Shown piece by piece: positions 1 to 64,000 of a stretch of DNA of 64,000 nt. Both the position numbers and the translations under genes were made by a program. Source of the DNA: Bacteroidales bacterium. GTDB taxonomy: Bacteria; Bacteroidota; Bacteroidia; Bacteroidales; Bacteroidaceae. Location of the stretch: assembly GCA_015060835.1 (NCBI GenBank), contig SUXT01000001.1, forward strand, positions 5,277-69,276, in the 5' to 3' direction. The first letter of the stretch is position 1. Each line of letters opens with the position of its first letter. The notes below the pieces were generated by a model, which worked only from the letters and a program-made list of their open reading frames with translations, made no database searches and was not told the DNA's origin.

Positions 1-557
1 GTGTACGTAAATCAATCAGCAGTTTTCTAGAAAACCACCTTTATCTGAAAGTAAATCAAGAAAAGAGCGCGGTTTCCTACGTCCAAGGCATAAAATACCT
101 TGGCTATTCTTTCCGTGTATCCAAAGGTAAATGCTCTCTGACTATTCACCGCAAATCCAAGACAAAGTTGAAATCAAAACTAAAAGAACTGACTAAACGC
201 AGTAATGGATGGGGCTATGAGAAGAGAAAGCAGAAACTACAGGAATATATGCGAGGATGGGTAGGTTACTTTTACTTGGCTGAGATGAAACGGTTGTGCA
301 TAGAAACAGACGAATGGTTACGTCGCAGAATCCGCATGTGTATATGGAAGTCATGGAAGAAAATCAAGACAAAGGTCTCCAACCTCGTTAAATGTGGCAT
401 AGAGAAGTATCAAGCCTACCAATGGGGTAACACTCGCAAAGGCTATTGGCGGATAGCTGATAGTGCTATATTAAAGCGGGCAATCCCTAATACATCGCTA
501 AAGGTGGCAGGCTATCCTTGCTTGACGGATTTGTACCGCGAATGGAATCTAAAATAG
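1..557 (+). CDS. Group II intron reverse transcriptase/maturase, C-terminal part (partial, 5' end outside window)
   Basis: Frame 3 is open from nt 3. My translation gives ...SSFLENHLYLKVNQEKSAVSYVQGIKYLGYSF..., and it continues into the listed ORF 168-557 (YMRGWVGYF, RRRIRMCIWKSWKK). This is the typical RT thumb/maturase (X) domain pattern. The TTG at 168 is only the first start-like codon in a longer open frame. Confidence 0.85.
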   Translation, partial: VRKSISSFLENHLYLKVNQEKSAVSYVQGIKYLGYSFRVSKGKCSLTIHRKSKTKLKSKLKELTKRSNGWGYEKRKQKLQEYMRGWVGYFYLAEMKRLCIETDEWLRRRIRMCIWKSWKKIKTKVSNLVKCGIEKYQAYQWGNTRKGYWRIADSAILKRAIPNTSLKVAGYPCLTDLYREWNLK

Positions 558-650
558 GAACCGCCGTATGCCGAACGGCACGTACGGTGGTGTGAGAGGT
601 CGGAAAACGAAAGTAGGAAGAAAACTGCTTCGTTTTCCTCCTACTCGATT
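558..650 (+). ncRNA. Group II intron ribozyme domains V and VI (predicted)
   Basis: At 563-590, ccgtatgcc-gaac-ggcacgtacgg resembles the conserved domain V helix. At 613-644, gtaggaagaaaac...gttttcctcctac forms an imperfect helix consistent with domain VI carrying a bulged branch-point A. Confidence 0.6.
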
Positions 651-1054
651 CATAAATTCTAAAAAAACTACTGACGGTTTTGAACGTAGCAACAATGCGT
701 GTACCGACGAGTGCAAACGTTAGTATTTTAGTGCAGATCTCTAAGTTCTATAGTTCACTAAATTCTCTAAAATCCTTGCTTAACTAAAAAACTTTGTTTA
801 ATTTTGCGTAGTAGATGGCTTGCTCTCGGCAGACATATTTATTAGTGAAAGTGTTTCGCTAATCCTTAACAATTAAATTTGGCGATTTTAGACGAAAGGA
901 TAACGGATGCTTACATCACTGGTATTGGTATGTTTCGTCGGCACGTTCTGTGCCTACTCCACATACTGTACGGATGAGTAGTATTGTTTTTTTCGTCGAG
1001 GCCACGCCAAATGCCCATTGTTAGATAAACGAACATCTCACACTTTCTTTTTAT

Positions 1055-1468
1055 ATGAACCCGTTGTGGGATGTGCAGTGGATATTTGTAAATTATATTA
1101 CTATGGGATTATTTGACATTTTCAAAACAAAGAAAAAAGTATCTGGGTTATCATCTTATAGGTATCGTGGTAGATGGTATGGATTGATGCTATGCCTTGG
1201 AGAGGAAACTGGACGAGATATGAAAGACAAACTTAAAGACAAAGGCTCAGAATTACTTACTATGTTGGAACTTAGCAATGAGTTCCCGAAAGACTTTGAG
1301 TATGTTAATCAGCTCCTTGATTTAGAAAAGCGATATGAATCTAATGACAAATACTATTCAGAAGATGAGCGCCAAAAAGAGTATATGCTTGGCGCTATCG
1401 AAGCTAAGAAAGTTTATCTTAACGGTAAAAAATGGGAATTACTTTTAGTGGATAAGGATATTGACTAA
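1055..1468 (+). CDS. Hypothetical protein (the true start may be the internal MGLFDIF...)
   Basis: ORF of 137 aa in an AT-rich accessory stretch. I recognise no motif. Confidence 0.35.
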   Translation: MNPLWDVQWIFVNYITMGLFDIFKTKKKVSGLSSYRYRGRWYGLMLCLGEETGRDMKDKLKDKGSELLTMLELSNEFPKDFEYVNQLLDLEKRYESNDKYYSEDERQKEYMLGAIEAKKVYLNGKKWELLLVDKDID

Positions 1469-1590
1469 TTGCATATTTGTATGAGATGGACTCACCGCTA
1501 TGCCATTTCACTGAATTACCGTCAACGTATGTACGGGTCTGGGCATCACTTTCATCATCAGCTACGGTAGCGTAGAGCACCTCGGGGAGG

Positions 1591-1673
1591 TCACTTGTCC
1601 ATCCGCATTTGCAATGCGGATGTGTTGAGCGTAAGCATTTACAATGCGATTACATATATCAATCCGATTGAAC
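1591..1673. repeat. Direct repeat copy 1 (about 83 bp) containing two small hairpins
   Basis: tcacttgtccatccgcatttgcaatgcggatgtgttgagcgtaagcatttacaatgcgattacatatatcaatccgattgaacc. It is near-identical to 1781-1866. It contains the hairpin catccgcat/atgcggatg. Confidence 0.8.
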
Positions 1674-1780
1674 CGGCCAATATAGGTGAATACACGTTCT
1701 ACGACACAGAATTCTCATGTTTCTGCGTTTAATCTATTATTATTGTCGGAGAGTAGGAATCTACTTCCCGTTGTAAATCA

Positions 1781-1866
1781 TCACCCTTGTCCATCCGCAT
1801 TTGCAATGCGGATGTATTAAGTGTAAGCATTTACAATGCGATTACATATACCAATCCTATTGAACC
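1781..1866. repeat. Direct repeat copy 2 (about 85 bp)
   Basis: tcacccttgtccatccgcatttgcaatgcggatgtattaagtgtaagcatttacaatgcgattacatataccaatcctattgaacc. It differs from copy 1 by a few substitutions and one indel. Confidence 0.8.
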
Positions 1867-1939
1867 TGTATAAGCGAAAACCGAGCTACATTAGCACCAT
1901 TCTGAAGGCAGTTTCAGCCCCAAGGGGTTGTTAAAGACA

Positions 1940-1970
1940 GAGGCTGCGCCAAACAAATGGCACAGCCTCC
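1940..1970 (-). terminator. Possible terminator hairpin downstream of panB
   Basis: gaggctgcgcc-aaacaaat-ggcacagcctc, an imperfect 11-bp stem about 95 nt past the panB stop. Confidence 0.3.
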
Positions 1971-2065
1971 GCTGAATTATTAACTGCATCCGACACCATC
2001 CATTCAGCATCGGAGCAAAAAAGAATCTTCTACCCTATTGGTTATATTATAAATCCCTATAAAGC

Positions 2066-2887
2066 CTAATACTGCTCCTTCTCGTTGGGGAAATCGCGGC
2101 TCTTCACATCGCTTACATAACTGCCCACTGCGTCACAGATAACATCATTCAAGTTAGCATATCTGCGCAGGAAGCGAGGACTGAATCCACCCGACATACC
2201 CAACATATCGGTACAGACGAGCACCTGACCGTCGACATCGGCACCGGCACCTATACCTATGATAGGAATACTCACACTCTCGGCAACCTTTTTCGCCAAC
2301 GAAGCGGGAATATTTTCAAGTACAATGGCAAAGCAACCAGCCTCCTCAAGAAGTTTAGCATCCTTGAAAAGTTTGTCGGCCTCCTCCTCATCGCGTGCAC
2401 GAACAGTGTAAGTACCGAACTTGTTTATACTCTGAGGCATCAAGCCCAAATGTCCCATGATGGGGATACCCGCATCAAGAATCTTGCGCACAGAAGGAAG
2501 AATCTCCTCGCCGCCCTCCATCTTCAGAGCATCGGCATGGCTCTCCTTCATAATGCGGATAGCATTCTTCACAGCCTCATCAGCATTTACCTGATACGTA
2601 CCGAAGGGCATATCCACCACAACAATGGCACGCTTTACAGCCCTCACTACAGACTTTGCATGATAAATCATCTGGTCGAGAGTAATAGGCAATGTAGTAA
2701 TATTACCCGCCATCACATTCGAAGCGGAATCGCCAACAAGAATAGCATCCACACCGGCAGCATCCACAATGGAAGCCATAGTATAGTCATATGCAGTGAG
2801 CATGGCAATCTTATCACCTTTAGCCTTCATTTCGATAAGGCGATGCGTAGTAACCTTGCGAGGGTCATCGACAATATATTTAGACAT
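2066..2887 (-). CDS. panB: 3-methyl-2-oxobutanoate hydroxymethyltransferase
   Basis: 273 aa. [23 protein letters not shown] and GHLGLMPQS are typical PanB motifs over the full length. Confidence 0.9.
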
Positions 2888-2993
2888 TTTTCTTTTTATT
2901 TAATAAAACATAAACACGTCGCAGATTATTCAAACGACGGCACCACAAAGTTAAAAACAATATTCTAATCCCCGAAACAATACGGCAAAAAGA

Positions 2994-3632
2994 TTACTTG
3001 TTACCCTCGGTATACTCATCATCACCATTAAGCACCGGCAGACAAATATTATATTTCACAGCCAAAGTACGCACGATGAATATAAACACACTGCAAGTAA
3101 TCTGCGAGACGATAGTCTCGGCACCCAACCTGTCGCACAGGCAATAGACCAAAGCGCCAATCACACAAGCCATCGCATAAATCTCCTTTCGGAAGAATAG
3201 TGGCTCCTCATTGATAAAAATATCGCGCATCACACCACCGGCCGAACCCGTCAGCGTAGCCATCACAACAGCCACCCAAATAGGATAATCAAGCGCAAGT
3301 GTCTTCTCGACACCCACAACAACAAAGAGCGCAAGACCAATGGTATCGAACACAAAGAAAGTATTGTTCAATCTGATCAAATATTTTCCAAAGAGAATAA
3401 CCCAAAACAGAGCAAATGCCGAACAGAGCAGATACATGGAATTTGTCATCCAGAAGGGGGTAACGTTCAACAAAATATCTCTGATGGTACCACCACCGAT
3501 AGCAGTAACCAGACCAACGACATAAGCGCCGAACCAGTCGAAGCGCTTGGCCGAAGCCAATCTTATACCACTTATAGCAAAGGCAAATGTACCCGCAATC
3601 TCCATTAAATCGACAAACGACGGTAAATTCAT
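2994..3632 (-). CDS. Trimeric intracellular cation channel family / UPF0126 (YadS-like) membrane protein
   Basis: 212 aa, polytopic. It carries a duplicated GGGTIRDILL / GGVMRDIF glycine-rich motif. Confidence 0.75.
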   Translation of the reverse strand: MNLPSFVDLMEIAGTFAFAISGIRLASAKRFDWFGAYVVGLVTAIGGGTIRDILLNVTPFWMTNSMYLLCSAFALFWVILFGKYLIRLNNTFFVFDTIGLALFVVVGVEKTLALDYPIWVAVVMATLTGSAGGVMRDIFINEEPLFFRKEIYAMACVIGALVYCLCDRLGAETIVSQITCSVFIFIVRTLAVKYNICLPVLNGDDEYTEGNK

Positions 3633-3729
3633 TTCAAAACATTTCTAAAAATCCGGTGCAAATTTACACGAAAATAAATTCAAAACATCTATATTTGTAA
3701 AATACTTCTAAAATAAAACAACATACACC

Positions 3730-4086
3730 ATGAAAAAGACACTCCTATTATTCCTCACTCTATTGTTTACTCTCAGTTTCACCTCGTGCAACCCAACCAA
3801 AAGCTCACTGAACGAGATGAGCAAAATCTGCGAGAAGATAGAAAACAACTTCGACAAATACACCGAAAAAGAGATAAAGGAACTCACAGCCCGCTTCTCG
3901 GAATTGGAAAAGAAACTCGAAGCAGGCGAACTGAGCGAAAATGAGAAAAAAGAACTCGCCAAGCTCAAAGGCCGCTACTACGGCTCATTTACCAAAGGCG
4001 CAATAAAAGCCACCAAAAAAGAGATAAAGAAAATAACCGACAACATCGAAAGCACAGTAGAAGGCTTCATCGAAGGCATAAAATAA
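3730..4086 (+). CDS. Small lipoprotein, lysine/glutamate-rich, function unknown
   Basis: Signal peptide with a lipobox-like LSFTSC. The remainder is a helical, charged sequence. Confidence 0.7.
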   Translation: MKKTLLLFLTLLFTLSFTSCNPTKSSLNEMSKICEKIENNFDKYTEKEIKELTARFSELEKKLEAGELSENEKKELAKLKGRYYGSFTKGAIKATKKEIKKITDNIESTVEGFIEGIK

Positions 4087-4100
4087 CAACCCAAATAGAA

Positions 4101-4146
4101 ATATCAGAGACTGTTCAGCCATCAAAAAATGAACAGTCTCTGATAT
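4101..4146 (+). terminator. Strong hairpin between the lipoprotein gene and the ARH-phosphatase gene
   Basis: atatcagagactgttca ... tgaacagtctctgatat, a perfect 17-bp stem. It lies 15 nt after the stop at 4086 and 14 nt before the ATG at 4160. Confidence 0.6.
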
Positions 4147-4159
4147 TATAACACCACAA

Positions 4160-5431
4160 ATGATACTAAGCATCATAGCAAGCGACATTATAGCAGCCCA
4201 CCTCACAAGCCGCGCCGAAAAAGCCGGTATCCCTTTACAGCAAATACTCACCGGAGCACACCCCACAGGCAACACAGTACAGACACTTGCTGTCGCCGAA
4301 TGGCTCATCGAAGACAGCGAACACACCGCCGACATACTCATCGCATATCTGCGCAAATGGGCACACAAATACCACGATGCAGGATACACCCGACCATTCG
4401 AAGAGTGGCTCGGCAACACAAACCATGCAACCATAGACACCCCCGATAACACCCCGGCCCTCCGCATCGCCCCCATAGCACTATATGCGCACAACCTTGA
4501 CGAAGCACTGCACCTCGCCAAAATATCCGCAGAAGCAACACACAGCCACCCCGACAGCATAAAAAGCGCACAAGCAACAGCGGCAGCCATCCATTTGGCC
4601 CACAAAGGCGCAAGCAAACAAGAAATAAAAACATACCTCGAACATACATTCGGCTACAACCTGAGCACAGCGGCGGAAACATCCGACACAACAGTCGAAG
4701 CCATCAGGATATACCTCGACAGCAACAGCCTCGAAGAGACCATCCGGCGCGCAGCAGCCACTGGTAACCCCACCATAACAACAATATCTGCCACCCTTGC
4801 ATCAGCCACCTGCGGTGACGGGTACACCCTCAACGAAGAGAGACGGAGAGCCTGTCTATCCATCCTGCCAAGCAGAATGATAAACTACATATACACATTC
4901 AATCACCTGCTCGCCCACCCCACCATCGACACCCCCATACGCAACTCATACAAGGTCGACGACAGAATCTACGCAGGAGAATACCCCGCAACAGCCAATG
5001 AAAAACTGGGACGCCGAGACATCGACCGCTTCATCCGCTTCGGCATAACCCACTTCATAGACCTCACCGAAAGCGGCGAGCTGCTCCCCTACACACAATG
5101 GCTACACAAAGAGCAGACCCACATACGCTTCGCCATAAAAGACTGCGGTGTCCCCACCACAGACAAAACAGCCCAACTGATAAAAACAATAACAACCATA
5201 CTCAAAGAGAAAGAAAACAGAATATACATACACTGCCGCGGAGGTATCGGACGCACAGGCACCATAGCAGCCTGCTACTACGCAACATTCCTCAAAGAAT
5301 ATCATCCCGTAATCGACCTCCTCACACGACAATACTCCCACTGCCCGAAATCAGCATACAGGAGCAGCCCCGAAACACTTGAGCAAAAACGCTTCATAAT
5401 GCAATACATCGACTACATCAGCAAGCAATAA
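4160..5431 (+). CDS. Fusion protein: degenerate ADP-ribosylglycohydrolase-like N-domain plus Cys-based (dual-specificity/PTP-type) phosphatase C-domain
   Basis: The N-half has ARH-like spacing (MILSIIASDIIAA..., TGNTVQTLAVAEWL, ATGNPTITTISATLASA). The C-half has the CX5R P-loop HCRGGIGRTG preceded by FIDLTE and KDCGVP. Confidence 0.7.
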   Translation: MILSIIASDIIAAHLTSRAEKAGIPLQQILTGAHPTGNTVQTLAVAEWLIEDSEHTADILIAYLRKWAHKYHDAGYTRPFEEWLGNTNHATIDTPDNTPALRIAPIALYAHNLDEALHLAKISAEATHSHPDSIKSAQATAAAIHLAHKGASKQEIKTYLEHTFGYNLSTAAETSDTTVEAIRIYLDSNSLEETIRRAAATGNPTITTISATLASATCGDGYTLNEERRRACLSILPSRMINYIYTFNHLLAHPTIDTPIRNSYKVDDRIYAGEYPATANEKLGRRDIDRFIRFGITHFIDLTESGELLPYTQWLHKEQTHIRFAIKDCGVPTTDKTAQLIKTITTILKEKENRIYIHCRGGIGRTGTIAACYYATFLKEYHPVIDLLTRQYSHCPKSAYRSSPETLEQKRFIMQYIDYISKQ

Positions 5432-5459
5432 AAAGACCTCAACCATACAGAGCGAAGTT

Positions 5460-5503
5460 GACAAAGCCCCCGACAGTTATTTCTAACTCTCGGGGGCTTT
5501 GTC
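5460..5503 (+). terminator. Intrinsic-terminator-like hairpin after the ARH-phosphatase gene
   Basis: gacaaagcccccga ... tcgggggctttgtc, a perfect 14-bp GC-rich stem followed by atattt. Confidence 0.65.
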
Positions 5504-5616
5504 ATATTTAGCATTCTATACAGCTATATTATTAGTGGCAGTTGTCTCACCAAGAAAATCCTGTTCTTACCCCCACAAAGAATATTACTAATTTATAGAA
5601 CCTCCATTACGAACAT

Positions 5617-6819
5617 ATGGCAAAGATTAAGGTAAAATTCCGCACTTCGACAAAAGAAAGGCATGAAGGAACAATCTACTATCAAATAATTCACAATCGT
5701 GCAACACGTCAAATAAAAACAGATTACAGGCTACTCGCACGCGAATGGAACGAACATGAGAGCACAGTAATCATTACAGGCGGCGACAGGTATCGGCACA
5801 TTCAATCCATCAAAGAACATATAGACGAAGAGATTGGGCAACTGCAATCTGTGATAAAACATTTTGAAGAAAAAGAATCAAAATACACAGCAGACGAAAT
5901 AGTCTCCGCCTTTCATAAATATAACGACGGACAATCACTGTTCAAATTTATGCAGGAGATAATCGACCGACTGCAACAAATGGGCAAACAACGTACATGT
6001 GAAACATATCGCACTACCCTACGGAGTTTTATGCAATTCAGGAACAACAAGGACATTCAATTGAATAACATAAATTCGGATATAATACAAAAGTATGAAT
6101 CATATTTACAGCTAAAAGGGCTCAGCAAGAACAGCACATCATTTTACATGCGCATCCTTAGAGCTGTATATAACCGCGCTGTCGAAAATGAATTGACCAT
6201 CAACCGCACCCCTTTCAAACACGTATATACAGGAATTGACAAAACCATAAAGCGTGCAATACCCTTGAAATCGGTCAAGCAAATAAAAGAACTAAACCTC
6301 TCACAACAACCGGCATTGGAGTTTGCACGCGACATATTCCTGTTTTGTTTCTACACACGTGGAATGTCATTCATCGACATAGCATATTTGAGGAAGAAAG
6401 ACCTCACGAACGGTACACTCTCTTACCGCAGACGCAAGACCGGACAACAGTTGCTTATACGATGGGAAAATTGCATGCAGGAGATTGTAGAGAAATACAA
6501 CAATTCCCAATCACAATACATGCTACCGATAATAAAATCCATAAACAAGGACGAACGCATGCAATACAAGAATGCAATATGCCTCATCAACCGGAAATTG
6601 AAGATAATCGGCAAAATGGTAAACCTTCAACTTCCACTGACAATGTACACTGCAAGACACTCTTGGGCTAACGCAGCAAAAAGCAAAAACATTCCTATAT
6701 CGGTAATCAGCGAGGCTATGGGACACGACTCTGAATCGACCACGCAAATTTACCTCTCTTCACTCGATACATCTATTGTGGACAGAGCAAACAATATCAT
6801 TATAAGGGAAGTGTTATAA
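5617..6819 (+). CDS. Tyrosine-type site-specific recombinase/integrase (Bacteroidota family with an N-terminal Arm-type DNA-binding domain)
   Basis: 400 aa. The N-terminus MAKIKVKFRTS...GTIYYQIIHNR is typical of this family. The C-terminal catalytic region has ARHSWANAA, MGHDSESTTQIYL (HxxR ... H ... Y). Confidence 0.9.
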   Translation: MAKIKVKFRTSTKERHEGTIYYQIIHNRATRQIKTDYRLLAREWNEHESTVIITGGDRYRHIQSIKEHIDEEIGQLQSVIKHFEEKESKYTADEIVSAFHKYNDGQSLFKFMQEIIDRLQQMGKQRTCETYRTTLRSFMQFRNNKDIQLNNINSDIIQKYESYLQLKGLSKNSTSFYMRILRAVYNRAVENELTINRTPFKHVYTGIDKTIKRAIPLKSVKQIKELNLSQQPALEFARDIFLFCFYTRGMSFIDIAYLRKKDLTNGTLSYRRRKTGQQLLIRWENCMQEIVEKYNNSQSQYMLPIIKSINKDERMQYKNAICLINRKLKIIGKMVNLQLPLTMYTARHSWANAAKSKNIPISVISEAMGHDSESTTQIYLSSLDTSIVDRANNIIIREVL

Positions 6820-6904
6820 ATAACGTGAAAGGAGGGAAATATTTATAGCAAGCAATTGAAGTACCCGAAAGGGGAAGAAGTTCGAATGAATAGACAAACA
6901 AAGA

Positions 6905-6953
6905 GAACTCCTCCGTCTTCAACTGCTTACGCAATTGAATCCACCTTCACTTC
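6905..6953. repeat. Partial third copy of the recombinase-adjacent repeat core
   Basis: gaactcctccgtcttcaa...ttgaatccacct is repeated at 7024-7072 in the same orientation. The 18-nt core gaactcctccgtcttcaa is also present inverted at 7296-7313. Confidence 0.7.
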
Positions 6954-6982
6954 AAAAGGATGGGTTAACAGCAAACAGAGTA

Positions 6983-7050
6983 ATATTTATTGTTGTCCGG
7001 TAAATTTTATTCTGCTTATGTTTTGAACTCCTCCGTCTTCAAAAACATAG
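6983..7050. repeat. Left arm of a long inverted repeat (about 65 bp)
   Basis: gtccggtaaattttattctgcttatgttttgaactcctccgtcttcaaaaaca matches the reverse complement of 7291-7346 with 1 mismatch and 1 indel. Weaker similarity extends about 14 bp further out. Confidence 0.85.
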
Positions 7051-7181
7051 TTTTTGAATCCACCTCCTCTTCAAGAGGAGGAATGTAAATTCTTGAAAAC
7101 TACTAATGTATGACATTCTCCCTCTTGAAGAGGGACATTGCGTAATAAGCAATGTTTGCGACGACGAAAGCTTTAGCTTTC

Positions 7182-7246
7182 CAAAACTATAGCAAGCGAG
7201 TGAATGGAAGTTTACTTACATTTACAACGAGCGCAGCATAGTTTCG
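7182..7246 (+). repeat. Copy of the roughly 85-bp palindromic intergenic repeat family (divergent copy)
   Basis: caaaactatagcaagcgagtgaatggaagtttacttacatttacaacgagcgcagcatagtttcg aligns by eye with the units at 35443-35677, 51023-51095 and (reverse orientation) 12293-12439. Confidence 0.55.
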
Positions 7247-7290
7247 ATATTATCAAAGGAGTGCCGAGCTTGCGAGGTCATTCAAAAACT

Positions 7291-7360
7291 TGTTTTTGAA
7301 GACGGAGGAGTTCAAAACATAAGCGGAATAAAAATTTACCGGACACTAATAAATTTCATT
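7291..7360. repeat. Right arm of the long inverted repeat
   Basis: tgtttttgaagacggaggagttcaaaacataagcggaataaaaatttaccggac is the reverse complement of the left arm. Its outer end overlaps the stop codon of ORF 7346-7702. Confidence 0.85.
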
Positions 7361-7702
7361 GATGATTTGCAGTGCAGTTTCTGGTGCACTTTGTAGTGCA
7401 CTTTCGAGTCCACTTTCGAGTCCACTTTGCAGTCCGGTTTTGAGTACACCCCGTTTTGAAGCTTTTAATGAACCATCTTTATGAGCAATGTCTGCTATAA
7501 TATTACCAGCAGCTTCATGGCATGGAATGGTTATTCTAAAGAAGGTACGTTCATCATCGGTAACTTCATCCAAGTGTAAAACATACGACACCGGATTCTC
7601 TATGCTGAATATATTCTTGAGATAACGGATATAGACCTTCATCCATTGATAAAGTTTACCTTCACACTGAAGCTTTATCATCTGCTCATGCGTTCCTGCC
7701 AA
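7346..7702 (-). pseudogene. Probable C-terminal remnant of an ATP-binding/putative transcriptional regulator (AlbA_2/HATPase_c_4-like) gene
   Basis: 118 aa only. TFFRITIP and a short-repeat tail GLQSGLESGLESALQS followed by a short helix resemble the C-terminal end of much larger Bacteroidales proteins. No N-terminal domains are present. This is a tentative call. Confidence 0.35.
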
Positions 7703-7787
7703 GATGATGCTATAGCCTTAGTGTGTACGTTGTTTAGAGTTCTTAGTACCTAAAAAATCAACCTATTTCCCGGAAAATACTCCTCCC

Positions 7788-8291
7788 TTAGTACATCTCA
7801 ATATACTCATAACTATTCCCGACCTCCTGAAGATAGCGTGCAAACTCCTCTTTCGAGATAACCACTGTCGCATGGTTGTCGTTGGGGTGGAAGCTGAGCG
7901 ATTCATACTTTGTCAGGTTGCTGTCGAGGAAGAGATGCACATGATTCTCCGCATCGTTTATAAGTCCGAAGGGTGATACCGAGCCGGGGCTTATTCCTAA
8001 ATATTTCTCCATGCGTGCGGGCGATGCGAATGTCAGTTTGCCTTGATGCAGGCGCTGTTCAAGGTCGTGTATGTCAAGGTCCTGCTCGCAATCGAGAACT
8101 ACAAGATAGTGGCGATTGCCTTTGTGGTTTCTGAAAAACAAGTTCTTGCAGTGTTTCGAACCATCGTCGCGCCAATGTTGTTTGGCTATTGCTATCGTGG
8201 GGGCTTCGGGATGCTCGTAATAATCATATTTGTACCCCTTGTCATTGAGGTAGTCGAGTACCTTATCTATACGTTCTTTGTTCATGGTCAT
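7788..8291 (-). CDS. YbaK/ProX-type aminoacyl-tRNA deacylase (prolyl-tRNA editing domain protein)
   Basis: 167 aa. HCKNLFFRNHKG, GSVSPFGL and FHPNDN are typical YbaK/EbsC-family motifs. Confidence 0.8.
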   Translation of the reverse strand: MTMNKERIDKVLDYLNDKGYKYDYYEHPEAPTIAIAKQHWRDDGSKHCKNLFFRNHKGNRHYLVVLDCEQDLDIHDLEQRLHQGKLTFASPARMEKYLGISPGSVSPFGLINDAENHVHLFLDSNLTKYESLSFHPNDNHATVVISKEEFARYLQEVGNSYEYIEMY

Positions 8292-9331
8292 AGTTCCTTA
8301 ATGTCGTTGCATAGTTGGTCTACCGCTTCGCTGCGTGTCGCCCAGCTTGTGCAGAAGCGCACAATGTCGCGTGTGTCGTCGTATCTTCCCCATACTTCGA
8401 AAATGTACTTTTCGGCAAGTCTGCTCTGCTGCTCTTTGGTGAGTGCGGGGAACTGCATGTTTGTGAGTGAGTCGTTCCACATGGGAATGCCCTTCTGCTC
8501 GAAGGCGCGGCGTATGCGCAGCGCTTCGCGGTTGGCATGGCGTGCAAGTTCGAAGTAGAGACAGTCGTTGCCGCCACGGAGCAGTTCGGCAAACTGTATT
8601 CCGAGCAGTCTGCCTTTTGCCAACATTCCTCCATGCTGTTTTATCGCATATCTGAAACTGCGTTTCAATTCCTTGTCCGAAAAGACCACTGCTTCGCCGA
8701 AGAGTGCACCTATTTTGGTGCCGCCTATGTAAAATACATCGCACAGGCGTGCAAGGTCGGCGAGTGTGAGGTCGCATCCTTCCGATTGCAGACCGTATCC
8801 CAGACGGGCGCCATCGACAAACAGGTAGAGCAAGTTTGCGCGGCAATATTCCGATATTTCTGTCAGTTCGGCAAGCGTGTATGTGAGTCCGTTCTCTGCC
8901 GGGCAGGAGAGATAGACCATTCCGGGCTGTATGGTGTGTTCGTGTACGGGGTCGTTCCAATGGTTTTCGTTGCACTCCTTTATCTGCTCAAGTGTCAGAC
9001 GACCGTCGGGCGATGGCAGTGCTATTATCTTGTGTCCTGTGGCTTCGGGGGCTCCGGTCTCGTGTACGTTTATGTGTCCGCTGTCTGCCGAGATTACTCC
9101 CTGATAGCTGCGCAGCAGGGCATCAATAACTGTTACATTGGTCTGTGTGCCGCCTACGAGAAATTCCACTCCGAGGGTGTCGTCGTTGCACTGTTGGCGT
9201 ATGATGTTGCGTGCCTCTTCGCAGTATTTGTCCTCGCCGTATCCGGGTGTCTGGTCGTAGTTGGTGCGGGTGAGGGCTTCGAGTATCGAGGGGTGTGCGC
9301 CTTCGATGTAGTCGCTGTTGAATAGTATCAT
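8288..9331 (-). CDS. ltaE: Low-specificity threonine aldolase / beta-eliminating lyase family (PLP-dependent)
   Basis: I trimmed the listed ORF 8288-9562 to the ATG at 9331 (MILFNSDYIEGAHPSILEAL...). GGTQTN and the YIGGTKIGALFGEA lysine motif are present. The upstream 77 codons overlap aroE and look non-coding. Confidence 0.8.
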   Translation of the reverse strand: MILFNSDYIEGAHPSILEALTRTNYDQTPGYGEDKYCEEARNIIRQQCNDDTLGVEFLVGGTQTNVTVIDALLRSYQGVISADSGHINVHETGAPEATGHKIIALPSPDGRLTLEQIKECNENHWNDPVHEHTIQPGMVYLSCPAENGLTYTLAELTEISEYCRANLLYLFVDGARLGYGLQSEGCDLTLADLARLCDVFYIGGTKIGALFGEAVVFSDKELKRSFRYAIKQHGGMLAKGRLLGIQFAELLRGGNDCLYFELARHANREALRIRRAFEQKGIPMWNDSLTNMQFPALTKEQQSRLAEKYIFEVWGRYDDTRDIVRFCTSWATRSEAVDQLCNDIKEL

Positions 9332-9434
9332 CTTTTTCGGTTTAATTTCCAAATAATGTTTATTACCAGCACAACCAATGCTATCACCAACAATTCGGTG
9401 AAGCTTATGGGCAATGGGATTATGATGAATGCTG

Positions 9435-10187
9435 TCATTGTGCGTTCCAGATTTCCCACGATGCGAGTGCCTGCAGATACCACATTTCGTATCCGCTCTT
9501 TGTGCGTGAACCTCTTTGACGCCCCTTCTGTAGAAAGAGGGTGTTTTCGGGGTTGTAGACAATGTCGTAGAGTATGTGCCTATCGGTGAGTGCGTCGTAT
9601 GGTATGTCTGGGCATTGGTCCACTCCGTGTCCTACCATGCCCAGCGGGGTGCAGTTTACAATCACTGTGTGGGCGGACACTGTTTCGGGTGTAAGGTCGC
9701 TGTATGCGATGGCTGTTTCGCCTGCCTTGCGCGATACTGACTGTACTTCCAGTCCTAACTGTCTGAGTGCGTAGATGATGGCTTTTGATGCTCCGCCGGT
9801 GCCGAGCACAAGTGCCTTCTTGTCGTCGGCGGTGAGCATGGGGGCAATGGAGCGCGAAAATCCTATCACATCGCTGTTGTATCCGTACAGGCGGGGCGTG
9901 CCGTTGTCATCGTGCTTCACCTTGACTACGTTGACGGCGTCAATCTCCTTTGCTTCGTCGCTGATTCCTGCAAGAAACTGCTTTATCTGCAATTTGTAAG
10001 GGATTGTTACGTTGAAACCCGATAGGGTGGGGTGCTTCTCCAATATTTGCGGAAGCTCCTCGATGCTTTGTAGTTCGAAGGGCAGATATTCGGCATCTAT
10101 TCCTTCGTCGGCGAACTTTTTGTTGAAGAATGCCGGTGATGCCGATTGGCCGAGAGGATTGCCTATTATTCCGTATATCTTTTTCAT
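9435..10187 (-). CDS. aroE: Shikimate 5-dehydrogenase
   Basis: 250 aa. GIIGNPLGQSASPAFFN, NVTIPYK and LVLGTGGASKAI are present. Confidence 0.9.
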   Translation of the reverse strand: MKKIYGIIGNPLGQSASPAFFNKKFADEGIDAEYLPFELQSIEELPQILEKHPTLSGFNVTIPYKLQIKQFLAGISDEAKEIDAVNVVKVKHDDNGTPRLYGYNSDVIGFSRSIAPMLTADDKKALVLGTGGASKAIIYALRQLGLEVQSVSRKAGETAIAYSDLTPETVSAHTVIVNCTPLGMVGHGVDQCPDIPYDALTDRHILYDIVYNPENTLFLQKGRQRGSRTKSGYEMWYLQALASWEIWNAQ

Positions 10188-10262
10188 TTATGTGAATTTA
10201 CAGAAGAGGGGAGCGGGGCGTATGCCTGCTCCCCATCTTGGTGTATGGACTGTTGTGTATGA

Positions 10263-11207
10263 TTAGCAGCCGAGATAATCCTTGATGTTGGCTTTGATGC
10301 GCTCGTCGATGTGTTCTGTGTCGCTCTTTACGAAGGGCTTGCCTACGATGTGCTCATAGAGCTCGATGTAGCGTTCCGATACGCTGTTTACATATTCGTC
10401 GCTCATTTCGGGTACCTGCTGTCCCTCTTGTCCCATAAAGCCGTTCTCTATGAGCCACTGGCGTACAAACTCCTTTGAGAGCTGTTTCTGAGGCTCGCCT
10501 TTCTCGAATTTCTCCTGATAGCCATCGGCGTAGAAGTAGCGCGATGAGTCGGGAGTGTGTATCTCGTCGATGAGGTATATCTTGCCGTCGCGTTTGCCGA
10601 ATTCGTATTTTGTGTCTACAAGAATAAGGCCCTTCTCTGCTGCCATCTGGCTGCCGCGCTCGAAGAGGGCGTAGGTGTATTTCTCCAACTGCTCATAATC
10701 CTCAGCGCTTACGATACCTTGTGCAATAATCTCTTCTTTCGAGATATTTTCGTCGTGTCCTTCATCGGCCTTTGTGGTGGGGGTGATGATGGGGGTGGGG
10801 AATTTCTCGTTCTCACGCATGCCTTCGGGGAGGGTTACGCCGCAGATTGAACGGCAACCGTTCTTATACTCGCGCCATGCACTGCCGGTGAGGTAGCCGC
10901 GGATGATCATCTCCACGCGGAAACCTTCGCACTTGAGTCCTACTGTTACCATAGGGTCGGGAGTAGCGAGTTTCCAGTTGGGCACGATGTCAGCGGTCGC
11001 ATCGAGGAATGTAGATGCTATCTGGTTGAGCACCTGTCCTTTGAAGGGGATGCCTTTAGGCAATATAACATCGAATGCCGAAATTCTGTCGGTTGCTACC
11101 ATTACCAAAAGGTCGTCGCCGATGTTGTATACATCGCGTACTTTACCGTGGTAGAGACTCTTCTGTTTCTTGAAGTGGAAATCTGTGGTTGTTAATGCTT
11201 TTGCCAT
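10263..11207 (-). CDS. purC: Phosphoribosylaminoimidazole-succinocarboxamide synthase (SAICAR synthetase)
   Basis: 314 aa. [19 protein letters not shown] and LVDTKYEFG are present. Confidence 0.9.
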
Positions 11208-11212
11208 GATAT

Positions 11213-12196
11213 TTATTCTTTAATGTTATCTTCTTTTTCTTTATCTTTTTTGTTCTTTTCTTCTTTTTCGTAGCTTTCGTATGCTTCTACTATGCGTGTT
11301 ACAAGCTTGTGGCGCACAATATCCTTCTTGCCGAGCGTAACGAAGCCTATTCCCTTTACACCTTTGAGTATGTTGAGTGCCTGTGTCAGTCCAGAGCCTT
11401 TCTTGTCGGGGAGGTCTATCTGTGTGAGGTCGCCTGTAATCACCATCTTTGTGTTGTTGCCCATGCGTGTGAGGAACATCTTTATCTGCTGCGGAGTGGT
11501 GTTCTGTGCCTCATCGAGTATCACAATGGCGTCGTTCAGCGTGCGTCCGCGCATGAATGCCAACGGGGCTATCTGTATGATGTTCATGTCCATGAACTCT
11601 TTCAGTTTTGCGTTGGGTATCATGTCCTCAAGGGCATCGTATAGGGGTTGCAGATAGGGGTCTATCTTGTCGCGCATGTCTCCGGGGAGGAATCCGAGCT
11701 TTTCACCGGCCTCCACTGCGGGACGGCTCAGGATTATCTTGCGCACCTCCTTATTCTTCAGCGCCTTCACAGCGAGGGCTATGGCGGTGTAGGTCTTTCC
11801 CGTACCGGCAGGGCCTACAGCGAATATCATGTCGTTTTTGCCGAACTCCTCCACAATCTTGCACTGATTCTCGCTGCGCGGGTATATGGGCTTGCCGTTT
11901 ACGTTGTAGACAATGACATTGCTGTCGTTGCCCTTGTCGCTCTTCTTGCCGTTGACGGCATCTATTATAGCCTCTTCGTCTATGCTGTTGTATCGTGTGC
12001 AGTGTGCTATCAGTCTCTCGACAACCTGACGGAAGCGTTCAAGTTCCTCTTCGTCGCCAATGACCTTTATCACATTGTCGCGTGCCACGATGCGCAGTTT
12101 GGGATATAGTTTCTTGAGCATCGTCAGGTGCACATTGTTCGCGCCGTAGAAGCTTACAGGGTCTATACCTTCGAGTATTATATGCTGTTCTATCAT
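11213..12196 (-). CDS. phoH: PhoH-like ATPase
   Basis: Walker [17 protein letters not shown] and [11 protein letters not shown] are present. The start is placed at the internal ATG at 12196 ([10 protein letters not shown]). The listed ORF extends to 12310, so the start is uncertain. Confidence 0.85.
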
Positions 12197-12292
12197 TCTA
12201 TCCTTTTGCGGGTATTCTTTGTTTACACTGCGAAGATACGCATTTTCATCTATAAATTTATCTATTTGCGGTTTTTCTTTTGTAATAAAAGT

Positions 12293-12439
12293 GTACGCTG
12301 TAAAAAACATTGAAGTAACTTCATGTTTTTAGCTCGTTTGTGTGTATCTTTGCAGTAAACAGCGAAGATACGCTACGCTCACTGAAAAAAAACATTGAAG
12401 CAAATTCATGTTTATATTGTTCGTTTGTGTGTATCTTAG
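12293..12439 (-). repeat. Two tandem units (period about 87 bp) of the palindromic intergenic repeat family, reverse orientation
   Basis: The reverse complement reads gcaaagatacacacaaacgagctaaaaacatgaagttacttcaatgttttttacagcg and gctaagatacacacaaacgaacaatataaacatgaatttgcttcaatgttttttttcagtgagcgtagcgtatcttcg. These are near-matches to 35441-35516. Confidence 0.7.
12345..12352 (+). promoter_or_regulatory. Bacteroides-type -7 box (TAnnTTTG) upstream of rpe
   Basis: tatctttg lies 120 nt upstream of the rpe ATG and is embedded in the repeat unit. Confidence 0.35.
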
Positions 12440-12471
12440 CTTTTTCGGAAGTGATTAAAATTTATTTATAT

Positions 12472-13122
12472 ATGAGCATTATAGTATCGCCGTCGTTGTT
12501 GTCGGCAAATTTTGCGAATCTGCAATCGGATCTTGATATGATTAACCGCAGTGAGGCCGAGTGGTTGCATATTGATATTATGGATGGTGTGTTTGTACCC
12601 AACATCTCTTTCGGTCCTCCTGTGTTGCAGTATGTGGCCGAGGGTTGCACAAAGGCACTCGATGTCCATCTGATGGTAGTCAACCCTATGAACTATCTTG
12701 ATGCGGTGAAGGCTCTCGGTGCAAAGGTTATGAACATCCATTATGAGGCATGCACACACCTTCACAGGGCAATTACACAGATAAAGGAGGCAGGAATGAT
12801 GGCCGGTGTTACACTAAATCCCTCAACCCCGGTGATGATGCTTAAGGATATTATAGCCGACCTCGACCTTGTGCTTTTGATGAGTGTAAATCCTGGCTTC
12901 GGTGGACAGAAGTTCATTCCTCATACAGTGGAAAAGGTCAAGGAGTTGCGCGAACTTATTGCAGCGACCGGTTCAAAGGCGCTCATTGAGGTCGACGGCG
13001 GCGTTAACGAGCAGACGGGCCGAGTGCTTGCCGAAGCAGGAGCTGATGTGCTTGTTGCCGGAAACGCGGTCTTCAAGGCCGAGAATCCCGAGGCGGTAAT
13101 CACAGCTTTGCGTTCATTGTAG
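12472..13122 (+). CDS. rpe: Ribulose-phosphate 3-epimerase
   Basis: Start trimmed to the ATG at 12472 (MSIIVSPSLLSANFANL...). HIDIMDGVFVPNISFG, DVHLMV and VNPGFGGQKF are present. Confidence 0.9.
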   Translation: MSIIVSPSLLSANFANLQSDLDMINRSEAEWLHIDIMDGVFVPNISFGPPVLQYVAEGCTKALDVHLMVVNPMNYLDAVKALGAKVMNIHYEACTHLHRAITQIKEAGMMAGVTLNPSTPVMMLKDIIADLDLVLLMSVNPGFGGQKFIPHTVEKVKELRELIAATGSKALIEVDGGVNEQTGRVLAEAGADVLVAGNAVFKAENPEAVITALRSL

Positions 13123-13128
13123 CAGACT

Positions 13129-15237
13129 GTGAGGGGCGCAGACTTTTTGGGAAACAATCCTTTACTGAGGCTTGCAATACCTATGATTGCCGGTATTGCA
13201 GTGGCTCATACGTGCGATGCAGAGCTCTCCTTGTGGGCTCTGCTTCTTCTTTTTTCGCTGCTTGTCTGCGTGGCGGCTCTCTTTTTCGAGCGTATGGCCC
13301 TGCTCTTCGGCGGGGCTGCGATGGTGGCAATGTTTGCAGTCGGTGCAGTAGTGCAGCGTGTCGATGACAAGACAATGGCGCTGCAATGGGAGGAAACTAA
13401 GGGTGAATACTCTGCTGTTTTTCTCGAAACTCCGCACATGGGCGACCGGACCACAAAGGCGCTTGTGCATCTGCGGCGCGAGGATTGCGATTCCCTGAAT
13501 GGACGGCGCGAGGGCGCAGCGTATATCTATTTTGCCAATTGTGTGGATGCCGAAAACCTGAGCATCGGCGGGCGGGTGCGTTTCGCGGCTAAGGTACACA
13601 ACCCTAAGAATGCGGGCAATCCGGCCGAATTTGATTATAAGCATTTCCTTTATGTCAAGGGTGTTACGGCTATACTCTATCTGCCTGTAGGTGCATGGGA
13701 AATGGACGGTGCTGAGGAACTATCGTTGCGTATGCGTGCGCTTGCTTTTAGGGAACGGATTTTGGAACTCTACGGCCGTACGGGCTTCGACAGTGATGCA
13801 AAGGCAGTGCTGTCGGCGTTGACAGTGGGAGAGAAGAGTGAACTTACACGCGAAATTAAAGATACTTTCTCCTCTGTGGGCGCGAGCCACATTCTGGCAT
13901 TGTCGGGATTGCATCTTGGCATTTTCTATCTGATATTCTCTTTCCTATTACCTGCATGGCGCACCCACAGAGGCTACACACTTCTGCGCGAAGTTCTCAT
14001 TGTGGGTGCATTGTGGCTGTTTGCCTTTGTCGCAGGCCTTTCCCCTTCGATTGTGAGGGCGGCAATACTTTTTACGCTCTTTTCAGTGGCGCGATGCGCA
14101 AGGCGCGACAACTCTTCGGTCAATGCCCTTGCTTTTGCTGCGATAGCGATGTTGCTTTTTTCGCCCCGCTCGCTTTTCGATGTAAGTTTCCAATTGTCCT
14201 TCTCGGCGGTGTTTGCCATACTGATGTTTTTCCCATATATCCGTAGGATGCTTGTTGCCGATTCTTATGGCAAGTGCTACCGCTATATTGCCGACACGGT
14301 TTCTCTATCCGTTGCGGCTCAGATAGGTACATTGCCTGTAATATGGTACAGTTTTGGCACCTTCCCTACCTATTTTATCCTTACCAATTTGGTGGTTGTC
14401 CCGCTTGCCTTTGTGATAATGTCGCTGTCGGTGGCATTGTGGCTCTCCTCACCTGTCTCTGCTCTATGCGCTGCTGTAGCGTGGATGCTCGGCAAGACAG
14501 TGGATATGCTCAACGGGTGGGTCGGTCTTGTAGAATCATTGCCTGCGGCATCAGTCGAACTGCCTTATATTGATGCCTGTTCGGCGTGGGCGCTTGCGGT
14601 TTTGATTGTGTTTCTCGCCATTTACGCAGTGCGCAAGAGGGTAGTGTTCCTTCTCGCCGCACTGATGTTGGCTGTTGCCGTTGTTGCATGGGGATGGTAT
14701 CTCCGTAGCGATGAGCCCGGTGGTTCGATTATGTTTTTCAATAGCAGTAAATTCCCAGCTCTTCTGATGACAGCTTCGCGCGACAACTCATATATGCTCT
14801 CAACCGAGAATGAAAGTGAGGTTGAAAAGGAGTATATCGTCGACCCTTATCTGCGCCGCGAGTCGATGGAGACACCACTGTGGGTGAACAGCGATTATTC
14901 CGATGCCAATATCAGTTATGTCGAGGGCGTGGCTGATTTTTGCGGCCGTCGTATAATACTTCTTTCCGGCAAAAGTTGGATGGATAGAAAACAAGATTGT
15001 CCGGTGGATATTCTCTTTCTCTGCAAAGGCTTCAAGGGCAGTATGGAAAGTCTGCTCGTCATGCATCCTGCAAAATATGTCGTTATGGATGCCGGTCTTC
15101 ATTTTATGACGCGCCGCAGAGTGGAAAGGGAGTGTGCAGCACTTGGTATTGTGTGCATTGATGTTTCTGAAACGGGTGCGGTGGCATTTGATTGCAGGGC
15201 CGACTCTTTCTCTCCTATGTTTATGTCGGGTAAATGA
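13129..15237 (+). CDS. comEC: ComEC/Rec2 family DNA internalisation-related competence protein
   Basis: 702 aa, polytopic. SHILALSGLHLG and SFQLSFSAV are typical of the competence domain. It has a GTG start, and an alternative ATG lies 54 nt downstream. Confidence 0.8.
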   Translation: MRGADFLGNNPLLRLAIPMIAGIAVAHTCDAELSLWALLLLFSLLVCVAALFFERMALLFGGAAMVAMFAVGAVVQRVDDKTMALQWEETKGEYSAVFLETPHMGDRTTKALVHLRREDCDSLNGRREGAAYIYFANCVDAENLSIGGRVRFAAKVHNPKNAGNPAEFDYKHFLYVKGVTAILYLPVGAWEMDGAEELSLRMRALAFRERILELYGRTGFDSDAKAVLSALTVGEKSELTREIKDTFSSVGASHILALSGLHLGIFYLIFSFLLPAWRTHRGYTLLREVLIVGALWLFAFVAGLSPSIVRAAILFTLFSVARCARRDNSSVNALAFAAIAMLLFSPRSLFDVSFQLSFSAVFAILMFFPYIRRMLVADSYGKCYRYIADTVSLSVAAQIGTLPVIWYSFGTFPTYFILTNLVVVPLAFVIMSLSVALWLSSPVSALCAAVAWMLGKTVDMLNGWVGLVESLPAASVELPYIDACSAWALAVLIVFLAIYAVRKRVVFLLAALMLAVAVVAWGWYLRSDEPGGSIMFFNSSKFPALLMTASRDNSYMLSTENESEVEKEYIVDPYLRRESMETPLWVNSDYSDANISYVEGVADFCGRRIILLSGKSWMDRKQDCPVDILFLCKGFKGSMESLLVMHPAKYVVMDAGLHFMTRRRVERECAALGIVCIDVSETGAVAFDCRADSFSPMFMSGK

Positions 15238-15825
15238 TTACTCCACAATGCTGTAAAGCACACCTGTGAAAAGTCCGCTTATTACCAGAATAAGTATAGG
15301 ACTCACCTTGCGCCTTACTGCCACAAATGCAGCAATGGTTATAAGTACGCTCACCCAGAATCGCAGAGGAGTGCCGCCGGGTGTACCGTAGTTCTCTCGT
15401 GTCATCAACAGCAGCGCGGCAGATGCTATAAGTCCCACTACCGTTGGGCGCAATACACTGAAAATGGCATTAACCATAGGCCCTTTGCTGTATTTCAACA
15501 GATAGCGGCTGATGATAGTCATCAGTATAAGCGATGGAAGCATCAGTCCCAATGAGGTTATAAGCGAGCCTATAATGGCAATCAGTTGCGAGCCTGTGGC
15601 GTGATTCATTATCGAGTATCCGACGTACGTAGCCATGTTGATGCTTATGGGGCCGGGGGTCATTTGGCTGATGGCCACAATATCCGTAAATTCGGCCATA
15701 GAAAGCCATGCGTTACTTGTAACAATTTCGCCCTGCATCACAGAGAGTATGCCGTATCCGCCGCCGAAACTGAACATTCCTATCTTGAAGAATGTGAGGA
15801 ATAGTTTAAGTAGTAGAATCATCAT
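15238..15825 (-). CDS. chrA: Chromate transporter family protein (half-size ChrA)
   Basis: 195 aa. FGGGYGILSVMQ and MTPGP are present. Confidence 0.8.
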   Translation of the reverse strand: MMILLLKLFLTFFKIGMFSFGGGYGILSVMQGEIVTSNAWLSMAEFTDIVAISQMTPGPISINMATYVGYSIMNHATGSQLIAIIGSLITSLGLMLPSLILMTIISRYLLKYSKGPMVNAIFSVLRPTVVGLIASAALLLMTRENYGTPGGTPLRFWVSVLITIAAFVAVRRKVSPILILVISGLFTGVLYSIVE

Positions 15826-16361
15826 TTTGCCGTAAATTTACCGTACAGGAATCCTGCAATGAGTGCAGCAGGGATAATATAAATAGGTGATACTCCGAGT
15901 GCCACAATAAGCAGTGCCGCCACAATGGGAATCCACACGGTGGTGTATGTTATCTTTGCAGTCTTTGCAACAGAGAATACCGGTGCCGCCACAAGTGCAA
16001 CCACTGCCGGGCGTATGCCGCGGAATACATATTCGACTATATGGTTTTCGCGGAACGTGCGGAAGAATATTGCGATGAGCAATATGCACACAACCGATGG
16101 CAGTGCGCTGCCCAGCGATGCGAAGATAGCCCCTTTAAGTCCTCTCAGTTTGTAGCCTATGAATATAGCAATGTTTACGGCGAATACTCCGGGAGCCGAT
16201 TGTGCAAGTGCCAAGAGGTCGAGAAATTCCTCTTTCTCGACCCATTTGTTGCGTTCCACCACGTAATGCTCTATCAAGGGAATCATTGCGTATCCCCCTC
16301 CGATGGTGAATAGTCCTATCTTTGAAAATGTTGCCGTCAGTTCAGGCAATGATGCGTTCAT
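15822..16361 (-). CDS. chrA: Chromate transporter family protein (half-size ChrA, partner of 15238-15825)
   Basis: IGGGYAMIPLIE and SAPGVFAVN are present. It overlaps the downstream partner by 4 nt. The start is placed at the ATG at 16361; the ORF is open to 16409. Confidence 0.8.
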   Translation of the reverse strand: MNASLPELTATFSKIGLFTIGGGYAMIPLIEHYVVERNKWVEKEEFLDLLALAQSAPGVFAVNIAIFIGYKLRGLKGAIFASLGSALPSVVCILLIAIFFRTFRENHIVEYVFRGIRPAVVALVAAPVFSVAKTAKITYTTVWIPIVAALLIVALGVSPIYIIPAALIAGFLYGKFTAK

Positions 16362-16413
16362 AGTGTAGTTTTGTGCGGTTGTGTTTCTTGTGCAGGGTGG
16401 TTGCTCCATGCAA

Positions 16414-17133
16414 TTATTTCAACTCAAAGCGGGCATTCACCGTTACAGTGTATTCCGTCTCGGCAATGGAGAGGCGTGGTGCTTCGTAGCTGCCTGCCAC
16501 AGCGTCAGCCTCTTCGGCAATCATAGCCTTGTTCATTCTGAGGTTGCGTGCAGGTGAGGTTGAATTCATGCCCCATGTGTTGATGTAGATTGCTTTACCG
16601 GCCTCCTGCCCTATAGCGGTTGCAAGCATGATTGCCTTCTGTTTGGCATTTTTTACAGCCTCCACTCCAAGTTCGGCTTCAAGTTCCTTTGTCTTGGAGT
16701 ATTTTGTTTCGCTGAGTACGATGTTCGAAATCTCTTTCTCTTCAAGACCGGAAATAATACTCTGCATCATTTCAACACTGTTCAGCTTAAGCAGATACTG
16801 TGCAGTGGTGAGAGTCTTTATCTTTGACGAAAAATTTTTCAGTTTCACAGCGCTGCCCATCGAGAGTACAGTGAGTTGTTCGTCGATGTTCACCTTGTTC
16901 TTCTTCAGAATGTCGACCATCGTCTGCTGCATCTGCTGAAGAGTTTTCTTTCCTTTGTAGTCGCTCTCCTTTATGGTTATCGTCAAATAAATTTCATCGG
17001 GCGTTACTTTGCGCTGTGCCGATGCAGTTATTTCTATATAAGGTACTTGTGGCAGATTATTCTGCGCCGCGACAGAGAGTGTCGATGTTAAAAGCAGCAT
17101 TACGGCTGCACATTTTAAAATAAATCCTTTCAT
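16414..17133 (-). CDS. SIMPL (DUF541) domain periplasmic protein
   Basis: Signal peptide MKGFILKCAAVMLLL...AAQ. ITASAQRKVTPDEIYLTITIKE and the C-terminal YTVTVNARFEL pattern are typical of SIMPL proteins. Confidence 0.65.
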   Translation of the reverse strand: MKGFILKCAAVMLLLTSTLSVAAQNNLPQVPYIEITASAQRKVTPDEIYLTITIKESDYKGKKTLQQMQQTMVDILKKNKVNIDEQLTVLSMGSAVKLKNFSSKIKTLTTAQYLLKLNSVEMMQSIISGLEEKEISNIVLSETKYSKTKELEAELGVEAVKNAKQKAIMLATAIGQEAGKAIYINTWGMNSTSPARNLRMNKAMIAEEADAVAGSYEAPRLSIAETEYTVTVNARFELK

Positions 17134-17162
17134 GGTTATCGTTTTTTTGTAACTGTTGCTCT

Positions 17163-17774
17163 TCAGCACAGTAGTTTCTTAAGAATAAGTTTGTCTGTCT
17201 CTACAACATCGCTTATTTCAATATGTTCAAATGCTTCGTCACTCAGCAGACGCGAAGTTGAATTCTGCTGTGTGAGATTCCATGTAAGCAGTATGGGTTT
17301 GGTCTTTATTGCTTTCAATTTACGTATGAGCATTTCGTGGTCAGCGTCCCCGGTAATAAGCACAACGTAATCAAATTCGCGGTAAAGGGCAATCTCGTAT
17401 GCTTCGAGGGCGAACCACACATCAACGCCTTTTTCTATTACTGTAGTTTTTCCATCCTTCTCTATTTCGCGCAGATGTTTGTAGTGGAAAACTACATCAT
17501 TCTCAATAAGGCTGTCCTCGAATCTTCTTTCGCTGTAGAGAAGATTCTTCTTCTGTGCATCGTGTGCCCTATAGCGTCCGCGGTAGAAGTGGCTTTCGGT
17601 TATCAGGCAGTTCTTTTCCTTGTCTTGCTCAAGTTGTGCCACTTTCTCCTTTATGAATGAGAATAGTGCTGCTACGTTGATTCTGCTTTGCAGTGTATCT
17701 TCGAGGGCTTGGTTCACCTTGGCATAATAGCCACCATCGATAAACAGGCCGATAGAGATTATGTCGTTATTCAT
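17163..17774 (-). CDS. NYN/LabA-like (DUF88) domain protein
   Basis: 203 aa. GLFIDGGY, KGVDVWFALEA and VVLITGDADH match the NYN acidic-residue pattern. Confidence 0.65.
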   Translation of the reverse strand: MNNDIISIGLFIDGGYYAKVNQALEDTLQSRINVAALFSFIKEKVAQLEQDKEKNCLITESHFYRGRYRAHDAQKKNLLYSERRFEDSLIENDVVFHYKHLREIEKDGKTTVIEKGVDVWFALEAYEIALYREFDYVVLITGDADHEMLIRKLKAIKTKPILLTWNLTQQNSTSRLLSDEAFEHIEISDVVETDKLILKKLLC

Positions 17775-17816
17775 GATAGAATAATGTTATGTATAAGTTA
17801 CTTGAAATATTGTTTC

Positions 17817-19865
17817 TTATTTCCGCCTTACCGGGAATTCTGTTATTCTCAGTGTTGTGCAACCGTAGGGTATCAATGTTATTTCTTCCTCTTCGCCCAA
17901 TTCCCCTCCTGTTACCATTTGGGTGTTGTAGTTAATCTCTCCGGCGGAATTGCGCGACATCTTCCAGTCATCAAGTTTTATACCCTTGCATTTTATAAGA
18001 ATCGGTGCATTGTCGAGTGACCATGGAGAGTCGCTTATCTCCCTTTTCTCCACAATGAATACATCCTTTATGTTCTCTTTTCTTATATCGTTGCTCTTTA
18101 GGGCATAGTTCCATGCATCGGGAGATGTAACTTCGTAGTAATACTCTCCCCACTTCTTTTTCTCTTCACCTTCGCAACGATGCTTGCTCCAGTTCTCTTC
18201 CATGCGCAGTGCATATACCAACGGACCGCGTTCAACCACCGCTGCATTGTCGTACCATCGTGTTACGTTTACTTCGGCATTCATTTCCAATGTAATTTTG
18301 TCGCCGTCTTTCCATTCGCGCACTATACATATTGTGCCTTTGCGCTTTTCTGGAGCTTCGCACTTTACGCCGTTGATGGTCAGACTGTATCCTCTGCTCC
18401 ATTCGGGTATGCGCAGCTCAAGCGGGAAGGTGGCTGTGCGATGTTTACGTTTGGGGAGGGATATGTCGAAGCGTATATTCTCTTCGAATGGGTAACCGGT
18501 ACTCTCTTCTATCATTATTTCTGCTCCGGAGTCGAGTGTGGTCTTCACTTTTGATGGTGCATAAATCATTGCTGCCAATCCTCCTTCGGGGCTTTTGTAC
18601 CATAGATTTTGGGTGAATTTTGGCCATGCCTGATGCAGGTTGCAGGTGCAGCATGGATACCCCGTAAGAATGCCGAAGAGTATGTCGGTATCTTCGTGAG
18701 GAGTGGAAAAACTGCGTCTCTTGCGTGTTACTTCCACCTGGTTTATTTGCTGGTAGTATTGTCTTGCATCACCCGAATCTGTTATCTGTGTAGGCAGGGC
18801 ATTGTATGTTATTCGCTCCAGAAGGTCGGCAAATCTGATATCGCCTGTTATACGGTACATCTCTTCCAGAGAGTACATCATTTCGGTTGCAGTGCACAAT
18901 TCCGAACCTCGTGTGGGGTCACCGAAATGTAACAGTTCGTCGCCCGCCCACAGACCGGTAGGGTAGCCGATGGTGTGGCGCATGCGTCGAAGTGCTTCAA
19001 TCGGTGCTTCAAGATGCCTTTTGTCCTTTGATTGCTGGTAATATACTACAGGCTCTTTGAACCCTTGCCCCAAATTTACGCAATGCAGACTGTTCTGGCG
19101 GTATAGGTGGTTGTCGGTGGTGAAGCGGGCTGTCCAGTCGGCAGACTGCTTGTGTATAAGTTCGCCGAGTTTTAGAAGTTCCTTGTTGCCTGTGATGTTG
19201 TATAACCAGTGTACCATTAGCAAGTTGTCGCCTCCGCGCTCTGTAGCCCAAAAGGTCCAGTGCCCCAATGGGGTCTTTTCGAGTTGCTTACTCTGATATT
19301 CGAAATAGCGCTCCATGAATTTTATGACCCGCTTGTCGCCGGTTGCCATATAATGCTGTTGCAATATTTTAAGTGCCACCATCCGAGGCCACCAGTCGGC
19401 AGAATTGTTGCGTTGCATCCCGTCGAGGTAAGGGCGGTCGGTGTCGGGGCCGAAATAGCCGTTCTCCTTCTGGCTTGCAAGTATGGATTCCACCCATTTA
19501 TTGCATTTCGCTTTCAGTGGCTTGTCATTCATTATATAGGCCATGGGCAGTGCACCGTCTATCCAATATGGGCCTCTTTCCCACGCATCACCTTCGCCAC
19601 CGAGCCATGCATTGTTGTCGCCAACAACCATTTCGTATGTCTTGTCAAGGTTGCCTGTCATGCCGTCAAGCATTGTCTGCATCTGTGCTTTCAACCATCC
19701 GCAAGGTTCTATTTCGCCAAGGGGAAGTTGGGCGTATGGTGCTTCTGTCAAGGGTGCCCTATTGAATATGGGCTTTACCTCTTCATTCTCTCTTGCAAAT
19801 GATGCAGTAAGCAGGCAGGTGAATGCCAAAATCGAAATATATATGCGCATTCTCATTATAGTCAA
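17817..19865 (-). CDS. Glycoside hydrolase family 127-like (DUF1680, beta-L-arabinofuranosidase-type), secreted
   Basis: 682 aa with a signal peptide. SELCTATE and GYPCCTCN match the Glu/Cys zinc site and Cys-nucleophile arrangement known for GH127. Confidence 0.7.
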   Translation of the reverse strand: MTIMRMRIYISILAFTCLLTASFARENEEVKPIFNRAPLTEAPYAQLPLGEIEPCGWLKAQMQTMLDGMTGNLDKTYEMVVGDNNAWLGGEGDAWERGPYWIDGALPMAYIMNDKPLKAKCNKWVESILASQKENGYFGPDTDRPYLDGMQRNNSADWWPRMVALKILQQHYMATGDKRVIKFMERYFEYQSKQLEKTPLGHWTFWATERGGDNLLMVHWLYNITGNKELLKLGELIHKQSADWTARFTTDNHLYRQNSLHCVNLGQGFKEPVVYYQQSKDKRHLEAPIEALRRMRHTIGYPTGLWAGDELLHFGDPTRGSELCTATEMMYSLEEMYRITGDIRFADLLERITYNALPTQITDSGDARQYYQQINQVEVTRKRRSFSTPHEDTDILFGILTGYPCCTCNLHQAWPKFTQNLWYKSPEGGLAAMIYAPSKVKTTLDSGAEIMIEESTGYPFEENIRFDISLPKRKHRTATFPLELRIPEWSRGYSLTINGVKCEAPEKRKGTICIVREWKDGDKITLEMNAEVNVTRWYDNAAVVERGPLVYALRMEENWSKHRCEGEEKKKWGEYYYEVTSPDAWNYALKSNDIRKENIKDVFIVEKREISDSPWSLDNAPILIKCKGIKLDDWKMSRNSAGEINYNTQMVTGGELGEEEEITLIPYGCTTLRITEFPVRRK

Positions 19866-19898
19866 TGTTTTATTCGGCCTGAGCAGTAGCCTCCATAG

Positions 19899-21065
19899 CT
19901 AATTTATGGAATCTCCCTTGAATGTTTCTACAATTCTTCTGCATCCCTGTCCATCGCCATAGGGATTGACTGCTTTGCTCATTGTGTCGTAGTAGTTGCT
20001 GTCATCGAGCAGGCGCGATACCTCTTCCATAATCTTGTCGTAATTTGTGCCGACGAGTTTTACTGTACCAGCTTCGAGGGCTTCGGGACGTTCTGTGGTG
20101 TCGCGCATCACAAGTACGGGCTTGCCGAGTCCGGGTGCCTCCTCCTGTATACCGCCGCTGTCGGTGAGTACGATGGTCGATTTTTCCATCAGGTAGACAA
20201 ATGACAGATATTCAAGCGGTTCAATGAAGAACATATTGCCAAGATTACTTAAATCTTCGCCGAATACCTCGTGTATGGGCTTGCGTACATTGGGGTTGAG
20301 GTGCATGGGGTAGACAAAGTCGACATCGGGGTACTTTTGTGTAAGGTCCTTGATGGCTGTGCACATGTTTATGAATCCGTCGCCGAAATTCTCGCGTCTG
20401 TGTCCGGTTATGAGTACAAGCCTCTTGTCGCCTGAGAGACGGTCGGGGTCGTATCCCGCAGATTGCAATATTTTTTTAAGCTCTTCGCTAAGGCTCTTGT
20501 CCTCCTTAATCTTGTCGACTACCCAATAGAGGGCATCCACTACAGTGTTTCCTGTTACTGTGATGCTTCTTTCGTCGACAGCCTCGCGCAGGAGATTGGC
20601 TTTGCTCAGTTGTGTGGGTGCAAAGTTATAGGTTGCTATACGGCCGGTTATCTGGCGGTTAATCTCTTCGGGCCACGGGCTGTATATATTGTGTGTTCGC
20701 AGACCTGCCTCTACGTGACCGACGGGTATCTGGCGGTAGAAGGCGGCGAGGGCTGCAGCTGTGCTGGTAGTGGTGTCTCCATGAACCAATACCACATCGG
20801 GTGTTGCTTTTTGCAGTACTTCGCGCATGCCTAACAGCACTCGTGATGTAATGTCGTATAAATCCTGGCCTTGTTTCATAATGTCAAGGTCGTAGTCGGG
20901 GGTTATTTCGAAGAGGTTGAGTACTTGGTCGAGCATCTGTCGATGTTGCCCTGTAACGCATACGATGGTTACGAATTTGTCGGGATGCTTTTGGAACTCT
21001 TTTACCAGCGGTGCCATTTTTATGGCTTCGGGACGGGTTCCGAACACAAGCATTATTTTTTTCAT
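19899..21065 (-). CDS. wecB: UDP-N-acetylglucosamine 2-epimerase (non-hydrolysing)
   Basis: Start trimmed to the ATG at 21065 (MKKIMLVFGTRPEAIKMAPL). HVEAGLRT, DSGGIQEEAP and TERPE are present. Confidence 0.9.
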   Translation of the reverse strand: MKKIMLVFGTRPEAIKMAPLVKEFQKHPDKFVTIVCVTGQHRQMLDQVLNLFEITPDYDLDIMKQGQDLYDITSRVLLGMREVLQKATPDVVLVHGDTTTSTAAALAAFYRQIPVGHVEAGLRTHNIYSPWPEEINRQITGRIATYNFAPTQLSKANLLREAVDERSITVTGNTVVDALYWVVDKIKEDKSLSEELKKILQSAGYDPDRLSGDKRLVLITGHRRENFGDGFINMCTAIKDLTQKYPDVDFVYPMHLNPNVRKPIHEVFGEDLSNLGNMFFIEPLEYLSFVYLMEKSTIVLTDSGGIQEEAPGLGKPVLVMRDTTERPEALEAGTVKLVGTNYDKIMEEVSRLLDDSNYYDTMSKAVNPYGDGQGCRRIVETFKGDSIN

Positions 21066-21177
21066 GATGTCTATTCGTGTTTGTTTTTCAGTTTTTTCAG
21101 AAGCAGTATGGTGTTGTAGCATAATTGTACTCCTTGGTCAGGAGGAACTGATTTTCTCTTTTTGCCGGTTCCGGCCT

Positions 21178-22416
21178 CTAATCTCTTTTAAATATGTCGC
21201 GGGTATATACACGTTCCTTTACATCGTCAAGGGATGCGTCATAACGGTTGGCAATGATGGCTTGCGAAATTCTTTTGAATTCTTCAAGGTTGTTGACAAC
21301 CTTACTGCCGAAGAATGTGGAACCATCGGGAAGTGTGGGCTCGTATATGATTACTTCTGCTCCTTTGGCTTTTATGCGCTTCATAACTCCTTGTATTGAG
21401 GATTGACGGAAGTTGTCGGAGTTTGTCTTCATCGTCAAGCGGTACACGCCTATTATGCAGTGCTTCTCTTTGGATGCTTCGTAGTCGCCACGGTTGTAGT
21501 AGTCGTAGTAGCCGGCCATGTTGAGTACTCTGTCGGCTATGAAGTCCTTTCGTGTGCGGTTGCTCTCTACAATGGCACTCATCATGTTCTGCGGCACATC
21601 CTGGTAGTTGGCAAGCAATTGCTTGGTGTCTTTGGGCAGGCAGTAGCCGCCGTAGCCGAACGAAGGGTTGTTGTAGTGTCCGCCTATACGTGGATCCAAT
21701 CCTACACCTTCGATGATGCTGCGTGTGTCGAGTCCTTTTATTTCGGCATACGTGTCGAGTTCGTTGAAGAAACTTACTCTGAGTGCCAAATAGGTGTTTG
21801 CGAACAATTTGACAGCTTCAGCCTCGGTAAGCCCCATATACAATATCTCAGTATCCTTTTTCTCTGCTCCCTGTTGTAGCAGCGCTGCGAATGTGTGGGC
21901 GGCCTTGTCAAGACGTTCGTCGCCTTCGGGACGACCTACAATAATGCGGCTTGGGTAGAGGTTGTCGTACAATGCTTTGCTCTCACGCAGGAATTCGGGT
22001 GAGAATAGTATATTGTCGCTGCCGACTTTTGCACGTACATGTTCTGTGTATCCGACGGGGATTGTACTTTTTATCACCATTATAGCGTCGGGATTGTACT
22101 TCATTACTGACTCTATTACATTCTCTACTGCGGATGTGTCGAAAAAGTTCTTGATGCTGTCGTAATTTGTAGGGGCTGCTATCACTACGAAGTCTGCATC
22201 CTTGTATGCGCTTTCAGCATCAAGTGTGGCAGTAAGATTGAGTTCTTTTTCGGCAAAGAATTTTTCGATATATTCATCTTGGATGGGTGAGATGCGTTTG
22301 TTAATCATCTCAACTTTTTCGGGGACAATGTCTACGGCTACCACTTGGTTGTGTTGTGCCAATAGTGTTGCCATGCTTAGTCCGACGTATCCTGTACCTG
22401 CTACTGCTATCTTCAT
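21178..22416 (-). CDS. ugd: UDP-glucose 6-dehydrogenase family
   Basis: 412 aa. [24 protein letters not shown] and the full-length pattern are present. Confidence 0.85.
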
Positions 22417-22496
22417 GATGTTCCTGTTTTTGTTCTTTTGTTTTGCCGAAGTATATTATGCCCTTTTAACTTGCGGGGTGCTTTTACGGCTTACTG

Positions 22497-22504
22497 CAAA
22501 GGTA
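22497..22504 (-). promoter_or_regulatory. Bacteroides-type -7 box upstream of ugd
   Basis: The plus strand reads caaaggta, which is TAccTTTG on the minus strand. It lies about 80 nt upstream of the ugd ATG. Confidence 0.35.
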
Positions 22505-22549
22505 GTTGTTCTTTGTCTAAATGGCAACTAATGTATGCTTTTTTTTGGT

Positions 22550-22600
22550 ATACATGCAAAGAGGCAACCTGTAATTTGCAGGTTGCCTCTTTGCATGTAT
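22550..22600 (-). terminator. Perfect 22-bp stem hairpin between wecC and ugd
   Basis: atacatgcaaagaggcaacctg-taatttg-caggttgcctctttgcatgtat lies 18 nt downstream of the wecC stop. Confidence 0.65.
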
Positions 22601-22617
22601 GTCTGTTTGTTTGCTTG

Positions 22618-23823
22618 TTATTTCTTGTATATGCCGCAGAAGTCCAATATTATTTTGCTGTCATCGTATGGCAGTGTCTTGAACTGGTCGTGTGCTGTGA
22701 GCATAACTATAATGTCTGCTTTGCTGTATGCCTCTTTGTAGTCAGTGAGCTTGAATACGCTGTGAGTTTCGATGTTGGGCTCTACCACAAGGATGTTATT
22801 GTTGTTGCATCCCTGCATCACCTTCATTACTATCTGTTTTGAGGGCGATTCGCGCAGGTCGTCAATGTTGGGCTTGAAAGCCAATCCCATCATAGCTACG
22901 TTGGGCTTGCGTCCGTTCTTGAGCTCGAACTGCAACATCTCATTTCTTACCTTTTCGGCGCACCATTGCGATTTGTAATTGTTAACTTCGCGTGCAAGTG
23001 CAATAGTCTTTGCCTCTTCGGGGTATTCCGCTGTTATGAAATAGGGGTCTACCGCTATGCAGTGTCCGCCTACTCCGCATCCTGGCTGTAGGATGTTTAC
23101 GCGGGGATGCTTGTTGGCGAGCTCAATCAGTTCCCATACGTTGATGCCGGCCTTGTCGCAGATGAGCGACAACTCATTGGCGAATGCTATCTGTACGTCG
23201 CGTGAGGAGTTTTCGGTAAGTTTACACATCTCGGCAGTCTTGCTGTTTGTGCGGTGAAGTACTCCTTTTACGAATTGGCTGTAAAATTCCACAGCTTTTT
23301 GTGTCGATGCATCGTCAATTCCACCTATTACCCGGTCGTTGTTTACGAGTTCGAATATTACGTTTCCGGGCAGTACGCGCTCGGGGCAGTACGCTATGTA
23401 TATTTTGTCTCTGAGCTCGGGGCGCAAGGTGAAGATGAGTTCTTTCATCTTTTCTGTTGTGCCTACAGGGGATGTCGACTCAATTACATATAGGTCGCCC
23501 TCTTTCAGCAGAGGGAGTACTGTGCGTGTGGCAGCCTCGACGAATGAGATATCGGGCTTGTGGTCGCCTTTGAACGGGGTGGGTACCACCATGAAGTAGG
23601 CATCGCATATCTCCGGAGTGAGGGATGCTTTGAGTGAACCGTTGTTTACGACTTCCTGTAATAATTCTTCGAGTCCAGGTTCTATAATGTGGAGTTCACC
23701 CTTGTTTGTCATGTCAACAACTTTAGGGTTGACATCAACTCCTACTACTTCAATACCGTGTTTGGCTGCAATTATGGCTGTGGGTAAACCTATGTAACCC
23801 AAACCCATGAAACATGCTTTCAC
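22618..23823 (-). CDS. wecC: UDP-N-acetyl-D-mannosamine dehydrogenase family
   Basis: 401 aa. GLGYIGLPTA, PGCGVGGHCIAVDP and the full-length nucleotide-sugar dehydrogenase pattern are present. Confidence 0.85.
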   Translation of the reverse strand: MKACFMGLGYIGLPTAIIAAKHGIEVVGVDVNPKVVDMTNKGELHIIEPGLEELLQEVVNNGSLKASLTPEICDAYFMVVPTPFKGDHKPDISFVEAATRTVLPLLKEGDLYVIESTSPVGTTEKMKELIFTLRPELRDKIYIAYCPERVLPGNVIFELVNNDRVIGGIDDASTQKAVEFYSQFVKGVLHRTNSKTAEMCKLTENSSRDVQIAFANELSLICDKAGINVWELIELANKHPRVNILQPGCGVGGHCIAVDPYFITAEYPEEAKTIALAREVNNYKSQWCAEKVRNEMLQFELKNGRKPNVAMMGLAFKPNIDDLRESPSKQIVMKVMQGCNNNNILVVEPNIETHSVFKLTDYKEAYSKADIIVMLTAHDQFKTLPYDDSKIILDFCGIYKK

Positions 23824-24112
23824 TTAATATGCTATTAATATTATTACTGTTACTACTCACAAAAAACCGTCGCAATGTAACTTGCGCGGCTGAATGTCAA
23901 AAGACTATATTGTACGGTGCGCTTCAATTCTCGAAAAGTATCGACAATTTATTGTGTGGCACCGCATGGCGTGTCTTTCAAAGGATAAATTTTCGCAAAG
24001 ATAGTAAGTTTGCTGCAAATTTCATAACTTTATTTATGATTTTAGTATTATCATCTTCAAATCATCTTATTTGTGGATTTTATTGTCTGTTGCTGTTTTC
24101 AAAGATTATTAC

Positions 24113-24120
24113 TATTTTTG
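24113..24120 (+). promoter_or_regulatory. Bacteroides-type -7 box upstream of the first LTD-CotH gene
   Basis: tatttttg (TAnnTTTG) lies 46 nt upstream of the ATG at 24166. Confidence 0.4.
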
Positions 24121-24165
24121 TGAAGTTATAGCAATTGGATAGCCCTTTGCTGAAATTTGTAAGCC

Positions 24166-27087
24166 ATGCACCGCTGTATCAGTATTGTATTTGCTTTTGT
24201 CGCAATATCGCTTTGCTTTCCCTCGTTTGCGGGAGAGAGAGGAGTTGTTGTCAATGAAATAATGCCTGCAAATGTCTCTTTTCTATTCGATTACTCATAC
24301 AACTATGGTGCATGGGTGGAGCTATATAATGCTTCTGACGAAAAAATCGACCTTGCAGGCTACAGCCTTACGGATGATGCTGATAAGGAACGCAAATTTG
24401 TAATACCCTCTTCTGTAGGTGTGATAGAACCACGTTCTTTCAAAATTATATTTTTCGACAATAATGACCTTGACAGTCGTCAAGCAGATTTCAAACTCGA
24501 CTGCGACGGTGCCGTTCTCTATCTTTTTTCACCGGAGGGAAGGCTTCTCAGCAGTGTGGAGTATGGCTACTCTTATCCAAACCTCTCTTACGCCCGTAAA
24601 AATGACGGTGTAGGTTCATGGGCAACCTGCATCACTCCCACACCCGGTCGCAGCAATGATGGCTCGGCATTTTCGGTGGAGCGCCTTGCGGCACCCGAAG
24701 CGAGTGTCGCCGCAGGAGTCTACAAACGTGGCTTTGTGCTCAAACTGACAGCTCCTGCGGGTGTTACGGTAAGATACACAACCGATGGTAGCGAACCGTG
24801 CGAAAACAGCAAAATATGGAGCGGATACATGGGCGTAAGTTCTACAACCATACTTCGGGCACGGTCATACAAAAAGGGTTGCATCCCATCAGAGATATTT
24901 ACTGCTACATATATTATAGAAAAGGAACGGGAATTTGACTTGCCGGTAATCTCCATCGTCACCGACCCCGATAACTTCTTCAACGATACGATAGGTATCT
25001 ATTGTACCGGTACTAATGGCAAGCCCGGCAACAGTGTCAGCTACCCTGCAAATTGGAATATGGATTGGAAGCGTCCTGTGAATGTGGAAATCTTCAATGG
25101 CAAGTACGATGACTATTTCTCGCAGCAGTGCGAGGCTTCCATCGGTGGTGGCTGGTCGCGTGCCTATGCGATGAAGTCTATCGAGCTTAATGCCGAAAAG
25201 AAATATGAGGGCATGAACTTCTTTGCGACTCGCTTCTTCCTTCAGAAACCTTACTACCGTTTCAAGAGCATCAATCTTCGCAACAGCGGTAACGATTTCC
25301 ACGATACTATGTTCTCCGACGCAATGCAACAGAGTTTCTACGCAGGAGTGGTGGATGTCGACTATCAGGCCTACCAACCTGCCGTTCACTTTATCAATGG
25401 TGAATATTACGGCATAATAAACATACGCGAACGGTCGAACCAGCATTATGTCAACAGTAATTGGGGGTACGACAAAGAGAGTATCGACCTTATTGAACAG
25501 CACGACCGCGTGGCGTTTAATGGAGATATGTTTGCACTCAACCGACTGCTCGCTCTTGTCGGTGGACTCTCAGTCAACCCTACGGCATACGAAAAAGTAT
25601 TGCCTTATATTGACATTGATGAGTATATAAACTATATTGTAATAGAGAGTTTTTCGGCAAATACCGACTGGATGGGCAATAATGTCAAATTTTATCGCAG
25701 TCGCGACAATGGACGTTTCCGTTGGATACTTTTCGATACGGATTTTGGCTTCAAAGAGGTCGACCGGAATATGTTTACAACCTATCTTAATGATAAATAT
25801 GCATACACAGGAGAGATATTCAATGGACTATCACATTGTAAGCAGTTCCGTCAGAAATTCATGGATCATGCTCTTGCAATCATAGGCGGCGCCATGCGCT
25901 ACGAAAGGACTTCTGTTATAATAGATAGTATAAAGTCGTTGATAAGTAACGAAATATCCTATCATGGCAAGCGCTGGAGCAAAAATTACAATCTTGAAGA
26001 AAAGGCAGCAGGCTTCAAAAATTTTGCAAAAAACAGGGTCGCAAAATATGTAAAGCACATGGGAGACTATTTCTCTATGGGCACCCCTTTGAAGGTTAAG
26101 ATAGTTCCTGAAGTAAAGAGTGCTCTTTTCCTTAACGGCGTGCAGGTGCCCACAGGACTTTTCGATGGCTATCTTTATGCCCGAAGCAAGTATAACGTCT
26201 CGGTTGAAGTGCCCGTGGGCTACAAACTTAAGCATTGGGATATTATCATAAATAATGAAAAAACCGCATCTGCAGGTAAAGAATACAAACAGGCCCGCAA
26301 GCCTGACATCTATTCAACTGTCTATGAATTCCTGCCTATCAGCGGCGAATATACACTCATCCCTCGCTTCGAAAAACTTGACACGTTGCACGGATACCTT
26401 CCGCCCGCAGTGCGCATCAATGAGCTTGGAGCCAATAAAGAACTTGTCTATAACGACCGCTTCGAAAAGAGCGATTGGGTGGAGTTGTATAATGTTACCG
26501 ACACTGTCTTTGACATTGCCGGGCTGTATATAAGCAACAGCGAGGATAACCTGCGTCTCTACCGCATTCCCGCAGACCGATCCGATGCAACAAGGATAGC
26601 TCCTTACGGTCATGTAGTCCTGTGGGCTGATGAGGAATCAGGTAACAGCGATATCCACCTTCCATTCAAACTGCCATCGAAAGGCGGCAGCATCATCCTT
26701 AGTGCATACGCCGAGGATGACAGCACTCTTCTTTGGCGCGACGAAATAGTCTACACCTCACACTGCGACGACCGCACATTCGGCCGCTTCCCCGATGGAG
26801 GTAATAAACTCTATGAACTTTACCGTCCTACTCCCGGAAGCACCAATCTCGGAAACAGCAACAACCTCTACGTGGCGCTCGACACTGTAACCGGCTATCA
26901 TATAAAGGATGCAATAACCTCAGTCCCCAATGTGGTTGAGGATGCAGAAATCCTCTCGGTAGAATATTACTCCTCAAACGGAACATTGGTCGGAGACTCG
27001 TACGACGAACTTCCTACCGGTGTATATATATGTAGAACCCGCTACTCCAACGGCAAGACAATAACCTGTAAACAATACAAAAAATAG
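24166..27087 (+). CDS. Secreted multidomain protein: lamin-tail domain (LTD) - CHB_HEX_C-like - CotH kinase-like - second LTD - C-terminal beta domain
   Basis: 973 aa with a signal peptide. LTD pattern VVNEIMPANV...GAWVELYNASDEKIDLAGYSLTDD occurs, and again as VRINELGAN...WVELYNVTD. VRYTTDGSEP is present. The central block SIELNAEKKYEG...LRNSGNDF...HFINGEYYGIINIRERSNQ is consistent with the CotH family. Confidence 0.7.
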   Translation: MHRCISIVFAFVAISLCFPSFAGERGVVVNEIMPANVSFLFDYSYNYGAWVELYNASDEKIDLAGYSLTDDADKERKFVIPSSVGVIEPRSFKIIFFDNNDLDSRQADFKLDCDGAVLYLFSPEGRLLSSVEYGYSYPNLSYARKNDGVGSWATCITPTPGRSNDGSAFSVERLAAPEASVAAGVYKRGFVLKLTAPAGVTVRYTTDGSEPCENSKIWSGYMGVSSTTILRARSYKKGCIPSEIFTATYIIEKEREFDLPVISIVTDPDNFFNDTIGIYCTGTNGKPGNSVSYPANWNMDWKRPVNVEIFNGKYDDYFSQQCEASIGGGWSRAYAMKSIELNAEKKYEGMNFFATRFFLQKPYYRFKSINLRNSGNDFHDTMFSDAMQQSFYAGVVDVDYQAYQPAVHFINGEYYGIINIRERSNQHYVNSNWGYDKESIDLIEQHDRVAFNGDMFALNRLLALVGGLSVNPTAYEKVLPYIDIDEYINYIVIESFSANTDWMGNNVKFYRSRDNGRFRWILFDTDFGFKEVDRNMFTTYLNDKYAYTGEIFNGLSHCKQFRQKFMDHALAIIGGAMRYERTSVIIDSIKSLISNEISYHGKRWSKNYNLEEKAAGFKNFAKNRVAKYVKHMGDYFSMGTPLKVKIVPEVKSALFLNGVQVPTGLFDGYLYARSKYNVSVEVPVGYKLKHWDIIINNEKTASAGKEYKQARKPDIYSTVYEFLPISGEYTLIPRFEKLDTLHGYLPPAVRINELGANKELVYNDRFEKSDWVELYNVTDTVFDIAGLYISNSEDNLRLYRIPADRSDATRIAPYGHVVLWADEESGNSDIHLPFKLPSKGGSIILSAYAEDDSTLLWRDEIVYTSHCDDRTFGRFPDGGNKLYELYRPTPGSTNLGNSNNLYVALDTVTGYHIKDAITSVPNVVEDAEILSVEYYSSNGTLVGDSYDELPTGVYICRTRYSNGKTITCKQYKK

Positions 27088-27091
27088 ATCT

Positions 27092-29995
27092 ATGAAAACA
27101 TCTCTCCGTATATACATATTAAGTCTGATGCTTGCGCTGGCGCTCCCCGGCAGTGCCCGTCTGCACAACATAGTGATAAACGAACTGATGGCGGCGAACG
27201 TCTCATATATGCTCGACGATACATATAATTACGGCGGCTGGGTGGAACTCTACAACAACAGCCCCAAGGCAATAAACCTTGCAGGCTACAGCCTGAGCGA
27301 CGATGCCTCCCTCCCGCGTAAATATATTCTGCCTGCAAATTCAGGAACGCTCCAACCAAATGCATATAAAATAATATTCTTCGACAACAACGAACTCAAT
27401 GCTTCGCACGTGAACTTCAAACTGGACTGCGACGGCGCCACCCTCTACCTCTACGATGAAAAGGGCGTGTCGGTCGACCATGTTGAATACTCCTATGCCT
27501 TCCCCGAAGTATCATACGCCCGCAAGGGCGATGCCTTTGAAGAGTGGGGTACTTGCATCACTCCCACGCCCGGAACCACAAACGATAGCAGCGAATTTTC
27601 GGTCAAACGCGCCGGCAAACCTCGCGTAAACACCCCCGCCGGATTATATGTCGACAACATAATGGTGGAACTGACCTCCGATGGCGGCACAATAAAATAT
27701 ACCACCGACGGCAGCATACCAGATAATCGCAGTGCAGTGTGGAGTGGCAGAATGTACATAGGCGAAACAACCGTCCTCCGTGCGCGCACCTTCAAGAAAG
27801 GTTGCATCCCCTCAGAAATCTTTACCGCCACATATATAATAGACAAGAATCGCGAAATAACACTCCCTGTAATATCAATCACGACCAACCCCGAAAATCT
27901 CTGGAGTGATTCGATAGGTATATACTGTGTAGGTACAAACGGTACAACCGGTAACGGTGTCTCCTATCCTGCAAACTGGAACTGCGACTGGCGTCGCCCC
28001 GCGAACATAGAAATAATCAACAACCCCCGCGATGGCTACATTTCGCAGCAGTGCGACATTGCCATCGGTGGCGGATATTCGCGTGCCTATCCCGAAAAAT
28101 CCATAGAGCTGAATGCCGAAAAGAAGTACGAAGGGCGCAACTCCTTCGATGTCCGCCTCTTTGCCCAAAAGCCTTACTACCGCTTCAAGAGTCTCAATCT
28201 GCGCAACAGCGGTAACGACTTCTACTCCTCCATGTGTCGCGATGCCTTCCAGCAGAGCATATATGCAGGCACAGTAGATATTGACTATCAGGCCTATCAG
28301 CCGGCAATACATTTCATCAATGGTGAATATTACGGCATAATAAACATACGCGAACGTTCCAACCAGCATCATGTCTACAGCAACTGGGGGTACGAAAAAG
28401 AGGAAATAGACCTTGTGCACAACAGTGCATCCGGGGGCGTTGCTCTCGGCGACAAAGTAGCCCTGAACAGACTGCTTGAACTGATAGATGCGGGAGTAAC
28501 CGACCACTCTTACAAAGAGATATGCACTCTCCTCGATGTCGACGAATATATAAACTACATTGTGGCGCAGAGCTTTTCGGGTAACAGCGATTGGATGAGC
28601 AACAATGTGAAGTTCTATCGCAAACGCGACGGTGGCGGCTACCGTTGGGTGCTCTTCGACCTCGACCATGGATTTTCAAACCTGAGTTATAATCAGTTTA
28701 CAGCCACCGACCGTTCAGGACTTTCGAATGTTAGCGTGCCTACCGGCCGCATCTATCAGGGGCTTATAAAATATGCTCCCTTCCGCGAAAAATTCCTTGC
28801 CCATGCAACGGCTGTTATCGGCGGAACAATGCGCGAGGAACGGGTGCAGGCCATTATGGACAATATAAGCGCGCAGATTACCGATGAAACCCCCTACCAT
28901 ACAAAACGTTGGGGAACAGGGTACGACCTTGCATGGCAATGCAGGCAGTATGTAAATTTTGCAAAGGAGCGCAAGGAGATATATGTGAAGCAGTTGGCAG
29001 AATCCTTCTCATTGGGCGACCCTTCCAGGATTGTTATAGCGCCCGGCATAAAGACCGCAATTTACATTGATGGGGTAGAGGTGCCCACCGGGGTATTCGA
29101 TGGCTATGTGAACAAAGGTAAAAAATACCGTCTTTCGGTGGATGTCCCCTACGGTTACAAGTTCAGCAAATGGGTGGTTGCGGCCGGGATAAAGCCTGAT
29201 GAGCAGAAAGAGTATGGTCCGAATTATACGGATACGATACTTGATTTTACTGCGGTTACAGACGCATACACAATCACCCCCCGTTTTGTGCGTATAGATA
29301 CGCTCTATGGCCATCTTGTCCCCGCCGTACGCATAAACGAGCTTGGCGCCAATAAGGAACTTGTGCGCAATGATTACTTCGAAAAAAGCGACTGGATAGA
29401 ACTTTATAATAGGACAGATTCCGTTATAAATATAGCAGGAATGTATATCAGCAACAGCGAGGAGAATCCCAAACTCCACCGTTTCCCCGACACCTATCCG
29501 GGAATGACGCGCATCGCCCCACACAGCAACATTATACTGTGGGCCGATGAGGAACCGTCGCGCCGCGAACTCCATCTGCCATTCAAACTGCCCTCATCGG
29601 GCGGGCACATTATTCTCAGCGCGTATGCCGATGACGACCGCACACTGTTGTGGCGCGACGAACTTGTTTACACCTCTCATCCCGACGACCGCACATTCGG
29701 GCGTTACCCCGACGGCGGTGAGCGGCTTTACATTATGCATCGTCCCACCCCCGGAAGCACCAATCTCTACAGCAGTTACAATAAATTTGTTGTCAGCGAC
29801 ACGGTTACAGGCTACCAACTGGACGATGTTACCTCTATTGCTTCAGTAGAAGAAGACGCTGCGGTTATTTCAGAAAAATATTACAATCTTAAAGGCAACG
29901 AAGTCTCCTACGACGAACTTCCCTGCGGAGTCTATATTCGCCGTACACTCTATGAGGATGGCAGGGTGGTATCCGGTAAATTTATAAAGAAATAG
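27092..29995 (+). CDS. Paralogue of 24166-27087 (LTD - CotH-like - LTD secreted protein)
   Basis: 967 aa with the same architecture. There are long identical peptide runs with the upstream paralogue (CIPSEIFTATYII, YQAYQPA.HFINGEYYGIINIRERSNQH, PAVRINELGANKELV). Confidence 0.7.
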   Translation: MKTSLRIYILSLMLALALPGSARLHNIVINELMAANVSYMLDDTYNYGGWVELYNNSPKAINLAGYSLSDDASLPRKYILPANSGTLQPNAYKIIFFDNNELNASHVNFKLDCDGATLYLYDEKGVSVDHVEYSYAFPEVSYARKGDAFEEWGTCITPTPGTTNDSSEFSVKRAGKPRVNTPAGLYVDNIMVELTSDGGTIKYTTDGSIPDNRSAVWSGRMYIGETTVLRARTFKKGCIPSEIFTATYIIDKNREITLPVISITTNPENLWSDSIGIYCVGTNGTTGNGVSYPANWNCDWRRPANIEIINNPRDGYISQQCDIAIGGGYSRAYPEKSIELNAEKKYEGRNSFDVRLFAQKPYYRFKSLNLRNSGNDFYSSMCRDAFQQSIYAGTVDIDYQAYQPAIHFINGEYYGIINIRERSNQHHVYSNWGYEKEEIDLVHNSASGGVALGDKVALNRLLELIDAGVTDHSYKEICTLLDVDEYINYIVAQSFSGNSDWMSNNVKFYRKRDGGGYRWVLFDLDHGFSNLSYNQFTATDRSGLSNVSVPTGRIYQGLIKYAPFREKFLAHATAVIGGTMREERVQAIMDNISAQITDETPYHTKRWGTGYDLAWQCRQYVNFAKERKEIYVKQLAESFSLGDPSRIVIAPGIKTAIYIDGVEVPTGVFDGYVNKGKKYRLSVDVPYGYKFSKWVVAAGIKPDEQKEYGPNYTDTILDFTAVTDAYTITPRFVRIDTLYGHLVPAVRINELGANKELVRNDYFEKSDWIELYNRTDSVINIAGMYISNSEENPKLHRFPDTYPGMTRIAPHSNIILWADEEPSRRELHLPFKLPSSGGHIILSAYADDDRTLLWRDELVYTSHPDDRTFGRYPDGGERLYIMHRPTPGSTNLYSSYNKFVVSDTVTGYQLDDVTSIASVEEDAAVISEKYYNLKGNEVSYDELPCGVYIRRTLYEDGRVVSGKFIKK

Positions 29996-30013
29996 TCCCG
30001 AGTGATATTATTA

Positions 30014-30047
30014 AGATGGTCGCGCTTTTTGATAAGCGCGACCGTCT
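30014..30047. terminator. Bidirectional terminator-like hairpin between convergent genes
   Basis: agatggtcgcgctt-tttgat-aagcgcgaccgtct, a 14-bp stem with one mismatch, lies between the CotH paralogue (+) and the DedA gene (-). Confidence 0.6.
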
Positions 30048-30070
30048 CTTCTTATATATAAGATGTGTAA

Positions 30071-30712
30071 TTACTTTCCTTTCTTTGCTCCCTTATACAC
30101 CAGATAGATTACAATGAACAATCCGAGAGCAATGAAAATGTAACCAAGTTCGTGGCTGTACTCTGTAACCTTTTCGAGCAACTGCTCTTTGGTCTCGATT
30201 CCGGGTACGGAAGAGAGGTACCATCCGATAGCCGCAAGTATGCTGTTCCAGATGCCCGCACCAAGAGTGGTGTAGAGCAGGAATGTGCCGAGCTTCATGC
30301 GTGCAAGGCCGGCGGGGATTGAAATAAGCTGGCGCACTGCAGGGATAAGGCGACCGATGAAGGTAGACAATGCTCCGCGCTTTTCGAAATACTCCTCTGC
30401 CTGCTGCACTTTGGCCTCATCTATCAGACACATGTGTCCTATGCGGCTGTTGGCGAATTTATAAATGATGGGGCGACCGAGCCACTTTGCAAGAAAGTAG
30501 TTGATAAGTGCTCCGAGGTCGGCGCCGAGGGTTGCGAACAATGCAACCATGAATACATTCATTTCGCCCGATACGGCCGACAGGTATGCGGCAGGAGGTA
30601 CTACAACCTCGGAGGGGAAGGGGATGAATGAACTCTCTATTGTCATCAACAGAGTGATTGTCCAATAGTTCAAGTGGTCGAGACACCACTGGATAAATGC
30701 TACTGATTCCAT
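30071..30712 (-). CDS. DedA family (VTT domain) membrane protein
   Basis: 213 aa. ESSFIPFPSEVVVPPAAY and the polytopic profile are present. Confidence 0.85.
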   Translation of the reverse strand: MESVAFIQWCLDHLNYWTITLLMTIESSFIPFPSEVVVPPAAYLSAVSGEMNVFMVALFATLGADLGALINYFLAKWLGRPIIYKFANSRIGHMCLIDEAKVQQAEEYFEKRGALSTFIGRLIPAVRQLISIPAGLARMKLGTFLLYTTLGAGIWNSILAAIGWYLSSVPGIETKEQLLEKVTEYSHELGYIFIALGLFIVIYLVYKGAKKGK

Positions 30713-30736
30713 AAAGTTATTTTGTTGTTTTTCGTG

Positions 30737-33517
30737 TTATTTGCAGTGTCCGCAAGTGCAGCCCGATGGGTGCTTGCCCTCATCTCCGAAAAGATTCAGA
30801 CGATTCTTGCGTGCCTCATCAAGAGGCTTCAGATTATCTTCACTCTTTTGAGATGCCTCACCACGCAGTCTCTCCTGCTCCTCGCGCAACGAGGATACAA
30901 ATGCTGCGCGGCGCTCTCCACCTGCCATAAGTTCGGCAGCAACAAGCACATTCTGCGAAACATCCTTCACGTGTATCACCGGAGCACTGTATTCGGGTGC
31001 AATCTTCAGTGCAGTGTGCAGGGCGCTTGTGGTAGCGCCGGCAATCATCACAGGGATTTCGCAACCTTTTGATTGCAACTCCTTCACCACTGTAATCATC
31101 TCCTCAAGCGAGGGAGTGATAAGTCCGCTGAGTGCAATAATGTCAGCCTTCTCCTCTATGGCACGCGATACAATCTGCTCGGATGGAACCATCACACCCA
31201 AGTCGATTATGTCGTAACCGTTGCATCCCATGACCACAGCTGCAATATTCTTTCCGATGTCGTGGACATCGCCTTTAACTGTGGCAATAAGAATTTTACC
31301 TGCCGATGCCGAGGAACCGCTCCTCTGTTGCTCGATGAGAGGTTGCAGTATGGCAACAGCCTGCTTCATGGTGCGTGCGGTCTTTACCACCTGCGGCAGG
31401 AACAGTTTTCCCTCGCCGAACAGTTCGCCTACGTATCCCATTCCGTCCATCAGCGGACCGCCTATCACATTTACGGCAGTCTTGTACTTTTCTACCGCCT
31501 CGGCAATGTCCTCTTCAAGATGTTCGCCTATGCCTTTGAGCAGAGCGGTTTTCAGGCGCTCTTCCACGCCGGTGTTGCGCCATGCTTCGTCAGTCTGCTG
31601 TGCAACGCCGGTGCTCTTCTCCTTCAGCGTCGATGCAATTTCAATAAGACGCTCGGTCGCGTCGGTTGTGCGATTGAGAATGACATCCTCCATCACAGTG
31701 CGTATCTCTTCGGGGATGTCCTCATACTGCACACTTGTCTGCGGATTGACGATGCCCATGTCCATGCCTGCGGCTATCGCATGATAGAGGAATACCGCGT
31801 GCAGGGCTTCGCGTACATAGTTGTTGCCGCGGAACGAGAATGATAAATTACTCACTCCGCCGCTGATGTGCGTGCCTGGAAGATTTTTGCTTATCCATTC
31901 GCAGGCGCGGATAAAATCAATTCCGTATGCAGCGTGCTCCTCAATGCCTGTTGCCACAGCGAGTATGTTGGGATCGAAGATAATTTCGTTAGCCTCATAG
32001 CCCGCCTTTTCTGTGAGCAGTCTGTATGCTCTTTCGCATACTTCTATTTTTCTGTCGTATGTGGTAGCCTGTCCCTCCTCGTCGAATGCCATCACCACTA
32101 CAGCCGCTCCGAGCCTTTTGGCCTCTTTAGCGCGTGCGAGGAAAATCTCCTCACCCTCTTTCAGTGAGATTGAGTTCACGATGGCTCTTCCCTGAAGGCA
32201 TTTCAGTCCGGCGCGTATCACATCCCAATCCGAGGAGTCGACCATGATGGGTATGCGGGCAATCTCCGGTTCGCTGCCGAGCAGATTAAGGAAATTTATC
32301 ATCTCCTCCCTTGTTGCCAGCAGTCCGTCGTCCATATTTATGTCAAGCACCTGCGCTCCGTCCTCCACCTGCTTGCGGGCGATGCTGAGTGCTTCGTCGT
32401 ATTTTTTTTCGTTGATGAGACGCAGGAATTTGCGCGAGCCTGCTACGTTGCATCTCTCTCCTATGTTCATGAAGTTCATTCCTCGGTTCACTACAAGGCG
32501 TTCCAGTCCCGACAACCACAGGTCTGCGGGTGCGGGTGCCGGCTTGTGGGGCTTCTTGCCCTCTACAATGGCAGGGTATTGTGCTATGTACTCGTCAGTT
32601 GTACCGCAACAGCCGCCTATTATGTTCACAAGGCCTTCGTCTATGTACTCCTTTATCTGTTCTGCCATCTGCAGAGGAGTCTGGTCGTATCCTCCGAGAG
32701 CATTGGGAAGTCCGGCGTTGGGGTAAGCGCTTATGTAGCAGGGGGCAATCTCTGCAAGGCGCTTGATGTAGGGCTTCATTTGCGATGCACCGAATGAGCA
32801 GTTCAATCCTACGGAGAGTATGTTGCCGCGAACAAGCGAGGCTGTGAATGCCTCCACCGTCTGTCCCGACAGTGTGCGTCCGGCGGCGTCTGCTATGGTC
32901 AGCGAGAGCATTATGGGTACATTCTTGCCCAATTGCTGCATCGCCTCTTCAGCAGCATATATTGCAGCCTTTGCGTTCAACGTGTCGAAGATGGTCTCTA
33001 TGAGCAGTGCGTCTACACCCTCTTCGATGAGTACTCTTATCTGTTCGAGGTAAGCATCGGCAAGTTCGTCGAATGTGATGTTGCGACAAGCAGGATTCTC
33101 CACATCCGGGCTTATGGAGCAGGCGCGGCTTGTGGGGCCTATAGAGCCTACAACGTAGCGTGGCTTTTCAGGGGTAGAGTATTTGTCGGCAACGGCGCGT
33201 GCTATACGCACAGCCTCCCTATTCATCTCTTCGCACAGATGTTCGGTCTTGTAGTCGGCCTGTGATATTCTGTTCGAACTGAATGTATTTGTCTCTATTA
33301 TGTCGGCTCCTGCGATAAGATATTTTTCGTGCAGTGCCGATATTATCTGTGGTTGTGTAAGCACCAGAAGGTCATTGTTGCCTTTCAGCTGTACGGGGTG
33401 CGAAGCGAAACGGTCGCAGCGGAAGTCCTCTTCCTGCAACCGGTATTTTTGAATCATTGTACCCATTGCTCCGTCGAGTATGAGTATCTTCTCTTTCAGA
33501 ATATCTTCTAATTTCAT
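30737..33517 (-). CDS. metH: Cobalamin-dependent methionine synthase (Hcy-, folate- and B12-binding modules; no C-terminal AdoMet reactivation module)
   Basis: 926 aa. The N-terminal ILDGAMGTMIQ, GGCCGTT and the B12 motif GDVHDIGKNI are present. The protein ends about 300 aa short of E. coli-type MetH. Confidence 0.9.
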   Translation of the reverse strand: MKLEDILKEKILILDGAMGTMIQKYRLQEEDFRCDRFASHPVQLKGNNDLLVLTQPQIISALHEKYLIAGADIIETNTFSSNRISQADYKTEHLCEEMNREAVRIARAVADKYSTPEKPRYVVGSIGPTSRACSISPDVENPACRNITFDELADAYLEQIRVLIEEGVDALLIETIFDTLNAKAAIYAAEEAMQQLGKNVPIMLSLTIADAAGRTLSGQTVEAFTASLVRGNILSVGLNCSFGASQMKPYIKRLAEIAPCYISAYPNAGLPNALGGYDQTPLQMAEQIKEYIDEGLVNIIGGCCGTTDEYIAQYPAIVEGKKPHKPAPAPADLWLSGLERLVVNRGMNFMNIGERCNVAGSRKFLRLINEKKYDEALSIARKQVEDGAQVLDINMDDGLLATREEMINFLNLLGSEPEIARIPIMVDSSDWDVIRAGLKCLQGRAIVNSISLKEGEEIFLARAKEAKRLGAAVVVMAFDEEGQATTYDRKIEVCERAYRLLTEKAGYEANEIIFDPNILAVATGIEEHAAYGIDFIRACEWISKNLPGTHISGGVSNLSFSFRGNNYVREALHAVFLYHAIAAGMDMGIVNPQTSVQYEDIPEEIRTVMEDVILNRTTDATERLIEIASTLKEKSTGVAQQTDEAWRNTGVEERLKTALLKGIGEHLEEDIAEAVEKYKTAVNVIGGPLMDGMGYVGELFGEGKLFLPQVVKTARTMKQAVAILQPLIEQQRSGSSASAGKILIATVKGDVHDIGKNIAAVVMGCNGYDIIDLGVMVPSEQIVSRAIEEKADIIALSGLITPSLEEMITVVKELQSKGCEIPVMIAGATTSALHTALKIAPEYSAPVIHVKDVSQNVLVAAELMAGGERRAAFVSSLREEQERLRGEASQKSEDNLKPLDEARKNRLNLFGDEGKHPSGCTCGHCK

Positions 33518-33544
33518 CTTTCTTTGTAGGTGATGAGATGTTGG

Positions 33545-34006
33545 CTAATAGTGTCTCTTTATTCTGTCCATTTCACGTTTGTCGTCGCGCTCTTTGATGC
33601 TCTCGCGCTTGTCATATTCGTGTTTACCGCGTGCGAGTGCAATCACGAGTTTGGCAAGACCTCTCTCGTTTATGAAGAGTCGGGTGGGGACTATTGTGAA
33701 TCCGGGGTTCTTTACGGCTTGTTGCAGTTTCCTTAGCTCCTTGCGCTCAAGCAACAGCTTTCTGTCGCGTCGGGCGGTGTGGTTGTTGTACGAACCGTAG
33801 AAATACTCGGCTACATACATATTCTTCACCCAAAGCTCGGTGCCGGTGAATATGCAGTATGTGTCGACAAGGCTGGCCTTGCCGAGTCTGATGGATTTTA
33901 TTTCGGTGCCGGTGAGGACTATTCCCGCAGTGTATGTGTCGGTTATTACGTAGTCGAACGTGGCACGCTTGTTCTTTATGTTGATGTTGTTTTTTCTCTT
34001 GTCCAT
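33545..34006 (-). CDS. smpB: SsrA-binding protein
   Basis: 153 aa. [14 protein letters not shown] and RKLLL are present. Confidence 0.9.
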
Positions 34007-34043
34007 CTTTTATGGCGGTGTTGTTTGTTGTGATACGAGAAGT

Positions 34044-34619
34044 TTAACTGAGCGTAAGTGTGAGGTAGTTTAGAATGCGGCTTGTTGCCACCGGCAACGC
34101 TATCAGTATTATGGTTACTGTTACAGCGTATGCGAACAGTTGCTCTTTTTCTATTCCCCATATTGCTACAGCACCGTCCTGTACAAATTTCAGCGTATAG
34201 AATTGCGCAATCAATGCCGGCAGACGGAATATGGGGAAGAGTCCGACGCAGATCTCCAATGCAAGTATAACAGTCATCGAGTAGCCTGTGAATATGGCGG
34301 CAGCCTCTTTGTCGACATTCTCATTTATCTGTCTCTCTGTGAGGAACTTTATTGCAACTGTAGCAAAGTAGTAGGCCGCCAGCAACGAAAATGAGTACAT
34401 CGCGGCATCGATAAGTGAATCGTAAATGGTGGCGAAGCTTATGCCGCCTCTTATCAGTCGGCCAAGCACGACAGCCGTGCCGCAGAGCATTGTCATCGGG
34501 TAAAGGAATTCCGACAACATACCTCCTAAGGTGGCATTATGCTTGATGCTGTTCCACCCCTCTGCGGGATGCAACAGCATCTGTATAGTAGTTTCGTATG
34601 CTCTCTTGCAGTGGTTCAT
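34044..34619 (-). CDS. Yip1-domain-like membrane protein
   Basis: 191 aa with about five TM segments. The family call is tentative. Confidence 0.5.
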   Translation of the reverse strand: MNHCKRAYETTIQMLLHPAEGWNSIKHNATLGGMLSEFLYPMTMLCGTAVVLGRLIRGGISFATIYDSLIDAAMYSFSLLAAYYFATVAIKFLTERQINENVDKEAAAIFTGYSMTVILALEICVGLFPIFRLPALIAQFYTLKFVQDGAVAIWGIEKEQLFAYAVTVTIILIALPVATSRILNYLTLTLS

Positions 34620-34640
34620 CCGAACTTCTTCTTCCTCTTC

Positions 34641-35372
34641 TTAGAATGTACGCTTGTACTTTCCTCCGCTTATACTTGCCTTCTTTATTGTGCTTCCTGT
34701 GTTGTTGAAGAACTCGACCTGGGTTGTTATTTTTGTATATACAGAATCCAATTTTCCCAGTCGTGCCGCATCATCTTCGGAGAGCATCGATGCCACCGAC
34801 TTTATGTCGAATGTGAGCAACTGCTTTACAGGCTCGTCGCCGGCAGGTATCTGCGAATAGAGATTGAAGCAGATAGTGTCGCCCGACATTCCTGCAGGTG
34901 TCATCTTGAAGTTACCGAAACTGCCGTTGCTGTAGTATCCCACATAGATATTCTGGAAACCTTTCCACATCCAATGTGAACCATATAAAGGCATAGGGCC
35001 TACACCGGCAATGGCCGACGAGAATGCCTCCTTGTCGACATCTGCATCCGCAAAGAGTGCGTAAACGGGAATCTTCTCCTCTACTGACTTTATGAACCAT
35101 CTGGCTCCTATTGCACCGATTGTGTTGTCAATGTCATATCCCAATGTGATAATGGCTCTGTCGCCATCCTTTAGTCCGAAACTTGCAACCTCATCCTTCT
35201 TTACGGTGTAGAATGTGTCGGAATTTTCGGGGCGCAGGAAGTTTCTGTCAACAGTAAAAATTCCTTGAGTGTATCCCTTTGATGTTGAATGTGCTTTATC
35301 GCACGAGGTTACGAACGTTGTTGCGAGTATTGCCAATAGGCATGATGCAAGTATAACAAAATTCTTTTTCAT
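34641..35372 (-). CDS. Lipoprotein, possibly NigD-like
   Basis: Start trimmed to the ATG at 35372 (MKKNFVILASCLLAILATTFVTSCDK, lipobox). The family assignment is tentative. Confidence 0.6.
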   Translation of the reverse strand: MKKNFVILASCLLAILATTFVTSCDKAHSTSKGYTQGIFTVDRNFLRPENSDTFYTVKKDEVASFGLKDGDRAIITLGYDIDNTIGAIGARWFIKSVEEKIPVYALFADADVDKEAFSSAIAGVGPMPLYGSHWMWKGFQNIYVGYYSNGSFGNFKMTPAGMSGDTICFNLYSQIPAGDEPVKQLLTFDIKSVASMLSEDDAARLGKLDSVYTKITTQVEFFNNTGSTIKKASISGGKYKRTF

Positions 35373-35442
35373 TGTTAAATGTAGTTTGTTGGTTAAATAT
35401 TCAGTTAGAGACCATCGGTCTCTTCTTTTGATAAAGTAACTG

Positions 35443-35450
35443 CAAAGATA
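35443..35450 (-). promoter_or_regulatory. Bacteroides-type -7 box upstream of the lipoprotein gene
   Basis: The plus strand reads caaagata, which is TAtcTTTG on the minus strand. It lies 71 nt upstream of the ATG at 35372 and forms the first bases of the repeat array. Confidence 0.4.
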
Positions 35451-35677
35451 CAAACAAAAGAGCAAGAAACATGAAGTTTACTTCAATGTTTTTTACAGCG
35501 AGTGCAGTATATCTTCGTCAGGTTGACAAAGATAGTGAAAGGCGAGCGAAGAAAAAACAAGCTCGCTTGATTTTTTTTATTCCGAGCCGCATCCTATCTT
35601 CGTAAAATTGACAAAGATAGCAACAAACAAGCAAAAGTTCGTCAAGTGAGTGAATAAAAGTTGCTTTTATTTTTTTA
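35443..35677 (+). repeat. Tandem array of three roughly 85-bp palindromic repeat units at the left edge of the AT-rich island
   Basis: Units start with caaagata at 35443, 35527 and 35612. Each holds a central hairpin followed by a T-run (aacatgaagtttacttcaatgtttttt; gcgagcgaagaaaaaacaagctcgcttgatttttttt; ataaaagttgcttttattttttt). Units 1-2 end with tatcttcg. Confidence 0.75.
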
Positions 35678-35874
35678 ACGGATGCAAAAGGAATTAGGTA
35701 AAGTCAAAATATGAATAGTTTAGATCTTTTGCACTTCAGCCTCTATCGTTCCTTTGAAAAAAACTGACGTTCTCGAATAATCAATGAATTAGAAAATTGT
35801 TTTTATAGCAGACAGATTGTTTGGACTTTTATGTTTTTTTATTGAAAAATAACTTGTATTTGAAAATAAAAAAT

Positions 35875-35882
35875 TATATTTG
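35875..35882 (+). promoter_or_regulatory. Bacteroides-type -7 box upstream of the island operon
   Basis: tatatttg (TAnnTTTG) lies 39 nt upstream of the ATG at 35921. Confidence 0.45.
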
Positions 35883-35920
35883 CATCCTGCTTGGTGTAAA
35901 AAATAAATCAGATATATATT

Positions 35921-38900
35921 ATGAAAATAAAAGGATGTTTTCCATTATTTAAGTCAAACATTATTGCGCGTATTCAAATATATGTGCTAATGATTTTTCT
36001 ATTCATTCCCAGCGCGGGCTTTTGTGTTGAAGATTATTATGATAGACACATAATAATAGCAGTTGACCAGAAAGCTATTCGTGACTATGGTGATTACTCA
36101 AAAGCTAGGGATTCGCTATTCGCTGCGATAAAAAGTTTTCTAAGGAATGATGGCAAAATATCAGGCATGAATAAAACCATGTCATATATTTCTCCGGGAG
36201 TATATTTTGACAAAGAAACAGATAAAGTTTCTTTGTTTGCATTTGGAATTCCTGGTACAGATCAATATTCATATGATGATAGTCCATACGCGCGACTTAA
36301 AAGAAGTTTGCGTTATGATTATTCTTTCAATAAAATATCAGACTCCTTAATAAAAAGTAGAGCTGTGTATACTAAGAGCGGTGATCTTGAAAAATTTTTG
36401 AATAGTTTAAAACTTGTTTTTTATAATGATGAAATCCATAAACAAAAAAAACAGTATGGAAATTGTATTCTGAGTTTATCGCATTATGTAGATCCGTTGA
36501 TTATAAATCATATAGATGCTTCTGTAAAAGCGCGCGAATACTATCTTTTTATTGTTACTGATTATACATCTGGTGGTGGAGCTAACGATACAGGAGATAT
36601 CCGTAGAATGGAAGAACTGCTTGGTATGAAAAAACCAAATAGTAAAAGAAACCTATCCGATTTTAATACTAATGTAAATAATTTAATTTCAAAATATAGT
36701 CGTACAGAGATACTTAAAATACTGCCGTCAGGTTTCGGAGAAAGAGACCAGGTTGATCAGATTCAAGATTTTCCTATTATTAAAGGTAAGAAATTGTTGC
36801 TTGCCGGCAGCGAATGTTCCACATTATTTGTTGCTTCTGATATTAGATTGAAGCAATTGGAACTTGATGAGCCTTTTTATAATCTTCAGCCATCAAAGAT
36901 AACATTTGCGCATAGTGGAGATATTGTTCTCGAAAAAATAATGTTCACTATAAAGGATAAAAAAGGGAAAGTGCTTTTGAATGAAATCTTTGATGATTCC
37001 GAACAGCTCAAAGCAATGTATAATAAGACTGATAAAGGATATGAAATACCTGCTGTAAATGAATTAAATATAAGTAATTTAGCTGTTGGAGATTCTCTCT
37101 TTTTTGATTATGTGTTTTACACTAAATCAAGTAATGAAAATGGAGCGAATACAGTGCTTCCATATGTGTTTGTGGCAAATAAAGAATATTTAGTAACTGA
37201 TGATGTTTTTGTTCCCCGACCGCAAATGTCTAATTCGGATTTAGCGATGATATTTTTATCTATTTTGATTATCTTGTCAGTGGGTACAATACTATTGTAT
37301 TGGCTTTATAAAAAACGTGGACAGAACAGAGTCGTGAATCTTGATTTTAAAATCTGGCCTATAACTAACGAACGTTTCATGGAAGTTAAGAATAAACAGG
37401 TTTTAAAGTACGACTGTTGGTATTGGGATGGTCAAAGAAGAGACCATAATATTCGTGTAACAGGAAATTTAAATATTGAGGAAAAATCTTGGGCTAAAAA
37501 ATTCAAGTATATTGTAGAATTTTGGATTGAGGATATAGATGCGAATGCCGATTTTTCATTCCGTCCCAGTCTTCAAAAAAGAGAAGCAAATGGAAATGTA
37601 CGTGATTCCCGTCAATGGTACCCGGTACAGGAAGATTCTGACGGAACCGGTAATTTCAGTTGTGATGCGAATGTGTTTATAAGTGATGGCGAGAAACCTT
37701 CTCTTACAAAAGTACCTAATTTTAGTTTCGATAATATTTTGGAATTGAAGGTGAAGGTTAGAGTGAAAATGGTTGACAATGACGGCAAATTCATTAAATT
37801 TGTGAAAATTTCAAACAGTGACACAGATTGCATTGAAAAAGTTTATTCATTCATTGTTAAGCCGAAACTTGAAAATAGCAATGTTTGGATGGCATTTGAC
37901 CCGGGAACAACAGGATCATGTGCTGCATTCGGTGTATCAGCTCTTCCCACCGATTCAGATGATATTTTCTTGGCAATAAATAGGCATGAAAGTGAATCTG
38001 GTGATATCATCAATGATCCCTTGTTCCCCTCAAGGATAAGGATAAACAACAAATCCAAGCGTCTTTTTGCCAATACTCCCGCTCCTGCTGAACAGCTTAT
38101 CGAGGGAGAGGATTTTGATTTTGGAAATAAGGCCGAGATTTTTTGGAAAGCAAAGTCGAGCAACTGTTTCCAATCCATTAAAAAACTATTGGGTTATACA
38201 AACCTTCAAAAAATAGTAGATTCTCAAGGTCGTATTTCGGAAATTTCAGGACAAGATTTGGCGCATTTGTTGGTGAAAGGTTTGTATAAACACACTAAAG
38301 AATATATCGAATCAAATGCAAATAACTTCCAGAATATTTCTTCAATGTTTATGAAGAATGGTTCTTTCCATCCGCAACGTGCTATTGTAGCTGTGCCTAA
38401 CAATTATACACTTGTGAAAATACAAGAAATGGTTGATAGTGTCAAGAGAATTGGCGCATTCAATGAAGTGCACTACATTTATGAGTCAGAGTCCGTAATG
38501 ATGACTTATATAAGGAGCAATTGGAAACTTTTATTTGAACAAAGAGATGAACAGCAAGAGAAAGTCTATATAGTCTTTGATATGGGTGGTGCAACAATAA
38601 ATGCCACTGCTTTCAAATTGAATGTTTATCCTGATATTGTCAGAGGCAAGGCTAATGATATCAGCAGTATTGATGTAGAGACAATATCAAAAATTGGTTA
38701 CGGTGTCGGAGGTGATGATATTGACTACGCAATCATACAATTGATCTACGGAATTCCAACAATAAAAGCCCTTATTGCTGATGTAGAGAAGCATCAACGT
38801 GAACATAAAACAGCGCTTATAGAGTTGGCCCGCAAGATAAAACTGAGTTGGATAAGTTCTTATAATGGCAGTAGAAAGGCCGGTGGCATAACAAATAATA

Positions 38901-39859
38901 TTCATGACTTTTGGACAGAATTAGGTAATACATTTAAATACTCGTTTAAATTAAGTATTCCAATGTATACCGAAGAGGATGCTGCTTACTTAAATAAAGA
39001 AAGTGAAAAACATACTTTAATGAAGAAGTATGTACTTGATTCCGTAAAAAATGCTGTAATGAACTTATTGTCCACAATAGAGAATAAGTCAGATATTGTA
39101 TTGATAATGAGTGGTCGCAGTGTGTTGTATCCCGGTATAAACGGAGCTGTTGATGCAGCGTTGACATCTGCAGGCTGTGAAAAGATTGATAAGTGGAAAG
39201 GGTACTGTGATAAAAATGGAGTATTCGATTCGGAAAAGGTAAAATCTGCTGTAGCTATAGGAGCATGTTGGTATGCAATGTATAGCGACAGAATAAATAT
39301 GATTAACAATATAGTAACCACATCTTTTGGCTATATTGATTATGTTGAAGGTGAACAGAAATTTATTCCAATCGTGGAACGAAATAGCAGATATGACGCT
39401 AATGGCGAGTGTTCTGGCTTTGTTCAAACCATGGGTAGTACTCTTAGAACAGTGCGACTTGTTCAAATGCTAGGAATGAATTACGATGAAATATATTCTA
39501 CTCCCATCAAACACATGATGAATGTGCTTGATGAAGTACTTCCTCAACAGATTAACACATATGTCAACAAAGTAGAGATAACTGTTGATAATAAAAACAA
39601 CTTCTCATACACGATTTATGACGGTGTCAATGAAATAACAAAAATGAATAATCCTCATTCGCGTCTTGGCGACAACGATGTTAAGACTGAGATTGTAGAT
39701 GAAAACAGTTCAGCCTATGTTTATGCAACGCTTAACGAAAATGACTTGAATGTAAATAAGAATCAAGAGACTACATCGTCCGATGTCGAAACAACTCATG
39801 CAAATGAAGGTGCAACTAAAACAATAATACTTGAGAAAAATACAACAAAACGGTTCTAA
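35921..39859 (+). CDS. Giant bitopic membrane protein: exported N-terminal region (vWA-like fold without MIDAS?) - TM - cytoplasmic beta-rich region - Hsp70/actin-fold ATPase domain
   Basis: 1312 aa. N-terminal hydrophobic segment IQIYVLMIFLFIPSAGF. Internal TM LAMIFLSILIILSVGTILLYWLY followed by KKRGQNR. Hsp70 NBD motifs appear in order: MAFDPGTTGSCAAFG, AIVAVPNNYT..EMVDSVKRIGA, VYIVFDMGGATINATAF, GVGGDDIDYA, IVLIMSGRSVLYPG, AVAIGACWYA. Confidence 0.8.
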   Translation: MKIKGCFPLFKSNIIARIQIYVLMIFLFIPSAGFCVEDYYDRHIIIAVDQKAIRDYGDYSKARDSLFAAIKSFLRNDGKISGMNKTMSYISPGVYFDKETDKVSLFAFGIPGTDQYSYDDSPYARLKRSLRYDYSFNKISDSLIKSRAVYTKSGDLEKFLNSLKLVFYNDEIHKQKKQYGNCILSLSHYVDPLIINHIDASVKAREYYLFIVTDYTSGGGANDTGDIRRMEELLGMKKPNSKRNLSDFNTNVNNLISKYSRTEILKILPSGFGERDQVDQIQDFPIIKGKKLLLAGSECSTLFVASDIRLKQLELDEPFYNLQPSKITFAHSGDIVLEKIMFTIKDKKGKVLLNEIFDDSEQLKAMYNKTDKGYEIPAVNELNISNLAVGDSLFFDYVFYTKSSNENGANTVLPYVFVANKEYLVTDDVFVPRPQMSNSDLAMIFLSILIILSVGTILLYWLYKKRGQNRVVNLDFKIWPITNERFMEVKNKQVLKYDCWYWDGQRRDHNIRVTGNLNIEEKSWAKKFKYIVEFWIEDIDANADFSFRPSLQKREANGNVRDSRQWYPVQEDSDGTGNFSCDANVFISDGEKPSLTKVPNFSFDNILELKVKVRVKMVDNDGKFIKFVKISNSDTDCIEKVYSFIVKPKLENSNVWMAFDPGTTGSCAAFGVSALPTDSDDIFLAINRHESESGDIINDPLFPSRIRINNKSKRLFANTPAPAEQLIEGEDFDFGNKAEIFWKAKSSNCFQSIKKLLGYTNLQKIVDSQGRISEISGQDLAHLLVKGLYKHTKEYIESNANNFQNISSMFMKNGSFHPQRAIVAVPNNYTLVKIQEMVDSVKRIGAFNEVHYIYESESVMMTYIRSNWKLLFEQRDEQQEKVYIVFDMGGATINATAFKLNVYPDIVRGKANDISSIDVETISKIGYGVGGDDIDYAIIQLIYGIPTIKALIADVEKHQREHKTALIELARKIKLSWISSYNGSRKAGGITNNIHDFWTELGNTFKYSFKLSIPMYTEEDAAYLNKESEKHTLMKKYVLDSVKNAVMNLLSTIENKSDIVLIMSGRSVLYPGINGAVDAALTSAGCEKIDKWKGYCDKNGVFDSEKVKSAVAIGACWYAMYSDRINMINNIVTTSFGYIDYVEGEQKFIPIVERNSRYDANGECSGFVQTMGSTLRTVRLVQMLGMNYDEIYSTPIKHMMNVLDEVLPQQINTYVNKVEITVDNKNNFSYTIYDGVNEITKMNNPHSRLGDNDVKTEIVDENSSAYVYATLNENDLNVNKNQETTSSDVETTHANEGATKTIILEKNTTKRF

Positions 39860-39880
39860 ATTTATAAATTGAAGATTATT

Positions 39881-41968
39881 ATGAAAAGAGCAACTTTATA
39901 CTTTATTCTTATTATCTGTACCACATTTTGTTTTATATGTACAGCAAATGGTCGAAATGAGAATATTGAATTCAACCAAGAAGGTTGTAAATTAGAAAAT
40001 AATGGTGTACAATATTTTAAAATTAATGAAAATAGAGTCGTTTTTACCGGTGACGCTCTATATTTGAATGCTACAAAGAATGATAATATAACAATTAATA
40101 CGAATGATCCTAAAATAAAACCCATTCTTTCAGGCAATAAATATTATCGTGAGATAAATACAAATAATAAATTTGATATAGTAGTACTAAAAAAATACAA
40201 CAAACTAACTATTTACAACAAGAAGAAGAATAATAACGATACTATAAACTTAATTACTTTTGAAGCTTATGACGACACTTTACATCTAAAAGAAATAATT
40301 GAAACAGCGCAAATAAAATCTGACTTTCGTAAAGGTGGCTCTAAATCAAGAAGAGGTGCCGGCGACGATACAACTGATCAAAATGATACAATAATTCATC
40401 AGAATGATACAATAACTTTGGATTTATCATTAGGTAATCAATATTGGTCATTCGATGGAAGACTTATGTTGGGAACCGATACTATTGAAAATATTGTATT
40501 GAATAAAGATAAAAAAGATAATAAGATCAAGTTGCCGTTGAACACTTCTTTGCGTGACTCTCAAGAACTTTTCATCACAGGAAAACTTAAATATGGGGAA
40601 TTTGAACTTGATGCGAAGATTTTTAGTAAGAGATTGAGCGTCAAAGAGCCAATTGCCCTCTCTTTTTGGGGTAAAGCAAAAGAATGGTTCGTAGCTAAGC
40701 CTCTTTGGGTTGTAATTTTGTTAGGTGTCGCTGCGTTATTGTTGTTGGCCTTAATTGTATTCATAATCATTCTTGCTACAAAAAAATGCAGAAAGAAAGA
40801 GAATAATGATGACGGCAATTCGGATAATGGTAATAAAGGAACATCAAAAGATAATGGTAATAAAGGAACATCAAAGGATAATGGTAAAGCTCCTTTAAAT
40901 AAGGGAAAAAATAACGTTTCACCAAAACAGGAATCAGGAAAAGAAAAAAATGAAGCACCCACTTCCAATGAAGACGTTAAGTCTCCTCAGATAGCCGACA
41001 AGCTAAATGGAATAAGTGATAAACTTGTAGAAATAGAAAAGAAACTCAAAGAATCTACAAAATTCAACGATATTGAGAAAAGACTCAATGATATTGAGAC
41101 AAAGCTCAAAGACGACAGTAAATTCAAAAATATAGAAACAAGAATCAAGAGTATAGATGAAAAATTAGATGCGCCTAAAAAACTAAAAGAAACAGAAGCT
41201 GCTTTAGAAAAAACCAAAAAAGATTTGGAGAGTTCTAATAAAAAGAATACGGAACTTAGTTCAGATTTGTCAGTAGCTAAAGAAAACATTAGAACATTAG
41301 AAAAGGCTCAGGAGGTGTTTTCGTCCAGAATAACATATGTGCCTTTTGCTGAAGAGTATTGCAAGAAAATACAAAAACTGATTAGTGTTGCCGATCAAAT
41401 ATCTAAAGAGGCGAATGCATTGTATAGCTCTTCATCAATAGATGATCCTTGGCACATAATGAAGGCTATAACCAAATATAGTGTGGCTATATGTGGTATT
41501 GACATAGAGCAATTCTACACCGAAGTTAGAATGATAGGTAGCGGGCAGGTTGTTCTAAACGGTACGATGTTGTGCCAATATAATAAAGGAACCGATGAGA
41601 ATGAACTTAAAAATTCGACTAAGAACTATTTTTTCAGCACCTACCTAAGCCGATATATAGATGCTTTGGTCGTTTTCAATGAAACACTTATCGGTATGGA
41701 TAGATTGGTAAACGGTATTTCAAAAAGCGATGTTGCAAAATTCGTGCAATTCCGAGATAGAATTAACGAAATATTGTCCTCTATAGAAATAACTGTCAAT
41801 TCAGTGAAGTTGTTCGAGCCGGTAGGCCAAAAATTATATTTGCAGGCCGAATCAGGTTCTTATGGCAACTTTGAATCAGGTACAATCGTAGAAGTAGAGA
41901 ATTGTGTTGTATACCTGACAGGGTCTACAGCTCCATCTACCAAAATTAGAGTAAAAGTTCAAGAATGA
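39881..41968 (+). CDS. Bitopic membrane protein: exported N-domain - TM - low-complexity linker - coiled coil with tandem repeats - C-terminal globular domain
   Basis: The ATG at 39881 (MKRATLYFILIICTTFCFICTANG) is preferred over the TTG at 39869. TM LWVVILLGVAALLLLALIVFIIILAT followed by KKCRKKE. NGNKGTSKD occurs twice. It has repeated KFNDIEKRLNDIETKLKD-type heptad units. Confidence 0.75.
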   Translation: MKRATLYFILIICTTFCFICTANGRNENIEFNQEGCKLENNGVQYFKINENRVVFTGDALYLNATKNDNITINTNDPKIKPILSGNKYYREINTNNKFDIVVLKKYNKLTIYNKKKNNNDTINLITFEAYDDTLHLKEIIETAQIKSDFRKGGSKSRRGAGDDTTDQNDTIIHQNDTITLDLSLGNQYWSFDGRLMLGTDTIENIVLNKDKKDNKIKLPLNTSLRDSQELFITGKLKYGEFELDAKIFSKRLSVKEPIALSFWGKAKEWFVAKPLWVVILLGVAALLLLALIVFIIILATKKCRKKENNDDGNSDNGNKGTSKDNGNKGTSKDNGKAPLNKGKNNVSPKQESGKEKNEAPTSNEDVKSPQIADKLNGISDKLVEIEKKLKESTKFNDIEKRLNDIETKLKDDSKFKNIETRIKSIDEKLDAPKKLKETEAALEKTKKDLESSNKKNTELSSDLSVAKENIRTLEKAQEVFSSRITYVPFAEEYCKKIQKLISVADQISKEANALYSSSSIDDPWHIMKAITKYSVAICGIDIEQFYTEVRMIGSGQVVLNGTMLCQYNKGTDENELKNSTKNYFFSTYLSRYIDALVVFNETLIGMDRLVNGISKSDVAKFVQFRDRINEILSSIEITVNSVKLFEPVGQKLYLQAESGSYGNFESGTIVEVENCVVYLTGSTAPSTKIRVKVQE
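40823..40888 (+). repeat. 27-bp tandem repeat, 2.4 copies, in frame
   Basis: gataatggtaataaaggaacatcaaaa / gataatggtaataaaggaacatcaaag / gataatggtaaa. Confidence 0.85.
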
Positions 41969-41990
41969 TAAAACTATAAATATAACTATT

Positions 41991-43346
41991 ATGAGTATTA
42001 AAAAATTAATATTGATTTCAATCGGTGTTGTAATTTTAGCAAGTGTGGTAATTAGTATTATTACTCCTGAACCAAAATACAGCAACAACTTTAAGGCATC
42101 TTATCCCGAAGTGTTAAAGTTACAGACTTCAAACATTCCCGGAGCAGAGACTTCTGATGTGCCCCAAGTAGACGTTATTGTTGATTTCTCGGGAAGCATG
42201 AGGGGATTTATCGATTACAGTGGAGTGAACAATGGCGCTGTAGACAATAGTAATTTTATAAGTACCGTTTCGGACTTTCTTACAGAATACGAATCCAATT
42301 TTAAAGCCAAGAGTATAGTTTACTGTGGCACTAAGAAGTACGGAAAGGACGAATTCAGAGAGGGAATGCGCAACAAAGGGATTTTTCATGGCGGAACTAC
42401 TGAACTTGACAAACTTATAGAAAAAACGGTTTCGATGGCAAGTGACACTTCTGTCAGTGTGTTATTGTCAGATATGGTACTCTCTTATGGCCCTAACGTA
42501 ATTAGAACTTCAAAGAATCCCAGGTACAATAAAGATGCTCTTGATGGCCTCTCATCTGCAGTTAAAAGTTGTATTACAAAAGCAAAGGATAAGGGGCTCG
42601 ACATAATGTTAGTGCAGTATTTGTGCGATTTCAGTGGACAATACTATTACAATTATTTGGAGAACCTTCCCAATAACCGAAGCGACTACAATGGTGCTTT
42701 AATGAAAAACAGACCATACTATTTTATGCTAATCGGTAAAAAGAGGCACCTTGTAAATTTGTACGATAAGTGTGTGAAGAAAGCCGAGTATGTATACACT
42801 TCATTTGATGTAGCAGAAAATCCCAATGACAAAAAAGCGTTTTCTATAGCTGAAAAGAAAAACAAAAACGGCGTGAATTATTGGGAGCAAGGAACTGAAG
42901 AAACAGAATCTCCCGGAACATTCGTAACGAAACTTGATTTGGAGGGCGAGAAGAATGCTTTTGCAGTAAGATATGATAATTTTATCCTGCCTACATTTAT
43001 AAATGGTTGTGATATTGTGGTAAATACAGACTTTGGTCATATAGAAGATATGGTCTATGATGCAAATTCAAAGACTTTAACATATACCTACTGTTTACCT
43101 AATTTTGAAAAACTTAAAAATGCAGACAATATTGCATCTATTGATGTCATGTATAATAGTTCTGCAAATAAGTGTGATGCAATATCTCTTGACGACGATG
43201 TAAACATGGAACTTGCTAAACTGGAGGGAAAAACATGGTCGGTCAGCGCAGTGGTAAGCGCTATCGATGGAGCTTATTATGGCAAGAGAGGACGCGAGGC
43301 TTGTATAACAGTATCAAGAACAAAATTAATATTCAAGAAAATCTAA
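41991..43346 (+). CDS. N-terminally membrane-anchored von Willebrand factor A (vWA) domain protein with an intact MIDAS motif
   Basis: 451 aa. TM LILISIGVVILASVVISIITP. VDVIVDFSGSM is a DxSxS MIDAS motif, and VSVLLSDM is the later strand typical of vWA. The C-terminal roughly 200 aa is unassigned. Confidence 0.7.
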   Translation: MSIKKLILISIGVVILASVVISIITPEPKYSNNFKASYPEVLKLQTSNIPGAETSDVPQVDVIVDFSGSMRGFIDYSGVNNGAVDNSNFISTVSDFLTEYESNFKAKSIVYCGTKKYGKDEFREGMRNKGIFHGGTTELDKLIEKTVSMASDTSVSVLLSDMVLSYGPNVIRTSKNPRYNKDALDGLSSAVKSCITKAKDKGLDIMLVQYLCDFSGQYYYNYLENLPNNRSDYNGALMKNRPYYFMLIGKKRHLVNLYDKCVKKAEYVYTSFDVAENPNDKKAFSIAEKKNKNGVNYWEQGTEETESPGTFVTKLDLEGEKNAFAVRYDNFILPTFINGCDIVVNTDFGHIEDMVYDANSKTLTYTYCLPNFEKLKNADNIASIDVMYNSSANKCDAISLDDDVNMELAKLEGKTWSVSAVVSAIDGAYYGKRGREACITVSRTKLIFKKI

Positions 43347-43362
43347 AAAATATTTTTATATT

Positions 43363-43794
43363 ATGGAAACAATAAGACGATTTGCAGAATTTTTCTATGG
43401 GTTTTGTGTAGACATGAAACTTAAGTTATTTACACCTGCTCCTCAAGGTGATGATGGTTTAGCATGGTTGTTGATATTTTTACTTGGCTCCTCGGCGCTA
43501 TTTGCTGCAATTTATTATTTTGGGGTAGAAAGAGATGCAAGAAACGCAACACCTAAAAATTATTTGTCATTATATATCGCAGGTTATTTGACATTGGTCG
43601 CTGTTAATTTTGTGGGGCTTGCTTCGATAGCCAAGGATGGCGAACTCCCTTTAGTGGATATATTTTATGTATCATTGATTGATATCATTTATTATTCCAT
43701 TTTGTTTGAAATCCACTCATTATGGATGAAGGGATTATCAAAGAATTCCAAGTGTATAGATATTATATCAATATTGTTTAACAAGAATATATAA
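43363..43794 (+). CDS. Small polytopic membrane protein
   Basis: 143 aa with three to four hydrophobic segments. It is tightly packed in the operon, with 16-nt and 4-nt gaps. Confidence 0.65.
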   Translation: METIRRFAEFFYGFCVDMKLKLFTPAPQGDDGLAWLLIFLLGSSALFAAIYYFGVERDARNATPKNYLSLYIAGYLTLVAVNFVGLASIAKDGELPLVDIFYVSLIDIIYYSILFEIHSLWMKGLSKNSKCIDIISILFNKNI

Positions 43795-43798
43795 TCTG

Positions 43799-45388
43799 AT
43801 GAATATGATGAATAATTTATATGTATTTGCAATAGGTGGTAGTGGAGAGCGCGTAGTTAAATCTTTGGTTATGATGCTCACTACCGGAATGAAAATAGGA
43901 GCACAACGTATAAAACCGGTGTTTATTGACAACGATGTTGATTCTAAGGCGTTTAAAACATGTTGCGAACTTATAACGTATTATAATGCTACACCACAGT
44001 CGGATCACAAGATGGGTGCCAATACATTGTACCTTCAGGAGGACCAGGATTCTGCAACTTGGGGCAGTTTTTTCCATGTTCCAATAGACAAGCCTATTGT
44101 GCTCAATAAGGCAGGGGAGGCTATTGGCAATCTTCGAAATGTTATAGGGTATACCAGAGGAGAAACAGCTGCTCATAAATCAATTGAAGAGGAAATGAAT
44201 CTACTTTTCACTGATGACGATTTGAATATGCCGTTGAGTGTCGGTTTTGTTGGTAATCCCAATATAGGAAGTATAGTCTTGAATTCTCTTTCGTTGGATG
44301 GTGATGGTAGTACAGATTTTGGAAAAATTTTGGCTAATATCTCGGCTAATGATGGAGCTATAGTTATAGGTTCTCTTTTTGGTGGCACAGGAGCTGCCGG
44401 GCTTCCGTTGGTAATAAATAAATTAAAATCGTTGCCTCCGGCTAAAAAACCTATATTGGGTGGCATTGCTGTATTACCTTATTTTAATACAGATCAGCAA
44501 GGCGATAAGCATCCCGATCTTGATACAAAAAAATGGGATGTAAAATCCGGTTCCTTTGTCGCAAAAACTCGTGCCGCCTTGATGTACTATGATGATTATA
44601 TGAAGTATGATTATGACTGTTTATATTATGTCGGCAATAGTCAGGAACTGGATACATTCCATCATTGTGTCGGTGGTGAAAAACAGGATAATCCTTACCA
44701 TATCGTAGAAATGATGTCTGCACTCTCTGTTATTGATTTTTCTATGGCTACACATTTGGATAAAATAGAATATAAGTCTCCTATCTGGGGATTTACAGAC
44801 CAAAATAATTCGAATGTTTCAGGAATCTATAATTCTGATTTGGCAAAGTCTTTAGTTAAATTCAGAATGTTGAAAGAGATGTTCTATTCGTCGGGTGAGT
44901 CATTTTTGAAGTGGGCGATAGATATAAGGAAAGATTACTGTGATAGAACTGGGTTCAATGAGCCTTTCCGACTTTCGGTTTGCGGACAAAGCAGTGCAAA
45001 TTCACAAGCGTGGGGAATTGCCAATTTGTTTAGAGAATTTGATAAGTGGATGAGTGAACTCTCTTCTGATAGAGTAAGCAGACCATTTTTGCTTTTCAAT
45101 AGTTCGGCACAAAATGTAAACGGCGATAACATTACTAAAGAATTCTATTCTGAGCGTAAAGAGGACGAGGTAAATTTTGGTATTGCAAAATCTGAATTAA
45201 AAGGTTTTTTCAAGAAAACTCTTGCTGCTGTAAAAGCTGATATCGCAAATGAAATGCAGAATGCCTATAATCAACTTTACCCAGGAGGAATAAAACAAGC
45301 AGATACTGCGAAAACATTGTCTATTTTGTTGAAAATAATATCAAAGGCATTGGATAATGTGTTGGAAAAGAATTGTATAGAATTATAA
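43799..45388 (+). CDS. Divergent FtsZ/tubulin-superfamily GTPase-like protein
   Basis: 529 aa. LYVFAIGGSGERVVKSLVMM compares with FtsZ IGVGGGG.NAV. AIVIGSLFGGTGAAGLPLVINKL compares with the FtsZ/tubulin signature GGGTG(T/S)G. ILGGIAVLPYF compares with FtsZ VGVVTKPF. The three motifs occur in the correct order and spacing. Confidence 0.7.
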   Translation: MNMMNNLYVFAIGGSGERVVKSLVMMLTTGMKIGAQRIKPVFIDNDVDSKAFKTCCELITYYNATPQSDHKMGANTLYLQEDQDSATWGSFFHVPIDKPIVLNKAGEAIGNLRNVIGYTRGETAAHKSIEEEMNLLFTDDDLNMPLSVGFVGNPNIGSIVLNSLSLDGDGSTDFGKILANISANDGAIVIGSLFGGTGAAGLPLVINKLKSLPPAKKPILGGIAVLPYFNTDQQGDKHPDLDTKKWDVKSGSFVAKTRAALMYYDDYMKYDYDCLYYVGNSQELDTFHHCVGGEKQDNPYHIVEMMSALSVIDFSMATHLDKIEYKSPIWGFTDQNNSNVSGIYNSDLAKSLVKFRMLKEMFYSSGESFLKWAIDIRKDYCDRTGFNEPFRLSVCGQSSANSQAWGIANLFREFDKWMSELSSDRVSRPFLLFNSSAQNVNGDNITKEFYSERKEDEVNFGIAKSELKGFFKKTLAAVKADIANEMQNAYNQLYPGGIKQADTAKTLSILLKIISKALDNVLEKNCIEL

Positions 45389-45404
45389 AATTGGTTAGAC
45401 CATT

Positions 45405-48400
45405 ATGAATAAATTTGAATTTGGAATGAAAGCCGTACAACAAGATGGTTTAAACGGCGATTTTAAAATATACGATAGCAATTTGGGTGGCAATTATAAC
45501 CCCTATAATTCAACCTATTTCGATAGAGAGGAAAACAGAGTAGTTTGTCCAGATAATGGAAGGATAACATCTATACCTTCACCTTATGCTCGTATGCATA
45601 TAACAGACCTTGCATTTAGGGAAGCAAACAGTGGTAGTGCAAATGGTGAGCCGCCCATAGCTCTGTCTCTTGATTATAATATAGCATTGTCCCATTGTCT
45701 GGATATTTTCGAGATGTTGTTTTATTCAGATGCAGAAGACTTGGAAGAAAAGGGTGTTTCGGTAGAAAAGATAGATCTTGTAAGAACCAATACTACAAAT
45801 GTAGAGGAAAAGGCATTATTGAATGCTAACCCTAAACTTAAAGCGTATATTTCAACGTTGGATTTATATCGCGATGAATATGTGAGCGTTTTGGATCACA
45901 TCAGAAATGACAAACATGTAAATCAATATTTGTTTGATTTTAATTCGTTGTATCTGTTTAAATATAAAGGAAAGGTTTTTGCGTCAACATCGCCGCTTAC
46001 CGGATTCTTTGCTACAGCCAATTGTAACATAGGGGATCTGGTGATTAACGGTAACAATATTCTTAGCTCAAATCCTAATCATATAAGAGAAATTGGACAG
46101 CGCACATCAGAATTCCGTGAATTCATGTACTCTTTGTTGTTTCATACAGGTTTGTGTCATATATTTAAGAATTTGTTTATATATGTAAAGAATAGCTTGG
46201 ACGCAAATCAAATAGCAACCATAGACCAGAACCCGTTCCAAAATCAAAGGCAATACCTTAAGTTTAACATTGGCGGGCAACATTTGCTTCAAGTTAAAGA
46301 TAATCTGTATATCAGACCGGGCGGAATAGATTGTTCATATTTGAAATATTATCTTTATCTTGCCCCTCCTGTTGATTTTGCAATAACGGAACAGGATTAT
46401 GCTACAAAATTAAATGAACGCCAATTTAACGGTCAGTTGGTTTCGTGGTATGGTGTAAATGATATTTTGTCAGATGCGCTATTTGTTTTGACGTATGATA
46501 TAAATGACAATTATGTATCGGTGCCATACGTAGATATAAATAAAGATTGTAAGGCATACAAACGTTGTCTTTTACCAATAAAACGAGGAGCTCTTGACTT
46601 CTTTACAGTAGACGAGTTGTGTAACGGTTTGAGAATAGAGAAAAGGGATCATAGTAAATATGTAGCAACCCTTAAAATAACTTTGTTGAATGGTGGAACT
46701 ATAACATTGCGTCGTGAGTACACAGCCGGTGATGCTTGCTATCCTAATGGCAAGGTATTCCAAGGTGATGATATGAAGCCTTTTGCATTCGGTATTTATC
46801 CGTTTGTGAAGTCTACTCAATTTGCCAATATGTACAAAGTGTTATTCTATAATCATTTTGATAAATATTCACTTAAATTTTATAAAAAGGATGCAAATGG
46901 TATAAATCCATTGCTTGAAACAGAAACGAAAGTAAATAAGACTAATAACATCCATAACCAAGAATTTGGTGTCAATTGCGAGTATCACGACATCAATATA
47001 CAAACGAATATCCTTGAGTTTGCCGAAATTGAAGTTTCAGGATTAACATCGCTTATTATTCCCAATCTGCGCATGGTCGGGGAAGCCAATGATGGCGCAA
47101 GTATTGCAGTTGATCATAATACAGAAGTTACTGTGGCTATAGACTTGGGTACATCCAATACTTACGTTGCATATAGTCGCAGGCCTTTCGGTGGCGGTAC
47201 CATAGCTGAAAAAGATATTATTCCCATTTCGACGCATCATAGCGGTAATGTCGAATGGAATGAACTTACATTCATGAATAAAAAGTGTGAACAAGCAGAT
47301 TTGGCAACAGCACCGGAAAAGAATAGGGAAGATTTGTATTTGCGGGTAAGTGATTTCGATAATAAGCCCGTAGATACATGGCTATCTTCTCAGTTGAACG
47401 AATTTATTCCTTCACGCATTGATCCAAACGGTGATAATTATAGTTTCCCAATTCCGACTGTTATAAATTTCTTGCGCAGGAATTGTGGTCGCCCTCAATT
47501 CGATCCTAATGCCCAAGAATCTCCGTTGATAGATTTTGCTATACCTTTTGCATATTATGAGAGAGGTATAAGAACCGGAGGAAGTGGTGCGAATGTATAT
47601 GATTTGATAAGCAATGGAAGCGACTTTAAATGGTATGAAAAGCGCAATAATAAGGGTACTCTCGTTAAAAATGAAGTATTCGAGGCGGCTTTCAAGGCTT
47701 TCTTGTCTGAATTGATGTTCATCGTCCGTTGTCACTTGATTTGCAGTGGGCATGATTTGACGCTATGCAAAATAATCTGGTCGTATCCGTTATCATTCTC
47801 GAGTTCATTGCGTGATGAATACGATAGAGCGTGGAAAGAGGCATACAAAAAATATATTAACCCAACAGTCGCCAATAATATTGATGATTATGTTAAGTAT
47901 ACAAATGAATCCCGTTCTCCTATCTATGCGTGTATAAATAATCCGGGAGCTATAAACCATTTGACAGTTTTGTTGGATATTGGTGGTGGCTCAACCGATG
48001 TAATAGGATACAAAAATAATAATGTCCAATTCGTTACTTCATTCGGTTTTGCCGGCAACGCCTTGTATTTGGCATCAGGTATGAATACAGTCTCAGAAGG
48101 AGATCAAATGGACGGTACATTACTAAAGAGGTTTGTTATAAAACAGAGAATTTTCAGTGGTATAGGTTCCAACCCCAATTCTGCCGAAATGGAGGAGAAA
48201 AAAATCAGTACTTCTGATTCTATATGCACTCTTATGAATTATGGTTTCGCTAAGGCAGAATATGATTTTGTGAAGATTTTTCAAAATGATTCAGCGCAAT
48301 TTATGTTGCAACTGCATAATGCAGCCATAATATATCATGTGGCTCAGTTGTGCAAAATTTATTCTCCTGATGAACTTCCTGATACAATATATCTGACCGG

Positions 48401-48938
48401 TAATGGCTCTAAACAATTTGAACTTAATATAGCCAAGGATTCTATGATAAGAAACATCTTCGCTGCTGTTTATGAAGATAGAACAATAAATGAAATTGAC
48501 AAAATAAATATATGCAGCAATCCTAAACCTAAGGCAGCAACTGTAAATGGTGCATTGTTGGGCTTGAGTCAAGGTACATTGGCTACAAACAGGGAGTCTG
48601 CTACTAATAGAGTGGTAATGCTTGGTGATTGCGCCCACTCTTATAGAGTTGACCCGATTGTTGATTATGCCGTTGTTGATAATAAAGACGGTTACAAGGA
48701 AGCTGTTAAGGAAAATGTCAATAAGTTCTTTGAATACTTCTATGATAAGGTATATACAACAGCAAGTCCTGTAAGAACTATAGAACATGTGAAGGAGGCT
48801 ATTGACTATGTATCTGGCGATCCGAAATTGAATCTACCTGATAATGGTATTATTTCAGATTCGTTCTTCTTCCAATACATAGCTTTGGTTATGCAGAAAT
48901 TGTCAATGGACTTGGTTAAAGCAGGTTATGCCAAGTAA
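45405..48938 (+). CDS. Large soluble protein: unassigned roughly 560-aa N-region plus C-terminal Hsp70/actin-fold ATPase domain
   Basis: 1177 aa. VTVAIDLGTSNTYVAY (phosphate-1), IIWSYPLSF, LTVLLDIGGGSTDVIGY (phosphate-2), TIYLTGNGSKQF and ATVNGALLG (adenosine region) are present. I saw no TM segment. Confidence 0.75.
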   Translation: MNKFEFGMKAVQQDGLNGDFKIYDSNLGGNYNPYNSTYFDREENRVVCPDNGRITSIPSPYARMHITDLAFREANSGSANGEPPIALSLDYNIALSHCLDIFEMLFYSDAEDLEEKGVSVEKIDLVRTNTTNVEEKALLNANPKLKAYISTLDLYRDEYVSVLDHIRNDKHVNQYLFDFNSLYLFKYKGKVFASTSPLTGFFATANCNIGDLVINGNNILSSNPNHIREIGQRTSEFREFMYSLLFHTGLCHIFKNLFIYVKNSLDANQIATIDQNPFQNQRQYLKFNIGGQHLLQVKDNLYIRPGGIDCSYLKYYLYLAPPVDFAITEQDYATKLNERQFNGQLVSWYGVNDILSDALFVLTYDINDNYVSVPYVDINKDCKAYKRCLLPIKRGALDFFTVDELCNGLRIEKRDHSKYVATLKITLLNGGTITLRREYTAGDACYPNGKVFQGDDMKPFAFGIYPFVKSTQFANMYKVLFYNHFDKYSLKFYKKDANGINPLLETETKVNKTNNIHNQEFGVNCEYHDINIQTNILEFAEIEVSGLTSLIIPNLRMVGEANDGASIAVDHNTEVTVAIDLGTSNTYVAYSRRPFGGGTIAEKDIIPISTHHSGNVEWNELTFMNKKCEQADLATAPEKNREDLYLRVSDFDNKPVDTWLSSQLNEFIPSRIDPNGDNYSFPIPTVINFLRRNCGRPQFDPNAQESPLIDFAIPFAYYERGIRTGGSGANVYDLISNGSDFKWYEKRNNKGTLVKNEVFEAAFKAFLSELMFIVRCHLICSGHDLTLCKIIWSYPLSFSSSLRDEYDRAWKEAYKKYINPTVANNIDDYVKYTNESRSPIYACINNPGAINHLTVLLDIGGGSTDVIGYKNNNVQFVTSFGFAGNALYLASGMNTVSEGDQMDGTLLKRFVIKQRIFSGIGSNPNSAEMEEKKISTSDSICTLMNYGFAKAEYDFVKIFQNDSAQFMLQLHNAAIIYHVAQLCKIYSPDELPDTIYLTGNGSKQFELNIAKDSMIRNIFAAVYEDRTINEIDKINICSNPKPKAATVNGALLGLSQGTLATNRESATNRVVMLGDCAHSYRVDPIVDYAVVDNKDGYKEAVKENVNKFFEYFYDKVYTTASPVRTIEHVKEAIDYVSGDPKLNLPDNGIISDSFFFQYIALVMQKLSMDLVKAGYAK

Positions 48939-48946
48939 TAATATAT

Positions 48947-48988
48947 ATATCAGACTTTGATACTGTGAATGGTATCAAAGTCTGATAT
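48947..48988 (+). terminator. Perfect 17-bp stem hairpin inside the island gene array (terminator, attenuator or processing site)
   Basis: atatcagactttgatac-tgtgaatg-gtatcaaagtctgatat lies 9 nt after the stop at 48938 and 14 nt before the ATG at 49002. No clear T-run follows. Confidence 0.5.
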
Positions 48989-49001
48989 GAAATAACAAAT
49001 T

Positions 49002-49628
49002 ATGGGAATGTTTATTAATGAGAATGAAACTGCAGAAAAGCAATTTAGAGATATTGATAAAACTCTGAATGGCTTGTTTGATAGAATTGATTCGGTTGAG
49101 GAGAAACTTGAAACTTTAAAGCTTGTGTTGGGCAAACTGTCTGACAGTTTGCAAGAGATGTCGTTATCTATAAAAACGGCATTAAATCAAGCGTGTGATG
49201 TAAATGAGAGTATAGAGACATCATGCACAATTCCTGCTTCTGAAGAAAAAGAGCCAATACACGAATGTGCCCCTGAAGAGAAAGTCGGTGCAGACGTAAA
49301 AGTCGAAAGTGAGTTTGAAATACGCTTTTTGGGTGCACCTTCGGGTAGTGGTTTTGAAGTGATGAACGAAAGAACCGAAAAAAGTATTTCTACCTTATAT
49401 ATACTTGAAATTGACAGAGCCAATAAGATAGCATATTTCTATCCTAATAAAGAAAATATTGCCAAACTTGTATATGATAAGCCGCATAATCTTGAACCCG
49501 TATGCGACATTGAAGGGGTGGTTGATTCTTTGTGTGACTTGTATATAAGTAAAGATGATTATGGTGTTTTGCATCTTGAAGCTCCGGATTATTGGAAAGT
49601 TCAAAAAAAATGTCTTATTAAATGTTAG
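49002..49628 (+). CDS. Hypothetical protein, N-terminal coiled coil
   Basis: 208 aa. It has a heptad-like N-terminus (LFDRIDSVEEKLETLKLVLGKL), an acidic linker and a small C-terminal domain. Confidence 0.6.
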   Translation: MGMFINENETAEKQFRDIDKTLNGLFDRIDSVEEKLETLKLVLGKLSDSLQEMSLSIKTALNQACDVNESIETSCTIPASEEKEPIHECAPEEKVGADVKVESEFEIRFLGAPSGSGFEVMNERTEKSISTLYILEIDRANKIAYFYPNKENIAKLVYDKPHNLEPVCDIEGVVDSLCDLYISKDDYGVLHLEAPDYWKVQKKCLIKC

Positions 49629-49632
49629 TTGA

Positions 49633-50712
49633 ATGAAGAAAATATTAATTTACATTTGTGTTCTTATTTTGGTGGTAGTTATGATCTGGCCGGAGCAGAA
49701 TCTGAAAATAGCTTCTGTAGTGGATGGTAATACCGTAGAATTGAATAATGGAACAACTGTGCATCTTATAGGTGTTAATAGTACTAACGAAGGTAAAATC
49801 GAACTGGAGGGATTGATGGGAAAAAGTTTGTTGTTGGTTCCCGATAAAACTGCATTCTTTAATCCCGATCTTATTGACAAAACCTCTACGGTATATGCTT
49901 ACGCTGTTGTTGAAGATGACAATGTGTGCATAAACGCATCGTTACTCAAAAATCGCTATTCTAATCTCGAAGAGAACTCATATTTGAATGATAGTCTGAA
50001 TTCATTCAGAAAATATGCCGAGTCAGGGCGAAGAGCTTTGACACCTGAGCCTACCCCAACTCCTAAACCAGTCATAGATTATCAGGAGGAGGAGATATAT
50101 CTCGATCCGTATATACCATCTTCTGAACGCAAGCATAGTGCATGGTATAATGATGGAAGTATGAATTTGGAGATGCTTGAGGAGGCTTGTGACTTTAATT
50201 TGCCATATACAAAAAAATTTGCAAATGAACTTGCTGCACGTTCACCTGGTAGCTTCAATCCAGGACAGATATGTGAAATTTTTGCATATTGCTATAAGAA
50301 ATGGAGTTATGTCAACGATCCCGCAGATGTTGAATATGTCGCTCGTGCATCAGAAACAATTCATGGTTCATTAATTGGTGATTGCGACGATTACGCAGTT
50401 TTGATGGCGTCATGTATACTTGCAGTTGGAGGTCGCGCTTGTATAAACACTGGTTATAATTCCAGTGGTGGACATGCTTTTACCGAGGTTGATATATCCA
50501 ATTTTGATGAAAATGAAGTCTATAGTGTTATATGTAAATATTTCCCTGAGTATAATATACAAAATCTGAATTACAGAATAGACGGACAACACAAGTGGTT
50601 GAATCTGGATTGGCAAACTCAATATCCCGGAGGTAAATATTATGATTGTTCTTATAAGTGGGACAGTTATCCTTATGAAAAAGGCAAGTGGGTTTGGAAA
50701 AAATTGAGATAA
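49633..50712 (+). CDS. Membrane-anchored/exported protein: SNase-like OB-fold (catalytic residues apparently not conserved) plus transglutaminase-like cysteine protease domain
   Basis: 359 aa. N-terminal hydrophobic segment ILIYICVLILVVVMIW. VVDGNTVELNNGTTVHLIGVNS resembles the thermonuclease DGDT...RL.GIDAPE strand pattern without the Arg/Asp/Glu. GDCDDYAVLMASCILAVGGRA ... GGHAFTEVD fits the transglutaminase-core Cys/His arrangement. Confidence 0.6.
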   Translation: MKKILIYICVLILVVVMIWPEQNLKIASVVDGNTVELNNGTTVHLIGVNSTNEGKIELEGLMGKSLLLVPDKTAFFNPDLIDKTSTVYAYAVVEDDNVCINASLLKNRYSNLEENSYLNDSLNSFRKYAESGRRALTPEPTPTPKPVIDYQEEEIYLDPYIPSSERKHSAWYNDGSMNLEMLEEACDFNLPYTKKFANELAARSPGSFNPGQICEIFAYCYKKWSYVNDPADVEYVARASETIHGSLIGDCDDYAVLMASCILAVGGRACINTGYNSSGGHAFTEVDISNFDENEVYSVICKYFPEYNIQNLNYRIDGQHKWLNLDWQTQYPGGKYYDCSYKWDSYPYEKGKWVWKKLR

Positions 50713-50794
50713 TAAGAAACTGTTTGAATTTTCTTGAAAGAAAACTATATTTGCGATGTTCATTTCGGCTTATTTAACGGAGTTTTTCTCCTTC

Positions 50795-50834
50795 AAACCT
50801 CAGCCATACAAGTTTGCTTGTATGGCTGAGGTTT
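50795..50834 (+). terminator. Terminator-like hairpin closing the island operon
   Basis: aaacctcagccatacaag-tttg-cttgtatggctgaggttt, a perfect stem of about 18 bp, lies 83 nt after the stop at 50712. Confidence 0.65.
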
Positions 50835-51022
50835 GGCGTCGATTGAGTCTATTTAATGTCATTAAAGTTGCTTTTACTCGTTTTGCAATTTGTGAAAAAG
50901 TTCACATTGCGCTCGCTTAATCACAGCTTTTGGCATCTTTTCTTTCTTATTTTTTGGAAATAGCCCGCTATTCCCTGCAAAATGTGAAAGAAAATCTACT
51001 CAAAATAGCTCTCAAATAATTC

Positions 51023-51095
51023 CGAAAGATAGTGCAAGCCGAGAGAAGAATATCAAGTTTACTTGAATATTATTCCGAGGCGCAGCCTATCTTAT
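51023..51095 (+). repeat. Copy of the palindromic intergenic repeat family
   Basis: cgaaagatagtgcaagccgagagaagaatatcaagtttacttgaatattattccgaggcgcagcctatcttatg aligns with unit 2 of the array at 35527-35602. Confidence 0.7.
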
Positions 51096-51228
51096 GAAAA
51101 TAAAATTCAAACAGCTTCTTATAATCAAGGATGACACGTAATAAGAAATGTTAAAATCATTATTGCGGGGTTACTAATTTTACAAATCATACATAAATAC
51201 ATAAATTGTTAAACCAAATTAATGTACT

Positions 51229-52266
51229 ATGAATTTTATGAGAAAAATTGTTTCGTTTGGATTACTTGTCGTATCTGCAATGTTTTTTATGGCAGCTGTC
51301 CCGTTTTCTAAATGCGGAGTAAAAAAGAATTATGCAAAGATAGAACGTTTGACAAATAATGACTCTGTATATTTTGTTCCCCATGAAATAAAGAAGACAG
51401 ATGTTGTCGATTTATTAAAAAGAGAGACATTATATAATATAACAGAAACATTTGCCCCCTTGCATTATGCAGATGCAGTATTTTTGGATTCCGTAGTATT
51501 GAGTACATTGGCATCCAAACCATTGGAATGTACAAAAACATGGAGATATAAGACTATAGATGCTTTGTATTACTCTCCGGATGTGTATGTAGAAGGATTT
51601 GTTAAAACAAGTAAGGGGTTGAGTCCTCGTTATTGCTTGTATATAGATACTAAATCGAGAAAAGCACACATTACTTTGCTTAAAAATGACAAAGTTTATA
51701 CATCTGATGTATATTCGCAACAGGATTCTGTAAATATTGATGCGGTAATAGAAATTTTTAAAAACTATTCAATAAAGAGTGATATGAAGGAAACAAAACA
51801 AGAAGATGTTCTTTTCCCGCCATCTCCCGACAAAAATAGTTCCACATATTTAAAAGATAAAACTTCGGAGTATATATTTAATGCTATTAAGAATTGGGAA
51901 TTATCAAGCGTGATGTTGATTGATCCTATGGGTAACAAGGGAAAACTGATGCATGGTTTTACTATATTTGAATCATGCGACCGTATTTCTACTGAAAATT
52001 CAAAGAGAATAAAGGATATTCTTGTGGCTTCATCGAGTTATAAACAAAGTGATGTCGTTAAAAATTCAACATTCTTACCCGATTATGCGTGTCGTTTTTC
52101 CAAGGATGGTGAATATGTAGATGTTCTTGTTGCTTTATATTGTGATGATATTAAAATATATCATAAGGATAAAGAGTACACATTGGATATATCTCCCTCA
52201 CATAAAGCGTTTGCGAACTATATCCAAACGATATTCCCTAATGATAAATACATAAAAAAATATTGA
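51229..52266 (+). CDS. Exported hypothetical protein
   Basis: 345 aa. N-terminal hydrophobic segment IVSFGLLVVSAMFFMAAV. I recognise no motif. Confidence 0.6.
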   Translation: MNFMRKIVSFGLLVVSAMFFMAAVPFSKCGVKKNYAKIERLTNNDSVYFVPHEIKKTDVVDLLKRETLYNITETFAPLHYADAVFLDSVVLSTLASKPLECTKTWRYKTIDALYYSPDVYVEGFVKTSKGLSPRYCLYIDTKSRKAHITLLKNDKVYTSDVYSQQDSVNIDAVIEIFKNYSIKSDMKETKQEDVLFPPSPDKNSSTYLKDKTSEYIFNAIKNWELSSVMLIDPMGNKGKLMHGFTIFESCDRISTENSKRIKDILVASSSYKQSDVVKNSTFLPDYACRFSKDGEYVDVLVALYCDDIKIYHKDKEYTLDISPSHKAFANYIQTIFPNDKYIKKY

Positions 52267-52268
52267 TT

Positions 52269-53033
52269 ATGTTGCGAAAATACATTGTTTTGGCCTTATT
52301 GGTGTTTAGTATACCATCGTGTTATTCTCAAAAGCTTCATGCGTTGTTCTATGTAAACGAACAGGAACAGGGTCGTGAGGTGGATAGAAGAGCCGATATG
52401 AAGAATATGTACAATTTTTGGGGTGATGTTGCCAATAATATTGGTTACAAATATTCTCCTGTCAAGTGTACGCCGAATACATTTACAGCAAGTAATATAA
52501 ATTCGAAGATTAACGGATTGAATGTAGAACGGAATGACATTGTTGTATTTTATTATAGTGGGCACGGGTATAACGATGAGTCGGATATTTGGCCGACTTT
52601 GAATCTGTTGGACAAAAATTATAGGCAAATTGACATAATGAAGAAACTGAAAAATGTCTCTCGTAATGCTAAGTTGGTATTGTGTATTGCTGATTGCTGC
52701 AACAAGCAGTTGACATCTGCTTATGATTTTACAGCGTCGTATGATGCTATGGATGATAATGATAATGCTCTGAAAAATCTCTTTACAGGTTTTAAAGGGA
52801 AAAAATCGATAATGATGTCTGCCAGCAAGCAAGGACAATATTCCTGGAGTCATTTGCAGTATGGGGCTTACTATGGAAATTGTTTTAGGCAAGTTCTTTC
52901 CCGCTTGTCTACAACACATCCAACTTGGGATGTAGTGCTCAATGATATATCAAAATTGACATTAAAATATACGGAAGGTAGACAAAAGCCTCAGTTTAAT
53001 ATTACTCAATCTGGAGACCCTTTTGAAGATTAA
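52269..53033 (+). CDS. Caspase-like (peptidase C14 fold) lipoprotein
   Basis: The ATG at 52269 is preferred over the TTG at 52263. Lipobox FSIPSC. His-Cys dyad context VVFYYSGHGY and LVLCIADCCN. Confidence 0.7.
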   Translation: MLRKYIVLALLVFSIPSCYSQKLHALFYVNEQEQGREVDRRADMKNMYNFWGDVANNIGYKYSPVKCTPNTFTASNINSKINGLNVERNDIVVFYYSGHGYNDESDIWPTLNLLDKNYRQIDIMKKLKNVSRNAKLVLCIADCCNKQLTSAYDFTASYDAMDDNDNALKNLFTGFKGKKSIMMSASKQGQYSWSHLQYGAYYGNCFRQVLSRLSTTHPTWDVVLNDISKLTLKYTEGRQKPQFNITQSGDPFED

Positions 53034-53036
53034 TAT

Positions 53037-54929
53037 ATGATTGTGATTAAGATGGACCGTATAAAATATAATCTAATTCTTTGTTTGTTTTTGTGTGTAG
53101 CATTCTGTAGTGGTGTTTACGCTCAAAGCAAAACATTGCACTTTATTTATTTTGCAGATACAAACGATTCTGAAGTCGGAAAAAGCTCGGAAGAGGCAAA
53201 TAGGTATTTTATAAATAATTTTATACCTATGGTTAAACAGAATACAACTTTGAACGTGAAAACATATTGTTTCTATGGGCAGGATTTCCAAAAGAATAAA
53301 CTGAATAGTGTTATTAATGATTTGCAAACAAACAGCAATGATGCTATATTCTTTTATTATACAGGTCATGGATTTAATCAGGACAGTAATGACTTTCCCA
53401 CGTTGACGTTAGGTTTGCGAGGAGATGCTTTATCTTCGAGAACAAAACCCTTGTTGGATATTTATAATACGTTAAGAGGCAAACCGCATCGCTTGTTAAT
53501 GGTAATAGCAGAAGCTTGTAATGCGGTATATGGAAGTAGATCAAATGCAGGAAACTACACTGGAAGTTATGATGCTTTTGAGGGCGATAATACAAAATTA
53601 CAAACTTTATTTGCGGAATCAAGCGGCGATTATTTGATGTCAAGTAGCAAAAAGGGGCAAAGATCATTCTGTCCGACCGGCGGATTGGGATATTTTACAA
53701 GAGGATTCAAGGATGCATTAGATGAAAGAACAAGTAGCTTTTCTGTGTCCTCATTTTTAAATAAAATAGCCATTAATACAACAAAATATGCTGGCGATTA
53801 CGCTGCGGAAGAACAGCATCCTCAATGGTTGTCAGGAGTGTATTCTGATGGTAAGTCTAAAAAACCAAGTTTGACTCCTTCGGGAAGCACAAAAAAGGCA
53901 TCCGGTGAATTTGATGATGTCAATATCGAAACATCGGGCGAGAATCTTGTTGTTAAGGTTACTTTTTCCATAAGTAATATGAAAGACAAGGATGGAAGAG
54001 TAGTGTGCTATTTTTATGATGCTGATGGCAATGAATTGAAAGATTTGAACTCTTTATATACAACTACTGATGGTTATGTCTCTGTCGGTAAAGATATAAA
54101 ACCTAGTTATGAGAATTCTACTTATACCGATTTGGAGGTTACTATTCCAAAATCAGAACTGCATCAGAGTGGCGTAAATGCAAGAATTTTGAAAGTACAA
54201 GTTCTTGTGTGGGATAAATCCAAATCGGAATCAACTGAGTTGTTTAGAAGTGGGTATGAGTCTTTTAGTTTTATTCCAAGTGAATCATATTTGAAAATAG
54301 ATGGTACAACGTCTGATAAAACTGTGCAATTTGGAGAAAACGGCGGAGAGGAGACCTTTGATGTAAATACCAGCGCTGATTCATTTGAAACTTGGGGTGT
54401 GCCTTCATGGTGTAAAATATCAAAAAAGACATCAACTTCGTTTACATTGGTTTGCGAATCGAATCCTAACTCAGATGATAGGTCGGATTATATGAAAGTT
54501 AAAGCTGCGGGAAAAGAAATCAGAATTGACATTTCACAGGATGCAAACAGTGGCCCCTCTGCCGAAATTGAAAACATTTGGGTTGACCATAATCAAATGA
54601 ATGGTTGGTATAAAGGAATGTGTATCCATGTAAAGTTTTCAATAAATGGAATGAAAGGTAGGCGTTGTAATGTTATTGCTGCATTTTATTACGGTGATAA
54701 TTCTACTCCTTTGAGAAATCAATATGGTGGTAATCTTACATACAATGCTTATGGAAATGTAAACCATGATCCTGGGCGTTACGATGATTTTACTTTATTC
54801 GTGCCGTATTCAGGCTTGTATTTAGTAGGTTCCGGAATGGCTAATTTTTCTTTTGACATAATAATCAATGACGATAGCGGAAATAAATTGGCAAGACATA
54901 ATAATATACAATTTACATACTGTCAGTAA
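53037..54929 (+). CDS. Exported caspase-like domain protein with C-terminal beta-sandwich and BACON-like domains
   Basis: 630 aa with a signal peptide. IFFYYTGHGF and LLMVIAEACNA form the His/Cys dyad. A later segment GGEETFDVNTSADSFETWGVPSWCKISKKTSTSFTLVCESNPNSDDRSDYMKVKAAGKEIRIDISQ resembles BACON. Confidence 0.7.
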   Translation: MIVIKMDRIKYNLILCLFLCVAFCSGVYAQSKTLHFIYFADTNDSEVGKSSEEANRYFINNFIPMVKQNTTLNVKTYCFYGQDFQKNKLNSVINDLQTNSNDAIFFYYTGHGFNQDSNDFPTLTLGLRGDALSSRTKPLLDIYNTLRGKPHRLLMVIAEACNAVYGSRSNAGNYTGSYDAFEGDNTKLQTLFAESSGDYLMSSSKKGQRSFCPTGGLGYFTRGFKDALDERTSSFSVSSFLNKIAINTTKYAGDYAAEEQHPQWLSGVYSDGKSKKPSLTPSGSTKKASGEFDDVNIETSGENLVVKVTFSISNMKDKDGRVVCYFYDADGNELKDLNSLYTTTDGYVSVGKDIKPSYENSTYTDLEVTIPKSELHQSGVNARILKVQVLVWDKSKSESTELFRSGYESFSFIPSESYLKIDGTTSDKTVQFGENGGEETFDVNTSADSFETWGVPSWCKISKKTSTSFTLVCESNPNSDDRSDYMKVKAAGKEIRIDISQDANSGPSAEIENIWVDHNQMNGWYKGMCIHVKFSINGMKGRRCNVIAAFYYGDNSTPLRNQYGGNLTYNAYGNVNHDPGRYDDFTLFVPYSGLYLVGSGMANFSFDIIINDDSGNKLARHNNIQFTYCQ

Positions 54930-54975
54930 GGTGTTTTTGTAGTAGGATGTTCAATAAATAACAAGTAATAGGAAG

Positions 54976-55353
54976 ATGTTTTTTTGTTTTTTTAAAGGCT
55001 TTTATGCCATGATGTTTGCTTTGTTTGTAATATCATGTGGCAATGCTGTAGATTCGGCAAATGAGAAGTCGGCATCGAAAACAAATGCAAAGACAACAGA
55101 TGCTTCCCAAAGCATCATAGTGAACAATGCTTCAAGTGGAAATTTATCTACCCAGTCACTAAGTAATAGTGCGAGCGGTAATGCTTCTCGTCAGTTTGTC
55201 AAGACAAAAAACAGATGTAGCAAATGTTCTTGTTCGGGTTATTGGGGATACAAACACTTGAATGGTACATACGAGGGTAATTGTTCAAACACTGACAAGT
55301 ACGGACACAAATGCGGACATGGACCAGAAAAACATGGCTTGAAAAAATGGTAG
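54976..55353 (+). CDS. Small lipoprotein with a Cys/His-rich C-terminus
   Basis: 125 aa. Lipobox FVISCGNA. It has a Ser/Asn/Ala-rich linker and the C-terminal cluster CSKCSCSGYWGYKHLNGTYEGNCSNTDKYGHKCGHGPEKHG. Confidence 0.55.
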   Translation: MFFCFFKGFYAMMFALFVISCGNAVDSANEKSASKTNAKTTDASQSIIVNNASSGNLSTQSLSNSASGNASRQFVKTKNRCSKCSCSGYWGYKHLNGTYEGNCSNTDKYGHKCGHGPEKHGLKKW

Positions 55354-55380
55354 AATTATATTGAGACTTATAACTAAATA

Positions 55381-55413
55381 TTGTAAGGCATCCTGTTGTG
55401 GGATGCCTTACAA
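55381..55413 (+). terminator. Terminator-like hairpin at the right edge of the AT-rich island
   Basis: ttgtaaggcatcc-tgttgtg-ggatgccttacaa, a perfect 13-bp stem, lies 28 nt after the stop at 55353. Confidence 0.6.
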
Positions 55414-55616
55414 TATTTAGTGGAATTGCTTGCATATTTCCTATAACTTTACGACCTTTGTATGTATGTTGCATACAACCAAAAAATAATATGTTAACCG
55501 ATGTGCTTTAATTAAGTGTTTTTGCAACTTTTTGACATAAACCGTTGGCGGGTTAATTGTACCAACGGAATATGAACAGATTTTAAATTAAAGCAAACAC
55601 AAATAAACACGAAAAT

Positions 55617-55781
55617 ATGTTTACAATCAATCTTCTTATCAGCACAGCCGTACAGATTTTAATCGGTTGGATTTTAATAGACAAAGTACCTTCTTGGATA
55701 GGTCTCAGTGGTATAATTGCAACAATACTGAAAATTATAGGAGTACTGATAATCATCAGAGCGTTGCTCGCTTGGGTGTAG
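55617..55781 (+). CDS. Possible small hydrophobic protein (54 aa)
   Basis: My own translation is MFTINLLISTAVQILIGWILIDKVPSWIGLSGIIATILKIIGVLIIIRALLAWV, which gives two TM-like segments. It falls below the ORF-track length cutoff. Confidence 0.3.
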   Translation: MFTINLLISTAVQILIGWILIDKVPSWIGLSGIIATILKIIGVLIIIRALLAWV

Positions 55782-55825
55782 TCTCTTTACCCCTTCTGAA
55801 ATAAAACGTATTCTACAGTAACACT

Positions 55826-56269
55826 ATGTACAAAGACCTAAAATATCTTGTCGGAGGTTCGAGTGTCGCGATTTTGGCACTTCTTGCCGTAATGTTCTTC
55901 TCGCCTCTATCGTTGCAGTTTGCCGACGAAGGCGGCGCTAGGGGGGGAGTGCTCACTCTGGAAATTGACGAACTGATTGGTGCCGGCAGACAGGAACAGG
56001 CATTGCGCATGGTCGATTCGTTGATAGAGGCAAAGAGTAAAAATTTACCCTCACTTGCGTACTTCGACAGATATTTGTCTGAGGATGAACAATACGAAGT
56101 TACCAATGCCAGGGCAGACATATACGATTTGCAATGGAAACGCATACAGATTCTTGGACAGACCAATCAGACAGCAGAGTTGCGCAAGGCTCTTAAACGT
56201 TATGTCAATGTCATAGGGTATAACCGGGAAGCAGCAGAGACAATGCTCAAACATTTGAACAACAGGTAG
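55826..56269 (+). CDS. Hypothetical membrane-anchored protein
   Basis: 147 aa. It has one N-terminal TM (VGGSSVAILALLAVMFF) and a helical remainder. It stops 1 nt before the next gene's ATG. Confidence 0.55.
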   Translation: MYKDLKYLVGGSSVAILALLAVMFFSPLSLQFADEGGARGGVLTLEIDELIGAGRQEQALRMVDSLIEAKSKNLPSLAYFDRYLSEDEQYEVTNARADIYDLQWKRIQILGQTNQTAELRKALKRYVNVIGYNREAAETMLKHLNNR

Positions 56270-56270
56270 T

Positions 56271-57620
56271 ATGAAAGCAATAAAAATAGCTCTGCATTGG
56301 CAAATGTGCATCGCTCTTGTGCTTGGAGCCGTGTGTGGTTTTGCATTCTGCGACAGTGTTGGCGTATGGGGTAATTTTATTGATGGGGTAGGAGAAATAT
56401 TCCTGAGAGCCATAAATATGATAGTCATCCCATTGGTCTTCCTGTCGACAGTGTTAGGAATATCCACTGTAGCCGACACGAAATCAATGGGTAGGGTGGC
56501 TCTTAAAACATTTCTCTATTTTGCGGTTACGGCTATTATGGCTGCAATTGTCGGTGTATTGGTTACAAACTTGCTCCGTCCGGGGTATAACACGCATAAA
56601 GTCGATGTGTCGGCCGAAGAAACTTATGTCGATAGCGGCGCGGGAACAGTCAATCTTCTCTTGGCAGAAGATGTTGTGGTCGACGGCAATATTGTAGCTC
56701 CGCAAGGAACTGTAGTGAAGACGACTGTTGACAACGCTGCCGAACCGTCAACCCTCATGGATAGGATAGTCGACATTGTACCTGACAATATCTTCGAAGC
56801 ATTCAGCACCGGCAACATCCTGCCGATAATTTTTTTCTCGTTGCTGCTCGGATACTTTATCACCAAGATACACACAGATCGTCAAAAGACGATAAACAAC
56901 CTCTTCGAAGCATTGAACGATGTGATAATGTCCCTCACCAATTTTATCGTTCGGTTTGCGCCGGTCGGAATATTTGCAGTGGTGATGTTACTGGTTGGAA
57001 GGCAGGCCAGCGATGTGAGTGCTTTGAAAGAGTGTTTCAAGAGTTTTGCTTTCTTCGTCCTTGTTGTGTGGATTTCGCTCATAGTAATGGGCGGCATCCT
57101 GCTTCCGGTGATGGTAGGGATTATGGCAAAGGTTTCCCCGCTGAAGCATCTGAAGCAGATATATTCGGCATTGATGGTGGCATTTTCCACCAGTTCATCA
57201 TACAGCGCCCTGCCACTGATTATCACAGATGCGCGTGAGAAGATGGGTGTGTCGAACAATATAGCAAGTTTTACGGTACCCCTCGGCATTACATTCAACA
57301 AAATAGGTACCATCGTCTACGAGTGTGTGGCGGTCATTTTTGTGGCACAGGCTGTCGGCGTGGATCTGACTGCGGCGCAGCAGATGTCGCTCATCGGAGC
57401 ATCCATAGTGACGGTGCTGGGCGCACCGAGCGTTCCTATGGCCGGTGTAGTTGTGCTGACAATGCTTCTGACGGCAATGGATTTGCCCACCGATTACATA
57501 GGAATGTTTATGGTTGTCGACATCCTGTGCGATATGCCAAAGACATTGCTCAATGCATACAGCGTCAGCTGCAGCGCAATAATCGTTGCGCGAAGCGAAG
57601 GAGAAGTTCTTAAAATTTAA
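56271..57620 (+). CDS. Dicarboxylate/amino acid:cation symporter (DAACS/GltP family)
   Basis: 449 aa, polytopic. SSSYSALP, VPLGITFNKIGT and AIIVAR match conserved DAACS features. A roughly 60-aa insertion lies after the third TM segment. Confidence 0.8.
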   Translation: MKAIKIALHWQMCIALVLGAVCGFAFCDSVGVWGNFIDGVGEIFLRAINMIVIPLVFLSTVLGISTVADTKSMGRVALKTFLYFAVTAIMAAIVGVLVTNLLRPGYNTHKVDVSAEETYVDSGAGTVNLLLAEDVVVDGNIVAPQGTVVKTTVDNAAEPSTLMDRIVDIVPDNIFEAFSTGNILPIIFFSLLLGYFITKIHTDRQKTINNLFEALNDVIMSLTNFIVRFAPVGIFAVVMLLVGRQASDVSALKECFKSFAFFVLVVWISLIVMGGILLPVMVGIMAKVSPLKHLKQIYSALMVAFSTSSSYSALPLIITDAREKMGVSNNIASFTVPLGITFNKIGTIVYECVAVIFVAQAVGVDLTAAQQMSLIGASIVTVLGAPSVPMAGVVVLTMLLTAMDLPTDYIGMFMVVDILCDMPKTLLNAYSVSCSAIIVARSEGEVLKI

Positions 57621-57634
57621 AACATAATGAGAGT

Positions 57635-58513
57635 ATGAAAAACATATATACTATATTTCTGCTGTTGGCAATGGTTCTTGTGCCCGTATCGGTGTCAGCG
57701 CAAACAAAACGCGCTCTGGTAATAGGTCTGGGCCAATACGAAGACAAGGAGTGGAGCAAGATAAACGGCGACAAGGATGTTCCGATTGTCTGTGAATATC
57801 TCAAAAAAGCAAAATACAGCCAGATTGACACTCTTGTAAACAAGCAGGCTACAAAGGTCGGTATAACGTCGGCATTCCGTAAATTGGCAAGTGACTGTAA
57901 CCCCAACGATATAGTATACATCCACTTCTCCGGTCATGGCCAGCCAATGAAGGATATTAACAAAGACGAGAAGGATACGCTGGATGAATGTTGGGTGCCG
58001 TATGATGCCTATCTCAAACCCTGTGCGAAGGACAGAGGCGAAAAACACCTCGTCGATGACGAAGTGAACAGTCTGCTGAACAACATCCGCGATAGGATTG
58101 GCGATGGCGGCAAGATGCTGGTGGTGATAGATGCCTGCTTCAGTGGTACCGCCACACGAAGTCCGGAAGAGACGCTAAGAGGAGTAGGGTATATATTCGA
58201 AGCCGTGAAGTCATACCTCGAAGAACCGGCTGAGGAAAGTGCCGAGCCGGCAGCGGAAAACGAACGCTGGATTACACTGAGTGCATGTACGAGCAATCAG
58301 GTAAATGTCGAGATAAATGTCCCTAAAATAGGCAATGTGGGTAAGCTCACCTACGCCATCCACCAGAATTTGAAGAATGGCGACTTGGGTACCAACGAGA
58401 ACTTTTTTAAAAAGATACGCATATTCGTAAAAAAAAATACCAGCGGTCGTATGCAAAAACCTGAAATGACCGGCGAAACAACAAAGTACAACATAAATGA
58501 CATATTAAGATAA
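57635..58513 (+). CDS. Exported caspase family (peptidase C14) protein
   Basis: 292 aa. Signal peptide LLLAMVLVPVSVSAQ. ALVIGLGQY, VYIHFSGHGQ and MLVVIDACFSG form the His/Cys dyad. Confidence 0.8.
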   Translation: MKNIYTIFLLLAMVLVPVSVSAQTKRALVIGLGQYEDKEWSKINGDKDVPIVCEYLKKAKYSQIDTLVNKQATKVGITSAFRKLASDCNPNDIVYIHFSGHGQPMKDINKDEKDTLDECWVPYDAYLKPCAKDRGEKHLVDDEVNSLLNNIRDRIGDGGKMLVVIDACFSGTATRSPEETLRGVGYIFEAVKSYLEEPAEESAEPAAENERWITLSACTSNQVNVEINVPKIGNVGKLTYAIHQNLKNGDLGTNENFFKKIRIFVKKNTSGRMQKPEMTGETTKYNINDILR

Positions 58514-58514
58514 T

Positions 58515-59174
58515 ATGGCAATAATAAGATTAGAGACACAAGAATGCAAAGAGGCCCGGATGGTTGCCGGAATGTACAATGGCGACCGTCTGTTGCAATA
58601 CAAGTTGTATGAGTATTGCTACCGATATTATTATGAGAAATACCGCAGCATATTTTATGCCACCGAAGATGCTGTGGCAGATATTTTTCAGGACTCATTC
58701 ATACAGTTCTGGGAAAATATAGAATGTGGGAAAATCTATGTTGAAGACAATGTTGTCAAGGGAAAGGACGGAAAACCTCTATGCGGAAGCATCAGAACCT
58801 ATTTCATGGGAATAGCACGGTTGAAGTACTTGGAATGGGTAAGGGAACACCCATTCTCTGCCGACCCCGAAACAGAAATGGGCAAGAAAATCAAGAGCGA
58901 CGGCTTCGACGAGCAGGAGTATCTGGAGATGACATATGGTGATAGCGACAATATCAAACTGGAAATATTGGCACATGTAATCTCCCATATGCCAGCACGT
59001 TGCTATGAAATACTCACGAAATTCTACTATGAGGGCAAGGATCTTGATAAAATTCTGGAAGAAATTCCCTCTATAGAATCGAAAAATGCCCTGAAGACGA
59101 AGAAATACAAATGTATGGAGAATCTTCGCGAAGTGGCAAACGATACATACAACAGATACATTAAGGATATTTAA
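58515..59174 (+). CDS. Sigma-70 family (ECF-like) RNA polymerase sigma factor
   Basis: 219 aa. Region 2-like DIFQDSFIQFW and region 4-like ARCYEILTKFYYEGKDLDKI are present. It starts 1 nt after the caspase stop. Confidence 0.75.
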   Translation: MAIIRLETQECKEARMVAGMYNGDRLLQYKLYEYCYRYYYEKYRSIFYATEDAVADIFQDSFIQFWENIECGKIYVEDNVVKGKDGKPLCGSIRTYFMGIARLKYLEWVREHPFSADPETEMGKKIKSDGFDEQEYLEMTYGDSDNIKLEILAHVISHMPARCYEILTKFYYEGKDLDKILEEIPSIESKNALKTKKYKCMENLREVANDTYNRYIKDI

Positions 59175-59183
59175 GTTTGGGAT

Positions 59184-59711
59184 ATGAATAAAGATTTTCA
59201 GGATAGAATAGATGACTATATATTCGACAGGATGTCTGTCGAGGATAGGGACCGCTTTGAAGCAGAGGTCAATTCGGATGATGCAAAAAAGGAACAGCTT
59301 GAATTTACCCGTAATGTAAAGCGTGCCGTAACATCACGCGAGGAGAAGCTGGCAAGAATCCGGGAAATGAAACTGATGTACGACGAACGGCACATAGTAG
59401 CTGCCACAGGCACTGCCGACTCATCCCCTGCACCGGCTTATATGCCTGGCTCTCCCAAGAGAACGCTGAAACGTGTCTTGCTGTGGGCCTCAGGCATTGC
59501 CGCAATATTGGCAGTGGGACTCTTTACGGTGAATACATATTTTATGGACTCTTCATTCGATGAAGAAGGTATTCGCGGAATAGAGGATATCGAGATATTC
59601 GATCCCTCAGGCGATGTCCCCAACGGTACGGTTCCCGGTGATACAAATTCCGTTGATACCACTGTTATTGACAATGAAAAAAACAATGAGGGTATCAATG
59701 AAAATGAATAG
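59184..59711 (+). CDS. Anti-sigma-factor-like single-pass membrane protein
   Basis: 175 aa. The N-terminal DDYIFDRMSVEDRDRFEAEV pattern is common in Bacteroidota anti-sigma N-domains. TM VLLWASGIAAILAVGLFTV is followed by a short acidic exported tail. Confidence 0.55.
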   Translation: MNKDFQDRIDDYIFDRMSVEDRDRFEAEVNSDDAKKEQLEFTRNVKRAVTSREEKLARIREMKLMYDERHIVAATGTADSSPAPAYMPGSPKRTLKRVLLWASGIAAILAVGLFTVNTYFMDSSFDEEGIRGIEDIEIFDPSGDVPNGTVPGDTNSVDTTVIDNEKNNEGINENE

Positions 59712-62700
59712 ACTTGTATTATTACTGCTTGTCGGCATGTTGGCAATCCCCCGTTTGGCGGCCCAGACACTTACCGGGGATGAAGTATTTGCAATGTTGA
59801 AGCGCGCTTCGGCATTGAAGCAGGAAAAAAAATACTCCGAAGCAATCAAAGTGTATACAGATGCAAGCAAACATCTGAAGAATCACTCCGGCGAGCAGGA
59901 ACGTAAAGCATATGTCATGTGCCAAATATTGATATGTTCATGCTATTTCGACTTGGAACAATATAAAGAGGGCTATAGTTTGGCAAAAAGTATGCTTGCA
60001 GGCGACTTTGGCGATGATGAAAAAGAACTTATCCGTAGCCAGTATGTCCTTAATGGCTACGGATTGGCTTGTGAATTATTAAAAAATGCGGAAAATAATA
60101 GTTCGGATTGTGTGGCAGCGCGTGGATTATTCCTGGAAATATTGCCATATGCCAGTGAGCAGGTGAGGCAAAAAGTGTTGCCAAAAATACCGTATTTGTG
60201 GTATATGGAAGGAGCATTACATTTTATATCGGAAAAATACGATGATGCCCTAGTATGCTACGAGAATGCATTAAAAGAATATAAAGAACAAGGGCAAACC
60301 TCCAATGAAATATATGTTATCAAGCAAATAGCGTCTATATATTCACACATAGACCAAATCTCCAAATCCATAGAATACTACGAGCAGGCATTAGCTTTAA
60401 TCCAAACCATCCATGCCGACGACAAGCAAATGGAGGTGGCTGCGCAGTTGTATCGCTTGGCTGATAATGTCGGAAATATGGACAAAAAGTCCTATTATTC
60501 TCAAATGATGGACAAACTGTATGCGACAACAAAAAACATAGATGCTATCTTTGAATATTGCATCCACAAAGGCAAAGTGTCGCAAGAACAAAGACAGTAC
60601 CAAATTGCAGAGCTATGGTTCAAAAAAGCCGAGGGGGTAGCTCTAAGGCAAAGCGCTGATGGAAACAAAGGAAACCTTTATTTGGTTAACTACAACTTGG
60701 GTTTTCTGTATTACAATATGGAGCGTTACGATGAAGCAGACGACTATTTGTGCCGGTCGCTCGAAAATAATGAAATTAGTGTCGCAAACTACTTGACATA
60801 TATATTAAAAGCAGAAATATGTATTAAAAGAGGTGATACTGAGAGATGCTCTGAATATTTGGAGCAATTGAATTCGTTGTCGCTAAGCGAGCCACGAATG
60901 TTGAGTAAATTGTACGCGACCAGTGGCGATTATTATTATGCGACAAAAGATTATGCATCGGCTCTTGCCTACTATAAAAAAGCCGATGATATAATGGCAA
61001 CGAAGTATCCGGACTCTGATAGCGAAAGAACAGATCTATATTCAAATCTTGGCGGCACAGAGCATAAACTTGAAAATTACGAAAAATCGGAATTTTATTA
61101 CAATAAGTATGTCGAAGGCATTAAGGCTATATACGGAGAGGATAATCTGAATTATATAAGAGCCTGTATATATCTTGCAAACGCACAAGCCTTTGCCGGA
61201 CACATGAAGCAAGGCTGCGACAACTATACATCGGCTATAGCAAGGCTCAAGAAGGTTCTCAGACAGCGCCTTCCATATATGAATGCCGCAGAGCGCGAAG
61301 GTTTTTGGGAACCGCTCTCATCCCTGCATACAAATATGACACCCTTTGCGCTTAAAGCCGGGCTCTGCCAAACGGAATACACCCGCACCTGCTACGATGC
61401 TCTTCTGCTCTCCAAAGCATTCCTGTTGGATTCGGAACGCTCGGTTTACGAAATAGTCCAAAAAGAGGGCAACGAGGCCGACAAACAGACATATATGCAA
61501 ATCTCCATCATAAACAATAAAATAAAAGAGTGGGAGAATAACTATGCCCTGTATGCAGACAGCATCCTTGCAGCCACCAACAAGATGAACAGACTGGAGA
61601 AAAAGCTGATGGACAGATGCAAATCATTTGGCGATATAACAGCCTTCATGGATGTGGATTATGATGCTGTGAAAGCAAAACTTGGCAAGAATGAAACATT
61701 GCTTGATTTTACAGACTATTTCTCTAAAGAAAATGGCAGACGCTACGCAGTCTACATCGTAGACAAACAGCAGCAGTTTCCGTTGTTGAAATACGTTTTT
61801 GCCGAATCACAGATAGACTCTTTAGGCATAACTGATGCCCCTCATCTGTTTTATGATACAGAAGATTTTGCTTCAGAGGTAGTCAAATTGCTGTGGAATC
61901 CAATAAAGGAGCACATAGACGAGGGTTCCACCGTCTATTATGTGCCGTCGCAGTTGCTGTTCCGCGTCAGTCTTGAGTCCTTGCCGCTCGAAGATGGAAC
62001 ATTGCTTGGCGAGCATTACAATTTCGTGCGATTGTCTTCAGCCCGCGAACTTCTGAAAAAAAATAAGTCAGACAAATTGAAAAATAATGCATCGGCAGTT
62101 CTGTACGGAGGTCTGCAATACGACCTTGAACCATCGCAGATGGCCGAAAATTCCAAACTTTACGATGTGTCTGACCTGATGGCTGTGCGTGGCAATAGTG
62201 ATGCCGTCCGCGGTAATTCCGACTTTAAGGAACTTGCCGCCTCAGGCCCTGAAGTTGAGAAAGTAGCAGAGATACTCAAAGGCTCAAACTTCAAGGTTAC
62301 TCCATATATGGGAATGAACGGTACCGAAGAGTCATTCCTTAATATGCATGGAAAATCGCCGCGAATTCTGCATCTTGCGACACACGGGTTTTACTACACT
62401 CCCGAAGCAGCAGCAGATGTTGATTATCTGCGTGGATATAGTGATGCCATGTTGCTCTCCGGTATGATTATGTCGGGAGGAAATGCCGGTTGGAAAGGTA
62501 AAGAGCTGCCCGAAGGGGTGCTCGATGGTGTGCTTACCGCAAACAGTATATCACGTCTCGATTTGAGCAATACAGACTTGGTAGTCCTCTCGGCTTGCCA
62601 TTCAGGGCAGGGCAATGCAACACCCGAAGGTCTCTATGGTTTGCAACGTGCATTCAAGAAAGCGGGTGTAGGAACTATGATAATGGCTCTTTGGGAGGTA

Positions 62701-62856
62701 AACGATACAGTGGCCTCCGAATTTATGAAAATGTTCTATGAAAATCTTCAGAAGAACAAATGGGACAAACGCAAGGCATTCAATTTGACTAAGCTGCAAA
62801 TACGGACACTGTATCCCTCTCCCGACCAGTGGGCGGTATTTGTGATGTTGGATTAA
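59698..62856 (+). CDS. Exported TPR-repeat protein with a C-terminal CHAT (caspase-like) domain
   Basis: Start set at the ATG at 59698 (MKMNRLVLLLLVGMLAIPRLAAQ), overlapping the previous gene by 14 nt. There are multiple TPR-like helices (YSEAIKVY, YDDALVCYENALKEY, YASALAYYKKA). The CHAT dyad context is ILHLATHGFY and LVVLSACHSGQG. Confidence 0.8.
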   Translation: MKMNRLVLLLLVGMLAIPRLAAQTLTGDEVFAMLKRASALKQEKKYSEAIKVYTDASKHLKNHSGEQERKAYVMCQILICSCYFDLEQYKEGYSLAKSMLAGDFGDDEKELIRSQYVLNGYGLACELLKNAENNSSDCVAARGLFLEILPYASEQVRQKVLPKIPYLWYMEGALHFISEKYDDALVCYENALKEYKEQGQTSNEIYVIKQIASIYSHIDQISKSIEYYEQALALIQTIHADDKQMEVAAQLYRLADNVGNMDKKSYYSQMMDKLYATTKNIDAIFEYCIHKGKVSQEQRQYQIAELWFKKAEGVALRQSADGNKGNLYLVNYNLGFLYYNMERYDEADDYLCRSLENNEISVANYLTYILKAEICIKRGDTERCSEYLEQLNSLSLSEPRMLSKLYATSGDYYYATKDYASALAYYKKADDIMATKYPDSDSERTDLYSNLGGTEHKLENYEKSEFYYNKYVEGIKAIYGEDNLNYIRACIYLANAQAFAGHMKQGCDNYTSAIARLKKVLRQRLPYMNAAEREGFWEPLSSLHTNMTPFALKAGLCQTEYTRTCYDALLLSKAFLLDSERSVYEIVQKEGNEADKQTYMQISIINNKIKEWENNYALYADSILAATNKMNRLEKKLMDRCKSFGDITAFMDVDYDAVKAKLGKNETLLDFTDYFSKENGRRYAVYIVDKQQQFPLLKYVFAESQIDSLGITDAPHLFYDTEDFASEVVKLLWNPIKEHIDEGSTVYYVPSQLLFRVSLESLPLEDGTLLGEHYNFVRLSSARELLKKNKSDKLKNNASAVLYGGLQYDLEPSQMAENSKLYDVSDLMAVRGNSDAVRGNSDFKELAASGPEVEKVAEILKGSNFKVTPYMGMNGTEESFLNMHGKSPRILHLATHGFYYTPEAAADVDYLRGYSDAMLLSGMIMSGGNAGWKGKELPEGVLDGVLTANSISRLDLSNTDLVVLSACHSGQGNATPEGLYGLQRAFKKAGVGTMIMALWEVNDTVASEFMKMFYENLQKNKWDKRKAFNLTKLQIRTLYPSPDQWAVFVMLD

Positions 62857-62915
62857 AAAAAAGTTTCTTGATATAATGTGAGTTCGCGTTAATAAAGTTT
62901 GGGAATAAGAGCATA

Positions 62916-62962
62916 AAAGTAACCCATCGGCAAATAGAATGAATTTGCCGATGGGTTACTTT
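62916..62962 (+). terminator. Terminator-like hairpin after the CHAT gene
   Basis: aaagtaacccatcggcaaat-agaatga-atttgccgatgggttacttt, a perfect 20-bp stem followed by tatt. Confidence 0.65.
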
Positions 62963-62995
62963 TATTGCAATACCATCATTAATGTCAAAAAAGTT

Positions 62996-63880
62996 ATGAA
63001 AAACAATAATTATTCTAACGTTTGGGTGGTATTGCTACTTGCAGTTGTGATGGCATTCCCTTCGGGAGTGTGTGCCCGAGAATTTACAGTTGCTGAGTCT
63101 CAGACTGTGGAAACAGTGCCGGATTTTAAGTGGTATAGTAACTTATGGGGGCATTTGCAGTTTGCTGCCAATATGGGTATCAATATGTATGGCGATAATG
63201 TCATCAATTCTTGTATCAATCATTTGGGCCATGACGATGGTGCCTATTCGCAACTCGGAATGAAAGGTTCTTTCGAGGTGATGTATAACATCTATGAGCG
63301 CAAAAAAATGAATTTCTGCGCTGGAATTGGTTTTGCATTCTACTGTCAGAACTTCAAGAAAAATTATATATATTTTGTCGATGAAGGCTCCATCGCGACA
63401 TTTATGAACACAAACAACGCAGACATCATCGCAAATATGGACTCCAAACAACCGGCTGATTTTGATTATGATGATGCTGATTGGAACTCTTCATACTCAG
63501 TATTCTACGTAACATTCCCTGTAAGCGTTTCTTATAGTGCAGGCAAAATTGAATACAGTGCAACATTATTGCCTGCAGTCCGCCTCGGCAGAACATCGTT
63601 GCGCCGGAATATATCTGCTTGTCATGGAGTAGACGATGTGGAGAATATATTATACACAAATGCAGATAGACGTCTTGACGGGCATATCAATAGGTTTGCT
63701 TGTAATATCAGACTAAGTTGTATCTATTGCGGATTCGGTGGTTTTGTGGAATTTGGTACGGTCTCTATGACAAAAGGATTGAAGTACGACACATATTCTT
63801 TCTCTGTTGGCATGCAATTACGGATTGCAACGAAAAACTTTGGAAAGACGAATGAGCAAAATAACATTACTAACTATTAA
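62996..63880 (+). CDS. Putative outer-membrane beta-barrel protein
   Basis: Start trimmed to the ATG at 62996 (MKNNNYSNVWVVLLLAVVMAFPSGVCA). It has alternating-hydrophobic strands and an aromatic-rich pattern. The family is unknown. Confidence 0.5.
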   Translation: MKNNNYSNVWVVLLLAVVMAFPSGVCAREFTVAESQTVETVPDFKWYSNLWGHLQFAANMGINMYGDNVINSCINHLGHDDGAYSQLGMKGSFEVMYNIYERKKMNFCAGIGFAFYCQNFKKNYIYFVDEGSIATFMNTNNADIIANMDSKQPADFDYDDADWNSSYSVFYVTFPVSVSYSAGKIEYSATLLPAVRLGRTSLRRNISACHGVDDVENILYTNADRRLDGHINRFACNIRLSCIYCGFGGFVEFGTVSMTKGLKYDTYSFSVGMQLRIATKNFGKTNEQNNITNY

Positions 63881-63893
63881 ACAACATCTTTGT

Positions 63894-64000
63894 ATGATGA
63901 GAAATGGAGAAATCGTTAACAAGCTGGGGGCATTGGTGGCGGATATGAACTATATTGCAGCTATCGGCTGGTGGCACTTTGAGCATGATAACCATCGTAT
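63894..64000 (+). CDS. Start of an unidentified ORF running off the right edge
   Basis: My own translation is MMRNGEIVNKLGALVADMNYIAAIGWWHFEHDNHR..., which is too short to assign. Confidence 0.25.
   Translation, partial: MMRNGEIVNKLGALVADMNYIAAIGWWHFEHDNHR

Follow-up and report, generated by a model that had tools for sequence, protein, structure and literature searches.

Operons that pair FtsZl1 (FtsZ-like 1, Pfam Tubulin_2) with vWA proteins were predicted by Makarova and Koonin in 2010, and a membrane-remodelling role was proposed for them; these operons also encode P-loop GTPases, protein kinases, OmpA-like proteins and families B1-B9, and the amb2956-2961 operon of M. magneticum includes a giant, 1626-aa DnaK-family protein (PMC2875224). 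DO-GTPase/GAP1-N2 conflict systems with tubulin, vWA or HSP70 themes were described by Kaur, Burroughs, Iyer and Aravind in 2020, the tubulin and HSP70 themes being non-overlapping and confined to Firmicutes and Actinobacteria (PMC7159879). Vaguely similar combinations of tubulin, vWA and HSP70 components have been catalogued computationally in both studies (PMC2875224, supplement 5; PMC7159879).

The cassette reported here comprises eight genes (P1 to P8) of a gut or rumen Bacteroidales bacterium and occupies positions 35921-50712 of the window, that is, the whole 64,000-nt stretch of DNA that was analysed. The reading that fits best is a hitherto undescribed, short-form relative of the FtsZl1/vWA systems, whose function we infer. 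The preliminary description knew of no characterised system of this composition, and none was found to match. Its suggested link to the FtsZ-like/vWA operons proved to be the right lead; the Sphingomonas orthologue of P5 scores above the Tubulin_2 threshold. In both systems, a divergent gene of the tubulin/FtsZ superfamily adjoins a membrane-associated vWA gene and genes for lineage-specific membrane proteins, the spread over phyla is patchy, and both are known from genes only; furthermore, the DnaK-family giant of amb2956-2961 provides a precedent for P1. The two differ in that FtsZl1 proteins measure ~850-1200 aa and carry a long coiled coil, whereas P5 has 529 aa and no coiled coil, and in that the core of the present system contains a giant ATPase of the actin fold, together with a small polytopic protein, and no GTPase of the P-loop type. 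A search of the 2010 lists (PMC2875224) for names of carriers of this core found Sphingomonads, Prevotella, Alistipes, Parabacteroides and Fibrobacter all to be absent.

With the DO-GTPase/GAP1-N2 systems, which have also been proposed to be NTP-dependent assemblies (PMC7159879), the cassette shares a constant NTPase core accompanied by vWA, tubulin-family and HSP70-family proteins, as well as many TM components and variable peptidase-type partners. The defining pair of DO-GTPase and GAP1 is, however, missing from the cassette, and the tubulin-like protein is here an obligate partner of an actin-fold giant, at times fused to it, in Gram-negative and Gram-positive phyla. A possible relation to SrfB-like proteins was not borne out: Pfam SrfB/SrfC gave no match to P1, P6 or their family members at E<=0.1, and the likeness to SrfABC is limited to the presence of large uncharacterised bacterial proteins within an operon.

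Organisation of the cassette

The eight co-directional ORFs of the + strand are present in the window sequence exactly as first described, and all coordinates and gaps (4-63 nt) were reproduced. They are P1 (35921-39859, 1312 aa), P2 (39869-41968, 699 aa), P3 (41991-43346, 451 aa), P4 (43363-43794, 143 aa), P5 (43799-45388, 529 aa), P6 (45405-48938, 1177 aa), P7 (49002-49628, 208 aa) and P8 (49633-50712, 359 aa), and the successive intergenic gaps from P1 to P8 measure 9, 22, 16, 4, 16, 63 and 4 nt. The start of P2 is a TTG in the ORF list, while gene callers on identical contigs use the ATG at 39881, giving 695 aa; a 27-nt tandem repeat lies inside this gene at 40823-40876.

The TAnnTTTG box that had been noticed at 35875 is indeed there: direct reading of the + strand gives TATATTTG, a Bacteroidota-type -7 box, at 35875-35882, 38 nt 5' of the P1 ATG, and we infer that it is a putative promoter element of the cassette. 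A scan for sigma-70-type promoters returned no more sites than shuffled sequence, which is the expected outcome for Bacteroidota. As to the strong hairpin said to close the operon, a perfect 19-bp stem with a 4-nt loop does lie 3' of P8 (50794-50835, + strand), but it has no T-tail, and the intrinsic-terminator scan made no call there. Another hairpin, with a 17-bp stem and no strand assigned, is located at 48945-48988, within the 63-nt gap between P6 and P7.

The tubulin-like protein P5 and the actin-fold protein P6

P5 is a short-form, Tubulin_2-type putative GTPase of the tubulin/FtsZ superfamily, with a C-terminal domain modelled as alpha-helical. It carries a T1 motif (G13GSGER), a T3-like motif (G149FVGNPNIG) and a T4 motif (G195GTGAAG), and the Pfam Tubulin profile matches 36/38 members of its family (best 3.3e-6), with Tubulin_2 matching 17/38. 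When the AF2 model (pLDDT 84.2, pTM 0.88) was compared with the PDB using Foldseek, tubulins, TubZ and CetZ were the top matches (probability 0.96-1.0), with low TM-scores of 0.2-0.38 over ~300 aligned residues; against BFVD, the top match was a phage Tubulin (E=3.9e-4). Profiles, model and structural matches agree on the FtsZ/tubulin assignment originally made. The fold and nucleotide-binding motifs are those of FtsZ, TubZ, CetZ and PhuZ, from which P5 differs by its large inserts and a different C-terminal domain.

P6 is soluble and consists of a conserved N-terminal region of ~570 aa, containing S56IPSPYARMH, and a C-terminal half that forms an actin/MreB-like ASKHA domain with the motifs D580LGTSNT, E835, D858IGGGSTD and G1000NGS. 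Its AF2 model (pLDDT 86.4, pTM 0.79) matched MreB best in Foldseek (E=1.2e-7, target TM 0.5-0.58), followed by Arp/actin and the DnaK NBD. A PDB profile search gave Ppx/GppA as the best match (1.3e-3), and Pfam FtsA matched 26/40 P6 members; P6 is found in 1499 representative clusters. The protein had been described as carrying a second Hsp70-fold domain. This stands insofar as P6 is a putative ATPase of the Hsp70/actin fold, but its nearest relatives are MreB, actin, FtsA and Ppx. Since MreB is the best structural match, Hsp70 is the wrong label. P6 is not a paralogue of P1. In fold and nucleotide-binding motifs P6 matches MreB, FtsA and ParM, although it is ~3x larger and possesses the extra 570-aa N-terminal region.

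The genes for P5 and P6 adjoin in 62/66 loci, and elsewhere the two are fused in a single 1611-aa protein (P0363 and P0364); in P0363, a Rosetta-stone fusion, residues 1-418 match P5 (E ~1e-100) and residues 518-1592 match P6 (E ~2e-182). Because they are nearly always adjoining and at times form one polypeptide, P5 and P6 are predicted to be functional partners. To our knowledge, no known system couples members of the tubulin and actin superfamilies as a conserved or fused pair.

Membrane-anchored, exported and accessory components

P1 was first described as a protein with an exported N-region, a single TM segment and a cytoplasmic Hsp70 nucleotide-binding domain, and both topology prediction and profile searches agree with this. 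A signal anchor and an exported domain (~33-440) precede the TM segment (441-459), followed on the cytoplasmic side by a beta-rich region, the Hsp70-type domain (D660PGTTGS, E855, D887MGGATIN and S1064GRS) and a C-terminal domain. DnaK NBDs of the PDB matched the family profile at E=1.6e-7, and 107 Hsp70 chains fell at E<=1; Pfam HSP70 matched 7/20 family members (best 2.1e-6), and NCBIfam HscA gave a match at 3.6e-4. The domain aligns to the DnaK NBD including the phosphate-1, phosphate-2 and adenosine motifs; a substrate-binding domain was not detected in P1, alignments to full-length DnaK chains ending at about residue 360. Unlike Hsp70, DnaK and HscA, P1 is a bitopic membrane protein of 1312 aa that has an exported domain of 400 aa, and its cassette encodes no DnaJ or GrpE partner. 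P2 likewise conforms to its description as a bitopic coiled-coil protein: an exported N-domain (~22-282), a TM segment (283-301) and a low-complexity repeat are predicted, followed by a charged, coiled-coil-like cytoplasmic segment (~350-500) and a C-terminal globular domain, with weak matches to the coiled-coil families Tropomyosin, SMC and V_ATPase_I.

P3 is N-terminally anchored and exported, and contains a probable vWA domain followed by a beta-rich C-domain. Its MIDAS residues are D65-x-S67-x-S69, T136/137 and D161; in a cross-phylum alignment (A4) the triad is conserved and D161 is invariant. Pfam VWA_2, VWA or vWA-TerF match 5/25 P3 members (best 0.0038), and PDB entry 8s05 aligns at the MIDAS positions with E=0.34. 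Of the proposal that P3 is a membrane-anchored, outward-facing vWA protein, the anchor, the export and the MIDAS triad hold, while the profile matches are statistically weak; P3 is probably a MIDAS vWA protein. P4 is, as proposed, small and polytopic; three TM segments are predicted in it.

Downstream of P6, P7 is a soluble protein with a coiled-coil-like N-terminal segment, a globular C-terminal domain and weak matches to coiled-coil families. Some ORF lies 3' of P6 in 58 loci, these ORFs splitting into lineage-specific clusters, and a P7-like gene is found there in ~30 loci; P7 fills a variable fifth-gene slot after P6. P8 is exported and N-terminally anchored, and its N-domain, common to the family, leads into a peptidase domain of the transglutaminase-like (papain-fold) type, in which C251, H281 and D326 are candidate catalytic residues. 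It had been read as an SNase-OB plus transglutaminase-like protein: Transglut_core scores 24.4 bits against a Pfam threshold of 23, but the SNase-OB assignment of the N-domain has no statistical support. Transglut_core is present in 9/20 P8 family members (best 1.1e-8) and is replaced by Trypsin_2 in the other 11 (11/20, best 2.6e-24), with the N-domain shared. The predicted peptidase module at the P8 slot is exchangeable, being transglutaminase-like here and trypsin-like in sister cassettes.

Distribution and conserved core

All eight genes are syntenic, in the same order, in ~11 Bacteroidales species with P5 identities of 38-58%; in the gene-neighbourhood check called for in the preliminary description, the operon is real and conserved. 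Judged by this retention of gene order and similar sizes at such P5 identity, the eight-gene arrangement exceeds chance. Missed by that description was the conserved unit itself, a core of four to five genes found across many phyla. This core consists of P3 (exported, membrane- or lipid-anchored), P4 (3-4 TM), P5 (~500-600 aa) and P6 (~1100-1250 aa, cytoplasmic), and the four genes occur together in Bacteroidota, Fibrobacteria, Ignavibacteria, Sphingomonadales, Bacillota and Actinomycetota; Sphingomonas has a free-standing five-gene module. P3 lies 5' of P5 in 53 loci spanning phyla, and an ORF of 138-230 aa, mostly with 3-4 TM segments, lies directly 5' of P5 in 60/66 loci, homology joining 38 of these 60 P4-like ORFs, Sphingomonadales included. 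The Bacteroidales version adds P1, P2, P7 and P8 to the core; P1 is present in 27 loci, nearly all of them in Bacteroidota, and P2 in 15. The system is sparse, a pattern-seeded scan of 185,579 species genomes yielding only 63 loci.

Genomic setting and mobility

The GC content of the cassette is 0.352, against 0.520 in metH and 0.469 at positions 1-35000. The block is thus more AT-rich than metH (35% vs 52%), as had been noted, but the AT-rich tract extends beyond it to ~56000 and takes in a separate caspase-gene module. On the left, two tandem copies of a dispersed intergenic repeat of ~85 nt lie at 35443-35612 (+ strand), and one copy lies on the right at 51023-51105 (+ strand). The repeat core TTATTCCGAGnCGCAnCCTATCTT occurs at only two positions of the window, 35577 and 51070, and the repeat family is scattered over 23 metagenome contigs without the cassette. 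Strain-to-strain synteny ends at ~51119, directly past the right-border repeat. Flanks vary among genomes, one of them containing an integrase, and in a cultured isolate the cassette is interrupted by an IS.

The block at 35921-50712 is one imported, horizontally acquired operon. The cassette sits in a variable island and is accessory and mobile in character, as seen from its sparse loci, varying flanks, breakpoint at the repeat border, IS disruption, peptidase swap and caspase-fold neighbours. Caspase-fold genes are the commonest recurring neighbours (5/146 flank ORFs, plus the window itself), and the neighbouring caspase-fold protein in the window has a BACON domain, a domain typical of Bacteroidales surface proteins. 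Flank genes are otherwise mostly housekeeping genes with few defence matches, and 3/146 are MotB/OmpA-like. The idea that homologous clusters sit in defence islands found no clear backing in the flank ORFs. The abortive-infection-type defence reading has no direct support, PADLOC returning zero matches among the eight cassette proteins and no homologues being found on plasmids, phages or IMG/VR contigs.

Proposed function and alternatives

The cassette encodes an envelope-spanning multi-NTPase system built on a cross-phylum core, and our preferred reading, a tentative one, is that it acts on the envelope as an accessory stress or conflict response. The trans-envelope layout first suggested is supported by topology prediction. 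Such a parts grammar has precedents in the FtsZl1/vWA operons (PMC2875224) and in the tubulin/vWA/HSP70 conflict systems (PMC7159879). A rather less probable alternative is a physiological machine for membrane remodelling or vesicle biogenesis, in which the inner membrane would be shaped or severed by tubulin- and actin-like polymers, the vWA and bitopic proteins being the anchors. P5 is akin to Tubulin_2/FtsZ-like proteins and occurs together with a vWA-like protein anchored in the membrane and with numerous membrane proteins, the MotB/OmpA-like flank ORFs echo the OmpA association of 2010 (PMC2875224), and defence genes are not enriched in the flanks. However, the module contains no ESCRT-like or dynamin-like parts, and its very sparse and patchy distribution, host-foreign composition, varying flanks, IS-disrupted copy and exchangeable exported peptidase agree better with an accessory module than with a conserved cell-biological machine. 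More doubtful still is an integrin-analogous apparatus for surface adhesion or contact, whose MIDAS vWA protein and peptidase would engage external ligands (such as host glycoproteins, other bacteria or matrix) and whose linkage to polymers in the cytoplasm would provide a mechanical anchor, signalling or motility on surfaces. Exported domains in 4/8 proteins, the conserved MIDAS triad, the BACON domain next door and the enrichment in gut and rumen Bacteroidales are in keeping with it; yet the core also occurs in free-living Sphingomonadales, Ignavibacteria and Actinomycetota with very different envelopes, the module conserves no outer-membrane or secretion-system component, and the exported parts are predicted to be inner-membrane anchored or lipoproteins.

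Membership of the 'GTPase-centric' DO-GTPase/GAP1 conflict systems of Kaur et al. 2020 is highly improbable, even though tubulin-family, vWA and HSP70-family parts are all named in that work (PMC7159879). It is refuted on the defining feature, the DO-GTPase: a Walker A motif is missing in 8/8 cassette proteins, none of which matched a GTPase family in Pfam, NCBIfam or PADLOC, and with no P-loop GTPase the cassette is therefore not such a system. Moreover, the tubulins found there are long proteins with coiled coils fused to them, from Firmicutes and Actinobacteria (PMC7159879). Known partition systems of plasmids and phages are driven by tubulin-like and actin-like NTPases. P5 counts TubZ among its fold matches and the cassette is located in a variable island, but a TubZRC- or ParMRC-like DNA-segregation module on an integrative island is disfavoured to the point of being scarcely credible: exported and membrane proteins are always part of the core, P6 is ~3x the size of ParM, there is no conserved DNA-binding adaptor or centromere-like repeat, and the searches of plasmids, phages and IMG/VR were negative.

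Under the preferred reading, a periplasmic or envelope-located ligand, which could be a foreign protein or an envelope component, would be bound by the exported vWA/MIDAS domain and by the P1 and P2 ectodomains, and P4 and the bitopic proteins would relay the signal through the inner membrane. On the cytoplasmic face, this signal would govern nucleotide-dependent assembly or switching of the P5-P6 tubulin-like/actin-like complex, with the Hsp70-type domain of P1 perhaps working as an ATPase for remodelling or clamping. The envelope itself would be the target of the output, either by remodelling of the membrane or by controlling the exported peptidase. The conflict reading of the cassette is circumstantial, given the PADLOC result, the housekeeping-rich flanks and the plasmid, phage and IMG/VR searches, and the exported peptidases suit envelope processing or cell/host interaction as well as phage defence. 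The system would answer stress or conflict as an accessory and would not be part of housekeeping.

Operon Layout and Composition

The eight open reading frames of the cassette, encoding proteins P1 to P8 in gene order, lie on the + strand at 35921-50712, exactly where the preliminary description had placed them, and are separated by gaps of 9, 22, 16, 4, 16, 63 and 4 nt. The block had also been described as AT-rich, and its GC fraction over 35921-50712 is indeed 0.352, compared with 0.520 in metH, which lies upstream, and 0.469 across the first 35 kb. The AT-rich tract extends past the cassette to ~56 kb, the extra stretch being a separate module. A Bacteroidota-type -7 box, TATATTTG, can be read from the sequence at 35875-35882, with 38 nt separating it from the first ATG downstream. 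The hairpin proposed to close the operon is present as a perfect 19-bp stem at 50794-50835, but it has no T-tail and was not called by an intrinsic-terminator scan. A further hairpin with a 17-bp stem (48945-48988) occupies the 63-nt interval between P6 and P7, the sole long intergenic gap of the operon, where it may act as an attenuator or as a site of processing, setting the expression level of P1-P6 apart from that of P7-P8.

A second -7-type TATATTTG box is located at 50746-50753, between the P8 stop codon and the terminal hairpin, and gene callers place a 54-aa ORF at 50756-50920 on identical contigs; a small transcript or sRNA overlapping the terminal hairpin could be produced near 50746-50920. 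A sigma-70 promoter scan was uninformative (69 sites versus 67 expected), and Rfam returned no match above threshold across the locus.

Direct scans of the eight proteins against Pfam, NCBIfam and PADLOC produced sub-threshold hints only, with the exception of Transglut_core. Since these library scans were nearly blank, family alignments were constructed, together with AlphaFold models of P5 and P6. Taken as a whole, the analysis confirms the original observation and partly supports its interpretation: most of the proposed folds were recovered, whereas the Hsp70 label for P6 and the suggested relationship to SrfB were not.

Distribution and the Conserved Core

Pattern-seeded scanning of 185,579 species genomes identified 63 loci, which were then searched with iterated HMMs (HMMER-alignment iteration). 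Relatives of P5 and of P6 number hundreds each, all of them unnamed or annotated as 'hypothetical'. A synteny check located the eight-gene cassette, with P5 proteins 38-58% identical, in Bacteroidaceae, Muribaculaceae, Prevotellaceae, Paludibacteraceae and other Bacteroidales MAGs. Loci were found in Bacteroidota, Fibrobacteria, Ignavibacteria, Alphaproteobacteria (Sphingomonas, Novosphingobium and Sandarakinorhabdus), Bacillota, Spirochaetes and Actinomycetota, and the cultured carriers comprise Bacteroides cellulolyticus, Prevotella lacticifex, a Muribaculaceae isolate and Sphingomonas species.

Among the 66 loci examined with the iterated HMMs, P5 and P6 are adjacent in 62, a small ORF with three to four TM segments directly precedes P5 in 60 (38 of these being linked by homology, including those of Sphingomonadales), and a P3-like gene lies upstream of P5 in 53. 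An ORF follows P6 in 58 loci and divides into lineage-specific families. P1, P2, P7 and P8 are essentially Bacteroidota additions in the same comparison, and in Sphingomonas the five-gene module stands alone, flanked by neighbours on the opposite strand.

P5 Is a Predicted Member of the Tubulin_2 Branch

The proposal that P5 is an FtsZ/tubulin-like protein is borne out by both profile and fold comparisons. The 529-aa protein carries motifs that are invariant in its family: G13GSGER as the T1 loop, G149FVGNPNIG as a T3-like (FtsZ-like) loop and G195GTGAAG as the T4 loop, the criteria employed for the T1 and T4 nucleotide-binding loops of the tubulin/FtsZ superfamily being GxGGxG and GGGTG[ST]G, respectively. 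Pfam Tubulin was matched by 36 of 38 family members (best E = 3.3e-6). Tubulin_2 (PF13809) was weakly matched by 17 of the 38 close relatives (best 0.0045); the window protein gave no match to this profile at E<=0.1, and the Sphingomonas orthologue reached 32.9 bits against Pfam's own threshold of 27. The PDB sequence matches were CetZ and FtsZ only, aligned on T3/T4.

The AF2 model of P5 (pLDDT 84.2, pTM 0.88) retrieved tubulins, phage TubZ and CetZ as its leading fold matches with a probability of 0.96-1.0, and the top match in the viral library (BFVD) was a phage 'Tubulin'. TM-scores were low (0.2-0.38), the alignment being limited to the GTPase domain of ~300 residues with large inserts. 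A conserved G292GEKQDN following the core helix is a candidate T7 loop. The model ends in an alpha-helical C-domain and has no long coiled coil, and P5 and its relatives measure ~490-620 aa. The motifs, the Pfam and fold matches and the Tubulin_2 score of the Sphingomonas protein together place P5, as a prediction, in the Tubulin_2 or 'FtsZ-like' branch, of which it would be a divergent member of short form.

P6 and the P5-P6 Pairing

P6 is a protein of 1177 aa in which the ASKHA motifs D580LGTxNT, D858xGGGSxD and G999NGS are invariant, and in which the 'NES.SP' connect motif contains E835. Its AF2 model (pLDDT 86.4) yielded 233 PDB fold matches at E<=0.001, the best being to MreB (E = 1.2e-7, target TM 0.5-0.58); Arp/actin and DnaK nucleotide-binding domains (NBDs) rank next. 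Within the family of 40 members, Pfam FtsA was matched by 26, Ppx-GppA by 18, MreB by three and HSP70 by none, and the best PDB profile match was Ppx/GppA. P6 had been described as an Hsp70-fold protein; the actin-fold ASKHA assignment stands, but since its sequence affinities are to FtsA, Ppx and MreB and never to HSP70, and MreB is preferred to DnaK as a fold match, 'Hsp70' is not the best label.

The top fold matches of the full model all fall on the actin-fold half. The first ~570 residues are strongly conserved (for example, S56IPSPYARMH), and no relatives of this N-terminal region were detectable. In three family members of 1353-1380 aa (P0250, P0252 and P0254), the N-terminal region of the profile is matched twice, at profile positions ~40-465 and again from ~320, a sign that part of the putative N-terminal domain may have been duplicated internally.

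An exhaustive profile search returned 1,499 P6-family clusters at 50% identity, of which 714 reach E<=1e-30 and almost all measure 1,100-1,250 aa. Two of these clusters are natural P5-P6 fusions. In P0363 (1,611 aa), the P5 profile aligns to residues 1-418 (E ~1e-100) and the P6 profile to residues 518-1592 (E ~2e-182), while P0364 exhibits the same order on a truncated gene. Such fusions, combined with the near-universal adjacency of the two genes, provide strong evidence that P5 and P6 act as one unit.

P3 and P4

P3 had been described as a vWA protein with a MIDAS. Its motif triad, with vWA spacing, is indeed present in the 451-aa protein (D65-x-S67-x-S69, T136/137 and D161) and is conserved over 25 cross-phylum sequences, D161 being invariant, but the profile and structure statistics are weak. 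Pfam families of the vWA type (VWA_2, VWA and vWA-TerF) were weakly matched by five of the 25 members (best 0.0038), the single PDB match had an E-value of 0.34, and none of the relatives recovered in the last homologue search carried precomputed Pfam domains. The triad is positioned after a signal anchor, where many homologues possess a lipoprotein-like Cys. P3 is thus probably a vWA protein. P4 (143 aa) has three predicted TM segments.

The Bacteroidales Additions: P1, P2, P7 and P8

The Hsp70 NBD claimed for P1 was recovered with a 20-sequence family profile (best E = 1.6e-7, to DnaK NBDs). Nearly all of the 107 PDB matches of this profile (A3) are Hsp70s, and Pfam HSP70 was matched by seven of the 20 family members. 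An Hsp70 substrate-binding domain was not detected, full-length DnaK alignments being limited to NBD residues ~64-360, and Pfam identified no DnaJ or GrpE among the cassette proteins. Hydropathy analysis of the 1312-aa protein predicts that residues 33-440 are outside, that a TM segment spans 441-459 and that the ATPase is inside. Paralogy between P1 and P6 was considered and rejected (BLAST blank, hhalign probability 1.8%), and the two are separate ASKHA lineages. The possibility that the exported domain of P1 is a degenerate copy of the P3 vWA was likewise rejected (hhalign probability 0.1%).

P2 is predicted to be bitopic, with a charged, coiled-coil-like cytoplasmic segment. Its gene contains a perfect 27-nt tandem duplication (40823-40876) that repeats the peptide DNGNKGTSK in a low-complexity juxtamembrane segment, and this segment is likely to be variable in length. 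P7 is soluble, with a coiled-coil-like N-terminus.

P8 possesses an N-terminal anchor and, as had been proposed, a transglutaminase-like domain, scoring 24.4 bits with Transglut_core against a Pfam threshold of 23; nine of 20 relatives also match this family (best 1.1e-8). C251, H281 and D326, read from the sequence, form a candidate Cys-His-Asp triad. The SNase-OB N-domain, in contrast to the transglutaminase-like part of the claim, was not upheld: neither Pfam (E<=0.01) nor sequence and profile searches of the PDB detected an SNase, the resemblance being confined to a motif (VVDGNTVEL...LIGV). B. cellulolyticus, P. lacticifex and the Muribaculaceae isolate MF13079 carry a second type of Bacteroidales cassette. 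Here the N-domain of P8 is retained and the transglutaminase-like module is exchanged for a trypsin-like serine protease; Trypsin_2 was found in 11 of 20 P8-family members (best 2.6e-24), with PDB matches to HtrA/DegS.

Borders, Flanking Genes and Mobility

The cassette is preceded by metH, smpB and a Yip1-family gene. Downstream, the AT-rich tract encodes an exported 345-aa ORF (51229-52266) followed by two signal-peptide-bearing caspase-fold (Peptidase_C14) proteins at 52263-53033 and 53037-54929, the latter with a BACON domain; a third signal-peptide-bearing gene of this fold lies further downstream at 57635-58513. Caspase-fold genes also occur near the cassette in three other loci (L016, L025 and L027). 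Peptidase_C14 is the most recurrent family in the flanks (five of 146 ORFs), which suggests a loose association with the cassette.

An intergenic repeat of ~85 nt, with the core TTATTCCGAGnCGCAnCCTATCTT and the ends AAAGATAG...CTATCTT, is present in two tandem copies on the left (35443-35612) and in one copy on the right (51023-51105). It is one of a family of dispersed and often tandem repeats, which also occurs in 23 gut and rumen metagenome contigs without the cassette (L071-L093). For this reason it was rejected as a cassette-specific att site, and it is best described as a REP/MITE-like recombination hot spot rather than a dedicated att site. Two variants of the repeat differ at paired positions (AAGGCGAG with GAGCCGCAT versus AAGCCGAG with GAGGCGCAG), a hint that the element is structured; it has no Rfam match.

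A closely related strain from another sample (L068) carries an identical cassette and left flank, while on the right RecQ, ADP-ribosylglycohydrolase and HSP20 take the place of the caspase block. When ~50984-51119 was compared with L068 17186-17575, identity was seen to stop at 51119, just past the right copy of the repeat. L068 also has an extra insert of ~270 nt; a portion of it shares 94% identity with window 6999-7135 and therefore represents another dispersed element.

The genes that adjoin the cassette in other genomes are either a tyrosine integrase together with an Eco57I-type RM gene, or glycoside hydrolases. The former arrangement is found in a goat-caecum Bacteroidaceae MAG (L001/L002, 17123-21590), where a tyrosine recombinase, a DUF2971 gene and an Eco57I-type N6-methyltransferase/restriction gene directly follow the cassette; of the loci inspected, only this one has surroundings that are clearly mobile or defence-like. 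Muribaculaceae bacterium MF13079 (L026) is cultured and has a complete genome; its cassette contains two 100% identical 373-aa ORFs, at 6988-8109 (-) and 12948-14069 (+), both reading as IS copies with an IS4-type Y-x2-R-x3-E-x6-K signature. One copy interrupts P6, and the system has therefore probably lost its activity in this isolate. The 146 flanking ORFs gave few PADLOC matches and mostly housekeeping Pfam families, with no defence-island enrichment. Variable flanks, the breakpoint, the IS copies and the housekeeping neighbours together indicate that the system is accessory and horizontally mobile, and that it lies outside classical defence islands.

Relationship to Known Systems

The closest described systems are known from computation. 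FtsZl1, now Pfam Tubulin_2, was defined by Makarova and Koonin in 2010 in a purely computational study, as proteins of ~850-1,200 aa with an FtsZ-like domain at the N-terminus, a long coiled coil and an alpha-helical C-domain; their operon partners are vWA proteins, novel GTPases, kinases and OmpA-like proteins, with a giant DnaK in one operon (PMC2875224). Kaur et al. 2020, also purely computationally, placed Firmicutes and Actinobacteria versions in 'DO-GTPase/GAP1-N2' conflict systems, which have separate tubulin, HSP70 and kinase themes, one or two TRAFAC-clade P-loop DO-GTPases and a GAP1 protein made up of GAP1-N, -M and -C domains (PMC7159879). Tubulin_2 proteins were still an uncharacterised outgroup in a 2023 survey (PMC9871819).

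Like the FtsZl1/vWA operons, the cassette combines a tubulin-family protein with a membrane vWA theme, the vWA nature of P3 being probable only, and it belongs with these FtsZ-like/vWA multicomponent membrane systems, a known though only predicted kind. Nevertheless, P5 is short and has no long coiled coil, unlike FtsZl1, and in place of the P-loop GTPases of FtsZl1 operons the cassette has a fixed partner, the giant actin-fold P6. Differences in gene sizes and content led us to reject the idea that the cassette is one of the Firmicutes FtsZl1 operons of 2010 (families B8 and B9), and no carrier genus of the cassette core that was looked up by name appears in the 2010 lists. What is new is the obligate, sometimes fused tubulin-like/actin-like pair and the cross-phylum four-gene core of P3, P4, P5 and P6. 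The combination of tubulin-like, vWA and actin-fold proteins is unnamed in the full-text literature searched, a coverage that leaves out most subscription journals.

Possible Mechanism and Alternatives

The operon encodes a trans-envelope set of parts: soluble cytoplasmic P5, P6 and P7, bitopic P1 and P2, polytopic P4, and exported, anchored P3 and P8. Three predicted NTPase domains are included, with the nucleotide-binding motifs intact in each. In the mechanism that we tentatively propose, a ligand would be bound at the MIDAS site of P3, and perhaps also by the ectodomains of P1 and P2, and the signal would be relayed by P4 and the bitopic P1 and P2. On the cytoplasmic side it would govern nucleotide-dependent assembly or switching of a P5-P6 complex, with the Hsp70-type domain of P1 serving as a remodelling ATPase, and the output would be exerted on the envelope as membrane remodelling or as control of the exported peptidase. 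We regard this whole sequence, from sensing to P5-P6 switching to envelope output, as possible, if somewhat short of probable.

The main rival is a machine that remodels membranes as part of normal physiology, a role proposed for the FtsZl1 operons, with which the cassette shares the tubulin-family and membrane vWA theme; we consider this rival unlikely, while an adhesion or contact apparatus seems more doubtful still. Membership of the DO-GTPase systems, which also have tubulin and HSP70 themes, is highly improbable and was rejected because the cassette has no P-loop: the motif [GA]xxxxGK[ST] occurs in none of the eight proteins, and no GTPase family was identified in them by Pfam, NCBIfam or PADLOC. 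A DNA-partition module is disfavoured to the same marked extent, and no homologues were found on plasmids, phages or IMG/VR contigs. Two further suggestions of the preliminary description fared poorly: the SrfB and SrfC profiles of Pfam were unmatched, and a role as a defence device is unproven, PADLOC-DB 2.0 having returned only coiled-coil noise at E>=0.0096 and the flanks not being defence-enriched.

A bolder reading, which we offer as speculative and on balance unlikely, is that the P3-P4-P5-P6 core defines an unrecognised class of prokaryotic machine. A tubulin-superfamily GTPase and an actin-superfamily ATPase would form a heteromer, fused in some lineages, and an integrin-like MIDAS vWA sensor, itself exported, would be coupled to this heteromer through the membrane; such an 'outside-in' link from an extracellular ligand to polymers of cytoskeletal type in the cytoplasm would have arisen independently of eukaryotes and spread horizontally over at least seven phyla.

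The function of the Tubulin_2 or 'FtsZ-like' branch has been unexplained since its description in 2010, and the present locus defines a compact sub-class with a fixed set of partners: a giant ATPase of the actin fold, which in some cases is fused to the tubulin-like protein, plus a small membrane protein and a MIDAS protein that is exported. The P6 family alone comprises ~1,500 unnamed clusters at 50% identity. Since cultured carriers have been identified, the role of these divergent tubulins can be tested directly. Prokaryotic cytoskeleton biology would gain a new arrangement from an obligate tubulin-like/actin-like pairing and, if the system is a conflict or envelope-stress device, it would represent a mechanistically new type in the defence repertoire of gut Bacteroidales.

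Follow-up and report, generated by a model that had tools for sequence, protein, structure and literature searches.

A predicted single-pass membrane protein of the Hsp70 superfamily heads a tubulin-like/vWA-like operon in Bacteroidota

A 64,000-nucleotide stretch of DNA from a Bacteroidales bacterium (hereafter the window) carries an open reading frame of 1312 aa (g1; 35921..39859, + strand), which raises the question of whether an Hsp70-type ATPase and an exported domain are built into a single membrane-spanning polypeptide and, if so, what such a protein would do. The frame is not a chance one, since full-length homologues share 49-54% identity with it and a full HMMER search assembles 237 clusters into the g1 family, comprising long forms and short, N-anchored forms; its originally predicted extent is also confirmed. 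The likelihood that g1 is an artefact of gene fusion, mis-assembly or pseudogene decay is practically nil; the sole points in favor of this are the unusual length and the lack of a Pfam match, and it is effectively refuted already by conservation, as the identical protein is carried by 17 contigs, the same domain order is kept in full-length homologues from ~90 clusters, the catalytic residues are invariant and the synteny of the operon is kept.

Hydropathy analysis of g1 revealed two hydrophobic segments, at aa 18-36 and aa 441-459. The first is the core of an N-terminal signal sequence (aa 1-36; 35921..36028, +) with a positively charged n-region; homologues begin with typical signal peptides of the form MKK...A-Q, and an N-terminal hydrophobic peak is present in 72 of the 79 long forms of the family. 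The second marks a transmembrane (TM) helix (aa 441-463; 37241..37309, +), assigned from hydropathy, AF2 and positive-inside statistics and followed directly by YWLYKKRGQNR. Among 79 homologues the mean number of K+R residues was 3.63 after the helix versus 1.32 before it, with 68 of them obeying the positive-inside rule (p = 7e-11), and the short forms carry an N-terminal anchor immediately preceding the same cytoplasmic module. Taken together, hydropathy and charge distribution support the predicted topology, in which the N-terminal ~400 aa are exported, the chain crosses the membrane once and the C-terminus lies in the cytoplasm, as had been proposed from the sequence of g1.

On the cytoplasmic side, a beta-rich juxtamembrane domain (aa ~470-650; 37328..37870, +; from AF2 secondary structure, pLDDT 50-79), which is specific to the g1 family, matches no known family and occurs in short and soluble forms too, leads into an Hsp70-type nucleotide-binding domain (NBD; aa ~655-1122; 37883..39286, +; from profiles, Foldseek and alignment). 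All of the NBD motifs quoted in the original prediction were located in the order given there, namely DPGTTGS (660-666), VPNNYT (825-830), FDMGGATINA (886-895), GGDDID (930-935), SGRSVLYPG (1064-1072) and AIGA (1112-1115). The domain is an ASKHA NBD with the phosphate-1, phosphate-2 and adenosine motifs and a catalytic set of D660, K754, E855, D887 and T892; residues D660, K754, E855, D887, G889 and G890 are invariant in 90 g1-family sequences and T892 nearly so (90% or more), and they align to DnaK D8, K70, E171, D194, G196, G197 and T199, respectively. The g1 sequence has diverged too far to be detected by Pfam HSP70 or by phmmer against the PDB (no Pfam match, PF00012 included, at E <= 0.1), whereas five of eight distant family members tested pass the PF00012 threshold (e.g., P0060 with 35.2 bits against a cut-off of 20.6). 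An Hsp70 fold for the C-terminal part was nevertheless upheld by the family profile built from 90 members, for which Hsp70s were the sole matches in the PDB (down to E 6.9e-8), by hhalign against DnaK/HscA/HscC (Prob 98.9%, E 1.4e-17, 465 columns across NBD, linker and SBD-beta), and by Foldseek, which matched the cytoplasmic part to DnaK 4b9q (E 4.5e-19, ~640 columns); the NBD gave a weak HscA match in addition. The AF2 models were of only moderate quality (pLDDT 61.8 and 57.2, from 6-sequence alignments). By sequence and by model, the cytoplasmic part of g1 is a highly diverged Hsp70-type ATPase.

The NBD is followed by an interdomain linker and a sandwich resembling the beta part of an Hsp70 substrate-binding domain (SBD-beta; aa ~1123-1261; 39287..39703, +; from hhalign, AF2 and Foldseek). 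Neither SBD nor lid had been recognized at the outset; the absence of the lid stands, whereas the absence of the SBD does not. The hhalign alignment is collinear from the NBD through the linker into DnaK ~385-515, which is the whole of SBD-beta (its end falling at DnaK ~510-515), the best Foldseek matches are full-length DnaK chains (~600 residues) rather than NBD-only entries, and AF2 places a 9-strand sandwich straight after the NBD in a segment with an identity of 0.59 among close homologues. We base the putative SBD-beta on the collinear extension of the NBD alignment and on the Foldseek coverage; taken by itself, the segment gives an hhalign E of 0.11, which is not significant. No alpha-helical lid (SBD-alpha) follows the sandwich, the rest of g1 being a short conserved motif, EIVDENSxAYxYA, and then ~40 aa of low complexity whose last residues are KRF (39704..39856, +).

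The missing lid and the non-significant isolated segment would also fit an NBD-only ATPase that has no SBD and acts purely as a transmembrane signaling or mechanical switch without a chaperone-type clamp. Searches of g2-g8 revealed neither a J-domain nor a GrpE domain, which likewise fits such a switch and means that a canonical Hsp70 cycle in g1 is not guaranteed; HSP70s lacking a peptide-binding domain have in addition been noted in related systems (Kaur et al., PMC7159879). We consider this switch improbable given the alignment through DnaK 385-515, the ~640 columns shared with full-length DnaK and the conserved sandwich right after the NBD. The original argument that g1 has an NBD only, and hence is not a chaperone, fails because an SBD-beta-like clamp domain comes after the NBD; g1 may still be a signaling or mechanical device. 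Relative to canonical Hsp70s (DnaK, HscA, HscC, BiP), g1 shares the actin-like NBD with its motifs and catalytic residues, followed in unchanged order by a hydrophobic linker and an SBD-beta-like sandwich, but it lacks the lid and a nearby J-domain or GrpE gene and has ~650 extra N-terminal residues (signal sequence, alpha/beta domain, Ig-like domain, TM helix and juxtamembrane beta domain).

The exported residues form an alpha/beta domain (aa ~37-300; 36029..36820, +) and an Ig-like beta-sandwich (aa ~303-435; 36827..37225, +; AF2 pLDDT ~80-89). The strands originally cited in support of a Rossmann/vWA-like fold were located at 43-50 (HIIIAVDQ), 103-109 (VSLFAFG) and 207-219 (YYLFIVTDYTSGG). 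The alpha/beta part of that proposal holds, while membership among vWA domains comes from motifs and weak hhalign matches only, such that the domain may be called vWA-like by the order of its motifs. The MIDAS motif DxSxS...T...D is degenerate in aa 37-300, with VDQKA at the first position, the GxT threonine lost and TDY in place of the SDF/TDG motif. The absence of DxSxS, noted from the sequence of g1, is true for its clade, whereas distant homologues have DxSGS (as DGSGS, DNSGS or DCSGS) together with GxT and SDF, in register. Aligned with hhalign to exported DxSGS "V" proteins of related operons, the domain gave Prob 85% and E 6e-6; with ViaA (E 0.003) and YfbK (E 0.08) the MIDAS strand alone aligns. 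Sequence searches of Pfam and the PDB returned no match for this domain, and its AF2 pLDDT was below 50. For the Ig-like domain, Foldseek returned generic Ig-like matches only (GH2 Ig-like, CopC, adhesin repeats). Integrins, too, carry vWA-type and Ig-like domains outside the cell, cross the membrane with one helix and connect in the cytoplasm to cytoskeletal NTPases. The likeness of g1 to integrins might lie in the mode of working and is not one of membership, as g1 has no homology to them beyond the putative vWA fold, has lost the MIDAS, and has a cytoplasmic part that is, by sequence and fold, itself an ATPase.

g1 opens an operon of eight closely packed genes (g1-g8) lying in a low-GC island (GC 0.33-0.37, versus 0.45-0.50 in the flanks). 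The sequence TAtaTTTG (35875..35882, +), 38 nt 5' of the g1 start codon, is presumably a Bacteroides-type -7 promoter box, judging by the consensus, and a perfect hairpin with 19-nt arms (50794..50835, +), ~80 nt past the g8 stop codon, likely marks the end of the operon. The second gene, g2 (699 aa; 39869..41968, +), encodes a signal peptide, a periplasmic domain, a TM helix, a cytoplasmic coiled coil and a C-terminal domain, and only its coiled coil found matches in Pfam and the PDB. g3 (451 aa; 41991..43346, +) has an N-terminal anchor and a vWA-like domain with DFSGS; it has no Pfam match, VWA included, and aligns by hhalign to the MIDAS strand of ViaA (E 8e-4). g4 (143 aa; 43363..43794, +) has three TM helices. 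g5 (529 aa; 43799..45388, +) is a diverged tubulin/FtsZ-like GTPase (AIGGSGERV, FGGTGAAG) that is weakly tubulin-like in Pfam (Tubulin, E 0.006) and aligns to Tubulin_2 proteins from related operons (hhalign Prob 88.6%, E 2.7e-6). g6 (1177 aa; 45405..48938, +) is a second, soluble actin/Hsp70-fold ATPase with weak FtsA and Ppx matches and an hhalign match to DnaK 135-213 (E 7e-4). Finally, g7 (208 aa; 49002..49628, +) is a coiled-coil protein and g8 (359 aa; 49633..50712, +) is transglutaminase-like (Pfam Transglut_core, E 3.6e-5) and membrane-anchored or exported; g2, g4 and g8 are all membrane proteins by sequence. Caspase and CHAT genes are found downstream of the operon within the window.

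A survey of 185,579 species representatives yielded 52 patchily distributed g1 loci, all of them in Bacteroidota and spanning many orders. For 38 of these loci, 9 kb or more of downstream sequence was available, and a tubulin-like gene was present at 37, a vWA-like gene at 36 and g2, a near-universal downstream partner, at 34. The g1 family, which this survey encountered in no group other than Bacteroidota, thus nearly always occupies the first position of a tubulin-like/vWA-like operon. The unusual architecture claimed for g1 is unusual only relative to canonical Hsp70s and is the norm within a Bacteroidota family of ~240 clusters linked to Tubulin_2/vWA-like operons. Two operon types were distinguished: type A, the gene set of the window, whose gene order is identical in six metagenomic loci, and type B, with g1, g2, M, V (exported, DxSGS), S, a Tubulin_2 protein (T; Pfam Tubulin_2, E 4e-40 to 4e-47) and a trypsin-like peptidase (Z). 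The last gene is peptidase-like in both types, and the genes flanking the operon vary among loci. Distant members of the family are already known under the automatic RefSeq name "Hsp70 family protein": WP_169673012.1 (Flavivirga algicola, 1217 aa) is a long form and WP_193425557.1 (Pedobacter sp., 744 aa) a short form, each encoded by the first gene of a type-B Tubulin_2 operon. They share only ~20-25% identity with g1, the long form retains a DxSGx MIDAS-like motif, unlike g1, and our literature search found no study of either.

Two published systems invite comparison. The FtsZl1 (Pfam Tubulin_2)-vWA neighborhoods of Makarova and Koonin (2010; PMC2875224), for which a role in membrane remodeling was proposed, include, according to the supplementary table, a giant DnaK-like protein (amb2961, 1626 aa) and a GrpE-like protein in two cases. 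The g1 operons resemble them in bringing together a putative diverged tubulin/FtsZ-like GTPase, vWA-like proteins that bear signal peptides or TM segments, and numerous membrane proteins specific to a lineage; they differ in that OmpA, protein kinase and GTPase genes are missing from the window and g5 falls below the Tubulin_2 threshold. That work does not cover the g1 and g2 families of Bacteroidota, and its one Bacteroides example has other neighbors. The DO-GTPase/GAP1-N2 conflict systems of Firmicutes and Actinobacteria (Kaur et al., 2020; PMC7159879) likewise combine NTPases (tubulin, or HSP70 together with GrpE), membrane-bound extracellular vWA proteins and peptidases, but their HSP70 is a separate soluble protein, and the window operon has no DO-GTPase, GAP1 or FNIII components; searches of g1-g8 for a TRAFAC DO-GTPase or GAP1 (Pfam, NCBIfam, PADLOC) returned no P-loop GTPase or other matching family.

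As for the role of the whole operon, we tentatively favor, at somewhat less than an even chance, an NTP-dependent system for conflict or stress that is accessory and has moved horizontally. Read as an anti-phage or biological-conflict system of the vWA-containing kind, which we rate no higher, the periplasmic vWA-like and Ig-like domains would detect an intruder or injury to the envelope, the NTPases (Hsp70-like and tubulin-like) would build an assembly or set a threshold, and the transglutaminase-like g8, the trypsin-like Z and neighboring exported caspases would be effectors or processors. Such a role is consistent with the low-GC island, the phage-type integrase directly upstream of the cassette in one locus (L001), the patchy distribution of the family, the peptidase-like last gene, the downstream caspase and CHAT genes, the resemblance to the systems of Kaur et al. 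(2020), and a CRISPR-Cas9 locus, an AbiE pair and PDC-S02 flanking three g1 loci. Against it, only 3 of the 22 upstream flanks contain known defense genes, a share that does not clearly exceed background, g1 has no match in PADLOC-DB 2.0 and the other genes yield weak coiled-coil noise only, the operon lacks the DO-GTPase and GAP1 that define the systems of Kaur et al. and has no nuclease or toxin effector, and searches of phage, plasmid and viral contigs turned up no relatives.

Membrane or envelope remodeling, which we think doubtful, would have the tubulin-like protein polymerize at the inner membrane, with g1 and g2 anchoring and remodeling the polymer and linking it to the periplasm. Hsc70 uncoats clathrin, a precedent for an Hsp70 clamp taking a polymer apart, and bona fide Tubulin_2 genes in type-B operons and membrane anchors on most components fit such a machine, as does the hypothesis stated in PMC2875224. 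Conversely, a rare, patchy and horizontally moved system is atypical for core cell biology, the obligatory peptidase genes would be left unexplained, and our search of the literature found no experimental work on FtsZl1 systems. That the operon serves some other role altogether is, in our estimate, also on the unlikely side.

Overall, we consider it reasonably probable that g1 is an Hsp70-superfamily protein spanning the inner membrane once, that it heads a tubulin-like/vWA-like operon and that it runs a clamp cycle at the membrane. Its predicted order of parts is, on the exported side, a signal sequence, a vWA-like alpha/beta domain with a degenerate MIDAS and an Ig-like sandwich, then the TM helix and, in the cytoplasm, the beta-rich juxtamembrane domain, the Hsp70 NBD, a linker, an SBD-beta-like sandwich and a disordered basic tail. 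We infer that g1 would go through the usual Hsp70 cycle, its SBD-beta clamp opening and closing with the binding and hydrolysis of ATP while held at the membrane. The clamp would probably act on cytoplasmic parts of other operon products, be it the tail of g2, the tubulin-like polymer or g6, while the ectodomain may dock to periplasmic vWA-like and peptidase partners. With a clamp inside and a docked ectodomain outside, a single g1 polypeptide would thereby link what happens in the cytoplasm to what happens beyond the membrane.

The gene g1 (35921-39859, plus strand) is a real ORF of 1312 aa, and the feature of the original prediction, a membrane-spanning Hsp70 with an exported ectodomain, proved real and correctly located, with each of the quoted motifs found in the g1 translation at its position and in the order given. 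Hsp70s are normally soluble chaperones. The g1 product is identical to database entry MBE6267402.1 ("hypothetical protein [Bacteroidales bacterium]"), a protein seen on 17 contigs. Searches with the g1 sequence directly against Pfam, PADLOC and, by phmmer, the PDB resulted in no match, and NCBIfam gave HscA as the sole weak match (E 3.6e-4, aa 731-976), so profiles were required. Word-indexed homologue searches, even profile-based ones, returned 7 proteins only; when 1.84 billion representatives were scanned in full by HMMER with a 6-sequence profile of aa 1-1170, the family proved ~30 times larger, with matches to 237 clusters at E <= 1e-3, of which 158 reached E <= 1e-30. Canonical DnaK clusters, which number in the thousands, were not drawn in by this profile, and the family is therefore a separate and deeply diverged one, distant members of which are already named "Hsp70 family protein" in RefSeq.

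The Hsp70 fold proposed for the C-terminal part of g1 was borne out by profile searches of the PDB, by hhalign and by Foldseek. A 90-member profile matched only Hsp70s in the PDB (BiP, DnaK, mortalin, Hsc70 and Ssb, down to E 6.9e-8), alignment of the family to a DnaK/HscA/HscC profile by hhalign gave Prob 98.9% and E 1.4e-17 over 465 columns, and eight distant members matched Pfam HSP70, with five of the eight exceeding the threshold. Sequence conservation in the family is highest in the nucleotide-binding domain (NBD) and lower, though not hypervariable, in the ectodomain. Invariant across the 90 sequences are D660, G662, T663, K754, P826, N827, E855, D887, G889, G890, G930, G931, D932, D935, G1065 and R1066, with T892 nearly invariant (90% or more). 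Among these, D660, K754, E855, D887 and T892 align to DnaK D8, K70, E171, D194 and T199, and on the basis of these conserved catalytic residues the g1 ATPase is predicted to be active.

The original prediction also stated that g1 has no recognisable substrate-binding domain, and here the data disagree: the hhalign local alignment goes past the NBD, through the linker (INMINNIVTTSFGY vs VLLLDVTPLSLGI) and across the whole beta-sandwich substrate-binding part (SBD-beta), remaining collinear to DnaK ~510-515. Additionally, an AF2 model of aa 466-1312, of moderate quality (pLDDT 61.8, pTM 0.60), places nine strands immediately after the NBD, and the best Foldseek matches are full-length DnaK chains over ~620-675 columns, not NBD-only entries. 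The SBD-beta segment alone was aligned by hhalign to the correct DnaK region, yet with a non-significant E of 0.11, and retention of SBD-beta by g1 is therefore well supported rather than proven. The missing lid, by comparison, was confirmed, as no helical lid follows SBD-beta; a conserved EIVDENSxAYxYA motif leads instead into a ~40-aa low-complexity tail with a KRF end. This tail (aa 1273-1312; 39737-39856) ends K/R-R-F, RF being the ending of 21 of ~130 family members while others end RI, RL or HF, and one distant clade terminates directly after DANDEHYTW. By analogy with EEVD, the C-terminal ending could be a docking motif.

A Kyte-Doolittle scan of g1 found exactly two hydrophobic segments, one at aa 18-36 with a K/R-rich n-region before it and the other at aa 441-459 with YWLYKKRGQNR after it. 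Among 79 long-form homologues, the mean number of K+R in 15 residues was 3.63 after the TM helix vs 1.32 before it, the count being greater after the helix in 68 of the 79 (Wilcoxon p = 7e-11), and an N-terminal hydrophobic peak was present in 72. The signal peptides of close g1 homologues are textbook examples ending A-Q. In short forms of the family (~750-830 aa), the juxtamembrane-NBD module is likewise preceded by a TM helix, here at residue 1-25, and the positive charges are located after this N-terminal helix. Taken together, the charge bias, the signal peptides and the short-form anchors place the NBD, as a sequence-based prediction, in the cytoplasm and aa ~37-440 outside; the proposed exported N-terminal half and cytoplasmic C-terminus agree with both the hydropathy and the charge statistics of the 79 homologues.

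Within the putative ectodomain, an AF2 model of aa 36-470 (pLDDT 57.2) reached good confidence nowhere except in an Ig-like sandwich (aa ~303-435) and in the TM helix, and Foldseek with this low-confidence model returned only generic Ig-like domains, from the second domain. The alpha/beta domain (aa ~37-300) had no PDB match by profile and no Pfam match for 30 members. In distant homologues, RRHIIVAVDGSGS, GxTLS and hhhhSDFxxGS follow one another as the elements of a vWA MIDAS (DxSxS...T...D) do, in matching order and at roughly matching spacing. The clade of the window reads VDQKA at the MIDAS position and has lost the threonine. Alignment of the first strand to E. coli MIDAS strands by hhalign gave E 0.003 for ViaA and E 0.08 for YfbK, over 18-26 columns only. 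Against the separate exported V proteins (VFVLVDVSGS) of related operons, the alpha/beta domain gave Prob 85% and E 6e-6 over 144 columns, and as judged from these profiles it is homologous to them. The earlier description of this region as vWA-like without a MIDAS is thus a reasonable reading of the motif order, the MIDAS-strand alignments and the V protein homology, with the vWA fold itself putative.

The architecture that the original prediction called unusual is no isolated case; g1 regularly heads a tubulin-like/vWA-like operon of Bacteroidota. The eight genes g1-g8 of the window are spaced by 4-63 nt, and a perfect hairpin and a 516-nt gap lie 3' of the transglutaminase-like g8. Six metagenomic loci whose g1 is 49-54% identical preserve all eight genes and their order; a phage-type integrase lies directly upstream of one, and the flanks of the others are unrelated. 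When one genome was scanned for each GTDB species, 52 loci came up, all in Bacteroidota and spanning Bacteroidales, Flavobacteriales, Cytophagales, Sphingobacteriales, Chitinophagales and Saprospiraceae, among which iterated HMMs resolved two operon types. Type A, found in Bacteroidales, has g1-g8 as in the window, whereas type B consists of g1, g2, M (~400 aa, TM), V (~390 aa, exported, DxSGS), S (~130 aa, TM), T (~810-1015 aa) and Z (~250 aa). The type-B T clearly belongs to Pfam Tubulin_2 (E 4e-40 to 4e-47), and the window's g5, which bears an FGGTGAAG signature, is related to it by hhalign (Prob 88.6%, E 2.7e-6). Among 38 loci whose downstream sequence reaches 9 kb or more, a tubulin-like gene occurs in 37, a vWA-like gene in 36 and g2 in 34.

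The g2 product is a bitopic coiled-coil protein; a role as a GrpE-like or J-like co-chaperone was rejected, as only coiled-coil matches were obtained and neither domain was detectable. A 27-nt tandem duplication in g2 (40823-40876) yields a repeated DNGNKGTSK peptide in a low-complexity cytoplasmic segment directly past the TM helix. Confined to type-A operons, g6 (45405-48938; 1177 aa) encodes a soluble second actin/Hsp70-fold ATPase with VAIDLGTSNTYVAY (hhalign to DnaK 135-213, E 7e-4) and a ~570-aa N-terminal region without known fold; BLASTP detected no paralogy between g1 and g6. At one type-A locus, from a goat-caecum Bacteroidaceae MAG (L013), a second Tubulin_2-like ORF (967 aa, minus strand) lies upstream of g1, so one genome may hold more than one tubulin-like system.

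A ~20-kb low-GC island (GC 0.33-0.37 vs 0.45-0.50 in the flanks) has g1 at its 5' edge. The island's left boundary is marked by a housekeeping flank of normal GC (30737-34619) with a 926-aa ORF and a 153-aa ORF that read by eye like MetH and SmpB, respectively, together with a protein bearing a Yip1 domain (Pfam E 4e-7). A 41-nt imperfect direct repeat (35510-35550 / 35595-35635; 76% identity, 85-nt spacing, core TATCTTCGT..TTGACAAAGATAG) lies in the 455 intergenic nucleotides ahead of g1, a pair that may represent regulator-binding sites. Between g8 and the ORF that follows it, a 28-nt inverted repeat (50708-50735 / 51099-51126; 89% complementary, 363 nt between) may mark a small element of a mobile or regulatory kind. 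A perfect hairpin with 21-nt arms (55373-55421), located after ORF 54976-55353 where GC climbs from ~0.35 to ~0.46, is likely a terminator at the island's right edge. No bounding tRNA and no convincing att-like direct repeats were found for the island. Caspase domains (Peptidase_C14) occur in three proteins that also have an N-terminal signal sequence, encoded at 52263-53033, 53037-54929 (with an additional BACON domain) and 57635-58513, two of them within the island downstream of the operon. After the third, 58515-62856 holds ORFs resembling an ECF sigma factor and an anti-sigma factor, the latter with a TM helix, as well as a TPR-CHAT protein of 1080 aa (CHAT E 4e-44), and these genes form with the third caspase a separate caspase/CHAT module adjoining the island.

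The low-GC island, integrase adjacency, patchy spread, terminal peptidase genes and downstream caspases and TPR-CHAT point to an accessory module, which fits a conflict or stress system. Weighing against such a system, PADLOC gave no match for the operon proteins, and among 121 upstream flanking proteins from 22 loci it detected known defence genes at only 3 of the 22; the role of the whole system is accordingly a matter of probability, in contrast to the molecular picture of g1. In a Flavobacterium MAG (L024, 3658-9518), the operon has as its neighbour a CRISPR-Cas locus of type II (Cas9 and Cas1 matches by PADLOC), and in Dyadobacter diqingensis (L061, 529-2642), upstream ORFs resemble by eye a Dcm-type cytosine methylase and a Vsr-type endonuclease. 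No relatives were found in phage records, plasmids or IMG/VR contigs, and a phage or plasmid origin is thus not supported. A speculative and rather improbable proposal is that the operon acts as an envelope-spanning "outside-in" device comparable to the integrin-cytoskeleton link, in which a ligand or partner would be captured by the periplasmic vWA-like/Ig-like ectodomain, capture would gate the Hsp70 ATPase clamp via the single TM helix, the clamp would govern whether a tubulin-like (and actin-fold) polymer assembles or disassembles at the inner membrane, and the output would be the peptidase. If true, this would be an undescribed mode of action, with a bacterial Hsp70 as transmembrane signal transducer.

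Operons with FtsZl1 and vWA-containing, membrane-associated proteins were defined by Makarova and Koonin (2010; PMC2875224), who proposed membrane remodelling; their supplementary table of FtsZl1 neighbourhoods includes, for two of these, a 1626-aa DnaK-like protein (amb2961) and a GrpE-like protein, and the Bacteroidota g1 family is not among its entries. Kaur et al. (2020; PMC7159879) described conflict systems with tubulin, HSP70 and extracellular vWA around DO-GTPase/GAP1, core genes which are absent from the window operon as determined by Pfam, PADLOC and NCBIfam. Our literature searches found no experimental work on FtsZl1/Tubulin_2-vWA-type systems. The g1 family represents an Hsp70 built into the inner membrane, often with a putative exported ligand-binding-type ectodomain, and genetically tied to a tubulin-like GTPase, vWA-like proteins and a peptidase. 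This defines a Bacteroidota version of the FtsZl1/Tubulin_2-vWA operons, and since its ATPase can be recognised and some of its hosts are in culture (Flavivirga algicola, Pedobacter sp. MR2016-19 and Dyadobacter diqingensis), the function of such operons becomes directly testable, which would also reveal how an Hsp70 cycle can couple across a membrane.

What the first reader, a model, noticed from the sequence alone, without database searches (positions are those of the whole stretch)
43799..45388. Divergent FtsZ/tubulin-like GTPase embedded between membrane proteins and Hsp70-fold ATPases
Three hallmark segments occur at the right spacing. The first is a glycine-rich phosphate loop after strand 1 (FAIGGSGERV). 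The second is the signature loop (GSLFGGTGAAGLP, compared with GGGTG(T/S)G). The third is the following strand (GGIAVLPYF, compared with GVVTKPF). I could not find an obvious T7 synergy-loop equivalent (FtsZ NxDFAD). The C-terminal roughly 280 aa is unassigned. It is therefore open whether the protein polymerises and self-activates GTP hydrolysis. Its position in an accessory AT-rich operon argues that it is not the division FtsZ.
Basis: partly seen in the sequence, partly recalled or inferred. Interest (0 to 1): 0.75.

Follow-up and report, generated by a model that had tools for sequence, protein, structure and literature searches.

The report
Tubulin-like GTPase in accessory membrane operon
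This gene encodes a very divergent relative of tubulin and FtsZ that is not the cell-division protein; it is one fixed part of a horizontally acquired, membrane-spanning gene cassette that always pairs it with a giant actin/Hsp70-fold ATPase and whose function has never been studied.

Summary
They are invariant in 71 homologues down to 23% identity.

Sequence alone barely links it to tubulin/FtsZ (Pfam PF00091 E=0.006; profile versus FtsZ E=0.02). Three other lines establish membership:
- 60 of 71 relatives hit PF00091 and 47 of 71 hit PF13809 (Tubulin_2), and no other family.
- A cyanobacterial plasmid homologue (E=1e-13) passes the PF13809 threshold.
- A confident AlphaFold model (pLDDT 83.6) finds only tubulin, TubZ, PhuZ, CetZ and FtsZ in PDB and viral fold libraries.

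Nucleotide-pocket loops T1-T5 are conserved. No FtsZ-type T7 loop or FtsZ_C/Tubulin_C domain was found.

The family is large (about 1,900 clusters at 50% identity; at least 592 species, mostly Bacteroidota). It sits in a fixed module:
- an exported protein with a MIDAS motif,
- a three-helix membrane protein,
- the tubulin-like protein,
- a 1,100-1,200-aa actin/Hsp70-fold ATPase.

Most relatives add ZorA/ZorB-like genes; this window's subtype does not. I read it as a GTP-binding assembly component of an accessory envelope-linked system, probably a conflict system. That function is inferred. It is a new variant of the uncharacterised Tubulin_2/FtsZl1 kind.

The parts
43799..45388 (+). T: 529-aa tubulin/FtsZ-superfamily protein (Tubulin_2-like). 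It is predicted to be cytoplasmic, with no signal peptide or membrane helix.
   Evidence: ORF. Pfam hits. AF2 model. Foldseek results. Hydropathy.
43835..43852 (+). T1-like glycine loop, G13-G14-S15-G16-E17-R18.
   Evidence: G13 and G14 are invariant in 71/71; position 15 is T or S; G16 and R18 are each 70/71.
43928..43936 (+). T2-like D44-N45-D46 after strand 2 (FtsZ has N-T-D here).
   Evidence: D44 is conserved in 69/71 and D46 in 71/71. Equivalence to FtsZ N43-T44-D45 is inferred from its position after strand 2, not from an alignment.
44243..44269 (+). T3-like loop, G149-F-V-G-N-P-N-I-G157.
   Evidence: G149, G152, P154 and G157 are invariant in 71/71. hhalign places the loop on FtsZ GAGANPEVG. 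It lies in the low-confidence loop 147-164 of the model.
44372..44407 (+). Strand 4 plus the T4 signature loop, S192-L-F-G-G-T-G-A-A-G-L-P203.
   Evidence: S192, F194, G195, G196, T197, G198, A199, G201 and P203 are invariant in 71/71. The segment aligns to the GGGTGTG loop of FtsZ and CetZ.
44477..44485 (+). T5-like P227-Y228-F229 after strand 5 (FtsZ has K-P-F here).
   Evidence: P227 and Y228 are invariant in 71/71; F229 is 64/71. HMMER aligns it to CetZ LPF.
44684..44740 (+). End of the conserved core: Q296-x-N298, helix 302-314 with E304, then D313-F314. This is a candidate H7/T7-equivalent region and is unverified.
   Evidence: Q296 is 71/71, N298 is 68/71, E304 is 68 E plus 3 D, D313 is only 51/71, and F314 is 69/71. 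Many distant homologues align only up to residue 311-323.
44741..45385 (+). Subfamily-specific C-terminal region (residues 315-529). It is mostly alpha-helical, has no FtsZ_C or Tubulin_C hit, and ends in a conserved helix at 503-525.
   Evidence: Secondary structure from DSSP on the model. Conservation of L510, L511, I514, S515, L518 and D519 within the close subfamily. No Pfam hit.
35921..39859 (+). A: 1312-aa protein. It has a signal or membrane helix at residues 14-32, an extracytoplasmic domain, a membrane helix at 441-459, and a cytoplasmic ASKHA (actin/Hsp70-fold) ATPase. It is specific to the window's subtype.
   Evidence: Hydropathy. HscA hit at E=3.6e-4 over residues 731-976. DPGTTGS and DMGGATIN motifs in the translation. 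Found in only 7 of 86 loci.
39881..41968 (+). B: bitopic membrane protein of about 695 aa, with an exported N-domain, a membrane helix at 283-301, a cytoplasmic low-complexity region and coiled coil, and a C-terminal domain.
   Evidence: Only coiled-coil hits were found. The start codon follows the gene call in L087.
41991..43346 (+). C: 451-aa exported, membrane-anchored protein with an invariant MIDAS-type D65xS67xS69...T137...D161 pattern in an alpha/beta domain, followed by two beta-sandwich domains. It is a core partner of T.
   Evidence: Invariant residues. Model with pLDDT 89.2. Present in 83/86 loci. vWA fold not confirmed.
43363..43794 (+). D: 143-aa protein with three predicted membrane helices. 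Its stop codon lies 4 nt upstream of T. It is a core partner of T.
   Evidence: Hydropathy. Present in 70/86 loci.
45405..48938 (+). F: 1177-aa soluble protein with an unknown N-terminal half and a C-terminal ASKHA ATPase (DLGTSNT at about residue 580, DIGGGSTD at about 858). It is the obligate downstream partner of T.
   Evidence: Present in 85/86 loci by BLASTP. PDB profile hits to MreB (1.2e-4), actin, FtsA, Ppx and Hsc70. Pfam FtsA and Ppx-GppA hits.
49002..49628 (+). G: soluble coiled-coil protein of 206-208 aa. Homologues follow F in many loci.
   Evidence: 41/86 loci.
49633..50712 (+). H: 359-aa exported transglutaminase-like cysteine protease. It is the last gene of the cassette.
   Evidence: Pfam Transglut_core at 24.4 bits against a cut-off of 23. 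N-terminal hydrophobic segment. Present at the same position in L001-L005 and L093.

Best explanation
SHOWN. The gene encodes a cytoplasmic protein whose N-terminal ~315 residues form a tubulin/FtsZ-type GTPase domain. It carries intact T1, T2-like, T3, T4 and T5 nucleotide-pocket loops. It belongs to a large, unnamed, short (460-540 aa) branch next to Pfam Tubulin_2 / FtsZl1.

It is not the division FtsZ. It is one gene of a tightly packed eight-gene AT-rich cassette (A-H, 35921-50712). The invariant core across Bacteroidota, and sporadically in other phyla, consists of:
- C, an exported protein with a MIDAS motif;
- D, a three-helix membrane protein;
- T, the tubulin-like protein;
- F, a giant actin/Hsp70-fold ATPase.

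An exported protease lies at the end of the cassette in several subtypes, and most relatives also carry a ZorA/ZorB-like ion-channel stator pair.

INFERRED mechanism.
1. The extracytoplasmic parts sense or bind something at the cell envelope. These parts are C, the N-domains of A and B, and, in most relatives, the ZorAB-like stator.
2. The signal crosses the membrane through D, A and B.
3. T binds GTP and self-assembles, or switches conformation, at the membrane together with F, in the way FtsZ works with the actin-fold FtsA.
4. That nucleotide-gated assembly sets the threshold for, or executes, the output. The output could be the exported protease or an envelope change.

I think the biological role is most likely inter-genomic conflict (anti-phage or anti-mobile-element). 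My estimates are:
- fold and family assignment, about 0.9;
- GTP binding, about 0.85;
- accessory, non-division role, about 0.9;
- GTP-dependent self-assembly, about 0.5;
- defence role, about 0.4.
For: Fold and family:
- Sub-threshold PF00091 hit for the window protein.
- 60/71 relatives hit PF00091 and 47/71 hit PF13809, with nothing else.
- The Gloeothece plasmid homologue (tblastn E=1e-13) passes PF13809 at 40.8 bits.
- The AF2 model has pLDDT 83.6.
- The top 50 PDB fold matches listed, of 62 at E<=1e-3, are all tubulin-superfamily. The top viral matches are phage tubulin, FtsZ and PhuZ.
- The T3 and T4 loops align to FtsZ at conserved spacing.

Nucleotide pocket: the glycine loops are invariant in 71 sequences.

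Family size: 1,938 representative proteins at E<=1e-3 and at least 592 species genomes.

Module across 86 loci:
- F in 85/86, C in 83/86 and D in 70/86.
- The same order appears in relatives at 23-33% identity, in Prevotella F0039 and on a mobilizable cyanobacterial plasmid.
- Intergenic gaps from A to H are 4-63 nt, followed by 516 nt before the next gene.

Membrane-spanning layout.

ZorAB-like genes:
- PADLOC gives ZorB1 at 2e-14 and ZorA2 at 1.7e-9.
- Pfam gives MotA_ExbB and OmpA hits.
- They are present in 54 and 49 of 86 loci respectively.

Accessory or mobile character:
- Low GC content.
- Integrases adjacent in L001-3 and L065.
- Restriction-modification, Fic, ImmA-like and caspase neighbours.
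- A plasmid copy.
- Canonical ftsZ elsewhere on the same replicon in Prevotella F0039.

Precedent: FtsZl1 operons with vWA, OmpA and, once, a 1626-aa DnaK-like gene (PMC2875224 and its supplement). Tubulin and HSP70 also appear as assembly-forming parts of conflict systems (PMC7159879).
Against: - No single sequence-based test links the window protein itself to tubulin/FtsZ at a curated threshold.
- Foldseek TM-scores are low (0.2-0.39) and rmsd is about 10 A, so the match is local and topological rather than a clean superposition.
- No FtsZ-type T7 motif was found. The best look-alike acid, D313, is H in 21% of relatives. No FtsZ_C or Tubulin_C domain is present, so cooperative, polymerisation-activated GTPase activity is unproven.
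- The window's subtype lacks the ZorAB-like pair.
- No cassette protein hits any PADLOC defence model above noise.
- No nuclease or other classic effector is present.
- The defence-island context is anecdotal and not quantified.
- C could not be confirmed as a vWA fold.
- No experimental data exist for any member of this family.
Confidence: 0.6

Rival explanations
1. The cassette is a housekeeping-type envelope or membrane-remodelling machine, as Makarova and Koonin proposed for FtsZl1 operons. It might drive vesicle formation, surface-structure assembly or envelope maintenance. The tubulin-like protein would serve as a membrane-shaping filament, and the system would not be a conflict system.
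For: - It shares the FtsZl1 operon themes of a vWA-like protein, an OmpA/MotB-like protein and many membrane proteins.
- No recognisable toxin or nuclease effector is present.
- The exported protease and exported MIDAS-motif protein would fit envelope processing.
Against: - The family is patchy and strain-variable, with low GC content and integrase or plasmid association.
- The ZorA-like architecture, with a long helical tail, is so far known from defence systems.
- Neighbouring genes are typical of defence or mobile regions.
Confidence: 0.25
2. T is a GTP-binding switch or pseudo-cytoskeletal subunit that does not polymerise. It would regulate the giant ASKHA ATPase F as a heteromer.
For: - No conserved T7-type catalytic acid was found; D313 is conserved in only 51/71.
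- No FtsZ_C or Tubulin_C activation domain is present, and the C-terminal part is helical and variable.
- In FtsZl1 the T6-H7 elements likewise could not be aligned (PMC2875224).
- T and F are strictly adjacent in 85/86 loci.
Against: - E304 is nearly invariant (68 E plus 3 D) and Q296/N298 are invariant or nearly so, immediately before the last core helix. A non-canonical synergy residue is therefore possible.
- All experimentally studied members of the superfamily that I know of self-assemble (general knowledge).
Confidence: 0.3
3. The motif resemblance is coincidental, and the protein is an unrelated Rossmann-like nucleotide-binding protein.
For: - The window protein's own Pfam hit is sub-threshold.
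- hhalign against FtsZ gives only E=0.02.
- Foldseek TM-scores are below 0.4.
Against: - Only tubulin-clan Pfam families are hit, and by 60 and 47 of 71 relatives.
- One homologue passes PF13809.
- All 50 listed PDB matches (of 62 with E<=1e-3), and the named entries among the top eight viral matches (three of the eight carry no informative name), are tubulin/FtsZ family.
- Five pocket loops occur in the right order and spacing.
Confidence: 0.03
4. It is a second, specialised division FtsZ acting in cytokinesis.
For: It belongs to the same superfamily. It is adjacent to an actin-fold protein, as ftsZ is adjacent to ftsA.
Against: - It has no BLAST-level similarity to FtsZ; tblastn of E. coli FtsZ against the window found nothing at E<=10.
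- It has no FtsZ_C domain.
- The gene lies outside a cell-division gene cluster, in an AT-rich accessory cassette.
- The gene set flanking the cassette varies between otherwise identical contigs.
- A canonical FtsZ exists elsewhere in a genome that carries the family.
Confidence: 0.02

Closest known systems
Pfam Tubulin_2 (PF13809) / FtsZ-like 1 (FtsZl1) family of Makarova & Koonin 2010 (PMC2875224)
   Same: - Both have a highly divergent tubulin/FtsZ GTPase domain with recognisable T1 and T4 loops and family-specific inserts between T1 and T4.
- In both, T6-H7-T7 cannot be aligned with confidence, the C-terminal part is alpha-helical, and there is no FtsZ_C domain.
- Both lie in operons rich in membrane proteins, with a vWA-type (MIDAS) protein and OmpA/MotB-type proteins.
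- One FtsZl1 locus (Magnetospirillum) has a giant DnaK-like neighbour.
- A homologue of the window protein passes PF13809.
- Both are uncharacterised experimentally.
   Different: - The window protein does not reach PF13809 at all, and its relatives score below threshold.
- It is about 500 aa with no extended coiled coil, whereas typical FtsZl1 proteins are about 1,000 aa (the Bacteroides caccae FtsZl1 is 913 aa).
- No P-loop GTPase or protein kinase partner is present; there is no Walker A motif in the cassette.
- The obligate partner here is a 1,100-1,200-aa ASKHA ATPase.
Canonical FtsZ (with its partner FtsA)
   Same: Both have a GTPase-domain fold with T1-T5 loops in the same order. Both genes are adjacent to an actin-fold protein, which suggests an analogous tubulin-fold plus actin-fold working pair.
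   Different: - There is no detectable pairwise similarity to FtsZ.
- There is no NxDxxD T7 loop, no FtsZ_C domain and no conserved C-terminal FtsA-binding peptide of the FtsZ type.
- The gene is not in a division cluster.
- The gene is accessory and horizontally mobile.
- The partner F is three times the size of FtsA.
Plasmid and phage tubulins TubZ and PhuZ, and archaeal CetZ
   Same: These are the best structural matches relative to target length (TubZ 4xcq TM 0.39; PhuZ; CetZ 3zid is also the only PDB sequence-profile hit). They too are accessory, non-division members of the superfamily.
   Different: - Sequence identity is 11-14%.
- There are no partner genes of the TubR/tubC type.
- No phage genome in the collection carries the family.
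- TubZ, PhuZ and CetZ have the canonical C-terminal domain and T7 acids.
Zorya anti-phage systems (ZorAB motor plus effectors)
   Same: In 49-54 of 86 related loci the module is followed by a ZorA-like protein (MotA-like membrane part plus a long helical tail, about 540 aa) and a ZorB-like protein (MotB plug plus OmpA domain).
   Different: - The window's cassette has no ZorA or ZorB homologue.
- No ZorC/D/E/F/G homologue is found in any locus examined.
- The cytoplasmic partners are tubulin-fold and actin-fold NTPases, not nucleases or helicases.
- The PADLOC hits cannot distinguish Zorya from generic MotAB-type stators.
DO-GTPase/GAP1-N2 conflict systems with tubulin, vWA or HSP70 components (Kaur, Burroughs, Iyer & Aravind 2020, PMC7159879)
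   Same: They combine a tubulin-family protein with vWA proteins, or HSP70-family proteins, in multi-gene membrane-proximal systems proposed to form NTP-dependent assemblies in biological conflict.
   Different: - Those systems are defined by DO-GTPase and GAP1 proteins. No P-loop GTPase is present here.
- Those tubulin-containing versions are in Firmicutes and Actinobacteria.
- There, tubulin and HSP70 belong to separate, non-overlapping themes. Here they co-occur.

Membership tests
Tubulin/FtsZ superfamily (Pfam clan containing PF00091 and PF13809) | A statistically significant profile match to a clan member. | tested here: inconclusive
   Direct tests are below threshold. The window protein scores PF00091 E=0.006 (17.3 bits against a cut-off of 33) and has no PF13809 hit. 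The PDB profile search gives CetZ at E about 0.01. hhalign against an FtsZ profile gives E=0.021.

Indirect tests are met. 60/71 and 47/71 relatives hit the two models and nothing else, and a homologue linked at E=1e-13 scores 40.8 bits on PF13809.
Tubulin/FtsZ superfamily | A Rossmann-like GTPase-domain fold shared with tubulin and FtsZ. | tested here: met
   The AF2 model has pLDDT 83.6 and pTM 0.86. The top 50 PDB matches listed, of 62 with E<=1e-3, are all tubulin-superfamily chains with probability 0.97-1.0. The top eight viral-library matches include the named phage tubulin, FtsZ and PhuZ entries. Caveat: TM-scores are 0.2-0.39 and rmsd is about 10 A.
Tubulin/FtsZ superfamily | A glycine-rich T1 loop and a T4 signature loop (GGGTG[ST]G / [SAG]GGTG[SA]G) at the canonical spacing. 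| tested here: met
   G13-G14-[ST]-G16 and G195-G196-T197-G198-A199 are invariant. The exact PROSITE-style pattern is not matched, because the local sequence is F-GGTG-A-A-G. The loop is aligned to the FtsZ and CetZ signature by HMMER and hhalign.
Tubulin/FtsZ superfamily | A T7 synergy loop with a catalytic acid that completes the active site of the neighbouring subunit. | tested here: inconclusive
   No NxDxxD/E motif is present. The candidates are D313 (51/71 D, 15/71 H) and E304 (68 E plus 3 D). Their spatial position could not be checked because no model coordinates or residue-level structural alignment were available.
Canonical FtsZ (division) | An FtsZ_C domain, an FtsZ-level sequence match, and a division-cluster context. 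| tested here: not met
   There is no FtsZ_C hit and no tblastn match of E. coli FtsZ to the window. The gene lies in an AT-rich accessory cassette. A canonical FtsZ lies elsewhere in a genome that carries the family.
Pfam Tubulin_2 / FtsZl1 (Makarova & Koonin 2010) | A score at or above the PF13809 gathering threshold. | tested here: not met
   The window protein has no hit at E<=0.1. The best Bacteroidota relatives reach about 25 bits against a cut-off of 27. The cyanobacterial homologue does pass, at 40.8 bits.
Pfam Tubulin_2 / FtsZl1 | [quoted passage not shown] | tested here: not met
   The protein is 529 aa. The model shows a helical C-terminal region but no long coiled coil. Family lengths are 460-540 aa.
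Pfam Tubulin_2 / FtsZl1 | An operon partner with a vWA domain (MIDAS DxSxS). | tested here: inconclusive
   Partner C has invariant D65xS67xS69, T137 and D161 in an alpha/beta domain. However, it has no Pfam or PDB sequence hit to vWA, and Foldseek returned only weak Ig-like matches.
Zorya defence system | A ZorA plus ZorB pair in the same operon. | tested here: not met
   No protein in the window matches the ZorA-like or ZorB-like HMMs built from related loci. PADLOC gives only an E=0.037 coiled-coil hit for G. The pair is present in 49/86 related loci.
DO-GTPase/GAP1 conflict systems (Kaur et al. 2020) | A TRAFAC-clade DO-GTPase and a GAP1 protein. | tested here: not met
   No Walker A motif occurs in any of the cassette proteins A-H. 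GAP1 itself could not be searched for because no model was available.

The most novel reading that the evidence does not exclude
The tubulin-like protein and its obligate giant actin/Hsp70-fold partner are the cytoplasmic core of a previously undescribed, widespread family of envelope-coupled immune systems. The family is mostly found in Bacteroidota and also occurs on cyanobacterial plasmids. In most members a ZorAB-type ion-driven stator would feed an envelope signal into a GTP/ATP-gated polymer made of both cytoskeletal folds. That would be a bacterial defence system built from tubulin-like and actin-like assemblies. The window would carry a ZorAB-less subtype that uses a membrane-anchored second ASKHA protein instead.
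Probability: 0.3. Interest if true: 0.85.

Novelty: new variant of a known kind. Interest (0 to 1): 0.62.

Why it matters
No member of the Tubulin_2/FtsZl1 branch of the tubulin superfamily has a known function, so any handle on one is useful. This finding defines a compact (about 500 aa), very abundant sub-branch with about 1,900 clusters at 50% identity. It is common in gut and environmental Bacteroidota.

The sub-branch has a fixed four-gene module that joins a tubulin-fold GTPase to an actin-fold ATPase across the membrane. In most members the module is physically linked to a ZorAB-like stator.

That gives concrete, testable hypotheses:
- GTP-dependent assembly of T;
- a T-F interaction;
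- phage or envelope-stress phenotypes.

It also provides a tractable entry point, through isolates such as Lepagella muris, Pedobacter and Prevotella F0039, into two questions. One is how deeply divergent tubulins work without a recognisable T7 loop. The other is what ZorAB-type motors can be coupled to.

If the system proves to be only an envelope-maintenance machine, it is still a new use of the tubulin fold, but of narrower interest.

Tried and rejected
1. NCBIfam and PADLOC scans of all cassette proteins gave nothing above noise for T, C, D and F.

2. PDB sequence-profile searches with 32- and 71-sequence alignments gave only CetZ at E about 0.01, plus FtsZ chains at E of 0.3-7.

3. hhalign of the family profile against E. 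coli FtsZ alone, and against an 11-sequence FtsZ profile that I built from plasmid-collection records, aligned only the T3-T4-S5 block (E=0.035 and 0.021). I therefore could not map T6, H7 or T7 by sequence.

4. I tried to show that partner C is a vWA domain. It has no Pfam or PDB sequence hit. Foldseek of a good model (pLDDT 89) returned only weak Ig/Fab matches to its C-terminal beta domains. The vWA label therefore rests on the invariant DxSxS...T...D pattern alone.

Both were redone.

6. I considered the caspase genes downstream (51229-54929) as part of the system. I rejected this because an otherwise identical cassette with the same left junction has unrelated genes there (L088), and none of the 86 related loci has them.

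7. I considered DO-GTPase/GAP1 membership and rejected it for lack of any P-loop.

8. The sigma-70 promoter scan was uninformative: 74 sites found against 74 expected. No tRNA genes were found in the window.

9. Literature searches for a described system combining tubulin with ZorAB, HSP70 and vWA found only the general precedents PMC2875224 and PMC7159879.

10. No homologue was found in the phage collection.


Full report
OBSERVATION

The window has an ATG-started ORF of 529 aa at exactly 43799..45388 on the + strand. It contains the quoted segments FAIGGSGERV (residues 10-19), GSLFGGTGAAGLP (191-203) and GGIAVLPYF (221-229).

The gene lies in a block of same-strand genes with GC content of 0.33-0.37. 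The flanks are at 0.44-0.51. Gaps between genes from 35921 to 50712 are only 4-63 nt, followed by a 516-nt gap.

A word-indexed search found 493 homologues, all unnamed or 'hypothetical', from Bacteroidales metagenomes. A profile search of 1.84 billion cluster representatives found 1,938 proteins at E<=1e-3, of which 1,519 are at E<=1e-10. They are therefore selected features and not chance.

IS IT A TUBULIN/FtsZ RELATIVE?

Direct sequence evidence is weak:
- Pfam PF00091 gives E=0.006, 17 bits against a cut-off of 33, over residues 180-231 only.
- NCBIfam and PADLOC give nothing.
- PDB profile searches give only CetZ 3zid at E about 0.01.
- Profile-profile comparison with an 11-sequence FtsZ alignment built here (A6) gives E=0.021 over 66 columns.

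That short alignment is nevertheless informative. It puts G149-F-x-G-N-P-N-I-G157 on the FtsZ T3 loop GAGANPEVG. It also puts GGTGAAG on GGGTGTG, with the intervening helix and strand at matching spacing.

Three independent lines make the assignment firm:
- Scanned one by one, 60 of 71 family members hit PF00091 and 47 of 71 hit PF13809 (Tubulin_2) at E<=0.01. No other Pfam family is hit by any member (examples).
- tblastn against plasmids finds a Gloeothece verrucosa plasmid protein at E=1e-13 (25% identity over residues 5-322). It is annotated 'tubulin-like domain-containing protein' and scores 40.8 bits on PF13809 against a cut-off of 27.
- An AlphaFold2 model built on 32 sequences is confident (pLDDT 83.6, pTM 0.86). 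Foldseek against the PDB returns 62 matches at E<=1e-3. The top 50 listed are all tubulin, gamma-tubulin, OdinTubulin, TubZ, PhuZ or CetZ. Against the viral library, the top eight matches include the named phage tubulin, FtsZ and PhuZ entries.

There is a caveat. TM-scores are only 0.2-0.39 and rmsd is about 10 A. The match is therefore one of local structure and topology, not a tight global superposition.

ANATOMY OF THE PROTEIN

The model has the strand-helix order of the FtsZ GTPase domain:
- S1, residues 4-12
- H1, 13-28
- S2, 35-43
- H2, 50-63
- an insert of about 80 residues
- the T3 loop, in the low-confidence segment 147-164
- H3, 173-180
- S4, 186-192
- H4, 196-210
- S5, 219-225
- H5, 250-268
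- S6, 274-278
- a last helix, 302-314

Conserved pocket elements are:
- T1: G13-G14-[ST]-G16-x-R18
- a T2-like D44-x-D46
- T3: G149, G152, P154 and G157
- T4: S192-x-F-G-G-T-G-A-[AS]-G-x-P203
- T5: P227-Y228-F229
- then F253, K256, Y263-Y264, Y276-Y277-x-G279-D280, G292, Q296-x-N298 and E304

Many distant homologues align only as far as residue 311-323. The conserved core therefore ends with ...I-D313-F314. This looks superficially like FtsZ's T7 'V-D-F-A-D', but D313 is conserved in only 51/71 sequences and is H in 15. I could not obtain residue-level structural alignments, so whether E304 or D313 plays the T7 role is open.

Residues 315-529 are mostly helical and subfamily-specific, and they match no FtsZ_C or Tubulin_C model. 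This profile is what Makarova and Koonin reported for FtsZl1: clear T1-T5 loops, inserts between T1 and T4, T6-H7-T7 that cannot be aligned, and a helical C-terminus (PMC2875224).

CONTEXT

I fetched 80 genome loci plus contigs around individual proteins and compared gene content.

The downstream 1177-aa gene (F) is found next to the tubulin-like gene in 85 of 86 loci by plain BLASTP. The upstream 451-aa gene (C) is found in 83/86 and the 143-aa gene (D) in 70/86. The order C-D-T-F holds at 23-33% identity. It also holds in Flavobacteriales, Sphingobacteriales, Cytophagales and Chitinophagales, and in stray Phycisphaerales, Lachnospiraceae, Leptospiraceae and Gracilibacteria genomes. D-T-F-G in that order is on the mobilizable cyanobacterial plasmid, and the same succession of ORF sizes surrounds the family member in Prevotella F0039.

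The partners are as follows:
- F has DLGTSNT and DIGGGSTD phosphate motifs. Its family profile hits MreB (1.2e-4), actin, FtsA, Ppx and Hsc70. Its C-terminal half is therefore an actin/Hsp70 (ASKHA) ATPase, and its N-terminal 560 residues are unknown.
- C has one N-terminal membrane or signal segment, which is a lipoprotein-like LxxC in most relatives. It also has invariant D65xS67xS69, T137 and D161, which is the MIDAS pattern of vWA domains. Neither sequence searches nor Foldseek on a good model confirmed a vWA fold.
- D has three predicted membrane helices.

The window's subtype adds four further genes:
- A, a 1312-aa protein with an exported domain, a membrane helix and a second ASKHA ATPase. 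It is found in only 7/86 loci.
- B, a bitopic coiled-coil protein.
- G, a small coiled-coil protein.
- H, an exported transglutaminase-like protease that passes the Pfam threshold.

Other subtypes end in a trypsin-like protease.

In 54 of 86 loci the module is followed by a protein of about 540 aa with a MotA/ExbB-like membrane part and a long helical tail. In 49 of 86 loci it is also followed by a protein of about 220 aa with a MotB plug and an OmpA domain. PADLOC scores these as ZorA (1.7e-9) and ZorB (2e-14). The window has neither. No cassette protein has a Walker A motif.

The caspase genes at 51229-54929 are a separate, variable neighbour. Contig L088 has the identical cassette and left junction but has RecQ and other genes to the right.

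NOT THE DIVISION FtsZ

- E. coli FtsZ finds nothing in the window by tblastn. My remembered sequence proved 100% identical to database records.
- The cassette is AT-rich and its neighbourhood is strain-variable.
- Relatives sit beside integrases, restriction-modification genes, Fic and ImmA-like genes, and one copy is on a plasmid.
- In Prevotella sp. oral taxon 299 F0039, a family member lies at 623.7 kb and a canonical ftsZ at 1,548.9 kb of the same replicon.
- I could not examine the rest of the window's own genome.

MECHANISM

Three things are shown: a tubulin-fold protein with an intact nucleotide pocket, an obligate genomic partnership with an actin-fold ATPase, and a set of partners whose predicted topology spans the membrane.

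The rest is inferred. The exported parts, and in most relatives a ZorAB-type stator, would couple an envelope event to the cytoplasmic NTPases. T would bind GTP and assemble, or switch conformation, at the membrane together with F, much as FtsZ works with FtsA. That nucleotide-gated assembly would control the output, which might be the exported protease.

A conflict (anti-phage) role is the most likely reading, and I put it at about 0.4. It is favoured by the mobility, the patchiness, the ZorAB link, and the precedent of tubulin/HSP70/vWA conflict systems (PMC7159879). It is unproven, and there is no classic effector.

The main rival is the membrane-remodelling role proposed for FtsZl1 operons. 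A second, orthogonal uncertainty is whether T polymerises at all, given that no conserved T7 acid was found.

COMPARISON AND NOVELTY

The protein works like, and is related to, the Tubulin_2/FtsZl1 proteins. It fails that family's curated threshold and lacks its typical long coiled-coil architecture. It also has a different obligate partner.

I found no paper describing this short branch, the T-F pair or its link to ZorAB-like genes. The closest hint is a single Magnetospirillum FtsZl1 locus with two vWA genes and a 1626-aa DnaK-like gene in a 2010 supplement.

I therefore rate it a new variant of a known, uncharacterised kind. Interest is moderately high, mainly for the system-level picture.

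Noticed in passing
window 48947-48988: There is a perfect inverted repeat with a 17-bp stem (ATATCAGACTTTGATAC / loop CATTCACA / GTATCAAAGTCTGATAT) in the 63-nt gap between the giant ASKHA gene F and gene G. It could be an RNA hairpin (processing or attenuation site) or a protein-binding palindrome.
   Followed up: no
window 51229-54929 and 57635-58513: This is a block of caspase-like genes. It contains a 345-aa protein of unknown function, a 254-aa Peptidase_C14 protein, and a 630-aa caspase with a BACON domain that NCBIfam scores weakly as 'caspase, EACC1-associated type' (3.9e-5). A further caspase-like ORF lies at 57635-58513. The block is absent from contig L088, which has the same cassette and left junction, so it is a separate variable module.
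   Followed up: partly
L065:15747-18010; L061:16157-18405 (and 49-54 of 86 related loci): ZorA-like genes (about 540 aa, MotA/ExbB-like plus a long helical tail) and ZorB-like genes (about 220 aa, MotB plug plus OmpA) follow the tubulin-like/ASKHA pair in most relatives. They are missing from the window's subtype.
   Followed up: partly
L095 (Gloeothece verrucosa plasmid NC_014503.1, record 39251-47534): The same gene order (small membrane protein, tubulin-like protein, giant ASKHA protein, two coiled-coil proteins) lies on a mobilizable cyanobacterial plasmid. Related hits occur on Picosynechococcus plasmids. This shows spread of the module beyond Bacteroidota on mobile DNA.
   Followed up: partly
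window 35921-39859: Gene A encodes a second ASKHA-fold ATPase fused behind an exported domain of about 400 aa and a membrane helix. The exported domain has IIIAVDQ...FIVTDY segments that look like a vWA domain with a degenerate MIDAS motif. Gene A is found only in the window's subtype (7 of 86 loci).
   Followed up: no
window ~40830-40900 (within gene B): Gene B has a short tandem peptide repeat, GNKGTSKDN-GNKGTSKDN, in the cytoplasmic low-complexity linker just after its membrane helix.
   Followed up: no
window 41991-43346: The model of protein C is confident (pLDDT 89). It shows an alpha/beta domain carrying the invariant DxSxS...T...D pattern, followed by two beta-sandwich domains. Foldseek recognised only the Ig-like part, and only weakly, so the vWA fold of the N-terminal domain remains unverified.
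   Followed up: yes
window 50756-50920: A small 54-aa ORF is called directly after the cassette in all near-identical contigs (L087-L090), including the one whose downstream genes differ. It may therefore belong to the cassette.
   Followed up: no
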